Assembly (NCBI RefSeq): GCF_004010195.1
Contig: NC_057721.1
Span: forward strand, 68,812,386-68,876,385
Direction: 5' to 3'
Origin: Chiloscyllium plagiosum
Taxonomy: Eukaryota
Length of the DNA: 64,000 nt
The translations under genes and the position numbers were made by a program. The notes under the pieces are model-generated. The model worked only from the letters and a program-made list of their open reading frames with translations, ran no database searches and was not told where the DNA came from. Shown in pieces: positions 1-64,000 of this stretch. How positions within the stretch are numbered: position 1 is the first letter of the stretch; each line of letters starts with the position of its first letter.

Positions 1-338
1 GTGATATCCACCCCCATCGTCTGCAGCAGGAGCTGGTTCTGCATACTTTCCTGGAGCTGGGAGAGTTTTCCCCGCCTCTCTCTTCGCCTCCTGAACACCT
101 TTGAGGATGAAGAACCTCTTGATGTTCCCTTTTACTGTTTCCCACCAGTCCGCTGGGGACTCAAAGAGGGGCTTCACGGTTCTCCAACCTGCGTAGTCCC
201 TCTTGAGCTCCTCAATGTTTCCCGGGGTCAACAGCTTGGTGTTCAGCTTCCACGTTCCCTTACCAGCCCGCTGCTCGTCCTGTAGGTGACAGTCGGCCAG
301 CAGGAGGCAGTGGTCGGAGAAGAACACCGGCTTGATGT
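1..338 (-). mobile_element. Tx1/L1-clade LINE ORF2 fragment (end of APE endonuclease plus linker), running off the window edge
   Basis: Minus-strand translation IKPVFFSDHCLLLADC...GKGTWKLNTKLL...DWWETVKGNIKRFF contains the SDH and WKLN motifs of L1/Tx1 ORF2. One frameshift; GC-rich compared with the flanks. Confidence 0.8.
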
Positions 339-344
339 AGGGGG

Positions 345-757
345 GAGATTGTAATGCAGTGGTCTTGTCACAGGATAATACCCCATGCTTATACTTCGCT
401 AGGAGTGGAGGTACAGGAGTTAAAATCCCCCTTTGGCTGCTGGTGGATTTAAAATTAATTCAATAGAGCCTGGAAATGAAATCTAGTCTGGAGATGAGTT
501 GTTCACTAATATCCTGCAGAGGAGAGTTGCTGTCTTCATCCAATCTGGTTTATGCGTAATTCCAAACCCACAGCAATGTCATTGGTTGTCTCTTCACTGC
601 CTTCTGAAGTGGTCTGGCACGCACTTGGTTGTACAAAGCCGTTACTGAAAAGTTCACCCAGACACATAGCGATGATTCAGGGTGGCGGCTCTCCACCTAT
701 TCAAGGACAATTAGGAATGGCATTGCCAGCAATACCCACAGCCCATGAAAGAATTTA
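345..757 (+). mobile_element. tRNA-head SINE-like repeat (family B), diverged
   Basis: Shares the blocks GTTCACTAAT, CTGTC..C..TCTGG, CACAGCAATG and CAATTAGG.ATGG with copies at 3.6, 9.3, 22.7, 29.5, 44.8 and 60.4 kb. Confidence 0.6.
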
Positions 758-1373
758 AAAAGATGCTGGGTTTTAGTTTGGATCAATGAGAAAGGTCTAA
801 TGACACAGGTGACAATGGAGGAACAGTGTAGATGTGAAAATAGGATAAAGCAACTGTGTTGTATTCCTTGCTTTAGGGTCACATACTATTCAGACTTCAA
901 CTGCTATGGCGGTTCATGTATCTTTGTTCTGTGGAAATTCTGAATTTTCAAGATCAGTACTTTTGTGGCAATAATATTATGACAAGGGTTCAAAATATTG
1001 TTTAAAAAACCATTACAAAATAAAAAGAATTGGTGAAAATGCTAAAGACCAAGCACGGAAATAGAACAGTCATCCATCTTCTGTTTTGGATCTTATCAGA
1101 ATATATTATAAATGAGCACACTATGAAATAAATGAAGGGTAGATGAGATATTAAAAATCCCTTGGATTTTTTACATCTAATACAAGGGCATAATATTGTA
1201 GATGCTGTCATCTGGAAATACAAACAGAAAAGCTCAGCAAGTCAGGCAATGTCTGCATATGAGAGAGACACACACACAGTAAATAATTCAGGTCAGTGAT
1301 CTTTCAGCATAAGTGAATAATATTACTGCTATAATAGGCTTTGAGCAAGTACAGAGGGAACAAGAGGACAGAT

Positions 1374-1878
1374 ATTGGAACGATGTTGTGAAACTTGAAA
1401 GAGCTCAGAAAAGATTTACAAGGATGTTGCCAGGGTTGGAGGATTTGAGCTATAGGGAGAGGTTGAAAAGGCTGGGGCTGTTTTCCCTGGAGCATTGGAG
1501 GCTGAGGGGTGACCTTATAGAGGCTTATAAAATCATGAATGGCTTGGATAGGATAAATAGACAAAGTCTTTTCCCTGGATTGGGGGAGTCCAGAACTAGA
1601 TGGCATAGGTTTAGGGTGAGAGGAGAAAGATATAAAAGAGCTCTAAGGGGCAACTTTTTCACTCATGGAATGAACTGCCAGAGGAAGTGGTGGAGGTTAG
1701 TACAATTGCAACATTTAAAAGGCATCTGGATAGGTAAATGAATAGGAAGGATTTGGAGAGATATGGGCCAGGTGCTGGCAGGTGGGACTAGATTAGGTTG
1801 GGATACCTGGTTGGCATGGACGGATTGGACTGAAGGGTCTGTTTCCGTGCTGTACATCTCTATGACTCTATGACTCTG
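1374..1878 (+). mobile_element. CR1 (HER1-like) LINE, 5'-truncated 3' end
   Basis: ORF 1313-1741 contains LERAQKRFTRMLPGLEDLSYRERLKRLGLFSLE..RLRGDLIEAYKIM, the CR1 ORF2 C-terminus. Ends in a (CTATGACT)n tail. Confidence 0.92.
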
Positions 1879-2131
1879 TGACAGGAGAGTCAGAAACAAC
1901 AACATGGAAGATTTGTGACTGGAAGGCAGGACAGTTTAAGAGCCCAAAGGAGTGATGGTTCATCGGAAAAAAGGAAGTGGCAATGGAAAAAGTAAAGAAA
2001 CTAGATTTTTAAAAATTCACTCAGAGATGTTGGCATCGTTGACTGGGCTAGCTTTATTGTTCTTCCTGGGTGGCCTAGTGATAATAAAGGATATTCTGAT
2101 TCTTTGAAGGTAGTGATGAGCTTCTTTTTTT

Positions 2132-2422
2132 TTAGATTAGATTCCCTACAGTATGGAAACAGGCCCTTCGGCCCAACCAGTCAACACCAACCCCCTTCCC
2201 TCTTACTAATACACCTAACACTATGGGCCATTTAGCATGGCCAATTCACCTGACCTGCACATCTTTGGACTGTGGGAGGAAACCTGAGCACCTAGAGGAA
2301 ACCCACGCAGACACAGGGAGAATGTGCAAACTCCACACAGACAGTCACCTGAGGCTGGAATCAAACCTGGGACCCTGATGCTGTGAGGCAGCAGTGCTAA
2401 CCACCGAGCTACCATACCATCC
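2132..2422 (-). mobile_element. HE1 V-SINE inserted into a family-B SINE (~2010-2660)
   Basis: Reverse complement has the tRNA-like head GGTGGTTAGCACTGCTGCCTCACAGC, the V-domain GGAGTTTGCACATTCTCCCTGTGTCTGCGTGGGTTTCC and a (TAATC)n tail. Confidence 0.9.
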
Positions 2423-3639
2423 CACAGTTCTTTCCTGAACTGTTGCAGGCCATGTGCTGTAGGTAGACCCACAATACCATTAGGGATGGAGTTCCAGGGT
2501 TTTAACCCAATGGCATTGAAGGAACAGTAAAATTATTCCAAGTCAAGTCGGTGAGTGACTTGGAAGTAAACTTGTGGTAATGTTCCCATGTAACTGCTGC
2601 CCTTGTCCTTCAAGATGCAAGCAAATGTTGTATAGGAATGTACATCGAGATGTTTGGTTGACAAGGAAATAAATGGTGACAAGAGGATATGTGTGGAAAT
2701 AAGAATGGGAGTAGGAGCTGAAGTTGACAAATTGAATGTTGGGTCTAAAAGGATGTAATCTGCTGTTACCTGTGTCTGAACTGGTACTTCTAGACAAGTA
2801 CTATGTCTGTTTTACTTCCCCTTATCTAGCCAAGTTTAGCCTGTGCATTGATGTTCAGGCTGAGATCAGCTAATCCTGCACAGTTCAGAAACTGGAACTG
2901 GAATTTTCATCTTCTTTCTCTCTATAAGGATTTTAATAGCAGCTTCCATGTTTTCCCTTCAGATTTTTATGTTAAAATTGATCACAAGCGACATCAAAAT
3001 GTTTCACAGATACATATTGTAAACATTAACTTCATTGTCAATAATATCATGCACATTTCATTCTATTCATTTTCTACTTTTTAGTAAGAAGGATTGAAAT
3101 GTTTAACTTCTTAAACTTTGTCTTCCTTATTTTTCTGTTTTGTAATAAGGTTCTGTACCTAGGTACCTTTGTATCTAAGATGATACCATAAGTGGTGACT
3201 TGTAAACTTTTCACTGTATTCATGTGAGCACTTGTGACAGTAAACCTCATACAGTTCAGTAATGACTTACATCAGAAGTCTGTGAAAAAAGGTGGAGAGG
3301 CATTGGGAGAGATGGTTGAAAGAATTACATAGAATGAGCTGTGGTAGATGCAAGTCATTCAGGCACCTAATCCATGCCAGTTGAAATCATCATGGCAGAA
3401 CCATTAACCAAAATAATCAAATTTACTAAATGATCTAAAGATGAAACTACCAAAGAGATTTCATTTTAGTCTCAATTAGTTTAATACAAAGCAAATACAA
3501 TGCAAACCAAGCATGCATTAATAGGCAAATAGTAGTTTCAAATTAAAAGTTTAGATTTCACTTTAAATATTTGATACAAAGATTTATCTTACACAATCAC
3601 AGATTTTGTATGACATTATGTAGCTACGCACTTCCACAA

Positions 3640-3970
3640 TTTTTTTTTGTCCACTCATGGGATGTGAGCACCTCTGGATAGGCCAACATTTACTCCCATC
3701 CCTAACTGCCCAGAGGGCAGTGGGTCTGGAGTCACATGTAGATCGGATCAGGTAAGGATGACAGATTTCCTTCTCTAATAGGACATCAGTGAACCAGATA
3801 TGTTTTTCTGGCAATCGCTTCATGGTCATCATTAGACTTTTAATTCCAGATTCTCCACTGAATTCACATTCCACCATCTGCCAAGGCAGTATTTGAACTT
3901 GGGTCCACAGAACATTAGCTGAGTTTCTGGATTAATAGTCTTGCAATAATACCACTAGGCAATTACCTAC
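3640..3970 (-). mobile_element. Family-B SINE
   Basis: Reverse complement aligns with 9263-9620 and 60430-60735. Confidence 0.7.
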
Positions 3971-4096
3971 CCCGCGTTTTACTTTATCTATGCTGGGGAG
4001 GTCAAGAGTCCTGTCTGGCAACATTTTTCATCCTCTCCACACCCCTCCAAATTACTGCTGTTTTTGCAGGTAAGCTTGTCTATTTTCTCAACAGAT

Positions 4097-4228
4097 TCTG
4101 GATTAGTGGTGCTGGAAGAGCACAGCAGTTCAGGCAGCATCCAAGGAGCTTCGAAATCGACGTTTCGGGCAAAAGCCCTTCATCAGGATCTGGTTTCCAG
4201 CATCTGCAGTCATTGTTTTTACCTCTCT
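4097..4228. mobile_element. Short non-autonomous Penelope-derived element carrying a hammerhead
   Basis: Flanked by the 16-bp direct repeat TATTTTCTCAACAGAT (4081-4096 and 4229-4244). Contains GCAGCATCC, CCAGCATCTGCAG and the hammerhead motif. Confidence 0.8.
4156..4189 (-). ncRNA. Minimal type I hammerhead ribozyme motif, intact core
   Basis: Minus strand reads ATC-CTGATGA-A-GGGC-TTTT-GCCC-GAAA-CGTC-GAT: both conserved core boxes, 4-bp helix II, palindromic ACGU helix III, GUC site, helix I ATC/GAT. Confidence 0.8.
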
Positions 4229-4515
4229 TATTTTCTCAACAGATCAACCAGTAATGCCTGAGTTCTCAGCTTGGCCACATCTGAGAAAATATTCAGCACT
4301 TTAGCATCTCCAATCTATTCACATAGCTTTCCAGGTTTCAGGCTTTGCAGCAACCTTACATATTTTGTCTAATAGTGCTGTCAAAAAAACCTTCTTTCTG
4401 AGAATTATTTCATTTTCCTCTTTCTATCGCTGTCTGCTTTCTCCTTGTGTTTATATCTGTTCCTTCACCTTCCTCTATCTCACATTGCAGCTCTCCTTTA
4501 TGTCTACAGCTCTTA

Positions 4516-4792
4516 TTAGATTAGATTCCTTACTGTGTGGAAACAGGCCATTTGGCCCAACAATCCACACCGATCCTCCGAAGTGTAACCCACCCCCTCT
4601 GACTAATGCACCTAACACTATGGACAATTTAGCATGGCTGATTCACCTGACCTGCACATCTTTGGAATGGGGGACGAAACCCGAGCACCCAGAGGAAACC
4701 CACACAGACACGGGGAGAATGTGCAAACTCCACACAGACAGTCACCCAAGGCTGGGATCGAACCTGGGACCTTGGTGTTGTGAGGCAGCAGT
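4516..4792 (-). mobile_element. HE1 V-SINE
   Basis: Same V-domain and TAATC tail as 2132-2422. Confidence 0.9.
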
Positions 4793-4859
4793 GTCAGACC
4801 AGATGAACTCCATATCCTCACTGCCTTCTTGTTTCTATTGCTTCCTGGTCAAGCATTGT

Positions 4860-5096
4860 ATAGAACATAGAAGAATACAGCGCAGTACAGGCCCTTGGGC
4901 CCTCGATGTTGCGCCGATCCATGGCCTGTCTACATATTGTGTCAGGAGACTCTCCTGCACACATTGAACAAACGCTGACCCATCTAACGAACTTGAGCTA
5001 TAGCTTTCCCAATCAATATCAGGAAAGTTAAAGTCCCCCATAACAACCACCCTATTACTGTCACTCATCTCCTGAATCACCTTCCCAATCCTTTCT
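4860..5096 (-). mobile_element. Internally deleted CR1: APE endonuclease fragment fused to the 3' tail
   Basis: Translation VVVMGDFNFPDIDWE...FVQCVQESLLTQYVDRP is joined directly to a 3' tail ending in TTCTATGTTCTA. Flanked by TCAAG(C/G)ATTGT repeats. Confidence 0.8.
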
Positions 5097-6689
5097 TCAA
5101 GGATTGTGTCCTCACATGGAACCAGTGCAGGTTATTATACAAGGAAATCATAATTAAGTTCTTTAGAATTGATGCAAGGTTCTAACAATCCCTAAAAACA
5201 AGTCCAGAATCCACAAACAATTTAAAGAAATTAAAAATGTTCTTTACTACTTCCAGGTCAAAGGTTATTTACACTGTGTGTACAGTCCATGTCAGACTTT
5301 TCCTAATCAGAATAACTTCTACTCATTTTTCTTATACATTTATCTAACGTCCTCATAAATGTGCTATGTCTGTTTCCCTCAGCAGTTCCATATTTTAGAC
5401 AGGTTCACCTTGTAATCACTATCTGGATAATCAGGCAAGTTTTTAAAAAAATTTGTAGCTAAGCAGGGCAATCCAACAATGTGGAAGAGTTAATGGGTGA
5501 ACAGTAAAGTAGACTGAATGATCACTGAAGGCTTTGCAGCCAGTAATGGAGCCTAAGAAGGAAGGTACACAACAGGCTAAAGTCAGTAAAGTGAGCACAA
5601 GGCTGTCACAGACTCCATAAACTGGGATAAGTTTAGCTGCAGAAGATTTTGGAAATGAAGGCAATGCACTGAAGGACATGAACTAATGCCAGATTACAGT
5701 TGTGGAGGTGTGAGAATTGCTGTGTAATAGGATACCTGAACCGTTTCTGAAATCTACGCCATGCTTAATGTTATGGCCAGCAATTATAATGTCTGTGTTG
5801 TGAAGCATAAAAATTAAATAATATGTGTTATAACTCATATTAAACATCAATACTTTTAAAATACATCACAATGATTTAGAATCTATCTGTTCACACTTGA
5901 CTAAATTGGGCAATGATTCAATGGATGGTGATATTGCGCATTTTGTTACTGGGTTTGTAGATAATTTACCACAGGAGCTGCTTGCTCCTGTAATTTGATT
6001 TCCCATTAATTGTCATTCCGTTCATCCTCAGGGCTTTGTGAATACCATCTGTGCCATAATCTGCAGAGGTAAGGCTTCCAAATGAATATTAAATCGAGAC
6101 AGTCAGCAAAAACAAATTTTGAGGCCAGAGTTGAGCGCAGATAAATTTGACACAAAACAAAATATATTGAAAAACTGAAGGAAGACTCTCAAACATTTAA
6201 CAATTTAAGATCTCTTATTTAGCAGGTTGAGCTTCACTTTCAGTGCAATGTGACTTTCACCTGAGGCAGTTAACTTATTTTATCTTGTATGAAGTGTGTC
6301 GACTCCCTGCTAATACTGGTAAATTGAACTGTTTTATTCCTCTTAACACTGCATGCTGTAGAGACCAGTGTTCCCTGAAATTGTAAAGATGCCACATATG
6401 TACCAGCAAAACATTTACTTTTGGTTTAATCTGTACGTCAGAGATTAAAGAAAATAACACAGGGACAAAGAGCAAACAATATGACTGTTCTAAGTTTTAT
6501 TGAAACTTATTGCTTTATCTGAATCCAATATAAGACACTCACCTGAATGTTATTAAAAAATGGAGAGAATTGTCATCGACCATTTGCTCTGTTTTATCGT
6601 CCATTTAATATCTTCTCGCTTTGATATATCCTCTGGAACTGTTTTGTGGGTTCAGAGATGGCTGATAAGAAAAAGGAGCAGGAATAAGT

Positions 6690-7512
6690 CATTCATTCTG
6701 TGCCAGTCAACAAGATTCAGAAGAATCAGCTCTGATTTCTAAAGGGAAAATTGTCTAACTAATTTGCAAGAGTATTTTGAAGTGGGAACAGAAAGAGTCG
6801 ATGAAGATAATAGTGTTGTTATGGCATATATTGATTGCTGGAAGGCATTGGACACAGTGCCACACAACAGATTCATGAGGAAAGTTATAGGTCATGGTAT
6901 AAAATGGACAATAGCAATGTGGATACAAAATAGTGATAGAACACTGATCGCAATGGCCAATGGATATTTTTCCAGCTGGGGGAACATCTGTAGTTGAGTT
7001 CCCCAGGAGTCATTATTAAAACCCTAGCCTTTCCTGACATATTAATGATCTGAATCTTGGTGTGCAGAGGGCAAATTCAAAGTTTGCAGATGGCACAAAA
7101 CTTGGCAGAATTGTGAACTGAAGTGTGCAAAAACCCAAAAGGACATGGACAAGTTGGTTGGATCTGTGGCGGATGTGGTTTAATGTAGAGAAGTGTAAAA
7201 AGAATCAATTTGGTAGGAAGAACACTGAAAAATAATATGAAATAGGGGGTACAATTCTAAAGAGGATACAGGAGCAGAGGGAGCTGGGTGTATGCATCCA
7301 AAGATCATTAAAGATGGCAGTACAGGTGGAGAGAGCAATTGATAAAGCAGAGAGTGTGCTTGGTTTTATTAACAGAGGCACAGAGTTAAAAGTAAGGAGA
7401 TGATGTTGAACCTCTCTAAGACAATTGTAAGAAAGCACTAGGTGATAGAACTGGTATAAGTTCAATGAGCTGAATGGCCTCCTTCTCTGCCGTAATAATT
7501 CAGTAATTCTGT
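6690..7512 (+). mobile_element. Decayed CR1 RT fragment
   Basis: KGKLSN..L.EYFE, YIDCWKALDTVPH, GVPQ-like and KFADGTKL motifs with stop codons and frameshifts. Confidence 0.85.
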
Positions 7513-7579
7513 GAAAGTTATGGTTGATCTGCCCTATCCCTCAACTCCTCTTTTGTGACAGCCTCTCATAGCCATCAAC

Positions 7580-9062
7580 TCCTAAATATTTCGAGAAATC
7601 TATGTATGTCCTCTCGAAATACTTTCAGTGATCTCACCCACCACAACTCTTCAGGGTAGTGAATTCCAAAGGAGAGAAAAGATCCTTTGCCCCTCAGTTT
7701 TAAACAAGTGTCCCCTTTGTTCTTTAATTCTGTTCATTAGTTCCCCTACCATTGGAAACATTATATCAAAAATTTCACGTCAAATCCTCTCAGAATCTGT
7801 ATCTTTCAATACGACTATCCCTCATTCTTTGAAACTGTATGAATAAAGCTTTAGTCTGTTTAGCCATTCTTGATAAATCAATTGCTTCATGTCAGGAATC
7901 ATCCTTTGGTATTGTCGCCAATGCAGTATATATTTCCTAAATAATGGACCAAACTCTATGCAATGCTTTCCTCATGAATCTGTTGTGTGGCACTGTGTCC
8001 AATGCCGTCCAGAAATTCTCACCAACACTGGACACAGTTGTAGCTAGAGGTTTCTGTTTTAAACTCCAAACCTGTAGAGATAAAGGCCAAAGCTCCATTA
8101 TCTTCTTAATTACTTGCTGCATCTGCATGCTAATATTTTGTGTTGTATGCACAAGAACAGCTAGAGCCTCGATACTGCACTTTTCTCCATCTAAATACGA
8201 GTATGCCTTTTGACTTTTTTTCCCACCAAAGTGCATCACTTCACACTTTGCTACATTAAACTCTATCTGCCAAGTTTTTGTCCATTCAATCTATATCCCC
8301 TTGCAGATTCTTTATGTCTGTATCACAACATGTCTTCCCAGCATCAATGGAGAGAAATCAGAGTTAACATTTCAGGTCGAGTGACTCTTCCTCAAACATT
8401 TCTCTTCACAGATGTTGCCAGACCTGCTGAGCTTTTCTGGCAATTTCTGTTTTTGTTTCTGATTTACAGTATCTGTAGTTTTTATGCATTCCCAGCTGTT
8501 TTTGTATCATAAGTAAATTTGGATACATTACACTCTGTACCTTCGTCCACATTGTTGATATAAATAATATCCAATTGAAGTCCTAGGACTGATCCTTGTG
8601 ACAATCCAGTATCATAACCTTTCCAACCTGAAAAAGGACCATTAATAATGATTCTATCTTCTGAGTGTTAATCAATCTTCAGTCCATACTAACACATTAC
8701 CCTCATACTCTGATCCCTAATCTTAAGCAATAACCTTCTATGTGTCACCTTACTGATGCAGATGTACTCCATGTCCTGGCTCCCCTTTATCAAGTCTGAT
8801 TGTTGTAGCCTCGAAGAACTCTCTCAAAATTGTCAAACATGATTTCTCTTTTACAAAACAATGTTGACTCAGCTTGATTGCATTCTGCTTTTCTAAATGC
8901 CTTTCTATTATTTCCTTAATAACAAATTTTAGCATTTTCTCAACAACTGATGCTAGGTTAACTGTCCTATAGTTTCCTGCTTTCTGTTTCTCTTCGTTCT
9001 TGAACAGGGGTGCCATATTAATAGTTTTTCAATCCATTGTAACCCTCCTGGAGTCCAGTGAT
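7580..9062 (-). mobile_element. Decayed CR1 RT fragment, interrupted by a Penelope-derived insert (~8343-8485)
   Basis: ORF 8750-9016 PLFKNEEKQKAGNYRTVNLASVVEKML...SQHCFVKEKSCLT is the CR1 RT N-terminal region. ORF 7937-8239 MHFGGKK... Confidence 0.85.
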
Positions 9063-9262
9063 GTTTGAAATATACTAAGGTGGAAGTAGATGAGTGGTGG
9101 CAGATATTTAAGCAGATAGTTGATAATGCTCAGCAAACAATTTGTACCTATCAAAAAGAAAGACTCAGAGAATGGTGACACAGCTTGCACTTTAGGGGGT
9201 GACGGAGAACAAGTATCCACACATAGTGAGTCACCAAACATGCGACCATGGTAGGGAGGAAA

Positions 9263-9620
9263 GGTGGCATTGTGGTCATGTCATTGGAACAGTAATCCAG
9301 AGGAAAAGGCTAATGTTCTGGGCAAGTGGGTTCAAATCCCATCCTGACAGATGGTGAAATCTAAATTCAATAAAAATCTGGAATTAAGAAAACAAGCTGG
9401 CCTGTTGACAACCAGATGACTATTGTTGATTGTTGCAAAAATCTATCTGGTTAAACAATACCCTTTAAGGATGAAAATTACCATCCTTACCTAATCTGGC
9501 CTATATGTGACTCCAGGCCCACATCTTATGATTGACTCCGAACTGCCTGCTGGGCAAGTAAGGATGGGCAATAAATGATGGCCTATCCAGAGATACCTTA
9601 GCCTGTGAAGAAATAATGAA
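9263..9620 (+). mobile_element. Family-B SINE, near full length
   Basis: tRNA-like head GGTGGCATTGTGGT...GGGTTCAAATCCCA with B-box, and tail GGATGGGCAATAAATG. Confidence 0.75.
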
Positions 9621-10166
9621 ACAGAGGGCAAACTTGTGCAGTAATATTGTTGCTAGGATACACATTTTTGGTGAAATATTGTATCTGTTTCATTGTCGGG
9701 CCAGAAAGCCCACCACTGTTGGAAAAGTTCAATGTCATCTGCAGTCCTTTACACACAGATTGAAAGCCATTCTTTTCAGTTGTAAGTGATGGTTAACTCC
9801 ACAGGAACATTTGAGAATCTGTAAGGGCTTTGTCATGTACAGTGCCACTTCTTTTGATCTGGACCAGCCTTAAATAATTTTAAACCACCAGGACTTTTAT
9901 CAGCTCACAAACAGCCAATGGAAATGAATCAACGAATGACTTGACAATAGCTGACCGCTTTAAATAGCAGCAATGAGAGTTCCTTGCTGCTGCTAAATAC
10001 ATGTTAGCTGTTTGTACTTACGAGATGGTGTTATATGGAGTGCTGAGGATGAAAATTCTAGCACTGGCATCAACTCTGTGTACCTTTTTGGTACCTACTT
10101 CTAATACACGTGCTATCTGATCTTCATAAAATTAGAAGAGTCCAATGTCATCTGCACTAAGAGATG

Positions 10167-10382
10167 ATTTGGAGATGCCGGTGTTGGACTGGGGTGTACA
10201 AAGTTAAAAATCACACAACACCAGGTTATCGTCCAACAGGTTTAATTGGAAGCTCCAGCTTTCGGAGCGCTACTACTTCATCAGGTGGTTGATCACCTGA
10301 TGAAGGAGCGGCATTTCGAAAGCTAGTGCTTCCAATTAAACCTGTTGGACGATAACCTGGGGTTGTGTGATTTTTAAGTTTG
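10167..10382. mobile_element. Fold-back Penelope-derived element with hammerhead (AGCU subfamily)
   Basis: Inverted arms ~10200-10287 and ~10294-10380. TSD TGCACT(A/G)AGAGATG at 10153-10166 and 10383-10396. Confidence 0.8.
10294..10328 (+). ncRNA. Minimal hammerhead ribozyme motif (AGCU helix III variant)
   Basis: CAC-CTGATGA-A-GGAG-CGGCA-TTTC-GAAA-GCTA-GTG. Helix I is CAC/GTG; helix II has G.U pairs here, and the perfect GGAGCG/CGCTCC version is seen at ~34014-34026. Confidence 0.7.
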
Positions 10383-12024
10383 TGCACTGAGAGATGGCAT
10401 CCAGAACAGACAGCATAGGAAGTCCTTTGAATCATCAAATCAACCTGTCCACTCCAGTGAACTGGATTTTCCATTCTCTGTTTCTAGATGGCACTTGGAT
10501 GGTTACTGACTGGAATAGCCTCTTCCTGAACAACAAATATGACAAGATATTAAAACTCCACTTGAGTTATAAGAACAATGGATAATAAGATGGATTTACA
10601 TCTGCTGAACACCTTAAAGAATTTCTGATGTATGCCTGAGGAATCCCTCTCCCACAATGTATCATTGAGGTTTCACTATTCTGTTAAAATGCAGGTACAG
10701 GGATAGGAAATGATCTGAATTCCCCATTTACAAACTTGTATTCCAACGTCAACTCTTGCTTTAGTCCTCTGACTGTCCCCAAGGAAGATGCAGCTAATAT
10801 TATGCATTGACATTCAGATAGTCGGCCTAAAGCATCCAGTATTCTGTATGTTACTTCTTCTTCAGTGGAAGAAAATAACATACTTAGGCTTCAATTTCAT
10901 GATACTTACAAAGACAATATAAATCAACATAGCGTATAACAAATAGATAATGATGTGTGCATTGGATTTCAATCCAGCACTGACTAATGGGATGAAATTC
11001 TGACTATCTGATGAGTTTGAGTAATGCCAATTCTGGCACTGAGTATAAATATCTTTCCTTTGTAAAAGTTAGATTTACCAATACTGCAGCTATCTCTTAA
11101 TGGATACAAATATTTCACCCTGACCATGAAATTAGATGATTTATGAATTAATGGAATGTTTCTACAGTCATACAGATATATTGAAATGGGAATGTAAAGG
11201 TGATTGAAGATGACACAAAACAAAGTCAAGTTCCTTAATGCAGTTAGATAATGAGGATTCTACAATGCACTTTGTACATTATAGATCACTGTAAATTAAC
11301 TGGATGATAACAGAAAATTGTTTCTTATCAATACAATAGAAAATAATAAAGCTCTAATTATTCTGATCCAGCAGCAACATTGAAGGATGTTAACATTATA
11401 CAGCAGCAGTTTCTCCATAGATCACTTGATAATGGTGCTGCTTATTAGCGAAGTGCCATTCAAACAATAAACCACGATACATTTTCTGATCTTCACATTT
11501 CTGGCAACCTCTCAATATTTGTGTAAGGTTGTTCCTCAGCATAAAGCATAAGGGAAAGATAGAGATCTGCGCTTTGAGATTGGGCTTATCTTTGGTGAGT
11601 TTTGGAATCACCTTGTAAACAAAGTAGATATGCTTTAATAAATTGGACACCTGAATGACAATCTACTTGGCACATCCTACAGACTAACACTTATTCCTCT
11701 GTCTATGTTTTCCTTCTTGGATAATCTTACCCCATTCAAACTTCTGAACTTCCTACAAGTTTGTTGAAGATTTCAGTTGCAATATTAGTGCCAATCCCAC
11801 TTTTCTACACATTGCATTTTTAAGCATCTTCATGTCATCTTTTCTGACCTCCAACATTTCTTCTGTTGGAAGTCAGTTCCAAATAAAGTTGCTGCTCTGG
11901 GTGTCTGGTGTCAGCATTCACTACACATGGCCAGGCAAACAAGGTTAGGCTGAGGTAACCTTACCTTCAATGTTGTGATAAACTGAGAGGATACACACAC
12001 ACCTGTACCATTTAACATGGTTAT

Positions 12025-12625
12025 CAAGCAGGAGGCTGAAAGAATGCAGCAAGCCAGGCAGCATCAAGAGGTCAAGAAGTCAGCATTTTGGATGTAAGCC
12101 TTCTTCAGGTCTGACCTCCCAGTCACTGCCCATTTTAATTCCCTTTCCCATTCCCTTTCCAACATGACCATCCTTGGCCTCCTTCATTGCTACAGCGAAT
12201 CAGACCGCAAATCAGAGGAACAACACCTCATCTTCCACTGGGCAGCCTACAGCGCAGAGGCTCAACATTGAATTCTCCAATTTCAAATAACCTCCCTTCC
12301 CATCCTCTGACTCCCTCTCCAGCCCTTCCCCCTCCCTTCCATTTCTCTCATCGATTCTTCCTTCCAACTACCAACCGGATTCTTTCTTCTCTTTGACCAA
12401 CCAGATTGTACCCTCTACCTGTGTTCACTTATCCTGAGCTCAGCACCCCACACCCCACTCCCTCTCCCTTTATCTACAGCTCCCCTTACACCCATCCCCA
12501 GTCATGAAGAAGGGTTGCACCTGAAACGTTGACTTCTCCACCACCTCATGTTGCCTGGTCTGCTGTGGTCTTCCAGCCTCTTGCTTGTCTATTGTGGATT
12601 CCAGCATCTGCAGTTTTTTTGCTTG
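12025..12625 (+). mobile_element. Penelope-like element 3' end (GIY-YIG C-terminus, C/T-rich UTR, decayed hammerhead) with a short inverted arm
   Basis: HFNSLSHSLSNMTILGLLHCYSESDRKSEEQHLIF translation. Decayed motif GTC-ATGAAGA-A-GGGT-TGC-ACCT-GAAACGTT-GAC at 12501-12533. Confidence 0.8.
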
Positions 12626-12649
12626 TAATTTAATGTGCTTATGGCTCAT

Positions 12650-15600
12650 CTAATCCACGTTCCCGCCTATTCCTTACTTATCAAGAATCTAACCAGCTCT
12701 ACCATAAAATATTCAAAGACTCGACTTCCACTGCTTCTTCAGTGAGAGAGTTCCAAACACTCACAACCATCTGAGAGAAAAATAAAATCACATTATAATA
12801 CCATAAGATATCAGAGCAGAATCAACCCATTTGGCCTATGGAATCTTCTTCACTATTCGATCATGGCTGATATGTTTCTCAGTCCCATTCTCCTGCCTTC
12901 TGTTGGTAACCCCCTAGGTCCTCTTACCAATCAAGAACCTAATCAAAAGAAGTGTGAATGCTGGAAATCAGAAACAGAAACAGAAATTTCCAGAGATCTG
13001 TGGAAAAAAGTTCTGACAAAGGCTCACTGAACCCGAAGCATTAACTCTCCCTTCTCTCCATGGATGCTGCCAGAGCTGTGGAGTTTTTCCAGAAATTTCT
13101 GCTTTTGTAATTAAGGACCTATCTATCTCTGTCTTAAATACATTCAATGACTTGGCCTCCACAACCCTGTGTAGCGATGATTTCCACAGATTCACTAGCC
13201 TCTGGCTGAAGAAATTCCTTCTCAACTCAGTTCTAAAGGATCGTCCCTTCACTCTGAGGCTATACCCTAGGTTCCTAGTCTCTCCTGCTAGTGAAAACAT
13301 CTTCTACACATTCACTCAAACCAGGCCTTTCTATATTCTTGTAGTTTCACTCAGATCCACCACATCCTTCTAATCCCCATCGGGTGCAGTCTCAGAGTCC
13401 TCAACCACTCTTCATATGGCAAGCTCTTCTTCCCCAGAATTGTTCTTGTAAAGCTCCTCTGAACCCCCTCCCAATGCAAACACATTCTTCCTTAGCCACG
13501 GGGCCCAAAACTGCTCACAGTATTCCAAATGCATTCTGACCAGAGCCTTATACAACCTCAGCAGTATATCTCATACTCTAGCCCTCTTGAGATTAATGCT
13601 AACATTACATTTGCATTCCCAACTGCCAACTGAACCTGCATGTTGACCTTAAGAGAATCCTGAACTAGAGCTCCCAATTCTCTTTCTGCTTCAAATTTCT
13701 GAATCCTTTCCCTGTTTAGATAATACTCTATGCTTCTATTCTTTCTATCAAAGTGTATAACCTCACACTTTGCCACACTGTTTTCCAGCTGCCACTTCTT
13801 TGCCACTCTCCTGGCCTGTCCAAGTCCTCCTGCCAGCTCCCGGCTTCTGCTACACTACCTGTTGCTCCATCTATCTTTAGTGTCATCTGCAAACATAGCA
13901 ACAATGCCCTCAGTTCCTTTGTCTATATCGTCAGTGTGTAACATAAATAGCTGTAGTCACGAAACTGACCCCTGCGGAACTCCACCAGTCACCGGCAGCC
14001 AACCAAAAGAAGACCCTTTCATTCTCATTCTCTGTGTTCTGCCAGTCAGCCAATCCTCATTCAATATCAATACCTTGCACTAATACCTCCAATCTTATCT
14101 TATTTAGCAGCCTCCTGAACAGCACCTTCTCAAAGGCCTTTTGAAAATCCAAAAAGATCAAATCTACTGATTTCCTTTGTCTAACTTGCTCATTTCCTCC
14201 TCAAAGAATTTTAACAGATTTGTCAGGCATGACTTCTCCTTGACAAGGCTGTGCTGACTCAGCCTTATTTTACCACACACTTCCAAGTGTCCCACTATCC
14301 CATCCTTCTTAAATTTTTACCAAATAACAAAGTCAGGCGAACAAGTATATTTTCCCTTTCTTCTGCATCCCTCCTTTCTTAAACAGCGGTGTTACATTTG
14401 CTATTTTTCAGTTCTCTGGGACCCATACTCCAGGGATTCCTGAAAGATCACCACCAATGATTCCACAATTTCCTGAGCTATCTCCTTCAGAACTCTGGGG
14501 TGTAGTCCATCTGGTTCTTCTGTGTGATTTATCCACCTTAAACCTTTCAGCTTTTCCAACACCTTCTCCTTAGTGATGGCCACTGAACTCACCTCTGTCC
14601 CCAACTCTCTTGAAGTTCTAATATGCTGTTGATGTCTTCCACTGTGAAAATTGATGCAAAGTACCTATCGAGTTCCTCCATCATTTCTTTGTTTCCCATT
14701 ACTACTTTTCTAGCCTCATTTTCCAAGGGTCCAATGTCCACTTTTATCTCTCTCTTATCTGTTAGATATCTAAAAAAAACTTGCAATCTTCTTTTATATT
14801 ACTATATTCCATTTTCTCCCTGCATATTGCTTTTTTTAGTTATCCTCTACTTGTTTTTAAAGGTTTCCCAATCCTCTGGCTTTCCACTAATCTTCACCAC
14901 ATTGTATGCATTTTTTCTTTGGCTTTTATGCTGTCTTGACTTCCATTGTTAGCGATTGTTACCTCATTCTTCCCTTAGTATATTTCTTCTTCCTTGAGAT
15001 AAATGTCTGCTGTGCTTCCTAGAAATTCTGTAATCTCTATTTTAAATGAGTGATACCTTGTTTTTAAACAGTAACCACTAGTTTCATATTCTCCCATAAG
15101 AGGAAGCATTCTCTCCACATTTTCCCTGTCAAGATCCCTCCCTCAGAATTTTATAAGTCTCACCCAAGTCACCTTTTCCTCCCTGAATTCCAGCAGATAC
15201 AAGCCTAGCCTATTCACTCTTTCCTCATAAGCTAACCCACCTACTTCAGATATTGTTTGGTAAACCTTCACTGACCTACTTCCAACACATTTACATCTCT
15301 TACTAAATAAAATCAATATTGTCCATAGTATTCCAGATGTGATCTCACCTGCCTTATTTTCATATTCAGCTCCCCTCACAATAAACCATATTATTCTACA
15401 GCTTTCGTAATTATTTGCTGTACCACCATATTAAATTTTTGCAGTTACACTAGGATGCCAATATCGTATGATCCTCAGAGCTTTGCAATAGAGTATTTCA
15501 TATTCTCCCACATTATATTCTATTTGCCACTTATTTGCTCACACACTCAACTTCTCTATATCTTTTTGTAACCTCCTTACATCCAATTCACAACTTACTT

Positions 15601-16575
15601 TCCCATCCTTCCATCTAAGTTATTTGTATACATTTTAAGCAGTTGAGGTTCCATCTCTGATATTTGTGGTCTATCCATGTGTCATTTGCCGGTGTGAGAA
15701 AGATCCATTTATTCAGCTTCCTTTTAGCCAGCCAATTGTTTATGCATGCCAACATGCTACTCTCCATACCGTGAGCTTTTACAATGATAACTTTTGATAT
15801 GGCACCTTATCAAATGCCTTCTGAAAATCTAACGGTGATACCTTTACTGGTTCCCCCTTATTTATTGAACATGTTACTTCCTCAAAGAATTCAAACAGGA
15901 ACAGAAAATATCAGAACGAGTGTGTCATTTCATCTTTCAAGCCTGCTCAACCATTCAATTTGTTCATGGCTGATCATCCAACCCTGTCGTTTGTTTCCAC
16001 TTTTCTCCCATATTCTTTGAACCCTTTAGTCCCAAGTACTGTATCCAACTCCTTCTTGAAGTAATACAATGTTTTGACCTCAATTGTTTGTGCAGTAGTG
16101 AATTCCACAGACTTACTACTCTCTGGAAGAAATTTCTCCTCATCTCAATCTTAAGCGGTTTACTCCATATCCTTAGTCTGTGACCCCTAGTTCTGGAATC
16201 CTCTACCATTAGGAACATCCTTCCTGAGCTTCCCTGCCTAGCCCTGTTAGAAGTTTATAGGTTTCTGTGAGATCCCCCTCATTCTTCTGAACTCCAATGA
16301 ATATGATACTAATTGATTCAACCGCTCCTCATATGTCAATCCCACCATCCCAGGAACCTGTCTGGTAAACCTTCGGTACATTCCCTTGGTAGAAGGACAT
16401 CCTACCACAGGAAAGGAGGCATGAGCTATACACAATATTCCAGACGTGATCTCACCAGGCCCTGTATAATTGCAGCAAAACTCTATCTACTTAAACATGA
16501 TCTTCCTTTTACAAAACTTTGTTACCTCTGCTTCATTGCATTGAACTTATCAAACCTCTTTAACAATAACTTCCC
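12650..16575 (-). mobile_element. Cluster of nested CR1 fragments, with a Penelope-derived insert at ~12945-13107
   Basis: Several CR1 ORF2 pieces: GETRNLGYSLRVKG..RRNFFSQR, KCEVIHFDRKN, PDGLHPRVLKEIA, ELDRYFASIFTVED, TRGHRLRI..RRNFFQRVV. Confidence 0.88.
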
Positions 16576-16576
16576 A

Positions 16577-17210
16577 TACAGGAGGATATAGACAGACTGG
16601 AGAGTTGGGCGGAAAAGTGGCAGAGGGATTTCAATCCAGACAAATGTGAGGTGATACATTTAGGCAAGACTAATTCTAGAGCAAATTATACAATGAACAG
16701 AAGAGCCTTGGGAAAAGTTGATGGGCAGAGAGATCTGGGAGGGCAGGTCCGCTGTACCCTGAAGGTTGCTGCACAGATGCATAGAGTGGTCAAGAAGGCA
16801 TATAGTATGCTTGCCTTCATTGGATGGAGTATTGAGTATAAGAGCTGGCAAGTCATGTTAACATTGCACAAGACATTGGTTCGGCCGCATGTAGAATATT
16901 GTGTACAGTTCTGGTCACCACATTACCAAAAGGATGTGGACACTTTGGAGAGGGTGTAAGAGGGATACACGCAGCAAGTACTTCACACAGAGGGTGGTGG
17001 GCATTTGGAACGCGTTGCTAGCAGAGGTGGTAGAGGCAGGCACAGTAGATTCATTTAAGATGCATCTGGACAAATGCATGAGTAGGTGGGGAGTAGAGGG
17101 ATACAGATGGTTAGGAATTGACAGGTTTAGACAGTACTTTTGGATCAGCTCAGGCTTGGAAGACTGAAGGGCCTGTTCCTGGGCTGTAAATTTTCTTTGT
17201 TCTTTGTTCT
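16577..17210 (+). mobile_element. Younger CR1 3' fragment with internal deletion, nested in an older minus-strand CR1 (16490-17630)
   Basis: LVRPHVEYCVQFWSPHYQKDVDTLERV followed abruptly by YFTQRVVGIWNAL. (TTCTTTG)n tail. Confidence 0.88.
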
Positions 17211-17630
17211 TTCCCTGTGAAAGGTGTTCGCTGGTTTGTTGACTTGCAGTTTCCTGCTTTCTGTCTCCTTCCCGTTTTGAAAATAAGAGTGACATTCCAC
17301 AAATCTAGGAAGCTTTGGAAAATTAAAACCAATGCATCAACTATGTCACGAGTTACTACTTCTAAGATCCGGGGATGACGTCCATCAGGACCCAAGCACT
17401 TGTCAGCACACAGCTCCAATAATTCATACATTTATACTCCAGCAAATACAGTACCCTATATTTGCTCAGGATCACTTCCCTGCTGATTGTAATTTTTATG
17501 ATGGTCTCCTTCCCTTCCATTTCCTGCTTTATAGCTGCATCTGGTCTCTTGCTTGCATTCTCTACAATGAAGAGCGATATAAGATCCTGTTCAATTTATC
17601 TGCCAACTCTTTATTTTCCATTGCCCAGCT
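17210..17630 (-). mobile_element. CR1 RT fragment
   Basis: DKCLGPDGRHPRILE...IFQSFLD..NVTLIFK.GR.QKAGN motifs. Confidence 0.8.
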
Positions 17631-17827
17631 GCCATGTGATGCAACTGATAGTTGCTACATTGTGGCACCTCATCACCTCAGTGGGTGAAGGGGAGGGTTG
17701 TGTCTCAATCAAAGACAACCAGGGCTCAGTTGAGGATCAGTCGACAGAAGGTGCTCACTGAAGACACGTCTTATTCCCCCTTTCCTTGCAACCTCTACCC
17801 CAAGAAGCTTCACCACACTATATCAAT

Positions 17828-18130
17828 TGGGCGGCACAGTGGTTAGCACTGCTGCCTCACAGCGCCAGGGACCCGGGTTCAATTCCGCCTCAGGCAACTG
17901 TCTGTATGGAGTTTGCACATTCTCCCTGTGTCTGCGTGGGTTTCCTCTGGGTGCTCCAGTTTCCTCCCACAGTCTAAAAATGTGCAGGTTAGGTGAATTG
18001 GCCATACTAAATTGCCCATAGTTTTAGGTGTAGGGGAATGGATCTGGGTGGGTTGCTCTTCGGAGGGTCGGTGTGAATTTGTTGGGCCGAAGGGCGTGTT
18101 TCCACACTGTAAGTAATCTAATCTAATCTA
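17828..18130 (+). mobile_element. HE1 V-SINE, full length
   Basis: GGGCGGCACAGTGGTTAGCACTGCTGCCTCACAGCGCCAGGGACCCGGGTTCAATTCC head with A/B boxes, V-domain, and (TAATC)n tail. Confidence 0.93.
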
Positions 18131-20074
18131 AAAATGTGTCCTGGTTCCTTTATGATCCTGGAATGCTGGGGACGTAGTTCTGACTGTTGCCACTGCCTCC
18201 TTGGGTGGCGCTGCTCCACACGAGAGATGTTGGTCTCTGTTTCGCTGGCAGCTCTTGGTTGCCTCTCCTCGTGTCCCAATCATAGGGCAAGGTCCACCAA
18301 CAGCAAGTGATTGGAATGAAAGAGGGCACATGGGTTTCCTTCCAAATGGTACCCATGACCCAGACTCTGGTGTACCCTCAGTTTGTGAAAGAGACAAAAT
18401 AAATTTTCTTCTTTAGCAAGTCAAATGCACTTTACATTTGTATCTGCTCGACAGACAGAAAATTCAAACTTTTTAAAATAAGGGTTGAATATTGTGTATT
18501 CCTTTTGCAATGTTGAAGAGGTCGACTGGATAAATCTGCCAGGGATTTCAGCAACATTTACAAAGAGTTGACATCAAGTGATGCTGCCTATTGAGGTATT
18601 AATAAAATGCAAGTTGTAAGCTGAAACAAATTGGAAAAGATCATTAGAGTCTATCCATGCTTTGTCATTTGCAGCTACTGTCACATCAATAGTCTCATTA
18701 AGAGCCATCACTTTAATCTCCAAATTGAAACTGTTGAGAAGCAACGAAGAGAAGAACACCAATTAAAAATTTCAATAGCATTACTTTCAATGCATGATCA
18801 ATTCAGACAAGAAGCACAGCTAGTTTTGTTTTTTGTGTGCAGCTGCACAAATGCAAAATGTATTTGCATAACAACGCCACCAAGACTATTGCCAATCTTT
18901 CCCATGCCAAGGAAATCTCTCAGAATGCATTGCAAGACTTTATAGCACAGCACATTGGCATGGAAACTGTTACTTGCTGGAACACTCAATCTGGCATCAG
19001 TTTTAGTGGAGTTTTAAGGAATGAAGCCTAGCAGGGTGCGAGATGAGAAATGTTTGGCAAAACTAACAGTTGGACACTTAATGTGCTGATTTAACTATTC
19101 CCCCATGCATCATTTTAATAGTTGTTCTTAATCCATTTAAAATAAATGGATTTACATCTCTGTTAAACCAATAGGCTGTGGGCATAAAGTAGTGAGTTAC
19201 AAATTTTTATTGCTTTCAATACTTTCTATGTTTTCAGCATGAACTGCATCATCTTAGAGGTATATATTACACCAAATATGGGGCTAGAAGTTGATAGTAT
19301 GTAAACCACTCTATTAAGCCCTATCTCTGCTATTTTTGACCAACACTAGAGTTACCTTTCCGTTATTGGATTGAAGAGTGCAAGAAATAATTAATGAGAT
19401 GATTCAACCGATATTGGTAGACAGTCATGACATCATTACCTTTGCCTGAAAACGACTTTGGTTACAACAGATAACACTGTTTCAGAGTAAATTCACAGCT
19501 TAGCCAAATGGAGTGTGGGTCAGCTTTCAGATGTTATCGATAATTGCACACTGATATTTCATACTTTTATCTACAGACTATCTTTGTGATAATCAATAAA
19601 ACCAGGATAATGATAAAGTGAAACTGCTCTTTTCCTCTGCTCTATTACTGGTTGATTCTAGGAGTAGTTGGTAGAACCTTCTTACATTCCTTTGAAATAG
19701 TGACATTGCAATATTTACAGGCTTGGAAGCCAATGCCAAGGTTTCATGTCATGACCAATAAATATGATTGAAATTGCACAGCTCCCTGAATATTGCATTG
19801 GGAGTGGCAGCCTAGATTTTTGTGCATGACAGGATTAGAAGGAGATCCCAAATTCTTTTAAAACCAGAGACAGAAGATATTTCAGTGCTTGCTGCATTTA
19901 TCATCAGTCCCAGTAGTTTGCCACATTGGTCAGGATTAAATTATATTTGCTGGCAATTGAAAATGAAATGAAAAAGATTGAACTCTTCAAAGAATCAATG
20001 CGATATAGAGTCAGAGGTATCTGTAGAAACCTTAATCCCATGCTTTGTACATTGACATCTTGTCCAATTTAGAT

Positions 20075-21186
20075 TTAATAAAGTTAGGTCACATGGAATT
20101 CAAAGTGAGTTTGTCAATTAGATACAAGATTTACTTAATGGCAGGAGAGTAGTGGAGGGTTGTTTTTCAGATCAGAGGCCTGCTACTAGCGTAGTTCCAC
20201 AGGGATCACTGCTCGATGCTATTTTGTTTATCATTTATATAAATGATGTAGATGAGAATATAGAAGGGATTAGTAAGTTTGCGGATGGTACCAAAATTGG
20301 TGGTATACTGGGTGGTGAAGAAGGTTATCTAAGACTACAAAGAAATCTTAGTCAATTGGGTCAATGGGCTGAGGAGTGGCAGATGGAGTTTAATTTGGAT
20401 AAGTGCAAAGTATTACATTTTTGTAAAACAAACAAGGGCAGGACTTATACAATTACAAAAAGGGCCTTGGGTTGTGCTGCAGAACACAGTGACCCAGGGG
20501 TTCCGGTACATAATTCTTTGAAGTTTGCATCACATGTAGTCAGGATGGTTAAGAAGGTGCATGCCTTCATTGCTCTGACCTTTCAAGATAGGAGTTGGAA
20601 CATCACGCTGAGGTTGTACAGAATGTTGATGAGGCCCCTTCTGGAGTATTGGATCCAGTTCTGGTTGCCCTGTTATAAGAAGGACATTATTAAGCTGGAG
20701 AGAGTTCAGAAGAGACTTGCATGGATGTTTCTAGGAATGGAGTGTTTGAGTTATCAGGAAAGGCTGGATAGGTGAGAACTTTTTTCATTGATCACAGGAG
20801 GCTAAGGGGTGACCTTATACAGATTTATCAAATCATGAGGGGTATGGGTAAGGTGAGTGGTAGGTGCCTTTTCCCTAGGGTGGGGGATTTCAAGTGTAGG
20901 GGGCATATTTTCAAGGGGAGAGGAGAGAGATTTACAAGAGACATGAGGGGTAATTTTTATACACACAAAGTGGTTTATGTGTAGAATAAACTTCCTGAGG
21001 AAGTCGTGGATGAGGGGACAGTTAAAACAGTTAAAAGACATTTGAATAAGTGAATGAATAGGAAATGTCTAGAGGGAAATAGGCGAAGCGCAGGCAGGTG
21101 GGACTCATTTAGTTTGGGAATATAGTCGGCATGGTGACTGTTTGGACCGAAGTGTCTGTTTCTGTGCTGTAAGACTCTATGACTAT
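20075..21186 (+). mobile_element. CR1 LINE RT plus 3' end (207-aa residual ORF)
   Basis: VPQGSLL...FIIYINDVD...SKFADGTKIGG...WQMEFNLDKCKVLHF...RPLLEYWIQFW, then a CTATGACT tail. Confidence 0.93.
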
Positions 21187-21220
21187 GTTACATCACTTGC
21201 CCTTCAACAGGTCAATAGAG

Positions 21221-21794
21221 CTGAAAAATGTGTTGCTGGAAAAGTGCAGCAGGTCAGGCAGCATCCAAGGAGCAGGATAAGCCCTTCTTCAGGAATGAGG
21301 AAGGTGTACCAAGCAGGCTAAGATAAAAGGTAGGGAGGAGGGACTTGGGGGAGGGGTGTTGGGAATGCGATAGGTGGAAGGAGGTTAAGGTGAGGGTGAT
21401 AGGCCGGAGAGGGGGTGGGGGCGGAGAGGTCGGGAAGAAGATTGCAGGTCAAGAAGGCGGTGCTGAGTCCGAGGGTTGGGACTGAGATAAGGTGGGGGGA
21501 GGGGAAATGAGGAAGCTGGAGAAATCTGCATTTCTCCCGACCTCTCTGCCCCCACCTCCTCTCCGGCCTATCACCCTCACCTTAACCTATCGCATTCCCA
21601 ATGCCCCTCCCCCAAGTCCCTCCTCCCTACTTTTTATCTTAGCCTGCTTGGCACACCCTCCTCATTCCTGAAGAAGGGCTTATGCCCGAAACGTCAATTC
21701 TCCTGCTCCTTGGATGGTTCCTGACCTGCTGCGCTTCTCCAGCAACACATTTTTCAGCTCTGATCGCCAGCATCTGCAGTCCTCTCTTTCTCCT
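21221..21794. mobile_element. Inverted (fold-back) Penelope pseudo-LTR element with hammerhead
   Basis: G-rich left arm is the reverse complement of the C-rich right arm. 15-bp TSD AACAGGTCAATAGAG at 21206-21220 and 21795-21809. Confidence 0.85.
21664..21699 (+). ncRNA. Minimal hammerhead ribozyme motif
   Basis: ATTC-CTGAAGA-A-GGGC-TTAT-GCCC-GAAA-CGTC-AATT. Core intact; first helix I pair lost, probably by CpG decay. Confidence 0.7.
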
Positions 21795-21884
21795 AACAGG
21801 TCAATAGAGGTTGATTCAGCTGTTGATAGGGTTTGGATTGAAATGCAATCATGTTCAAATGTTATTTCTGGTTTGTCAACATGA

Positions 21885-22620
21885 TGTGCCATGAGGCACA
21901 TTCACTGCAGGCTCCCGTTTTACAGACAATTCAATAAAGACACAATGCAGGCAACAGTCTACTTGCTGCACACATAAGATGGTGTTAAAGTGGAGCTGAG
22001 ATTAAATGTTTGAGAGTTATATCGAAGCACAACTATTAAGAGAGGATAAAAAGATGCTCAGAGCTGCTGCAAGTGAGTAAAACCCACATGAAATACACAG
22101 AAATGTAACAAAGAAAGAGGCCACAGCTACAAGCACTGAATAAAAAACAATGTCTGCAAATGTTCCTGGCACCAGACAAAACGAAAAGCAATATGAATTA
22201 GAACTGGCATAACCACAAGATTGTGACAGATTGAATTAACAGGCTAGAGCATTGGGGAGAGGCTGTTTCAAATTATATCCCACTGTAAACCTCTCTGAAG
22301 AAAAGAATAAAACAGGTACAAAATTTTGGAAGGCTAGAAGGCATACTTTAAACCCAAATTGAACTTAACATATGAATTTTATGCATTTCAAATTAGAGCT
22401 TATGGTGAATTACACAATTGTTACAGTGCAGAAGGAGGCCATTCAGCCCACCTTGTCTGTCACAGTGAAAAAGAGTCAATTGATAGATATGTGAATGCAT
22501 TGGCACAACTGGCAGAATTCATAAAACTGAGTACATGAATGATGATCTCATTAAAAGACAGAATTATCTTAGGTTTATGATGTCTTAAGATGACAATACA
22601 ATTGCTAAGGGATGAAATTA
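21885..22620 (+). mobile_element. Gypsy LTR-retrotransposon relic: LTR end, PBS-like site and decayed gag
   Basis: AATAAA followed by TGGTGTTAAAGTGG (tRNA-Leu PBS-like). Fragments LEAYFKPKLNLTYEFYAF, ESIDRYVNALAQLAE and DDLI.DRIILG resemble Mag-type gag. Confidence 0.6.
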
Positions 22621-22729
22621 CTCTTGGACTCCATGTTTCCCCTCTTAATCAATCCTTTTGGTCTCCTTTGCTGAAATCTAAACTGATGCCAATCCTGTTT
22701 TACTACTTGTTTTGGCCAATTTGAATGTA

Positions 22730-23050
22730 CTTTTATCTGTTCATGGGATGAGAGGCATCACTGGTAATGTTAGCACTAATGGTCCATCCCTAATTATTCA
22801 GAGGCAATGTAGGCCACAATGGGCAAGGATGGCAAAAATGTCCTTCCTTAAAGGGCACCAGTGAACCAGATGGGTTTCATAGCAATCAACAATGGTCGCA
22901 TGATCACCATTAGCTAGACTTTTATTTCAGAGTATATTGAATTCAAATTTTAACATCTGCCAAGGTGGTATTTAAACCCTTGCTCCTAAAAAGTTCACCT
23001 AAGGTTCTGGATTACTAATCTAGTGACATTACCACAATGTCACCAACTCT
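22730..23050 (-). mobile_element. Family-B SINE
   Basis: Reverse complement of the 9263-9620 blocks. Confidence 0.7.
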
Positions 23051-23454
23051 GTATTACTCCTGTTAATTTCCTTAGTTAGCCATGGTCAGGCCAACTTTTC
23101 CATTTTATTTTTCTGCCAGATAGAAATGAACAATTGTTGCAGTTCCTCAGTGCACTTTTTAAATGTTACTACTTATCCACCATGTCCATTTAAGTAATGT
23201 GCCCAATTCATCAAGGTTAGCAAGCTCCTAATACCATTGTAGTTTCCTTTATTTAGATTTAGATCCTATTCTCAGAATCAACAAAGTCAGAAGTCACAAA
23301 TTATAGTCCAACAGGTTTAGTTGAAATCACAAGCTTTCAGAGCGCTGCTCCTGATGAAGTGAGTGTGAGGCAGCAGAGAGATGATTGTGGCTCTTACATT
23401 GGCAGAATAGAGAATACCATTGTCCTTATTCCCGCGCTGCTAGCATTTATCCAG

Positions 23455-23985
23455 ATGGAATTTTGTGAGCAATTTTGGTCCCATATCTAAGGAAGGGTGT
23501 GCAGGCATTTGAGGGGGTCCAGAGGAGGTTTAGGAGAATGATCCCAAGTGCTTGTCATATGAAGACTGATCGGGCTGTACATGATGGAGTTTGGCAGAGT
23601 GAGGGAGGATCTGATTGAAACTTACAGAATAGTGAGAGGACTGGATAGAGTGAATGTGGACAAGATGTTTCCATGAGTAGGAGATACGAGAACCCAAGCC
23701 ACAGCCTCAGGGTAAAGGGATAATGCTTTAGAACTCCACTGAGGAAGAATTTCTTCGGCCAGAGGTGGTGAATCCATGGAACTCAATGCCTTAGAGGGCT
23801 GTGGAGGCCAAGTCGTTGAATTCTTTAAAACAGAAAAATATAGACCCTTGATTAGTAAGAGGATAAAGGGTTATGGGGGAGAGGCACGAGAATGGGATTG
23901 AGAAACGTTTCAGCCATGATTGAATGGTGGAACAGACTTGATGGGCCAAATGGCCTAATTCTGCTCCTATATGTATGGTCTAATG
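23455..23985 (+). mobile_element. CR1 3' end
   Basis: GTGAGCAATTTTGG (QFW), RRNFF.QR region, and the 3' hairpin GATGGGCCAAATGGCCTAATTCTGCTCC. Confidence 0.85.
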
Positions 23986-24829
23986 GCTGAGCCTACACTG
24001 ACCCAGATGGTAACCTTGGCCCGGGCTGGATTGGTTTGTCCTGTGGCCTCTAGTGTTGGTCTTGAGAGAAGAGGAAGTTGTCTTTGCACCAGTCCACCTA
24101 TCAGGATCTCCAGGTACCTGCCCATGCAGTAGGGTTCCAATTTCTCCCTGTCTGCAAAGTCTGGGGCAAACATCAGGAACTATGCAGGACAGCTATCAAG
24201 ATTTTTAATGGGCTTTTAAAGATAACATGGGTGCAAGAGGTGCCAATAAGCTCTGGTATACCCGATGAGTGTTTTATTTTTCTGGGAGTGGTGTACAGCA
24301 ATGTGGGACCAGAATCAGACTTGAGAGACACCACAGGAGTGGGATAAGTAATTAATGTTGTGCATTTGTGTACGTATGATGGACTGTCACTTTAAGAGTT
24401 CCATCATGTCTTGTAACGATGACATCATCAATCATTTTGGGTAGGAAACAGCTTCATCCAACATGGCTGCCCGTTGAGTTAACAGCTCCATAATAAAGCT
24501 TTAGCCTCCCAGTTTTCTTGGAATCTAATAATTAATGTGGCAAGTTTGGTAAGATATAGCAAAGAACCCACAAGACCTCACATGAAAAACCACTGAAAAA
24601 GTTCAAAGCGACATCTTAACCAAGAAACAATAAGATTTGACCCTCTGTATCTATTAAATCCCTTGATCATTTCAAAGGCTTCAGCTGGAATGCTGGACAA
24701 CTGTCTGTACTCGCTTGAATATGAGTTGCTGAACATCAAAGTGAATTTTCCTTTGCAATCTTGATTTTTACATAGCTTTTTTCACAAACACTATTTTGTA
24801 CCAGGTTTGCAGAGAAAACCAACATATAT

Positions 24830-25885
24830 GACAGCTGATGACTAGTGGAGTCCCACAGGGATCAATGTTAGGACTGCAACTATAACACTAACAATCTGAA
24901 CAAAGGAACAAAGGACATTATTGTTAAATTTGCAGTTGACACAAAGACAGGTGGAGGGTTAGCTCGTGTTGAGGAAATTGGAGTCTGTGGAAGGACTTGG
25001 GCAGATTAGGATGGTGGATGAAGAAGTCCCAGCTAGAATACAATATGTGAGGTTCTGCACTTTGGTCAGAAAAATAGAGGCATGGAATATTTTCTCAATG
25101 GCGAAAGCCTCTTGAAATCGGATGCACAAATAAACTTGGGAATCCGAATTCAGGATACTCTTAACATTAACATGTATATTCAGTAGGTGGTGAGAGCGGC
25201 AGTTTTAGCATTCATTTCAAGAAGAATGGAATAGAAGAGCAGGGGTGTGTTACTGAGGCAGTATAAGGCTCTGGTCAGACCACATTTGAAATATTGTGAG
25301 CAGTTTTGGGCCCTGTAACTAAGGAACGATGTGCTGATCCTGGTGAGGTTCCAGAAGAGGTTTACAAAAATAATCCCAGGAGATGAAACGTTTATCATAT
25401 GAAGAGCAGATATGGACTCAACAGGGGTCAGAAGAATGAGAAGAAATCTGATTAAGACTGAGAGAATACTGCGAGGCCTGGAGAGGGTAGATGTGGAGAA
25501 AGGAGGTAAAATTGGATGCTGCCTGAACTACTGTGCTCTTCCAGCACCACTAATCCTAGATGTGGAGAAGATATTTCCACTAGTAGGAGAGACTAGGACC
25601 TGAGAGCACAGCCTTAGTATGAAGAGATGACCCTTTAGAACTGAGAGGAGAAGGAATTTCTTCCACTAGAGGGTGTCTAATCTGTGGAACTCATTGCCAT
25701 AGAGGGCTTTAGAGGCCAAGTCAATTAGTGTATCTCAGAAAGAGATAGGAAGATTCTTGATTGTTAAGGGAATCAAGGGTTGTGGGAGAGTGGGAGTTGA
25801 GAAACATATCACCTATGCTTGAATGATGGAGCAGGCCCAATGGACCAAATGGCCTAATTCTATTCCTATATCTTATGGTCTTAGG
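24830..25885 (+). mobile_element. CR1 RT/3' end with a 56-bp Penelope-derived insert at 25501-25556
   Basis: SGVPQGSMLG, KFAVDTK and RPHLKYCEQFW motifs. The insert is flanked by the TSD TAGATGTGGAGAA (25488-25500 and 25557-25569). Confidence 0.85.
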
Positions 25886-28310
25886 TATCATGGCTGAACG
25901 TATATTATGGAAGAAACAGGGAAGGTTGTTCCATAACACTACCTACAGATCACATTTGCACTTGATGCTAATTCTCAGCCATTGCATTAGTAATCTTGTT
26001 GAACCACATCAACTGCAATTAGATCAGTAAATTAATTGAGACTGTTCTGCTCACATTCTGCTTAACATACCTGCGTGACCTAATTAAACATGAATTACCG
26101 AGTTTGAATGGATCAAAAACCTTGAAATAAAATGGAAGCTGTAAGCCTGATAAAGTCTTATAGTTACAATAAAGCAGTCCAATTTTAACAGTCAGCTACC
26201 TTCTCACTTTCATTGTTTTGCTGTAGGTTTTTTTCACATTTTTCTCATTGGTCTTGTGGAAAAAGGAATACATTAATTTCTAACTTGATTTAACGTTTTG
26301 TTCCAAATGTACCATTTCAGCACCTCTGAAACGTGTGTCACAGAAATGAGAGTCCCACCCATACTTTGGCTCTGCAGTGCAACACATAGCAGCCTTTAAT
26401 TACAAAGCCAATCAATATTATCCCTCTAGGCTGTGAGCTGTGATAAATATTTAAAAACAGGCACCTGCAAGGGGATTTCTAGCTCAACTAGACTTATCCA
26501 GGGCACTGCTTAGACTTCAGCTGCAGAAGAGGTTTACGTGAATGGTTCTAGGCATGAGACACTTCCATTATGAGGATAGACTGAACAAGTTGAGACTGTT
26601 TTCCTGTGAGGGGAGAAGGCTGAGAGGAAGTTTGTTTAAAGTTTTCAAAATATTGAATGGCCTGGATAGGCAGGGTAAGCGGAAATGTTTTGGGGCAGAA
26701 GTAAATGCACATTGGGACCTTGTGTATAATTTAACTGCTGCATTTCACATTAGGTGATCACACTTCCAAAATATGATCTATTATAAAGTGCTGGGGATGT
26801 TGCTGAAGCAATCAAAGGTGAGTTTCCGGTCTGTCATTTGAGGACTAAATTTCAGGAGAGCTGTGGTCACTCAGACTCATTGGGAACCTGTTATCTTCTG
26901 CCCTCCCGTCAAGCTGATCCTAATCCTCCCTGTGCTGATGATGTTGTTATACCCTCTCTCCAGTAACTGTCACAGGATTCCTCTGATAGAAGCTGAGTTG
27001 AACTGTGTTCCCACCCTCTCTAGTACAAGTCCCAGCCAGAACTCCCTACCTGGAGTGTGGTCAAGCCAAATGGGTGCCTTAAAGAAGGAGAAAAGATTAT
27101 AGGTAGCTGAAATAAAAACAGAGTTTACTGGAGAAACAAAGCGAGCCAGGCAGCATCTGTAAAGTGATCAGAGTTACCATTTTGAGACAAATGACCCTTC
27201 ATCAGAAAAGGCAGCTACTTCCTCTCAGAAACCCATGAAGCAAAATCTACCTTGACCTATCATCTCTTAAAGTTAGCTCTGATTCTCTCTCTAACACACA
27301 TCCGTCATTGACCCAAGGCAATGAACATAGGTTTTGGGTGTCTCTTTTCCCTCAACTACTTTATATAAATAGCTGTTGAATATTATTCAACAGCACAGAC
27401 TAGATCTACAAAGCACTGGAACAGGTTGTTCTGACCAGTTAGTCTATGCCATTCATGCTCTGCACAGGCCTCCTCCAATCCAATCTAATTTTATCAATAT
27501 ATCATCCCTTCCTTGATCCCTCATGAGATTATTTAGTTTCCCTTAAATGCATGTACGCTATTCACTTCACAACTGCTCTAACTATTGGCAAATTCCACAA
27601 TTACATTCTTCCTGTGACAGTAAATGGTGGCAAATTGGCCATCAATATCCTGAGTTTGTGATAGATGCTACACGGATGCCAAATATTTCATTATTATTTA
27701 ATTTTGAGAATGATACTGTTTGTAAATAATGAACCATGTGTCACAATAATAAATATACAGCAATGTTTAAATTACCACCTTGGAATATAAAAAATATGGA
27801 GATATTATGAAATTTGAATTGCATTAATTTGCATGAAATTTCCTAACAATTTAATCAAAACATCAAGCTGTTCGGAATTTAACAGCTTTTTGCATCAATG
27901 AAATGGTGAAGACAGAAATTTCTTCCCAATCTGTGAAGTGCTTACATGTTAATATCACTGAAAGCCAATAAATTTGTGATTTCTGGATCAGCTTTTGTTG
28001 ACCCAGTCAGCTTACAACTCTGAAAGAATTTTGCAGAGTAGATATGAATATATTTTGAAGTATTCTCAAAAAGGAAGATAAGGATAAGGTTTATGGCATT
28101 GGTAAATACCAAAGGAAGCAGGTTAACAAATGGAATAACATGCTATCAGTGAGAGGACCATTGTAATAAGATTTAGGAAAGGGAATAGCTGTTCAGCCTC
28201 TCAAGCCTGCATTGCTATTCAGTTAGATCATGGCTGATCTGTACTTCAAATCCTTTATCTACCTCACCCTCATATCCCCTTGATATCAAAACTGGACAGA
28301 AATCTGTTAA

Positions 28311-28452
28311 TGCACAGCAGGTCAGGCAGCATCTGAGGAGCAGCCTGAAACATCAATTCTCCTGCTCCTTTAATGCTGCCTGACCTGCTGTGCTTTTCTA
28401 GCAACACAGTCTCGACTCTGATCTCCAGCATCTGCAGACCTCACTTTCTCCT
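28311..28452. mobile_element. Short fold-back Penelope-derived element inside a CR1 3' end (~28170-28560, minus)
   Basis: 13-bp TSD AGAAATCTGTTAA at 28298-28310 and 28453-28465; short inverted arm. Confidence 0.8.
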
Positions 28453-29479
28453 AGAAATCTGTTAACCTCATGCTTTCAAAGTTCCAATTGACTCTAGTAT
28501 CTATCGTCTTTGGACGGGAGATTTGGCAAGGTTTTACTAATTTTGGTTGAGGATGAGTAATGGGAACATGAGAACTGTACATTGTCCACGTAAGAGCAAG
28601 AAGATGGAACCAAGTGGAACCAACTTGATGCAAATGGTTCAATTGGGTTTGTTTGTAATTTTCTCTGATGTAAATTTACTTGTAGAAAAGCATTTGGATT
28701 TCCCAGCAAGTAATACCTTTTGAACCAGATATGTGCAGCAGGCATCTAAGAAAGACCAGATTTCCAGAACTCTGTATCTTTGCTGTCAAAAGACATGCTC
28801 TGTTTCTGTGCAGTAGTATTCAGTCAGAGAGTGCCATGTTCAGTTGTGCAGCTTCACCTTCAGCAACGACAAAGGTCGCAGTGAAAGGTTCATGGATGTG
28901 AAGTCATACTGGCTGCTTTCTGAGCAGTCTGAGCCACGTTAGCAAATGGAGTGGTGCAGAATGACACAGCCCAAACAGCTTGGATAGACACATTCATGGA
29001 GTCACTGACACCAAGAGGCTGATGCACTGCCAGGCTACCAAGACTGGTTAACGTATACACAGGCCGCATCTTTACTGATCGCTCATCCTGAAGCAAAGAT
29101 CATTTATGAAGCAAAATGTCCCTTGTCCTGAGGCTATTTAAAAGGGTCCTCCACAAGTTGCATCTAGGTGCTCGTAATATTCTAGGGTAAAGTGGATGGT
29201 GAGTTGCTGGAGGTATTTGGAAGTTTTTTTGCTGAACACAGGAAAGCAGAGAATAGCGTTGCCACATTGTGGGAGGATGGAGGTTACAGTTCAGCAACAC
29301 ATGGAGAGACAATAGGGAAAAGCTGTCTGAGGAAGGAGAGGAAGTGAGTTCTCTTTAAAACATTCTATTCACTGAGCAGCTTCCAAAACCACCACTTGGA
29401 TCCTTTCAAGCTAGAGCCACCAATGTTCAGTAAAGCATGCAGGAAGGTCATGGAGCACAGGGAATTTTTAATCCTTTTA

Positions 29480-29820
29480 TTTTTGCTTAATTCGTTCAAG
29501 GGATGTGGGTACCACTGGCTAGACCAGCATTTATTGCCCATCCCTAATTACCAGAAAGTAGTTAAGAATCAACCACTCTGCAGTTGTCTGGAATCACGTG
29601 GAGGCCAGACCCCAGGTAAGGATGGCAGCTTCCTTCTCTAACAAACATTAGTAAATCAAATGGGTCCTTTTTTCCTGACACAGCAATGATTTCATGGTCA
29701 TCATTAGACTTTTGATTTCCAACATTTATTATATACAATTTCCACCATCTGGGATTTGAACCCAGGACACCAAAATATTAACTAAGTCTGTAGCTTACTA
29801 GTTCGCCAACAACAATACTG
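29480..29820 (-). mobile_element. Family-B SINE
   Basis: CAGCATTTATTGCCCATCCCTAATT...GGATTTGAACCC is the reverse complement of the tail and B-box. Confidence 0.72.
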
Positions 29821-30589
29821 ATTATCTTTGGTTCTATGATTTAGTTACTGGGGTCATCACCCGACTAGAAGTGCAACTGCTTAAAATAATAACATATTTG
29901 TGATGCATATATTTTTAGCATTACTTAAGCCAGACAAATGTCTGCCAACTGCTCTCTGAAAGAAGTGTATTCTGTGGGTGTTTTTGGTCTTTGTGGATAT
30001 TTTGAATGAGTTTTCTCTGGAGTATGAAATGCTATGATAACTGAAGCACTATTCAAGTTTTGCAAAGTCCTGTCAAAGCCAATGACTTCTGATCTGATAT
30101 TTGACAAAGTTCGGGATTCTATGAGGGCAACGATTGTTTAATTTTTGCTAAGTTGTGAAAAGGCAGGTGTCATGAAAGCAACGTTTGCAGATATAACATT
30201 CTTCGTGCCAAGGCCACACAACAGCACGAAGCTTTGTGGAATCCAGGTCAGTGTCTTCGATTTGCAAATCAGTCAGGCACAAAACGCCCTTTTCCAGGAT
30301 TAATCCAATTATGCCGCGTCAGGGCATTGATTGGCCTTGTAAAGCCTGGATGAAGTACAAACCGTGAATCAATCACAGAATAAACAAAAACAAGCGACAC
30401 TTGGCTGACCAAGCAGCTGAGGAAGGAAAAGAATTGGTTCATATTTCAGCTGTTGACTTTTCTTCAGAAACTGCATCCAAAATTATAACATTGGACACTC
30501 CAGAGGGCAGCTATTACATAGAATGTACAGAAAAAAGATTGTTTTGCCTTGCTGTGACAGGCCATTCGCATCAACCAGCTCCCATATAA

Positions 30590-30958
30590 TTCTATCACAA
30601 TATCCCAACAATATAACCCTCCCTAATGAACTCAATGCATTCTATGTTCATTTTGAAAGAAAGGTCAGTGAAATGGTGTCACCTATCCCAACAGCCTTGG
30701 GTGCGCCTGTACCCCTGGTCACTGCTGCAGACATCAGATCGGCCTTCTTGAGAGCCCAGATGGAGTCACCGTCTGTGTGTTCAGAACCTAGATGGACCAG
30801 CTGGCAGGAGTATTTGCAGACATTTTTAACCTCTCCTTCCTATGATGTGATGGTTGCACCTGATTCAAGAAGACCACTATCATTCAGGTGCCAAAGGAAA
30901 ATCAGGCAACGTGCCTCAATGGAACTGCCCGATGGCTCGGACATCCATCATTATTAAG
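30590..30958 (+). mobile_element. Rex1/Babar LINE RT fragment followed by an HE1 head fragment (30960-31052)
   Basis: LPNELNAFYVHFE, PDGV and DQLAGVFADIF.LS motifs across frames. Confidence 0.75.
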
Positions 30959-31434
30959 TGGGACAGTGGCTCAGTGATTAGCGCTGCTACTTCACAGCGC
31001 CAGGGACCTGGGTTCAATTCCAGCCTTGGGCCACTGTGGAATTTGCACATTTTTACAGTGACAAAAGGCTCTTCGGCCCTTCATGTCCACATTACTCATC
31101 AAGCTTCTATCTAGTTTAAACCTACTTCCAGCACTTGGCTCAGAGAATCAGTTCCTTTCAAATGTTTATTTAAGTACTATTTGGGTAAAGAAACTTATCA
31201 TCCAGAAGGGTCTAGCAGGGATGTCTGAGACCAAATGCAACTAGGAATGGATATTACTATATTTTAATTAATGGATAATTGGGTGAGCACTGAGGCTTTT
31301 GTGGCACAGTGGTAGTGTCCCTATCTCTGAGCCAGAAGATGTCAGTTTAAGCATCACCTGGTCCAGAGATGTGCCACATGCATCTGAATAGGTTGATGAA
31401 AAATATCTATAGGGAGGGAGTAGGCAATCAATAT

Positions 31435-31720
31435 TGGAACAAATGACTGCAGATGCTGGAATCTGTACTGAAAAAAACAAATGTTGGAGATCACAGCAGG
31501 TCAGACAGCATCCATGGAGTGCCAGCAAGCTAACGTCTCGAATCTAGATGACTCATCATCAAAGCTAAAGTGAAGTGTGCAAGGGGCAGCATTTATGCTG
31601 GGGGAGTGGTGGGGTGTAAAGTGCTGGTTGAGAAAAGATGTTGATGGCTCAGATCAAGTGATTGGAATGTGAGACTGGCAGAACAATGGTATGTCTAACT
31701 GCCAGACTGGAAAGAACAGT
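31435..31720 (-). mobile_element. Penelope pseudo-LTR fragment with decayed hammerhead
   Basis: CTGCAGATGCTGG...CAGCAGGTCAG.CAGCATCC. Minus-strand TGATGATGAGTC-ATCTA-GATTC-GAGACGTTAGC at ~31528-31562. Confidence 0.65.
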
Positions 31721-32375
31721 CAGGTAGTATTGGTGAAGTTTGTGGACTATGAGTAGAAATGAAACTCTGACTCGGGAAACTCTGTTGATCCAGTATTTAA
31801 CCTTTGGTATTTAACAAAGAATTGACTATTGGATTTAGTAGTGACTTATTTATTTTCAAAGCATCTATAAGCCTCCCCCATGTTTGAACCATCTCCTCTG
31901 TCTAAAGTCTCAGTAACAACTGGTTTGAAGAAGATTTATTTGCTGAGACCAGAATAGAAGTGTACAAAGTTGGAAGGAAATGGTTATATCTGTAATCTCC
32001 ACAAACCTGCAATCCTATGGGATACATGTACTCCAACAATTCCAGTCCCATGCACAATCCTGATTTTCATTGTTTAACCATTGTCGGCTACATGTTCAAC
32101 TGCTTCAGTCTGAAGCCATGGAATTTTCCTCTACGCCTCTCCATCTCTCACCTCCCTTATTAATGAAATTTGAACGCAACCGATTGGACCAGGGTTCTGG
32201 TCATCTGTCCTAAAATCTCCCAGTGTGGACTTGTGTTAATTTTATTTTTGATTGCAGTGTGTGAAGTACCTTGAAATGTTTTGCTATTATTAAAGGTGCC
32301 ACGAGCTGCATTACAGAGATAGATAAAAATGGCAACTACATGAGAAAAGAACTTGCATTAAATTAGCAATATCAC

Positions 32376-32710
32376 CAGTGGCTTAATCTGTTGCACTCTT
32401 CCTCCTGAGTCACAAGGTTCTCATTTCAAGTCATACTGCAGTGCTGCGCTACCAGGTGAGATTCTACACTGAGACTCCATGCACCCTCTTAGATGATTGT
32501 AAGGAATCCCATTGCTCTGTTCGGAACAGAAGTAGGGGAGGTATCTCTGGTGTCCTGCCCAGTATTTATCTCTCAATCAATGAAACAGATTGTGGTATTG
32601 CTGTTTGCAGGGGCTTGTTCCCTACACTGCAAAAGTAACTACACTTTATTCATTGTAAATGTTGGGATGTCAGGAGAAATATCTTATATAAATGTGAACT
32701 TTTCTTTCAA
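32376..32710 (+). mobile_element. DeuSINE-type (SacSINE1-like) element, old
   Basis: Decayed blocks CTGAGTCA.AAGGTT, GGTGTCCTG.CCA.TATTTATC.CTCAA and TATATAAATG tail. Similar pieces at ~19.6-19.8, 38.2, 40.5, 53.0 and 61.4 kb. Confidence 0.55.
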
Positions 32711-33799
32711 GCCCTGACTTGAACGTACATCACTGTGTGTCAGTATTGTGCAAAATTCTACATTAAACCACTTTGTGTTGTTATTGGGGCCTTAGACGAG
32801 CAACAAGAATGTCAAAGCAACTGAGAACGGGCAACAATTGTAGCCCTGGCAATACCAATCCTGAGAATAGATGCATAGAAAGTACTCTGGGACTGGCAGA
32901 TATTGGACATTGGATACATGTCCACTCATCACTCTCATAGTGATTACAATCGAACAACAGGGAGTGATTTTTGTGTTGCCTTTTCAATGCATCAACCTTT
33001 ATTACCCCTCCACTGTGATTGTTATCCTGCTGCGCTCTGGATGAGCTTGTTCAAGCCTGCCAGGATTCGCCTCTTTTTATTGGAGAAGTTTGCTCATTTC
33101 AGCAGCCAGTGGTCCTGGAGGAGTCTGGGTGGGAACCTGATCTTGGGATGACAAGGCTAGCTCACAAACACAATTTCTGACAAAGTGATGCATGTGCCAG
33201 CCTGAGAAGCAAAGTTATCTTATGGTGGGAATTTGCAGAAGAGTTTGATTTGCCTCATTATCAAGTTGATCATTTCTAAAAGCCTCACCATTTTGGTGTC
33301 AAATCAAGCTGGAAAACTAGATCAAAAGTCCCAAAGAGCCACTCATAGTTGTGTCTGTTTGAACCCATAACTGGAATTATTTTTGGGGGAGGGTGAATGT
33401 ATTAAAAGGAACAAGAGTGCATTAATTAATATTACATTGGTTTAACAAATGATTTCTCAACACATTATATTACTTTCCTCCAATTAGCACTGCAGTAAGT
33501 CATTTGTACAATGACAGCAGTGAAAAGATGTGCATGAATAGTAATCCAACAATTTAAGTCTAAGCTCACAACAAAATCATGTTAACACTTTGAGTGCAGA
33601 ACCTTCTTTACAATGTAATCAAGGCTTTTCATTCTCTCCCCTTGAATTAAGATGTCAAGCCAAGCCTGATGAAATAAATTGTAAGCAAATTTGTGCTATT
33701 TGATGCAATCATTCATGTAGAATAAAATTAACACTTGAAGTAAAGAGTAAGCACTCAAACCTGTCTCTAGAAAGTGATTGACATGACTTATTTTAAGGC

Positions 33800-34435
33800 A
33801 CTTGCTTGAGGAGGGATGTAGTTACACTGGAGGCTGTTCAAAGGAGTTTCAATAGATTGATTTCAGAGATGAAGGGTTTGTTTTTTGAACAAAGACTGAG
33901 CAGTTTAGGCATATACTCTCTGGAATTTAGAGGAACAAGAAGAGATCTAACTGAGTAATATTTGAAGCTGAAGGGGATTGACAAAGTAGACGTAGAAATG
34001 ATTTGGAGATGAAGGAGCGTCGCTCCGAAAGCTAGTGTGCTTCCAATTAAACCTGTTGGACTATAACCTAGTGTTGTGTGATTTTTAACTTTAGGCGTAG
34101 AAAGGCTGTTTCCCCATGTGGGGCAATCTAGAATGAAAGGTCATAGTTTTGGGATAAAGGGGAGCAGATTTAAAACAAAGATGAGGATAAAATTACTTCT
34201 CTTAAAGGGTCATGAGCCTGCAGAATTCATTACCCAGAATGTGATGAATGCTGGGACATTGAGGAAATTTAAGTAGGCCATAGACAGGTTTTTAATTAGG
34301 AATGGGTTGAAGGGTTATGGAAACCAGGCAGGAAAGTGGAATTGAGGCCAATACGAGGTCAGCCAGGATTGTAAGAAAGGCTCGATCAGGCTGGACGGGC
34401 TGAATTTCCCTATCCTGCTCCTAGTTCTTATGTTC
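33800..34435 (+). mobile_element. CR1 3' end with hammerhead-element insert at ~33999-34091
   Basis: LEAVQRSFNRLI..GIYSLEFR motifs. Insert GATGAAGGAGCGTCGCTCCGAAAGCTAGTG flanked by TAG(A/G)CGTAGAAA. Confidence 0.82.
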
Positions 34436-34558
34436 AGCTCCATCTCCCCTATAGGACTTTGCTTAGCCACCTGGATGTGGTGCTGTGACTGAAGCTATGC
34501 TCCTTACTGTTTGTTTATAAGAGTGAGAGCGATTTTAGATTCGTTTGCCATTCTTTAG

Positions 34559-35716
34559 GTCTGGAAGAACACAGCAAGCCAGGCAGCATCAGGAGCTGGA
34601 GAAGTCGACGTTTCGGGTGTAACCCTTCTTCAGAACAGGGGTGGGTGTGGGGGGGAGCTGCAGATAAAGGGGGTGGTGGGGGCAGGGTGGTGAAGTGGAA
34701 ATAGGTGAAAACAGGTATGACCTGGTTGGTCAATGGGAGGAATGAATCCAGTTGGTGGCAGGGAGCAGTGGAAGGGATTGGTAGGGGCTGGGAAGGGAAT
34801 CAGAAGATGGGAAAGGAAGTTATTTAAATTGGAGATCTCAATGTTGAGTCCTGCGGGCTATAGGCTGCCCAAGCGGAAGATGAGGTGTTGTTCCTCCAAT
34901 TTGTGGTTTGGTTCATTGTGGCAATGGAGGAGGCCAAGGATGATCATGTTGGAAAGGGAGTGGGAAGAGGAATTAAAATGGGTGGTGACTCAGCTGTGAT
35001 GCTCGGTGAACCGTTCCGTTAGTCTCCTCGATATAGAGAAGTCCACACCGGGTGCACCTGATGCAGTAAACTAGGTTGGAGGAGAGGCAGGTGAACCTGT
35101 GTCTCACCTAGAAGGACTGTCTGGGGCCCTGGATGGAGGCGAGGAGCGTGGTGTACCGGCAGGTTTTGCATCTTTTCCGGTTGTAGGAGAAGGTACCTGG
35201 GTGTTCGTGGGGTTGATGAGGAGAGTGGTGCAAACCAAGGACTGTCAAGGGGAACGGTCCTTGTGGAAGGCAGAGAGTGGTGGGGTGGGGCAGATGACCA
35301 TCCTTGGCCTCCTCCATTGCCACAATGAACCAAACCACAAATTGGAGGAACAACACCTCATCTTCCGCCTGGACAGCCAACATTGAGTTCTCCAATTTCA
35401 AGTAATGTCTCTTCCCATCCTCTGACTCCCTTCCTAGCCTCTCCCCCACCTGTCCACTCCTCCCTGCCACCAACCAGATTCATTCCTCCCATTTACCAAG
35501 CAGGTCATACCCTCTACCTGTCTTCGCCTATCCCCACTTCACCACCCTATCCCTGTCTTTATTTACAGCTCCCCCCAACACCACCCGCAGTCCTGAAGAA
35601 GAGTTAAACCTGACACATTGATTTCTCCACCTCCTGATGCTGCCTGGCTTGCTGTGTTCTTCCAGCCCTCTGCCTGTCTACTTTGGATTGCAGCATCTGC
35701 AGTTTTTTGTCTTTAA
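34559..35716. mobile_element. Penelope-like element with inverted halves, GIY-YIG endonuclease relic and hammerheads
   Basis: Minus strand PGTFSYNRKRCKTC...FTCLSSNLVYCIRCTRCGLLYIEET is the GIY-YIG motif. HKLEEQHLIFRL occurs on both strands. TSD CCATTCTTTAG at 34548-34558 and 35717-35727. Confidence 0.9.
34604..34636 (-). ncRNA. Minimal hammerhead ribozyme motif, intact core
   Basis: GTT-CTGAAGA-A-GGGT-TAC-ACCC-GAAA-CGTC-GAC, downstream of and on the same strand as the GIY-YIG C-terminus. Confidence 0.8.
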
Positions 35717-36205
35717 CCATTCTTTAGATCTGAGCCTCAACTTCATTATCCACCTTTCATCTCTTGATATCACTCTGTAACAGTAATCTGGTGTTCTCAA
35801 AGTTTCAACCTCTTGAAAATATCCATTGGCTCAGAGTCCAAACATTTTGGGGCAAAGAGGGGTCCAGAATTTCACTGACCTTTTTTTGTGAAATAGTACA
35901 TCCTAATTTCACTCCAGAATAGCCTGGCTCTAATTTGATTTGGAATCTCCCCCACCAGAAGATATAGCATCTCTGCATCTATACATGTTGACTAGAATAT
36001 CTCTTAATTTTCTAAACTCAGTGAAAGATAGGCTGATACTTTGAGAAAGTGAGTTGCTGTTTCCTGTGCCAAACATTGAAAATAGCTGTTTGCCGTGGAT
36101 TGGAAATCTAGTGAAATAAATGTTGATGTTTCAAGTCTTAACTGGGTTTAGCAGTAAAATTAAATGCTTTAATTGCAAAGAAAGCTTGGCTTCTTTCCTT
36201 CTTAG

Positions 36206-36865
36206 TGTTATGAAGATGTGGGTGTACTGTAACTTTAACAGAGTTAAAAGCTATCAGTGACAGCACCAAGTGTTCTCAATAAGGTACAATGTAATATGTA
36301 CACCAGCTACTGGGGTAGCTAGGGTAACTGTTGACTGGAAATGACAAAGCAGATTTGAATTAGTCCAATCAGTTTAAATTATACCCAAAAAATACCAAAC
36401 TCCAATCCAGTTTGGATTTAGTATATTGACAACTTTAAAAGCCAATGACACAATCCGATGCTTTGTGGGTATAAGACCAGGGAAAATTGAACAGTTGGGA
36501 GGAGAACTGTCCAGCTACCAGAATGTAAAAAGACTGCCCGAAAAATAGCACTCTTAAAAGCGCATTTCTCATCAGTAACCTGTGAACCAGAATCCCTAAG
36601 AAGAAGAAAAGAAGACACAGGAAGATCCCAATAGAAGAACCGAAAGCTGCCTGGTTTTGAGATAAGAAATTTTATTTTTGTAAATCCTAACTGGGAGTTT
36701 TATTGGACTAGTATCGTGGAAGGGGAAGGTAAATGATAGGTTAGAGGATGGAGTTGTAAATAGTTGTTAGTTAATTACTTTCTGTTATACTTAAAGAATA
36801 AGGTTGTTAATGTTTACTTCAAATAATTCTTGGCCTCTCGAATTTTCACAGACTACTGCACGGAT
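36206..36865 (+). mobile_element. Solo-LTR-like element, plus a second 5'-end fragment at 37192-37240
   Basis: Starts TGTTATGAAGATGTGGGTGTACTGT; the same start recurs at 37192. TATAA and AATAA-like signals inside. Confidence 0.55.
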
Positions 36866-37013
36866 CACAATCTGCTTACATTCTTAGAATGCTTTAAAGA
36901 CAAGAATGTGAGACTATTTCATTGGAGTCACAATAATGTAATCATAGATGCGTTATCATGGATTTAACCGATAAAGTTTAGATGAGATTTGTATTTATTT
37001 AATATTTTGTGGC

Positions 37014-37051
<38 letters not shown>
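37014..37051. repeat. (TG)n(TA)n microsatellite
   Basis: About 5 TG units followed by about 14 TA units. Confidence 0.95.
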
Positions 37052-37063
<12 letters not shown>

Positions 37064-39104
37064 GCTATATGGAAAAAAGTTAAGGTGAACTTATACTAAA
37101 GTTATCTGTATGTTAGGGTAATGTCTTTTAAAAAATAGAAAAAAAAAGCCATCTTTTCATTATGATGTTTCATTTTTCTTAAGGGAGGAGGTGTTATGAA
37201 GATGAGGGTATACTGTACCTTTAATAAAGTTAAAAGCTAGCATATTAGTGTTTTCATATTGTTTCAAAAACAACTTTAGCATCAGTTGTCTTGACTGCAA
37301 TTGCTTTGAGTATTTTTGATTTCACATTAGGTAGGAACCATTTTGGGATTAAGCAAGACTTCGATCCCTTTTGTCAAGTCTTACGTCAAAAGTCAAGGAT
37401 GGACATGGAACATGTTTCATTGAGGTACAGTGCATTTCAACTGGAACAACATAAATATTGACTGGCATAACTCCAGTGCCATTGTTGATGATAAGTCAAA
37501 GGACTCAATAGGGGTGCAATCAACAAACTGCATTCAAGAGACTGTTAGAGGAAATAAGTATGGCAGTTATGTGCCATATATGTTGGAGGTAAGAATTCCA
37601 ATGGATAACAGTGACAGGACAATATTTCACAGCTGATTCACATTTTTAGGTATGGTTCAGAATTGTTTTCCAGCCTTTTATGAAGAATCAAAATTGGTAC
37701 CTCCAATATGTTCGAAAGCAGATAATAGATGGAACATTGACTTAGTCACAGGTCATGTTGTGCCGACTTCAAGCCCCAATATTGAAAGCCTGCAGTTATA
37801 CTATGAAATCAAATGCCTGAAATTTGTAGATACACACTAACAGTGGATCAATTACCTCACCAAAGTAGAATCAGAATTTGCACTGTGCTGTACCTCATTT
37901 CTGCTGAACTGAATCCAATCCAAACTCTCAATAAGTAATGCCTCCCATGCTTATACACAAGATCAATAATTACGGGGATTTTAGACAAGACTTTTGGTCT
38001 CTCCTTTTTATATTTGGGGAATTTCCAAATGGTTTACCAAAAATTAGGAGCTTAGGAATTTACATCATTTAGTTGGTGCCATCTTTAAAATCCCTTGTGT
38101 GGGAGTAGACATTAAGCTCATCACTTTACTTCATGCCAAATGCAGCATGTCACTGCAGAGAGCCCCAGAGTGTTCAATGATTGAACAATATGACCTAGAA
38201 AAGTAAACTGTTACCCTAGTATAGGGCTGTGCCACACATTGCTAGAGGTGCTATCCTTCAGGTAAGATATTAAATCGAGACCCCAACTGTCCAATATTTA
38301 TTCTTCAACCCACATCACATTTGTGCAGCTTTCCGTTGGTGGAAAAGGAGAACCCCAAAGGAGATTCCCAGTATTTATAACAGAGTAGGTGGCTGGATTT
38401 GTCCAATCTGATGTGATTTGTTTCACAAAGGCTCTTTCCTCCACACAGCAAAGATATAGTCATTACCTTCCCTCTGTATCCTGAAGGCATTTGGCGAACA
38501 CAGACCGTTAGCTGGGGATTCCTTTTCATTAAGACTGAACACCCCTGCAGGTTTCTCAGCTTTCAGCTGAGCACTTTACATCAGCGCTCAGAGACGCTGG
38601 ATCAATATAACACATGTGGATGACTGCACAGGGCCTACAGTAAGCAGACGTGGTGAGGTAAATTACCTTCTTTAATAGGGGCTGGTAGATTTTGGCCATT
38701 GCTGTATATTTTTCACTGCCATTCAGAGAGAAATCTTAGTTCAGAGAGAGTGTGCAAGATATACTGTTGTTGTTGTAGAAGGGTTCCCACTTAACCCATA
38801 ATGGACTGTTTTTTAAATATATATACACTTCAATTTATTATGTTGAAATTCCTCTGTGCCATATTTTCAATGGAAAGGTTTATCGCCCTGATTAAATTCT
38901 TCATTTGTTATTCAGCAAAGTCACTGACCTAAAATTGGGTGTTAGCTCTGGCAGCACAATTTACTACTGGAAGAACATAAACTCCTCACTCTATTTCATG
39001 AAACATAGTCAGAAATTCTTTAGGAGACAGTGTAGTATTCTCCGTCACTTCCAAAATGTTCTGTAAATTTCTGACAGTTCTGAAGAAATGTCAATGAGGA
39101 AGGT

Positions 39105-39382
39105 CAGCACGATGGCTCAGTGCTTAGCACTGCTGCCTCACAGTACCAGGGACCTGGGATCAATTCCACTCTTGGGTGACTGACTGTGTGGAGTTTGCCT
39201 GTTCTCCCTGTATCTGTGTGGGTTTCTTCCGGGTGCTCCGGTTTCCTCCCACAGGCCAAAGGTGTACAGGTTAGTTGGATTGACCATGGGAAATACAGAA
39301 TTACAGGGATAGAATAGGGGGGTGGGATGGAGGTTTGGTATGGATTTGACAGGCTGAATGGCCTGCTTCCACTCTGTAGGAG
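39105..39382 (+). mobile_element. HE1-related V-SINE inserted into a hammerhead element (~39075-39510)
   Basis: HE1 head and V-domain. Host halves GTTCTGAAGAAATGTCA and TTGGCCTGAAATGTTAAT lie on either side. Confidence 0.8.
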
Positions 39383-39627
39383 TTCAATAGCATTGGCCTG
39401 AAATGTTAATTGTGCTTTCTCTCCACAAATGCTGCCAGGCCTGCTGAGTTTCTCCAGCAATTTCTGTTTTGATATCAGATTTCCAGCATCCACAATACTT
39501 TGCTTTTTGTGAAACATTAGCTGGAATCAATAGTTCTTACCTCACAATAACCCAGATTGAGGGTTGTGCCCCACTCCAGAGCTTGCGCTTAAAAAAAGTC
39601 TGTGCTGACAATCCACTGGCACTTTCA

Positions 39628-40092
39628 TAGAATGATAGAGTACAGCACGGGAAACAGACCCTTCAGTCTAACCCGTCCATGCCGACCAGATATCCGACCT
39701 AATCTTGTCCCATTTGCTAGCACTTGACCCATATCCCTCTAAACCCCTCCTATTCATATACCCATTTGCTGAAAACAAATGAAGAATTTAAATGTTGCAA
39801 TTGTACCAGCCTCCACCACTTCCTCTGGCAGCTCATTCCATACACGCACCACCCTCTGCATGAAAAAGTTGCCTCTTGGGTCCCTTTTAAATTTTTCCCC
39901 TCTCACCTTAAATCTATTCCCTTTAGTTTTGGACTCCCCCCAACCCTGGGGAAAAGACCTTGCCTATTTACTCTATCCATGCCCCTCGTAATTTTATAAA
40001 CCTCTGTAAGGTCACCCCTCAGCCTCCTGCAGGGAATACAACCCCAGCCTATTCAGTCACTCCCTGTAGCTCAAATCCTCCAACCCTGGCAA
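39628..40092 (-). mobile_element. CR1 (HER1-like) 3' end
   Basis: Reverse complement closely matches 1420-1860. Confidence 0.88.
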
Positions 40093-40569
40093 ATTCATTT
40101 GTGTGGTGGACATAATTTATTTTTGACTCAATGAACACTGCTCATTTTGCTACTGCACAGCAGTACGGCTAGCTTTTCCGGTTTTTCAAATTACCGGGGA
40201 AATCTGAGGTAGACAGAAGACGTTTTAGGACCAAAAGTGATAGCCTTAGGCTCGTTATGAACTTGAGTGATATATAATGAGAAATGACTTGATCCAGATA
40301 GCAATTATTCTGCAGGATGGCTTTGATGCACTCTATTGCAGATCGAACCTACACAGTGAGCAAAATGCTTAGACTTTATTTCTTGAGGTTGCCAAGAAGT
40401 CCAATCGTATAGCGCACGGAACCATATTTAATGACCAGCAATGGTAGGCTTGCAGTGTTGTAAACTGGCTGCTAATGTTCCTACTTACAACAGTGACTAC
40501 ACTATGAGAGGATTTTGGGACATCTTAAAAAGATGCTGCATTAATATGTATCCTTCTTTTTTATCATGG

Positions 40570-41300
40570 CAAAGTTATACAGAGCAGGACCCTGAGGAGT
40601 ATTGATATACAGAGGGATCTTGGGGTGCAGATCCATAGTTCCCTGAAAGTGGCAACACAAGTAGAGAAAGTGATGAAGAAGGCATACAGTGTTCATTGGT
40701 CGGGGCATTCAGTTTCAACGTTGACAAGTCAAGTGGCAACTATATAAAACTTCAATTAGGCCACATTTGGAGTGTGGTGTGCAGTTCTGGTCTTCACACT
40801 ATAGGAGGGATGTGGTGGCTTTAGAGAGGGTGCCAAAGAGGTTTACCAGGATGTTGTCTGGATCAGAGTGTATCAGCTATAAGGAGAGGTCAGACAAACT
40901 TGGGATTATTTTTGCTAGACCGTTGGAGGCTTGGTGGGGTGGGGACACGCGACCTGATAGAATTATGTAAACATATGCAAGGCATGAATAGGATGGCTAG
41001 TTAGAGTCTTTTTCCCAGGTTGGAATTGTCAAATACTAAGCAGCGCAGGTTTAAAGGGAGTTTTTAAAAGTGCAAGGCAAGTTTTTGATAGGGAAGGTGA
41101 TAGGTACCTGGAACATGCCACCAGGGATGTGGTAGAAGCAGATATAATAGCAATATTTCAGAGGCATTTAGACAGACATGGGAAAGAGAGGAATAGGATC
41201 ATGTGCAAGCTTGTGGGATTAGTTCAGAATGGCATCACAATTGGTACAGACATGGTGGGCTGAAGGGCCTGTTCCTGTGCTGTCCTATTCTATGTTCTAG
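40570..41300 (+). mobile_element. CR1 3' fragment
   Basis: RPHLECGVQFWSSHYRRDVVALERVPKRFTRML, then a TTCTATGTTCTA tail. Confidence 0.88.
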
Positions 41301-42796
41301 GTCATCTTCTTGAATGAAAAGAAGCATGCATGAGAGATTTTCTCAGGCAAAATTTTATTGACACATGTTCCAGTGCACTGTGTTCTGTTAAAAGTTTAAA
41401 GCAAACTTCCCTTTTAGCACAGAGGCATTTTGCCTGTCATTTCAATCAGTACTTTGGATTGTTCACAGACTTTCTGAGTCGATGTGGGAATTCTCCAGCT
41501 ATTGTGTTACATTAAGCATGCTGCAACATACGTAGCATATATTTAATTTTGATGACACTGAAGTCTCATTAGAAGAGGAAGACATTTCTTAAAAATTAAA
41601 TTGTGAGATGTGAGCATCGCTAGCGAGATGGAATCGAATGATCATCCTCAGTTCCTTTTGAGAAGGTCACCTTCTTGAACAATTGCAGTTTGCAGTGATA
41701 CCATCCCCTCCATTCACCTACCTTGCAAAGTAAGGAGTTTCAGGTCTTTAACTCAGAGACAATGAAGGAATAGCAAGATATCCTGCAGTCACAGGGATTC
41801 TGGAAGTGTTAGTACACCTGCTGCCTTTGCCCTTCGAGCTAGGAAAGGTCATGGCTTTAGAAGATGCTGTCGTAGAAGATTATAATTGCTGATGCTAGAG
41901 CTGGCACTTATTATTTCTGAGAACAAGGACATCAGGGTTCCTTTCTGCCAATTTATTTTTTCAATGTGCTGCTCATTTTATATCTTAATTGATGCAGCAA
42001 AGGATTGATTTCCTGGGGAGTTTGCCTGATTTCATCTGGCAGATCTCTCTCTCTCCTGATCAGGTGAGGTTCACAGTAAAATCAAAAAGTAGGAATGATC
42101 AAGTTCATCCTGTGTCTGTGAAACCCTGGACCCCTTGAAATAAAGTTCAACTCTCCCAGCTGTTCCATGCTATAAATATGCAAACAAAGAATGAGAGACC
42201 GAGAGAAAGAGAGCTAAATAAATAATTTACATTGGGAATCAGGAAAGTGTCTGCAAAATGCAAAGAAACTAACAAACAAATGCAACGAGAGTTAAAACCA
42301 AATATAATATAGATTATTAAGTGATGATAAAAAGCCAGAGTCACAATATTTACCTCTGTTGCATCTAAACACATTTAACAGGGGTCAGGCAGCCATCCAA
42401 CAATATAACAAGCATTGCATGTAATAAATGCAGCCTCTCTAACAGTTAACAGGAAGTAAACTCATTTCCTTTGCATTATACCCTGAGCACATTCCTCTGC
42501 CCAGTTTTGGAGCTTGGCAGAGGATGACAACTCACAATCATGTGACTTCCACCTCCTACTGCTCATGAGAATGTGGGTCCAGGTTAGGTTATTGTGTAGA
42601 TTGGGAGGGAGCTAGTTGCAAAGTGGCAATGGATTAATAATTTATAACCCGAGAAAATGTTCTGGGGACAAGGGTTCAAATCCCACCATATGACATGGTA
42701 AAACTTGTATTGAATAACAAAAAAATCATAATCTGCAATAAAGTTGACCTTAAACCTCTTTACCATACAGTACTGTCAAGCTGGGTTATTAAATAC

Positions 42797-42984
42797 AGGA
42801 GAAAGTGAGGACTGCAGATGCTGGAGATCAGAGCTGAAAATGTGTTGCTGGAAAAGCGCAGCAGGTCAGGCAGCATCCAGGGAACAGGAGAATCGACGTT
42901 TCGGGCATAAGCCCGAAACGTCGATTCTCCTGTTCCCTGGATGCTGCCTGACCTGCTGCGCTTTTCCAGCAACACATTTTCAGC
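42797..42984. mobile_element. Perfect fold-back Penelope-derived element
   Basis: 74-bp perfect inverted arms (42833-42906 and 42911-42984) around the loop ATAA. TSD TTATTAAATA at 42786-42795 and 42985-42994. Confidence 0.9.
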
Positions 42985-42999
42985 TTATTAAATATAGCA

Positions 43000-44465
43000 A
43001 AGGCTGAGATAGACAGGCAAAGTTATGTTTTATTAACTTGTTGAGATTTTATTTTGAAGAGGTAACAGAAAGGCCCAATTAGATTGCTGGATGGACCACT
43101 CTAATTTCAAAACTAATGTTGATTTTGCTTTTGTGCATCTCCTGTGCAGCCTTAACCTTGTATGCCTCACTCTGTCTAAACACCTTATGATCTGTATATC
43201 CTTGTATGCTATGAGTTGCCTGTACTGCTCGCAAAACGAAACTATTCACTATATTTAGGTACATAACAACAATAAGTCAAATCAAAGATTAGTGTAACAC
43301 TGTGTTGTACATAAATTCCAGAAGGTGTTTGATATAGTACCACAAAGCAGATTTATGAGATAAGTTATATATCATAGAATAAAAGGGTCAGTAGCAATGT
43401 GGATACTAAAATTGGCTGAGTTATAGGGAACAGAAAGTAATGGTTGATGGATATTCCTTAGGCTGGAGCATGATTTGTCAAGGAATTCCCAAGTGTTTGG
43501 CCTTAGGACTCTTGCTTTTCTTGACATACTTTAATGATCTTGATCTCGGTGTGCAGGTGACAATTTCAAAGTTTGCAGATGACATAAAACTTGGAAGGAT
43601 TGTGAACTATGATGAGGACAGTGAAGAACTCAAAAGGACGCAGACAATTTGGTGGAGTGGGTGATCTGGTGGTGATGAGTTTCAGAGAGTTAAGTGATGC
43701 ATTTTGGTTGGAAGAACTTTGAAAGACAACGCAGAGGAGGGAATACAATGCAGCACAGAATACAGTTCTAAAAGTGGATGCCGGACCAGCGGGAGATATA
43801 TATGCTGAGATTGTTGAAGGTGACAAGGTTGACAGAGAGAGCAGCAAATAAAGCACACAGTGTCCTCAACTTTATTAATTGGGCATAGAGTACAAGAGCA
43901 AGGAGCTGATGTTGAACTTGTATAATTCGCTTGTTAGATATCATACAGTTCAGGGCACTACTCTATAGGAAAGTTGTCAATGTATTGGACAGACGCAATA
44001 TACAAGAATGTCTCCAGAAATGAGAAACTTCAATTCTGAAGATAGATTGAAGAAGTTAAGACTTTATTCCTCAGAAAGAAGACTAAGAAAAGAGCTAATA
44101 GAACCTTTCTATTAGGCCAAATAGAGCAGAAAGGGAGAAACTGTTCCCACTTTTGATAGGAACAAGAACAATATAGCATAGATTTAAAGTGCTTTACAAA
44201 AGTAGCATGAGTGAAAGGAGAAAAAGCATTTTCACCCAGTGAGTAATTACTGTATGGAATGCACTGTCTGGACATGTGGTGGAGGCAGGTTCAATAGGAA
44301 TATGTTCAAGAGGGAGCTGGATGGTTGTTTAGATGGAAATAGTGTGCAAGTAAATGGGGATAAAGCAGGACATAAGCATTAGGCAATGATGTTCATTTGA
44401 AGAGCTGGTATGGGCATGATGGATTGAATGACCTCCATCTACACTGTAAGACTTTTGTGATTCTG
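43000..44465 (+). mobile_element. Decayed CR1 RT/3' end, with a Rex-like tail insert at ~43095-43285
   Basis: FQKVFDIVP, GIP..LALGLLLFLTYFNDLD and ISKFADDIKLG motifs. Confidence 0.85.
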
Positions 44466-45954
44466 CCTGATGAATTGATCCTGTCCAACGCTATAGTACA
44501 CCATATTACTAATCACACATCGCCCAGCCTGCATCAGTTTTGCACAGGGGGTGTAAGCCTGGGAGACCGTCACAGGGAGGGAAAAGACACTGTGAGAGTG
44601 ATAATGGTTTTTGTAAAAATCTTTCTGTTCAGTTCTGATATGGGGATGTCACTGCCACGATCACCATTTACCACCTCTCTCTCAATGCCCTTGAGGGGAA
44701 GCTGGCGAAGTACATTCAGAACCAAGGAAATGTGGTGTTGGTACTGTTACCATGGTGGTGATAGGGAGGGAGTGACAGGATTTTGACCCAGTGACACCGA
44801 AGGAACGTTCTGTTCACCAATATCCTTTAGGGAAGGGAATTGCTGTCCTTACCTGATCTGGCTGACATGTGACTCCAGACCTCCAACCACAGCAACATGG
44901 TAGACTCTCACCTGCTTTCTGGGCAATTAGAGATGGGTAATAAATGCTGACCAAGTCAACGATGCTCACATCCTTTGAATGAATTTTAAAAAGCAGCCTT
45001 TGCTTAGGGATATACACAGTGTCACATTAGTGAAGGAGAAAGAGAAGGGAACCTATAACATTTTTATCTCAAGACATCGAGAAAGGATGTGATTTTTACT
45101 TCATAGAGAAATGGTCCTGTTAAACAGTGTTTTCCTGTCCTGTGTGACAGTGTTTTTTCCCCACTTTTTTGGAGCACTCTGCCAGATTACCATTGCAAGG
45201 ATGCCCCTCGTCACTAGCCAGTGGTTCATTTGCTATCTGGGGGAAGTGTACATGAGTGTTGGTGGACTGCTCATGGATCGGCACTGATCTTCATCCTTGG
45301 CTGATACTCTCTGCCTGGGTCACTGGGTAACAATGGAGGGTAGAAAATCTGGGCCAGTTAGAACACTCCTTTGGCCAAAGGGCAGTACAACAATAACAAT
45401 TTGCATTTGTATTATGCCTTAGCACTACATGCTAAATTGCTTCACAGGATTAACATCAAATGAAAAGGTGAATAATTGCAGAAGTACCACTTTGGATTGG
45501 ATACCCTGTGGAGGTGATCGTACTCCGTATCAATGGTCAATTGTAAAGTACTGGATGAATCTTCCTGGTCTGTCACCACCAGGAATGCATTGGGTGGAGC
45601 AATTAAGCTACTAAACCACCTCAAACTGCTCCCTTCCCTGTTTGGTAACAAATATGGTTTGTATATGTGGAAACAGTGAGGGCATTGCTCAGGCTGACAG
45701 TGTTTAAGGATCAAAGCTCTCCTCGTCCTGAATAGCATTTCTGTTTACTGTGCTGAAGAGGTCAGAGCATAGCCTTCAGGGAAAGAAAAAGGTCTTTCAA
45801 AACATTATCGATGGGGCATGCCTTCTTTTTCACAATTACTGTGGGAGAGCGAGAAGCTTAAGCTTGTACCTTGAAGTGTTCTATTAATATTTGAAACACT
45901 GGGTGGCATGAGAGTGTGTCAGACTCGGGATGTTGAAGTTTAGAACGGCGATTT

Positions 45955-46035
45955 CCATTGGCTCCCCCGAAGGAGTGATGACATTAGGTTCTGCCTGAGT
46001 TTAAAAGGATCTGCTTTCAGAGCTTGGCATCACAG
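45955..46035 (+). promoter_or_regulatory. Candidate Pol II core promoter
   Basis: ATTGG (inverted CCAAT) at 45957, CRE/AP1-like TGATGACA at 45976, TATA-like TTTAAAA at 46000-46006, initiator-like CATCAC ~28-30 nt downstream. Unique sequence with some CpG retained. Confidence 0.6.
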
Positions 46036-46142
46036 AGGGCTGGTTGCTGAGCTCCCGACACTAGCAGAGTGTGAACCTGAACTACCTTGGAGGGAGAAAG
46101 CGGCAAACAGAAACCCCACAGAGAGACATTTGCAGTCTAACC

Positions 46143-46151
46143 ATGAGCGAG
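46143..46151 (+). CDS. First coding exon (Met-Ser-Glu) of a gene continuing beyond the window; best candidate PCP4/PCP4L1 (PEP-19 family), DBI/ACBP also possible
   Basis: AACC-ATG-AGC-GAG|GTGAGG: good Kozak context, phase-0 consensus donor, ~112-nt ATG-free 5'UTR after the promoter. From recall, PCP4 and PCP4L1 have a 9-nt MSE first coding exon and a long intron 1. Three codons cannot prove identity. Confidence 0.55.
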
Positions 46152-47244
46152 GTGAGGCTTATAAGTAAAATGACCTGCATTCTATTGTGCATGTAAAGTA
46201 TGCTCAATTATTCTGCCTTTAGTCCAGATTAGTTGACAAAACCTTTTCCTCCAGGTCCCAAGTTCAGTTTATGTAATAATGTTTAAACTCGCTGGTGTTT
46301 TATTCTGATTTATTCTGCACTGAATGCAGTTTCCTTTTCAATAAAACTGCGATCATTTAAGTTCTCTTTAAAGGAATGCCAAGGATTCTATATGTCAGTC
46401 ATTTACAACTTAAAGAAAAATTTAAAAAGGATATTGTTTCAGATGTCAACCTCAATAGTCTGAGATAAAATAATCTGATTTAGTCTCTTATCAGATGGTC
46501 ACAGACCTGTTGTGTATTTCCAGCACTTTGCGGTTTGCTTTAATTTTTAAAAGTGTTCATTTTTTTCCGATGAGTTCAATATGCTATATTAATTTTTATT
46601 GTGAATTTCACTTTAGTAAGACACTTCATATTAATAATTGTGTGCACTCATACGTAGCTTTCTTCAGCTACGTTGCATTTTCTCCAAATGGGAGATTTAA
46701 GTGTACACTGACAGAAGTATATAAAATGCAACGAATTAAAAAGAAACTAATTTATAACCGTGTGGGTGCTTGGGTCCAGTGTTAAACAGAACTGAGATAC
46801 AAGAGGCATTTGACAGATGCAGAGAGCCTCAGTGTTATGAAGCGAATAATGACAGCAGGATGGCAGAAGGAGAAAGGAAACACAGAGCGAATGAAAGTCA
46901 GAATGTACAAAAGAGTGCAATAAAGACAAAGCAAAGCCAACTGTAGCACAGATGAAAGAGAGAAACAGGGAGAGTGCTGAAGACTGCAAGTGCAAAGAAA
47001 ATCTCTGATAGAGGTGATACAATGAAGCAAAATGAAAGCAGTGAACATAGATAAATACAAATTAACAGTTCAAAAGAAGAGTGAAAACAAACATGGATAC
47101 AGTAAACAACATAAATTCAAAGCAGCATGAGGGCAAAAGTACGGGCAGAAAAACACAGGCTTTAAAATCGTAAAAATAATCAAAAATAGCAGTACGTGAC
47201 TGAAAAAAACGAGAGTTACATGTGTGTACAATGCATAGCAATTT

Positions 47245-47535
47245 ATTTTTATTCATTCATGGGATGTAGGCCGTCATTGGCTGGAGTGAATTAATTGCCC
47301 ATCCCCTCATTGCCCTTGAGAAGGTGATGGTGAGCTGCCTTCTTGAACCGCTGCAGTCCATGCCCATCTGACACCCACAGGATTTTGACCCAGTGACATT
47401 ATAAGGATGGCTATATATTTCTAAATCAAGGTTGTGAATGGTTTGGAGGCAAACTTGCAGCTGATGGCTTTCCTAGGTATCTGCTGCACCTGTCCTGCTA
47501 GATGGAAGTGGTTTTGGGTTGGGAAAGTGCTGTTG
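47245..47535 (-). mobile_element. Family-B-type SINE or CR1-tail repeat
   Basis: TTGCCCTTGAGAAGGTGATGGTGAGCTGCCTTCTTGAAC block, shared with 41.6-41.9 and 44.6-44.8 kb. Confidence 0.6.
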
Positions 47536-49139
47536 AATTGCATGTTAAGTTCTTTATGAAAGATCCAGTGAACTATCAGATGTTGGAAGTTTTCCAGAAA
47601 TTTAAGTCTTTACAATTTAAGCAATAATATTCTTACAATTAAATCCCCCTCTCCTGTTTCATTTATGTTTCAAGAAGTCTGCTGAAGTGAGCATAAGAAC
47701 TCCAGCTGCTGTAGAGTGCTGCTGGTGAAAGAAAGACAGTTTGCTATTTGACTCTTTTTCTGAAAGAAAGAAGTAACTTTAATTTTTAACTTACATTTCT
47801 CTAGCTGATGTGGTAGATTGTTCACTCCATCTAATGACAGGTTATGTTTGAGATGGGACAATAGAGCTAATGTTTTACTGGGTTATCTGTAATGAATAAT
47901 AGATTGTTACAGCCTACATTGTCAGAAGCTTTCCTTTTTTTACACCATCCATCTAATTCAAGTCAATCTGTGTGAACGGCAATGTTCACAAGATGTTCAT
48001 GGTAATCTCACCTTGTGTCAGCTGCTGTCAAGTCATGATGTAAGCTAGAGAAAGGGCAATCCACGTTCACAAAAACTCACACTTAAAGCACACCTTTCCT
48101 CATTATTGACACGAAGGTTCTCAAATTATCCTGAACTTTTTGTTCTGCCTATCTGAGATCGAAATTGGGTGACTGGGGCAGTGGAGGTTGTGGTGTTTCT
48201 GGTGGGGGAGGGCATTATATGATTGTTTGGTGCAGATGAGGGAAGATGCAGTGTGGATGGGGCAGATTGATCATAACAACTTGCAGTTATGCAGCACTTT
48301 TTACACAGTAGAATAGATAGCAAAGCATTTCATTGGCGCATTAACCAGACAAGACTTAACACACGAGGAGATATCTAGACAGGTGAGCAAAGGCTCAGGC
48401 AAAAAGGTAGATTTCAAAAGGCCACTGAGAGAGAGGTGGAGAGTGGTATTTCCAGAGATTAGAGCCTAGGTAGCCAAAGGCATGGTCATTAATTGTGGGA
48501 ATAATGGAAATCAGAGATATATAACAAACCAGAGTTAATCTGATTTATTATTGTCACATGTACTAAGTTACAGTGAAATATATTGTTTTGCGTGCTAACC
48601 AAATAAATCATATCTTAAATAAGTACATCACAGTAATAGAACAGAACACAGATTCTAGTATTACAGCTAGAGAGAAGATGCAGAGAAAGATCAACTTTAT
48701 TATATGAGAGGTCCATTCATAAGTCTGATAACAGCGGGGATAAAGCTGTTCTTATGTGTAGATGTTGCTTGCACTATGATTTATTCTCCTTTCATTTGCT
48801 TATACATCTACAACTACGTAAAGGGTTGAAGATGAAGGCAAGGTTTTGCCTGGTTTCTTCCAATTAAATTCTGGGGAAGAGCCATGCAAATCCCGGAAAA
48901 TAAATCTCTCAGAAATTTTTTGTTCGTTTCTAGTTTCTCCAATGGATGTCAGAAAGAGAAACAAAAATCAAAATTAATCACGGGTTTGTCCTGCTTCAGT
49001 AAATTAACCAGTGACAAACAAATGAGTGGAAGGTCCAAACTTCCACAATGAAATCCTCGGACAGCTCACTCTGCCCAGATTTAACACAAAAAGTTTATCT
49101 TCTTGAATGAGGATGAGAATGAGTCAGCAACTTTGAATA

Positions 49140-49302
49140 CAAGGAAGAGAGGAGAAGGGACAAAGCAAAGGTGAAGGGAGTGGAGCGCAAGGAGAAGAAG
49201 GGAAAGAGGAAAAATAAATGAGGTGACAGAGGAGAGGGGTGAGACAGAAGGAGTGGAGAAGGAAACGAGGATAGGAGAGAAGAGAAAGGGAGAGGAAAGG
49301 AT
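49140..49302 (+). repeat. Polypurine (GA-rich) low-complexity tract
   Basis: About 160 nt that are mostly A/G. Confidence 0.8.
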
Positions 49303-49914
49303 ATAAGGGTGCTGCAGTGACCTTTAATGTTACAGCAAACCAGTGCACACACAAAGCAGTGAGAGATACAGCAACCATTCAGAGCCAGTCCAACAGATGG
49401 TCATAGAAATTAAAGATTTATAACCTGTAAATATTTCAGTTGTTGTGGACACCGCAGGACATCAGAAAAATCATTGCTTAATTATTGTAGTGAGGGAAAT
49501 AACAGAAAGGGAAGGAAGCTAGAAGGCAAAAACAATGGATTCAGGGAATGATAAGAGGAAGCCAAAAATCAAATGATGGTTTCAGAGGGATGACATTAAT
49601 AACAAAAAGTGGATTTATGGGCCCTGAGGCTGACCTCAAACTTGGCGCTTTAAAGGATAAATTAGTCAAGCATTTTAATCTTGGGAGTTTTTTCAGCGAC
49701 CGAGATAATCAGAGGGCCTATTGCCCTCCCCACGCATCCAACTGACAGGCTGCAAGATGTGCTGGATTGAGTCATCCTCACTGATCTCAGGTACAAATCC
49801 ATCTGCATTGCCCTCTCCTGCTTCTAATGTGATCAGCTTGACTAGAAAGTACACATGCATGAAAGGCATCAGCTGTGATGCCTCCTACAGTTGAAGTGGC
49901 TTCCGATACTTAAT

Positions 49915-50200
49915 CATTGAATTCCTACAGTGTGGAAGCATGGTCCATCAAGTCCACACTGACCCTCTGAAGAGCAGCTCAGCCCCTACCCTATCTCTGC
50001 AATTCTACATTTCTTGTGGCCAATCCACCTAGCCTGCACATCTTTGGAACTGTGGGAAGAAACTTGAGTCCCCAGAGGAAACCCACGCAGAATTGGGCAG
50101 AATGTCTGTTTGAAGTTTGCACAGTCACCTGAGGGTGGAATCAAACCCAAGTCTCTGGTGCTGGTGAGGCAATATTGCTAACCAATGAGCTACCATGTCA
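49915..50200 (-). mobile_element. HE1 V-SINE, diverged
   Basis: CCTGCACATCTTTGG...GAGGAAACCCACGCAG is the V-domain reverse complement. Confidence 0.8.
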
Positions 50201-50329
50201 CCATGGTGGTCTCATAGACTGCAATGCCACCCTGCCACCACAAGGTGACGTAGGCTATGAGAGCAGTACAAGGCTTTTTTTCCCCTACACATGGGATTAC
50301 TAAACCCACTAGAATTTCTGATACTTGAG

Positions 50330-50720
50330 ACAATGTTGACACATTGGGGTTGCCCTCAGAGACAGAACAGGCAGCAGTGAGGAGTCCATACCCAGGAGCA
50401 ATCCACATTTGCTTTGGTGGTGATGGGACTTCTGCCGTGGTTCGGGCCAAGCGCTTTGTTTTTCCCAAAGAGTGTAATGTGTTGGGCACAGCAGCACCTG
50501 CACTATTCTGGATTCTGGAGCTGATATCCTCCCAATCCCATCTCTGCTCCCATAGTAGAGGTTATGAATGAATGGTGTCCCTCTACCCATTCACAACGAC
50601 TGTCGATTCTTCAAGCCCCATTGTCTGGATGCATATGTGAAAAGTTAGCACTTGATACTGGAGAATGGGCGTCACCCAACAAGCTCATTGCAATTCCTGG
50701 TATCGGAAAGGTTAGACCAT
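50330..50720 (+). mobile_element. Possible LTR-retrotransposon gag-protease relic
   Basis: TILDSGADI (aspartic protease motif) at ~50502-50528, preceded by a decayed CF..G.GHF.RG zinc-knuckle-like stretch. Confidence 0.35.
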
Positions 50721-51076
50721 GTGGATGGCATTGATGTTGGTGGAGAAAGGTTACCCATGTTGGACAGGAATACACAGTAGCGAAAACTGGAAGAAATGGA
50801 ATATTATGTAGTAATATTGCGATACTATTTTTGATTACAAACCTGAAGGGATAAGATGATGGGCACTCCTTTTATTACGAGTTTATCACTCAAAAGAAAA
50901 TAAGGGCCAGTCACTGTATAAAATGTACAGAAAATGTATGAGACACTTTGATAAAAGACCACTAAATAATTCATGAAATATACTGCTATGTTATTCACGT
51001 TGATCTTACTCAGTATGGTTGGTTGCTGTTCAGCTCTGATAGCTCATGCCATTCTAGATTCTGCGTCAGGGTTTGG

Positions 51077-51622
51077 TTTATTCATTCATTTGTTCATCGG
51101 CGGTCCCTTGCAGATGAGGTAGACACTCTTCCATTCTCAGGGTGAGTCTGCAGCTGGCTGTACAGATTGATGCGACTCCCACAGGCTCTATTACACTTGG
51201 GATGTGATCACGGAAATGGGTGGGGGCATTGGTGTGTGGCAGCGCGGCCCTTTCACTGTGCTCGCCTGGCTTCCATTTTTTTCCTGACGGCAAGTCTCGA
51301 GGACCTCAATGCCTTCCTGGATGCTCCTCCTCCATTTTGGACGATGTTGGGTCAGTGGTTCCCAGGTGTCTGTGGGAATGCAGTGTTTTACCAGTGAGGC
51401 CCTGAGGGTATCCCTGAAGCACTTCCTCTGTTCACCTGGGCCATGCCTGCTGTTTCAAAGCTGGGAGTACAGCACCTGCCTGGGGAGTCTCTTAGTCATG
51501 TGGATGACATGCCCAGCCCATCACAGCCGATTAATAATGGTCAGTGCCTCAATGCTGGGGATAATGGCCTGGTCGAGGACCCAGGTGCTGCTGCGTCTTT
51601 CTTCCCAGCTGATTCACAACTG
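51077..51622 (-). mobile_element. RTE-clade LINE 3' fragment
   Basis: PSIEALT...WAGHVIHM.KRLPRQVLYSQL...GEQRKCFRDTLRASL...TDTWE...RPKWR, and a C-terminal IGLYS-like zinc-finger region. Confidence 0.85.
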
Positions 51623-52400
51623 TTTTTATAACCCCCAATAATTTTATAACAACGTGCCCCAGCCCAGCGTTTTTATAACCCCCAATAATTTTATAACAAC
51701 GTCCCCAGTTCAGCATTTTTATAACTCTTAATAATTTTATAACAACGTCCCCAGCCCAGCATTTTTATAACCCCTAATAATTTTATAACAACGACCCCCA
51801 GCTCAGCATTTTTATAACCCTTAATAATTTTATAACAATGACCCCCAGCTCAGCATTTTTATAACCTTTAATAATTTTATAACAACGTCCCCCAGCCCAG
51901 CATTTTTATAACCCCTAATAATTTTATAACAACACTCCCCCAGCTCAGCGTTTTTATAACCTCTAATAATTTTATAACAACACCCCCCAGCCTAGCGTTT
52001 TTATAACAACCAATCATTTTATAACAATGTCCCCCAGTCCAGTGTTTTTATAACCCCCAATAATTTTATAACAACGTCCCCCAGCCCAGCATTTTTATAA
52101 CCCCTAATAATTGTATAACAACATCCCCCAGCCCAGCCTTTTTATAACCCCAAATAATTTTAGAATAACGTCCCCAAGCCCAGCCTTTTTATAACCCCTA
52201 ATAATTTTATAGCAACGTCTCCCAGCCCAGTGTTTTTATAATCCCCAATAATTTTATAACAGCGTCCCCAAGTCCAGCCTTTTTATAATCCCCAATAATT
52301 TTATAACAACGTGCCCCAGCCCAGTGTTTTTATAACCGCCAATAATTTTATTACAGTCCTCCCAAGCCCAGTAATATTTATAATTCCACCATCCCCAGTC
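51623..52400. repeat. 47-bp minisatellite, 16 units plus one degenerate unit
   Basis: Unit ~TTTTTATAACCCC(C/T)AATAATTTTATAACAACGTCCCCCAGCCCAGC(G/A). Starts at 51623, 51670, 51716, 51762, 51809 ... 52280, 52327. Confidence 0.97.
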
Positions 52401-53269
52401 TAGTGCTTGTCTGACCCCCACCCCTCCAAGTAATGTTTTGGTGTATAAGAAGTTGTTTAAGGCAGTAGTATATATCACATGAGTTGGAGTGTTTAAAATA
52501 ATTCTCTTAAAATAATTTAGTGACATTCCTGTGGCTCCCCATAGAACATTAGTCCAACCTGGTCTCACCACACCATCAGTGATACAGTGCATTTGGCTAT
52601 GGAAAGCACCAGCGTCTGGATATTTCCTGGTGGAAGGTGAACTCACTGCAGGTATTAGGTGAGGTAGCAGATTCAGCCATGGAAGTAGATGCTGGAATTG
52701 CTGGCATCCAGGAAATCTGGAGTGAAATGTTCCTTCCCCAATTCAATCCGGTCCTTTGATCATCCGCTGGAAGGGATCATGGGTGGACCTTCTGCACACA
52801 TGTCAGAATGAGACCTGGAGAAGTTCTCTCTATTCCACCCTCATAAGTTCTCAGTGGAAGACAACACAGCTATTGACACTTCCCATGAGGTCGTTCAGCA
52901 GATAATTGATTCAGTTCATTTAAGAGAAAAACTGATTTAATAGTTTTGCTTCAGCGTTCCAGTTCTACACTACAGACTTAGACAGAGAATGTGGGCTGAC
53001 AGTGTAGTGAGGTATTGAGGGCATTCTGCACTTCTGGAGGATCTACATTTCCAATGATGAGATTATCTATCCTCCCAGGCAGATAGCAGTGATCATGATT
53101 TGGACAATGAGTAAGGGAGCTCATGCTCATCACTCAACCCAACATCTCTACAACAAATTATCCATTATTTATTTCTTTTTTGTGGCATCTTGCTGTGCAT
53201 CTTTTTGTGGCATCTTGCTCTTATTTTTCCCAGGATGGCAGCACCTTGAAGTCATGACAGGCATCACAG

Positions 53270-53610
53270 AAATTGTAGAATCCTTACAGCGTGGAAGCAG
53301 CCCATTTGGCCCATCAAGTCTACATCAATCCTCTGAAAGGCATCCCATTAGACCCAACCCCCTAATGTGTAACACTGCATTTCCAAAAGCTAACCCACCT
53401 AGCCTGCACACCTCTGGGTACTATGGGCAATTTAGCATGGCCAATGCGCCTAACCTGCACATTGGGGGGGAAGCCAGGGCACCTGGAGGAAATCCACTTA
53501 GCCACATGGAGAATGTGAAAAGTCTACACAGACAGCTGCCTGAGGGTGGAATCAAACCTGAGTCCTTGGCTCTGTGAATCAGCAGGGGTAACCATTGATC
53601 CACTGTGCTA
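53270..53610 (-). mobile_element. HE1 V-SINE
   Basis: GGGCAATTTAGCATGGCCAAT..CCTAACCTGCAC block plus head reverse complement. Confidence 0.85.
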
Positions 53611-54239
53611 TTTCGTAATGATGGATGTCACCCCTAAATGAAGGACGCAATCTTACAGGAGTCTGAGTGATGTGTGTTTTGACAGGTGTTCCCTGACACA
53701 GTGTGGTGAGGACCAACTCCATCTTTACCATTTCCCAAGTAGCGCGGTGAGATCCTTGAGAGGCAGCAGCGAGATGCCTAGCAACAGCGATTAATGCTTG
53801 TTGTATTTAATGCCACAACCTGCCACATTTATATTCAGCCTCTCTTACAAAACTCATCAATCACTAGTCGTCAGGGAAACTCAAAAAGGAAACCAGGGTG
53901 TGTACTTGGCGGATTCAGCTCAAAGTTTGCTCTAAATGCTCTCCATGAACCTATTCCCAAACTGCATCCCAGGTATGGTCAACACACAACCCTCCTCCTC
54001 CATGGACACTGGCATCCCGCATTTGCTCATCATCATTGACACTTGTCCTATTTGCTGGCAATGCATTTTGGAAGCATAAACCAACATTACAGGGCTCACC
54101 AACAATTAGTTTTCAAAGGCCGCAGCAAGGGGATATTGGAAGAAGGACAAGCAGCCAGGGCGTAGATTGGACCAAGGCTGCATCTCCAGGAATCACACTT
54201 TCTCTCTCACTTAGCACCTGCCTGCATGCTTGCAACATG

Positions 54240-54700
54240 TGGCATGGTGGCTCAGTGGCTAGCACTGTTTCCTCACAATGCCAGGGACCTGGGTTCATTT
54301 CCAGCCATTGATGACTGTCTACATGGAGTTTTCACATTCTTCCCATGTCTGTATGGGGTTCCTTCCATAATATGCAGGTTAGTTGAATTGACCATGCTAG
54401 ATTACCCATTGTAGGAGAAAGTGAGGACTGCAGATGCTGGAGATCAGAGCTGAAAATGTGTTGCTGGAAAAGCACAGCAGGTCAGGCAGCATCCAAAGAG
54501 CAGAAGAATCGACGTTTTGGGCATGAGCCCTTCTTCAGGAATCCATTGTGTCCAGGGATGTGTAGGTCAAGTGGATTAGCCATGGGAAATGCAGGGTTAT
54601 AAGGATAGGGTAGGGAGTGGTGTGTCTGGGTGGGACATTCTTTGGAGAGTTGGTGTGGACCTGTTGGGCCAAATGGCTTGTTTCCACACAGGGATTCTGT
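54240..54700 (+). mobile_element. HE1 V-SINE interrupted by a hammerhead element
   Basis: Head at 54240, tail at ~54700, split at a duplicated CCATTGT. Confidence 0.85.
54413..54542 (-). mobile_element. 130-bp hammerhead-bearing Penelope-derived element
   Basis: TSD CCATTGT at 54406-54412 and 54543-54549. Minus strand begins ATTC-CTGAAGA-A-GGGC-TCAT-GCCC-AAAA-CGTC-GATT (G12 changed to A). Confidence 0.85.
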
Positions 54701-55702
54701 GGAACATTCCTGCCTTGCTTTACTGTGCTAATGAGCTCAGGCAACTTACCTTGATGCTAAGAAGTCTTCCATCAAGGAGGGGCACACATCTTGACAAGTG
54801 GCAGTGTGCTATATCAATATCACGCCTCCATATGAACACCTCGGGGCTTCTCTTGTCCCCCTCAGCATCTGGGACAGCTGGGCATTATTCCATAGAGTTC
54901 ATGGAGAGGCTAATGGAACATGCAAGGCAGAAGAGAGAAAGGGAGAGTGAAGGTGTCACAGTCAATGGTTTGATGTGGTGTTGAATGATTGGGAGTGTTG
55001 TGGAAAGAATGAGTGAAGTTTGCTTGGTGGGATATGGATGGTTAAGCACCACCACAGAAGTGGTGTCTCTCCTCATTGGGGATGAGGACACAGATTTCAG
55101 GTCTTTTCTGCACTGTTGTCTTCTTTGTAACAAAAAGAACAAAGAAGGACAATAAGTGAGGTTAGGATGGGTGGCCGAGCTGTTAGTGCTGTGGCACGTG
55201 GGGTGAAAAATGATGAGATGTACCAAAGGGATGAGGAGGCATCATTCAGGATTAGTGGCTAGGGGGGAGAGTGAGTGCAGGAAGATATTGCAGGCTATAG
55301 TAAGAGTGGCTGAACCTGAGCCTTGGTGGGAGGTGGGTACAGTAGCAGAGATAGTGTGTGCTGACAAGCAGAAGGATGTTACACTAAACCCGGAGAAGGA
55401 TCTTTCTTTTCCCTCTCATTTGGTGGCTTCACTTCAATGATGACTCAGCACTGGTGCAGCTGCAATCTGGAGACATGATGTTGCCATTGTAGCTATGCAA
55501 ATGAACATGTCAGGGCAATTTGTGGAGCTTCCTATTTATATAGACTCACACCATCCCGTAACCTGGTGTTGGCTCTTTCATTAGTGGCCAAGATTTTAAC
55601 GGCCAAGGTCTTAAATTCTGGGAGTTCCACTGCAGGCCTCTTCCACCCCTCTATCGCTCTCCCCTGTTTTATACGCTCCTTAAAATTTACCTAGAATTGT
55701 TC

Positions 55703-56035
55703 ATGGAATCCCTACAGTGTGGAAACAGGCCACTTGGCCCAACAACTTCACACTGACTCTCAGGAGAGTAACCCACCCAGACTCATTCCCCTACCCTATT
55801 ACTCTACATTTACCACTGACAATGCACCTAACCTACACATCCCTGAACACTACGGGCAATTTAGCGTGGTCAATTCACTGAAACTGTACATCTTTGGATT
55901 GTTGAAGTAAACTGGAGCACCCGGAGGAAACCCTTGCAGGGCAGGGCGAATTCGCAAACTCCACACAGAGAGTTGCCTGAGGCAGGATTCAAACCTGGGT
56001 CTCTGGCACTATGTGCTAACCACTGTGCCACCACC
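55703..56035 (-). mobile_element. HE1 V-SINE
   Basis: ATCCCTACAGTGTGGAAACAGGCC tail reverse complement and GTGCTAACCACTGTGCCACC head reverse complement. Confidence 0.85.
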
Positions 56036-57499
56036 CCTTTGTCAACTATCTTCAGGTGGCGTTTGTCACTTTGCCTGGTACTGCTTTTGTGAAGCACCTT
56101 ATTGGCACGTTTCTATGAAGTGAGTGTTGCTATATAAATGTCGAACATATTGTATCAAATTAGGAGTGCTGTGTTTCCCATGCAGACAGAAACTTGATCT
56201 ACACCCTGCCCACAGCATTGGACACTGACGTCCATTCCTGGAAGATGAATAAAGCAATACCAGTTTTAATGTATAGACATAGTTCCTTTACAGAATAAGG
56301 CCCTAAGGCACTTCACATAATTTGTTATCAACTTTGTTACTGAACCACATGAGGGACGGTAGGACAGTTGGTCAAAGGAGACACTTTAAAGTTGTAACTG
56401 AAAGGAGGAGCAAGAGTGAGGCAGAGGGCTACAGGGAAGCATGTCCTGAATTTCGAAAGATGAGAGAAGATAAAAGTTAACAACTTTCAGCCTTAGAGAA
56501 ACAAATTGAAGAGTACAAGGCTTGGTGATAGGTTTACACTGAGCAAGCTGATCTCCCCACATGCAGACAGTGAAGTCAAACAAGATATGAATCTGAACGA
56601 CACCCTCAGGATGGAGGGAGGACTTGAGCGGGGGTGTGAGGGTAATTAAAGGAAATGATAGAGAAGCTTTACATCATGTACAGTTACACAGAATCCAGAA
56701 TCTTTTATTTAACTGGCAGGCTCATTCAGGCCAAATCTTTCAAAGGGGAAAAAAAATTGCTTTCTTGATTTACTGGGCATTGGTATTAAATTGGAGAGTG
56801 AAGGGCAAGTCACGGTTGATTTAAAGCACCCTAATGAGTCCAACTACGTGAGTGGTTCATCAGCTTTCCGTTTTACCTCCTGAAGTGCTTATTTGTTAAA
56901 TTGGAGTTAATGGAATGAAAAAGGAAATAATATTGCCTGTCTTATTTTTACACAAATGACCAATGATCTATGAATCTGCCAGAGATACATTAGTGTCAAC
57001 ACTGCATGCCGAGGCATTTGTGTGGGAAAAAGCTAACACTGTAGGAATCACGTAGTAATAGAACTATAACAGTAAGGTGAATAAAGGCTCAAAAACTACT
57101 ACTTTTACTTATAAAGCACCTGTATTGTAATAATACATTCCGTCTGCTTCACAGGAATGTATTTCAGACAAAAATGAACACAAAGCTGAAGAAAGAGAGG
57201 GAGAGACAACTGGAGGTGGTTACAGGTGTGAGGAGGAGAGATGGGTTTATAGGAAGATGAGAATGTCAACGTTGAGATATTGATGGGTGAGGTGTCATTT
57301 GGTGTCAGTGAGCACATGGTGGGGGGTGTTAAATGTGTGGGTGTTGACACAGGTTTTATTATGAGTACAATCCTTTTGATGGAGCTCAGTTTCTTGGAGG
57401 GTTGAAGATGAAAGGCCCGCCAGGAGAACATGGAATAGTGGAGGCACATGATCTGATTGATGTGGACATGATGATCTCTGTGATGGTAGGGACGTGAGG

Positions 57500-57720
57500 G
57501 TACATTCCTGATGAAGGGCTTATGCCCGAATCATCAACTCTCCTGTTCCTCGGATACTGCCTGACTGGCTGTGCTTTTCCAGTGCCGTACATTCCTGATG
57601 AAGGGCTTATGCCCGAATCATCAACTCTCCTGTTCTCGGATACTGCCTGACTGGCTGTGCTTTTCCAGTGCCACATTTTTCGACTCTGACTCTCCAGCAT
57701 CTGCTGTCCTCACTTTCTCT
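57500..57720 (+). mobile_element. Hammerhead element with an 87-bp tandem duplication
   Basis: 57500-57586 is repeated at 57587-57672. Both copies read ATTC-CTGATGA-A-GGGC-TTAT-GCCC-GAAT-CATC. Confidence 0.88.
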
Positions 57721-57889
57721 TCCTTAGAGTTCAGTTCAAGGTCAAGTAAAACCCTAAGTTTGAAAATGTTCTGTTCAGCCTGAGACATCAGCCATTCCAT
57801 AGTGATAGACAGATGGCAAATGTTAACATTTACATAGAAACGTAAACATAGAAGATAGAAGCAGCAGTAGGGCATCCGACTCCTCAAAC

Positions 57890-58800
57890 ATCATAAGACC
57901 AGATAACATAGGAGCAGAATTAGGTCATTTGGCCCATTGAGTCGACTCCACCACTTGATCATGGCTGATTGTTTTTCAACACCATTCTCCTGTCTTCTCC
58001 TCGTAACTCTGATTCCTTTAGGAATCAATTTATCTCTGTCTTAAACATACTCAATGTCTTGGTCTCCACAGCCCACCACGGCAATGAGTTTTATCGATTC
58101 ACCACCCCAGGCGGAAGAAATTTCTTCTCATCTCCATTCTAAGTGGTTCTCTCTTCACTCTGAGGCCATGCCCTGGGGTGCGAGTCTCTTTAACCAGAGG
58201 AAACATCTTCTCCACATCTAATCTATCCAGGCCACTTAGTATTCTATAAGTTTCAAACAGATCATCCCTCATCCTTCTAAAATTCATTGAGTACACATCA
58301 TCGGGCTCAATTCCCTAATTTCACATATCATACAGTCAGAGAGTCAGAAAGATGTACAGCATGGAAACAGATCTTTCAGTCCAACTTGACCTTGCCAACT
58401 AGATATCCTAAATTAATCTAGTCCCATTTGCCTGTATTTGGCCCATATCCCTCTAAACCTTTACCATTCATGTCCCATCCAGAAGCCCTTTAAATGTTGC
58501 AATTATACCAGCCTCCACCACCTCTTCTGGCAGCTCATTCTATACACTTGTGAGGAATCCCTTGGTCCCTTTAATCACAAGTGCGATATCTATCTCTTTC
58601 TTGAAAACACATGGTTTGGCTTCAATCATTTTCTGTGTCAGTGAGTTCCACAGGCTCACCAGTCGCTAAGAACTTTCTCCTCAACTCAGTCCTAAAAAGT
58701 TTACCCCTTGTCCTAAAATAAATTTACCCCTTGTCCTTAAACTATGATCCCTGGATCTGGACTCTCCCACCATTGGGAACTTCCTTCCTGCATTGAACGT
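57890..58800 (-). mobile_element. Stacked CR1 3' ends, followed by a hammerhead element at ~58811-58902
   Basis: ORF 58099-58296 FRRMRDDLFETYRIL...TPGHGLRVK..MRRNFF. HER1-type tail at 58330-58545. Confidence 0.85.
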
Positions 58801-58912
58801 ATTTAGTCTATTATGAAGGGCTCTTGCCCGAAACGTCGAATTTCCTGCTTCTCGGATGTTGCCTGACCTTTTGTGCATTTCCAGCACCACATTAATCTAG
58901 AACTATTATAGG

Positions 58913-59795
58913 TTGAATTGAATTGAATTGAATTGAATGGAATTTATTGCCACGTGTACCGAGGCACAGTGAAAAGCTTTGTCTTGTGGGCAATACAGGC
59001 AGATCACAAAGTTAAATAGCATAGATAAGTAAATAATAAGTACACAGTGGCAAAACAAAAACACAGGTACTGGTGAATGCTAAGAGTTTGAGTCCATTCA
59101 GTATTCAACAACAGTCGGGTAGAAACTGTTTCAAAACTGGCTGGTGCATGTTTAGGCCTCTACCTTCTCCCCGATGGTAGAGGTTGTAGAAGAACATTGC
59201 CGGGATGGGATGGATCTTTGAGAATGCTGGCGGCTTTTCCTTGATGGCAGGCCTGGTATATGGATTCTATAGATGGGAGGTTGGCCTTTGTGATTGTCCA
59301 GGCTGCGTTCACCACTCTCTGTAACCGTCTCCGATCTTGAATGGTGCAGTTGCCATACCAGGTAGTGATACATCCAGACATAATGCTCTCGATGGCGCAC
59401 CTATAAAAGTTGGCAAAGGTATTCGCCATCATCCTAAATTTCCTCAGCTGCCTGAGGAAGAAGAGATGTTGGGCCTTTGTACCCAGTGCATCCACATGAA
59501 GAGTCCAAGAAAGCTTGTTATGGATGACCTCTCCTAGGAGCTTGACACTCTCCACTCATTCCACCTCTGCACTGTTAATGTGTAGGGGGACATGAGTAAC
59601 ATCCCACCAAAAGTCAATAATGAGTTCCTTGGTTTTGCCAGCATTGAGAGCTAGGTTTTCTCAGTGCACCATTTTTCCAGGTTTTCCACCTCCCAACTGT
59701 AGTCTGTTTCATCGCCATCTGAGATTTAACCAATTATGGTGGGGTCATCAGCAAACTTGTAATTGGCATTAGTTTGGTATTTGGTGACGCAGTTT
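58913..59795 (-). mobile_element. Rex1/Babar LINE RT C-terminus and 3' end
   Basis: 131-aa ORF LSWTLHVD...FFLRQLRKF...FYRCAIESIMSGCITTWYGNC...DPSHPGNVLLQPLPSGRR. KFADDPTII upstream; (ATTCA)n tail. Confidence 0.92.
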
Positions 59796-59869
59796 TGAGA
59801 TGTTTCTACAAACTAGCCCTTATTTTTTGAAACTCTTCTGAAACTGAATCACTTCACAGAACATCCACA

Positions 59870-60425
59870 TTCTGCAAGAATGACCCTGAGCCTCCAGTTG
59901 CCTGCCACAACAACACCCCACCCTGTTCCCTGGCCAACATCTCTGTCTCAGGCTTGCTGCAGTGCTCCAGTGAAGCTCAGTATAATCTGTAAGAACAATA
60001 CCTCATTCTCCGCTTAGGGACCTCCGGACTCAATATCGAGTTCAATAATTTTAGGGCCTGAGCTCTCCCATGTCCTAGTCCCAACTGCACACAGACCGGA
60101 CCTTATCACATCATCTGCCATTACGCACTACCTATTATTAGCCACTAATGGCTAACAGCTATTTATACCCCCAGCCAGATTTTTATTGACTCCTTTGTCT
60201 GTCCAAGTGTTCTTCTCTCTCTTTGGGCTCCATCTCCACCTATTGTTACTGTTTACCCCATCCCTCCACACTATCTTCTGCATATAAACTGACACTTTCT
60301 GAGCTACCATAATTTCTGAGGGTCACTGGACCCAAAATGTTAACTATGATTTCTCTTCACAGATGCTGTCAGACCTACTGAACTTTTTGAGAAACTTTGT
60401 TTCTGATTGACAGCATCTGCAGTTT
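59870..60425 (+). mobile_element. Penelope 3' fragment (GIY-YIG C-terminus, UTR, decayed hammerhead)
   Basis: PVACH...ANISVSGLLQCSSEAQ..L.EQYLILRLGT..GLNIEFNNFR. CTGAGGGTCACTGGACCCAAAATGTTAAC at ~60316-60345. Confidence 0.8.
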
Positions 60426-60429
60426 GTAA

Positions 60430-60735
60430 TTAATGATCTGGAGACCCAGGTAATCTTTTGGGGACCTGGGCTCAAATTTCACCAAGGCAGATGGTGGAAT
60501 TTGAATTCAGTAAAAATCTGGAATTAAAAATCTAATGATGACCATGAAACAACTGTTGGAAAAACCCACCTGGTTTAATAATGTCCTTTAAGGAAACTGC
60601 CATCCTTACCTGGTCTGGCCTACATGTGATTCCAGACTTACAGCAATGGGGTTGACACTCAACTGGGCAACTGGAGATGGGCAAAAATGCTGGCCTGGTC
60701 AATATCATCCATATCCCCTGAATGAATATAAAAAA
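60430..60735 (+). mobile_element. Family-B SINE
   Basis: GATGGTGGAATTTGAATTCA...CTGCCATCCTTACCTGGTCTGGCCTACATGTGA...GATGGGCAA.AAATGCTGGCC. Confidence 0.75.
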
Positions 60736-61574
60736 AAGTTGATTGAAAGCCCGCATTGTTCTAAGTGAAGTGACCTTCATTCACTCACCTTGTAAATTCC
60801 AGCCATGTTTGTTATGAATGCACAGTTATTAGAAATTTGTTCCGAATATATATCTCTGTCCATCACTGTCTGTTATGATCGCTTTACAACCTATGAGGCT
60901 CCAACAGAGTCTGGTATAACTGTAGACAATACGAAACCTCAATTAATGCACTCTGTAAGTAGTTCTTACTCATTGTTGAATTAATTATAATATGACTAAT
61001 TGTAAAAAGAGATTAACATCTATAAGACAGAAAGCAACATATATACTAGTTTAATGCTCACTTCCAAACTTCATGTTGCAGTCTGCAGTCAGCTGCAGCA
61101 CTTAAGACCAAATCTGTGATTCAGTTGATATGTCATAACAGTAATTCGACAAAGTCTGTATTTTGGGTTCTGAACGGACTGCAATTTCCCTGCATTCTGC
61201 ACAAATCTCAATAAATCCAAACTGAATGACCAGCTGAAAATATAATATCACTTCTTCTGCCTGTGGAATAATCAACTAACATGACCAAAACAATTTGCCT
61301 CATCGTTTATTTCCCTGGCCATCAGCAGCACGGTACTCTGGATAAATTGACTGCTGTGTGTGCCTGCTAAGCATCAGGCTACAAATACACTTCATTGGCC
61401 TGGAGGCACTTTGGAGCATCCTGTGGAACATCTGCACAAAATGCAAGTTCTTTCTTTCAAACAGATGCTGCAATTTAAGGTGATAAGATTCACACAACCT
61501 CAATGTGACCAGTAAACCCAAGTTTTATGTTGCATTCAATTCTTCCATCTCCCTGGCCCAACCAGCCCCGACTG

Positions 61575-62430
61575 CTTCATTCATGATGTTCGTAGCACCA
61601 TAAGGTTTAAAGTGGGAATGTTTGTTGATGATTGCAAAATGTTCGTCACCATTTATGGTTCCTCAGATATTGAAGAAGTGTGTGTACATTTGTAGCAGGA
61701 CCTGGATAATATCCAGGCTTGTGCTGATCATAGAATCCTTATAACATGGAAGCAGGCAATTCAGCCCTTCAAGTCCACAATGACCCTCCAAAGATCATCC
61801 CACCCAGAGTCACACTCCCATCCTATCCCTGTAGCACCAAATTTCCCATGGCTAATCCACCTAGCCTGCACATCCTTGGACATTACAGACAATTTAGCAT
61901 GGCTGATCCACCTAACCTGCACAAATTTGGGCTGTGAGAAGAAACCGGAGCACCCGAAGGAAACCCATATGGACACAGGGAAAGTACACACAGTCGCTCA
62001 AGGGTGGAATTGAACATGGGCCCCGGCCATTGTGAGGCAGCAGTGCTAACCACTGAGCCACTGTGCTGCACTAATTAGAAAACATACAAACAGCAGACAA
62101 CGACCATCTCTGGAAAGAAAGAGCCTAACCATCTCTCCTCGGCAGTGAGTTGCATTAGCATTGCTATCAATGTTCTGAGGGTTTCCATTGTCCAGAAATG
62201 AAATTGGATTATCCATATAAATACTGTGACTACAAGAGCAGGTAAACTCACCTCCCCAAAGCCTGTCTACATCAGATGTGTAATGGAATAGTGTCCACTT
62301 GCCTGGATGAGTGCAGTTCCAACACTACTCAGTAAGCTCAGTATCATCCAGGAAAAAGCAACTCACTTAATTAGCAATCCATCGAACACCTTCAAGCTTT
62401 ACTCTCTAATGCACAGTAGCAGCAGTAGAC
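61575..62430 (+). mobile_element. Old CR1-group RT fragments interrupted by an HE1 SINE (61728-62068, minus)
   Basis: MFVDDCKMF (YADD-like), LDNIQA and ME..PLAWMSA..T.L.KL..IQEKA motifs. HE1 V-domain in between. Confidence 0.7.
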
Positions 62431-62479
62431 AGTTGATGTTGATATCATTCACAGGATACTCTGCAGGAATTCAGCATAA

Positions 62480-63195
62480 TCATCGTTGGTGGAACCTTAC
62501 AGATGAGAATGACTCTCTTCCACTCTCAGGTTGAGTCTGTAGGTGGCTATACAGACTGATGCGGATACTGCAGGCTGTGTTACACTTGGGATAAAAGGTC
62601 GCCGTGAGAAGGGGTGGGTGGGGCATTGGTCTGGCAGCGTGCTCCTTAAGCTGTTTTCGCCTGGCTGCCATTTTTTCCTGAACAGCAAATGTTAAAGTCC
62701 TTGACACCTTCCTGGATGCTCTTCCTTCACTTTGGACAGTCTTGGGCCAGTGATTCACAGTTGTCTGTGGGAATGCTGCACTTCAGCAGTGAGGCCTTGA
62801 AGGTATCCCTGAAACACTTCCTCTGTCCAACTGGGACCCAGCCCATTGTAGCCAAGGAAAGGCGGTCAGTGTCTCAATGCTGGGGATGTTGGCCTGGTTG
62901 AAGATGCTGGTGTTGGTGCATCTTTCTTCCCAATGACTTCACAGGATCTTATGCAGGCAGCATTAGTGGTACTTCCCCTAGTGCCTCGACATGTCTGCTG
63001 CAGATATCTCAGAGCAGGAGCCACCACAGCTCTGTAAACAATGAGCTTGATGTCAGATCTGATGTTGTTGTCCTTGAACACCCTTTTCCTCAGACAGCCA
63101 AAGGCTGCACTAGCACATTGTGGTTTGTGGTGGATCTCTTTATAAATAACTGCTTTGGCCAACAGAACTGAGATATTGGAAGTGGCCAAAGTTCT
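62480..63195 (-). mobile_element. RTE-clade LINE fragment
   Basis: ASAAFGCLRKRVFKDNNIRSDIKLIVYRAVV, and C-terminal CNTACSIRISLYSH. Confidence 0.85.
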
Positions 63196-63394
63196 CTAAG
63201 GTTTCCTTGTGATCCTTGATGATTGGAGATTTGGTGGAGAACTTTTGAAATGCAGCAAGTTTCCTTTGATAACATCGTTCAAACTGTAACCGCTGCTATC
63301 GAGAAGGACAAGATGGAGGGATGGAGTTCTAGGATTTTGACGACTGACAATGAAGGAATTGCGATAGAATTCCAACTCAGGATGGGAACATTAT

Positions 63395-64000
63395 CAAATT
63401 GGATGTGAGCATGGGAGGTATACTTAGTAAGTTTGCAGATGGCACCAAAACTGGAGATGTAGTGGACAGCAAAGAAGGTTACCTCAGATTACAACGGGAT
63501 CTTATCAGATGGGCCACTGGGCAAATGGAGTTTAATTCAGATAAATGTGAGGTGCTGCATTTTGGGAAAGCAAATCTTAGCGGGAATTATACACTTAATG
63601 GTAAGGTCCTAGGGAGTGTTGCTCAACAAAGAGACCTTGGAGTTCAGGTTCATAGCTCCTTGAAAGTGGAGTTGCAGGTAGATATGATAGTGAAGAAGCA
63701 TTTGGTATGCTTTCCTTTATTGGTCAGAGTATTGAGTACAGAAGTTGAGAGGTCATTATGCGGCTGTACAGGGCATTGGTTAGGCCACTGTTGAAATATT
63801 GCGTGCAATTCTGGTCTCCTTCCTATCGGAATAATGTTGTGAAACTTGAAAGGGTTCAGAAGGATGTTGCCAGGGTTGGAGGATTTGAGCTATAGGGAAA
63901 GGCTGAACAGGCTGGGGCTGTTTTCCCTGGAGGATCGGAGGCTGAGGGGTGACCTTATAGAGGTTTATAAAACCATGAGGGGCATGGATAGGATAAACAG
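63395..64000 (+). mobile_element. CR1 (HER1-like) RT fragment, continuing past the window end
   Basis: SKFADGTKTG...QMEFNSDKCEVLHFGK...QRDLGVQVHSSLK. 63830-64000 closely matches 1380-1560. Confidence 0.92.

Follow-up and report, generated by a model that had tools for sequence, protein, structure and literature searches.

The hammerhead repeats crowded into this stretch of shark DNA are pieces of several families of Neptune-type Penelope-like retrotransposons (PLEs), namely their pseudo-LTR ends; they are not SINEs or retrozymes. Most copies are probably run-off cDNAs, similar to strong-stop DNA, made from the capped 5′ end of element RNA that had not been cleaved, and are left without a promoter after insertion; the transcription start and the cleavage are predicted. 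The ribozyme class has been known since 2014, and what is new here is that the 5′ ends of the copies are non-random.

The window, i.e., the whole 64-kb stretch analyzed, contains 29 elements (Table 1), or one per 2.2 kb. The initial annotation named 19 places, all of which hold a copy or a remnant, and its count of more than 15 elements stands; its density of about one per 4 kb was too low. Its description of all elements as short does not apply to 34561-35297, 12113-12620, 35294-35708, and 59852-60424, which extend upstream into GIY-YIG coding sequence. The very high copy number it suspected was borne out: exact cores number 144,326 genome-wide (controls 13), comprising 112,756 with ACGT (control 12) and 31,570 with AGCT (control 1), and extrapolation from 106 copies in 387 kb gives ~970,000. 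Elements cover 16,322 of the 387,101 bp sampled (~4%), and 83% of 135 copies are no longer than 150 bp, with recurring ends.

Table 1. Penelope-like elements and fragments in the window (offsets are counted from where the hammerhead core starts).
Feature	Position	Strand	Details
Fragment similar to 46474..46529	1227-1255	-	
Short copy, GGGC-TTTT subfamily	4092..4188	-	Intact core 4186-4159; end at +90 site; inverted tail just upstream supplies part of apparent helix I
Head-to-head inverted pair, decayed GGGTC-subfamily copies	8339..8486	both	
Head-to-head inverted pair, AGCU subfamily	10164..10387	10164-10291 -, 10292-10387 +	5′ ends -8 and -5; core intact in + arm
Inverted pair, GGGT/ACCC subfamily	12028..12620	12028-12113 -, 12113-12620 +	Short - arm with 5′ end -5; long + arm with endonuclease C-terminus and TATA-like box 12469-12474
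Decayed short copy, GGGTC subfamily	13009..13108	+	5′ end -4
Inverted pair, longer GGGC-TTAT copies	21217..21794	21217-21538 -, 21535-21794 +	TATA-like box 21633-21638; core 21668-21695 intact, helix I broken
Decayed short copy, AGCU subfamily	23297..23367	-	
3′ fragment without hammerhead, GGGC-TTTT subfamily	25512..25556	+	
Decayed short copy, GGGTC subfamily	27107..27207	-	5′ end -2
Inverted pair, short copies truncated within hammerhead	28309..28452	both	
Old decayed copy	31447..31518	-	
Short copy, AGCU subfamily	34008..34093	+	Start +2
5′-truncated PLE, GGGT/ACCC subfamily	34561..35297	-	tblastn with P0006/P0058 and L068 endonuclease; C-x4-CxxC linker and broken GIY-YIG ~35297-34828, C/T-rich 3′UTR, TATA-like box 34668-34663, intact minimal hammerhead 34633-34607
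Inverted partner arm of the 34561..35297 insertion	35294..35708	+	Endonuclease C-terminus, 3′UTR, decayed hammerhead at 35593, tail
GGGTC-subfamily copy interrupted by SINE	39075..39501	+	Stub 39075-39094; 3′ part 39397-39501
Near-perfect inverted repeat centred on helix II	42797..42985	both	Both arms from +8; as expected if cDNA folded back on helix II and self-primed
Weak 3′ fragment, GGGTC subfamily	46474..46529	+	
Exemplar short copy	54413..54542	-	Starts at initiator A, 4 nt before core, G preceding; 3′ end at +125 site; 7-bp target duplication on flanks includes the G; core mutated
Direct tandem of two short copies	57503..57719	+	57503-57582 and 57590-57719, both starting at -5; core mutation common to both; only retrozyme-like arrangement in the window
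Short copy	58813..58902	+	Start +3
Long copy, GGGTC subfamily	59852..60424	+	Endonuclease C-terminus 59894-60049, TATAAA 60283-60288, decayed hammerhead, tail

Six subfamilies were resolved where at least four had been proposed, with helix II and helix III sequences matching the earlier description. In majority letters, all six show a CUGANGA plus GAAA..UH core, an extra base before helix II, a closing G-C pair, and a palindromic helix III, as in PLE minimal hammerheads. With the coding linkage found in every subfamily, these core features uphold the identification as minimal type I hammerheads of PLEs, for which dimer- or protein-assisted self-cleavage is predicted. Comparison of the six related lineages showed that pairs 1-3 of helix I and pairs 3-4 of helix II have changed on both sides; helix I pair 3 is U.U in the GGGC-TTTT and GGGC-TTAT subfamilies. 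As judged from these sequences, the conserved core, compensatory stems, and palindromic helix III imply selection for a putative dimer-competent fold. The stems had been said to stay paired, which is true of the changes between subfamilies but not of individual copies, since only 3 of the 29 in the window retain the core and both stems (4186-4159 -, 10297-10325 +, and 34633-34607 -) and the others are decayed. A strict descriptor (core, helix II of at least 3 bp, helix I of at least 2 bp) gave three matches in the window, whereas 100 dinucleotide shuffles averaged 0.01; Rfam reported no hammerhead there at E ≤ 10. The helix I reported as ATC/GAT at 4.1 kb proved to be a junction artefact, as an inverted tail directly adjoins this copy, whose 5′ end lies 2 nt before the core; long GGGC-TTTT copies have ATTC/GATT as helix I, including a U.U mismatch.

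Long copies of all six subfamilies carry GIY-YIG sequence upstream of the hammerhead, and those of four carry reverse transcriptase (RT) as well. An 893-aa stop-free frame in L136 contains RT and GIY-YIG directly before its hammerhead and matches residues 207-929 of P0058 (PF00078 and PF01541); homologues carry both domains. Traits of EN+ PLEs are evident in the one ORF that joins RT to a GIY-YIG endonuclease at the C-terminus (L136), partial-tandem pseudo-LTRs (L139), inverted pairs, and two 3′ end peaks ~35 nt apart. L139 is a full tandem unit, with a hammerhead at 221, RT/endonuclease at 1666-3653, and a second hammerhead at 3712, and its N-terminus matches residues 6-218 of P0041 (E 1e-15). 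Between RT and endonuclease, L136, L068, L018, and L039 have a C-x4-C-x2-C linker, decayed in the window copy, that conforms to the CX2-5CxxC motif of Neptune elements; the Neptune placement follows from this motif and not from a tree with named reference elements. A complete unit consists of the C/T-rich 3′UTR of an upstream copy, a TATA or TATA-like box, an initiator A, a minimal hammerhead 4-8 nt on, two possible 3′ ends (~+90 and ~+125, counted from the core start), a short 5′UTR, an ORF, a 3′UTR, and the pseudo-LTR again (L139). The ORF, whose likely ATG lies ~165 nt past the core start (L139, L064), runs from an N-terminal domain through RT and the C-x4-CxxC linker to GIY-YIG.

The 5′ ends of the copies form a cliff. 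Among 74 copies that reach the core, 50 end at -13..0, and the stopping rate per base is 0.081 there vs. 0.0027 at -14..-100, a 30-fold difference (23-fold without the window). Endonuclease sequence lies upstream in only 2 of 78 cliff copies, so unreferenced 3′UTRs do not explain the cliff. Ordinary truncation occurs too, with 61 of 135 copies starting inside or behind the core; the cleavage site is the starting point of two of 135. The cliff falls on an initiator-like A, with a TATA or TATA-like box ~30 nt before it. Of 18 long reference copies from six subfamilies, 16 have TATAAA or TTTATC/TTATC at -33 to -41; four of the subfamilies have TATA-like TTTATC only and no TATAAA. Short copies are without this box, whereas long copies have one 33-41 nt before the core. 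In the AGCU subfamily the cliff is shifted to about -8, where there is no ATT, and tracks the spacing of TATAAA. Polymerase II core promoters of the TATA plus initiator kind place TATA ~30 nt before a pyrimidine-A start and yield a capped transcript; the motif spacing and the junction G described below are compatible with such a candidate promoter. X21 RNA reads (single-cell poly(A), organism B) showed no pile-up of molecule starts or ends, in a library that hardly tests 5′ ends. At the other end, 38 of 96 copies stop at +80..95 and 49 at +115..128, and some extend 6-8 nt into the 5′UTR. A same-strand neighbour of the same family within 400 nt accompanies 6 of 135 copies, whereas 62 of 135 belong to head-to-head inverted pairs, which place their two hammerheads on opposite strands.

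The foreign base preceding the initiator A is frequently G (expected 25%). Hand counts among the first 100 matches listed in each search gave, for three different subfamilies, G in 51/88 (58%, p 1e-10; 12 inverted-arm rows dropped), 31/52 (60%, p 2e-7; 21 long-copy and 27 inverted-arm rows dropped), and 45/100 raw, or 35/82 (43%, p 5e-4) minus 18 rows of two recurring contexts. The excess is weak in the GGGC-TTTT subfamily (15 G vs. 10 A, p 0.04; 72 C and 3 inverted-arm rows dropped), and these genome-wide counts cover the subfamilies other than GGGT/ACCC and CTGT. At a control junction one base further in, G occurred in 15/54 of the matches listed (expected 29%, p 0.62; 46 inverted-arm rows dropped); the cliff and control junctions, at 51 G/19 T vs. 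12 G/31 T among the matches listed, differ with a Fisher p of 5e-6. A junction G is the known signature of a reverse-transcribed cap, and an extra G at the 5′ junctions of full-length L1 has been ascribed to the cap (PMC11702581). In the two copies inspected (54.5 kb in the window, and L025), the G lies within the target duplication and could be matched rather than added.

These observations suggest the following course of events. Polymerase II would begin at the initiator A and cap the RNA, which could be a full-length mRNA or the transcript of a solo pseudo-LTR. The element protein would nick the chromosome and open reverse transcription within the RNA at +90 or +125; internal initiation has been shown in vitro for the anole element, and both end points are observed in the shark copies. 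Initiation in the cap-proximal copy would lead to run-off at the RNA 5′ end after 95-135 nt, with the cap copied as an extra base, and insertion of the short cDNA would leave the 5′ cliff and junction G. Priming by both target strands, or fold-back, would yield head-to-head pairs. Having lost the TATA box, short copies would be dead ends, in which the hammerhead is presumably a passenger since the template would be uncleaved RNA, and selection would keep the ribozyme in active source elements. Cleavage in the source RNA would remove the cap plus about 32-37 nt, and a hammerhead role in decapping or RNA processing is a tentative suggestion.

It is improbable that the copies are merely 5′-truncated Penelope insertions, with no RNA 5′ end at the cliff and a pile-up caused by RT stalling at the folded hammerhead or by microhomology between AT-rich target ends and the ATT/AGTT before the core. 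The many starts inside or behind the core favor truncation, and microhomology could draw on the preference of the anole endonuclease for 5′-ATT-3′ (PMC11167929) and on the GATT common to the L025 target duplication and element start. However, stalling would be expected at the 3′ edge of the structure and not 4-8 nt past its 5′ edge, the AGCU cliff follows its TATAAA where no ATT is present, and the G excess is confined to the cliff junction. A template circularized by hammerhead cleavage and ligation, with short copies as partial products, was proposed by Cervera and De la Pena (2014; PMC4209133) and would suit the conserved, palindromic fold of the six subfamilies; a circle, having no end at -4/-8 and no cap, would produce neither cliff nor G, which makes it very hard to credit as the usual source. 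A circular template may apply to long or tandem copies.

The initial annotation regarded the short units as separate, SINE-sized and retrozyme-like, and one could picture them as self-transcribed, non-autonomous elements that cleave as dimers and are remobilized by Penelope proteins. Their size, their recurring ends, and the single direct tandem in the window speak for this; moreover, non-LTR retrozymes derive from PLE pseudo-LTRs and are found in one chondrichthyan (10.64898/2026.07.22.740005). Nevertheless, every subfamily's hammerhead ends a long GIY-YIG element with coding copies, and the missing TATA-like box, the rarity of same-strand relative to inverted neighbours, and starts upstream of the hammerhead rather than at the cleavage site render the proposal highly improbable. 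Rfam found no tRNA, 5S, or 7SL head at these places, where copies open with the hammerhead arm, and SINE membership was rejected. Non-LTR retrozymes have two or more consecutive direct tandem units with complete hammerheads, and abundant circular RNA monomers; among the 135 copies same-strand neighbours are few and the cores of the window tandem are broken, and this class was likewise discarded; a few tandem retrozyme arrays may occur elsewhere in the genome.

Retroviruses and LTR elements make minus-strand strong-stop DNA, a short cDNA that extends from a priming site within the element RNA as far as its capped 5′ end. The proposed shark cDNAs differ in being primed by nicked chromosomal DNA instead of tRNA and inserted directly, with strand transfer only hypothetical. 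That the pseudo-LTRs act as true U3-R-U5 LTRs is conceivable and on balance doubtful; target-primed reverse transcription would then normally begin close to the capped 5′ end, and its strong-stop cDNA would have to jump to the 3′ pseudo-LTR before the body could be copied. This reading fits the cliff, the cap G, and the copies reaching 6-8 nt into the 5′UTR. It also fits the poly(A) signal carried by 39 of 56 AGCU copies, where poly(A) reads lie at +56/+59 and so upstream of the two RT start points. Against it, four subfamilies have no poly(A) signal of the AGCU type, and long copies can be explained by read-through RNA with no need of a jump. If it were true, the short copies, in their hundreds of thousands, would represent jumps that failed, and each cycle would renew the optional tail from the 5′ copy.

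Minimal hammerheads were described in the pseudo-LTRs of metazoan PLEs by Cervera and De la Pena (2014; PMC4209133). They share with ours the type I core, extra nucleotide before helix II, G10.1-C11.1 pair, and palindromic 15.2-16.2, and their elements likewise form several families per genome, mainly solo truncated copies with some opposite-strand pairs. Helix II is 4-5 bp in the shark vs. 7-8 bp in Schistosoma families, and the ~4,000 motifs of coelacanth and ~9,000 of Xenopus are not strictly comparable with our 144,326 exact cores, as descriptors differ. A search of that paper's supplement turned up no shark, and its Results and Discussion do not link the hammerhead to a start site or cap. 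Neptune EN+ PLEs (Craig et al., 2021; PMC8557442) have the order RT, CX2-5CxxC linker, and GIY-YIG, and resemble the shark elements in domain order, strong 5′ truncation, inverted 5′-truncated copies, an optional 30-40 bp tail, and a hammerhead and start site inside the pseudo-LTR; the main text does not mention sharks, "TATA," or "strand transfer." Poseidon PAc of Anolis carolinensis (Frangieh et al., 2024; PMC11167929) has two internal RT initiation sites that bound the tail, with a hammerhead ~100 nt before them and uncleaved RNA as main substrate, all as in our reading; its ORF starts inside the hammerhead, in contrast to the shark ATG, and the cited portions of that report describe neither start-site mapping nor short run-off insertions. 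The Drosophila virilis Penelope transcript also begins in the upstream pseudo-LTR and needs the tandem arrangement for expression (Schostak et al., 2008; PMC2377424). That promoter, as mapped, is internal and has no TATA box; a 75-bp intron lies 46 bp past the start, with the hammerhead behind the intron. In the shark, by contrast, a TATA-like box lies upstream and 4-8 nt separate the hammerhead from the inferred cap. Like the shark copies, non-LTR retrozymes (Cervera and De la Pena, 2020; PMC7229834; Li et al., 2026; 10.64898/2026.07.22.740005) are short type I hammerhead units that are non-coding and akin to PLE pseudo-LTRs, but they are defined as direct tandem repeats, unlike the solo or inverted shark copies.

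PLE transposition and the role of the hammerhead are regarded as open questions (PMC8557442; PMC11167929), and the shark genome preserves the end points of reverse transcription as a fossil record of very large size. This record points to uncleaved, capped RNA that starts at the hammerhead as the template of most insertions, in agreement with in vitro evidence that cleavage is dispensable. Such a template predicts an exact start site, a promoter, and a cap-removing cleavage, and would account for ~4% of the sampled DNA and for the excess of ribozymes over the coding body.

The hammerhead elements that the initial annotation had placed along the window were all recovered by a core search combined with BLAST using six seeds, and its proposal of at least four ribozyme subfamilies was borne out, six being distinguished here. 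Their names refer to helix II or III: TTTT, TTAT and CTGT (all GGGC/GCCC), TAC (GGGT/ACCC), GGGTC and AGCU. A census based on references taken from long copies found 29 elements within the window. Only five of them match the strict core, and core and both stems are intact in three, vs. 0.01 expected from 100 shuffles. An Rfam search of the window (E<=10) gave no match to a hammerhead model. Across the genome there are 70,555 exact matches to one 28-letter pattern (control, 0), 112,756 to a looser ACGT core (control, 12) and 31,570 to a looser AGCT core (control, 1); for the old GGGTC subfamily, a 33-letter pattern still matches exactly at only 282 places. A sample of 40 evenly chosen stretches of 10 kb (387,101 non-N bases) contained 106 elements, or 1 per 3.65 kb. 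The very high copy number suspected initially thus becomes, by extrapolation from stretches drawn from the 19 largest contigs only, ~970,000 copies (Poisson range 800,000-1,180,000). For the 135 elements of the 40 stretches and the window, the median length is 102 bp, with 83% at 150 bp or less.

The ribozymes are the minimal hammerheads of Penelope-like elements described in PMC4209133. The early observation that the stems differ yet stay paired holds for six related lineages, with two-sided changes at pairs 3 and 4 of helix II and replacement of ACGU by AGCU in helix III; judged from these sequences, such changes reflect selection for the folded structure among source elements. Helix I pairs, read from the majority letters of each subfamily, are listed in the table; the weakest helix I is found in the most abundant young subfamilies, and the apparent helix I at 4156-4189 is a junction product. 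When the initial 125-175 nt of six copies were folded, z ranged from -2.5 to +1.2, without consistent extra stability. In the ACGU subfamilies a GATGCTG/CAGCATC stem recurs: a conserved GATGCTGCC at ~+45 (positions so written take the first C of CUGANGA as 0) pairs with CAGCATC of the tail (L139:221-400, in a locus fetched from the same genome). The same GATGCTGCC also opens a short upstream ORF ahead of the main ATG, and the stem may serve as an RT binding stem or in translation control. At L043 (3'UTR) and L056-L057, the assembly is interrupted by a (CA)n run that the AGCU family has in its 3'UTR. There is also a variant whose helix I is UAC/GUA and whose helix II is GGGA, so that further subfamilies have yet to be separated.

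Upstream of the 34.6 kb hammerhead lie a broken cysteine linker and a GIY-YIG endonuclease. Pfam gave nothing significant for two window fragments or five decayed locus frames; element identity was established through homologues. A genome search with the 34.6 kb linker/endonuclease piece gave 33,473 first-look candidates, of which 150 were scored, and the fetched loci showed the order RT, linker, endonuclease, ~200 nt of 3'UTR and TAC hammerhead. RT homologues from Chiloscyllium punctatum, Rhincodon typus, Hypanus sabinus, corals and a snail carry PF00078 and PF26215, confirmed by Pfam, and the longer ones also PF01541. Long frames of the present genome reach 94% identity to a C. punctatum protein, which is consistent with a carpet shark. 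One ray homologue (P0004) matches Penelope RT at 64%; its annotation is a divergent protein kinase domain isoform, and it is probably a retroelement exon within a gene model. The C-x4-CxxC linker is a mark of Neptune/Nematis in the portion of PMC8557442 cited here. L139 represents a complete tandem unit into which an AGCU inverted pair has inserted close to the ORF start, and a second locus, L064, has the same order of hammerhead, tail and ORF start. A wholly intact 5' pseudo-LTR with an unbroken ORF in one copy was found in none of 10 loci of 73 matches, taken from a stricter first look at a gapped assembly.

Hammerhead subfamilies and their linked coding sequence at fetched loci (L), and other repeats by window position
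Feature	Location	Helix I pairs, inner to outer	Remark
TTTT	L131-133, L139	C-G/U-A/U.U/A-U	downstream of RT-endonuclease frames
TTAT	L135	C-G/U-A/U.U/A-U	downstream of RT-endonuclease frame
CTGT	L136-138	C-G/U-A/U-A/A-U	downstream of RT-endonuclease frames
TAC		C-G/U-A/G-C/A-U	
GGGTC	L166, L183	U-A/U-A/G-C/A-U	downstream of endonuclease C-termini
AGCU	L039, L043	C-G/A-U/C-G	downstream of endonuclease C-termini; only 33-36% identity to protein P0006
SINE-like repeat, ~280 bp, about nine copies	39105-39388, 2129-2419, 4513-4793, 17830-18127, 49914-50196, 53276-53629, 55698-56032, 61725-62068		39105-39388 interrupts the 39.1 kb hammerhead element
Decayed LINE 3' fragments	1373-1881, 16619-17058, 20270-21184, 39625-41023, 63424-64000		presumably CR1-like, from resemblance of translated frames
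Second dispersed repeat family, 200-330 bp, six copies	3672-3955, 9263-9597, 22807-23044, 29481-29802, 44812-44992, 60441-60737		
Tandem array, 16 copies of a 47-bp unit	51622-52371		unrelated to hammerhead elements

The 5' ends of the 135 elements form a cliff just upstream of the hammerhead core. Only 24 reach more than 13 nt upstream of it, none end at -30 to -14, 50 end at -13 to 0 and 61 start behind 0, so that the per-base stopping rate at -13 to 0 is 30 times that at -14 to -100; starts within ~2 nt of the cleavage site number only two. Among the 78 copies starting at -14 to +14, endonuclease sequence lies upstream in two (one a gap, one an internal deletion) and an inverted arm adjoins 38. 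The long reference copies would account for the position of the cliff. They carry TATAAA at -33 in GGGTC and at -38 to -41 in AGCU, or TTTATC or TTATC at -34 to -37 in TTTT, TTAT, CTGT and TAC, a TATA or TATA-like box being present in 16 of 18, and in each subfamily the box is followed ~30 nt later by a pyrimidine-A, at -4 (-8 in AGCU). Both labels follow the TATA and initiator consensus. Since some copies have TATA-like words at more distant upstream positions as well, it is the common spacing that carries the argument. A splice acceptor at the cliff is ruled out, as AG is absent there in three subfamilies, and a polymerase III short RNA is an unlikely source given the T4 runs at +12 and ~+30 of the TTTT subfamily. 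At the other end, 3' ends fall into two peaks (38/96 at +80 to +95, 49/96 at +115 to +128), matching an optional tail whose origin, in the cited part of PMC11167929, is a pair of internal start sites for RT.

If RT ran off the end of a capped RNA, the foreign base before the initiator A should often be G; G is a frequent foreign base, and a cap signature, at full-length L1 insertions in the passage cited from PMC11702581. We looked across the genome for junctions where this A is preceded by a base foreign to the element and hand-counted the first 100 matches listed per search, which lie on the first one or two contigs. Among the matches listed for TTAT (10,018 in all), G was found in 63, A in 18 and T in 19; minus 12 inverted-arm rows, G stood in 51/88 vs. 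25% expected (p 1e-10). The AGCU matches listed (of 1,556) had G 58, T 29 and A 13, and G 31/52 vs. 25% after removal of 21 long-copy and 27 inverted-arm rows (p 2e-7), and those for GGGTC (of 1,467) had G 45, T 34 and A 21, and G 35/82 vs. 25% without 18 rows of two recurring contexts (p 5e-4). For TTTT (10,166 matches), 72 templated C dominate among those listed, and G exceeds A by 15 to 10 after dropping three rows (p 0.04). The three letters preceding the G vary, which argues against a G-bearing subfamily. As a control, the TTAT junction shifted inward by one base (11,740 matches) gave G 15, T 31 and C 54 among the 100 listed, 46 of the C being inverted-arm rows and the remainder having G 15/54 vs. 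29% expected; the base at -6 in the listed TTAT set was G in 14/88. Two copies have the junction G within their target duplication, as fits a cDNA whose terminal C pairs with target DNA.

RNA reads were sought in X21, a single-cell poly(A) run of organism B of which ~2% was read. It placed 4,158 reads on L139 1-1400, with neither a start pile nor an end pile across that interval in this poly(A) library. A depth step at the hammerhead in X21, X1 and X3 was discarded as an RNA signal, as it only mirrors genomic copy number. In X21, poly(A) begins at +56 in 338 reads and at +59 in 360 (~700 in total) on an AGCU copy; these reads probably stem from one or two host loci, and it appears that the 3' end of at least one host transcript lies within an AGCU copy. 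A(T/A)TAAA occurs at ~+35 to +44 in 39/56 AGCU copies and at ~+75 in 10/11 CTGT copies, with no fixed position in the other four subfamilies. In AGCU copies, the hexamer is followed by a GU/U-rich stretch (L139:647-691; window 10292-10387).

The architecture, end distributions, junction bias and inverted pairs were observed directly. Transcription would start at the initiator A and be followed by capping, cDNA would run off the cap-proximal pseudo-LTR, and the resulting short copies would lose the promoter. In the parts cited here, earlier work describes reverse transcription that initiates internally and uses uncleaved RNA, both target strands being nicked and extended, as well as protein-assisted cleavage (PMC11167929), and a transcription start site inside the pseudo-LTR (PMC2377424, PMC8557442). 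The donor RNA may be either the full mRNA, acting in cis, or the transcript of a longer truncated copy that kept its box and is mobilised in trans, the pool for which is the 24/135 copies extending beyond -13. Head-to-head pairs (62/135) fit two cDNAs made off the two nicked strands. A near-perfect 190-bp inverted repeat at 42797-42985, centred on helix II, fits as a candidate product of fold-back priming on helix II. Inverted pairs also gave chance microRNA-family matches in Rfam (e.g., 28309-28394, 21396-21574).

The element and the ribozyme are known: the hammerhead class and its place in Penelope-like pseudo-LTRs have been published (PMC4209133, in the part cited), as has a Penelope-like expansion in whale shark, in a preprint that contains neither "ribozyme" nor "hammerhead" (10.1101/443036). 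In the open-access literature searched, we found no description of the start-site cliff, a TATA/initiator beside the hammerhead or the cap G, and the promoter layout and insertion signature appear undescribed. Cleavage at +28 would remove the cap, which suggests from the layout that in source elements the hammerhead may switch translation or the fate of the RNA. Both promoter layout and insertion signature bear on the open mechanism of Penelope-like elements.
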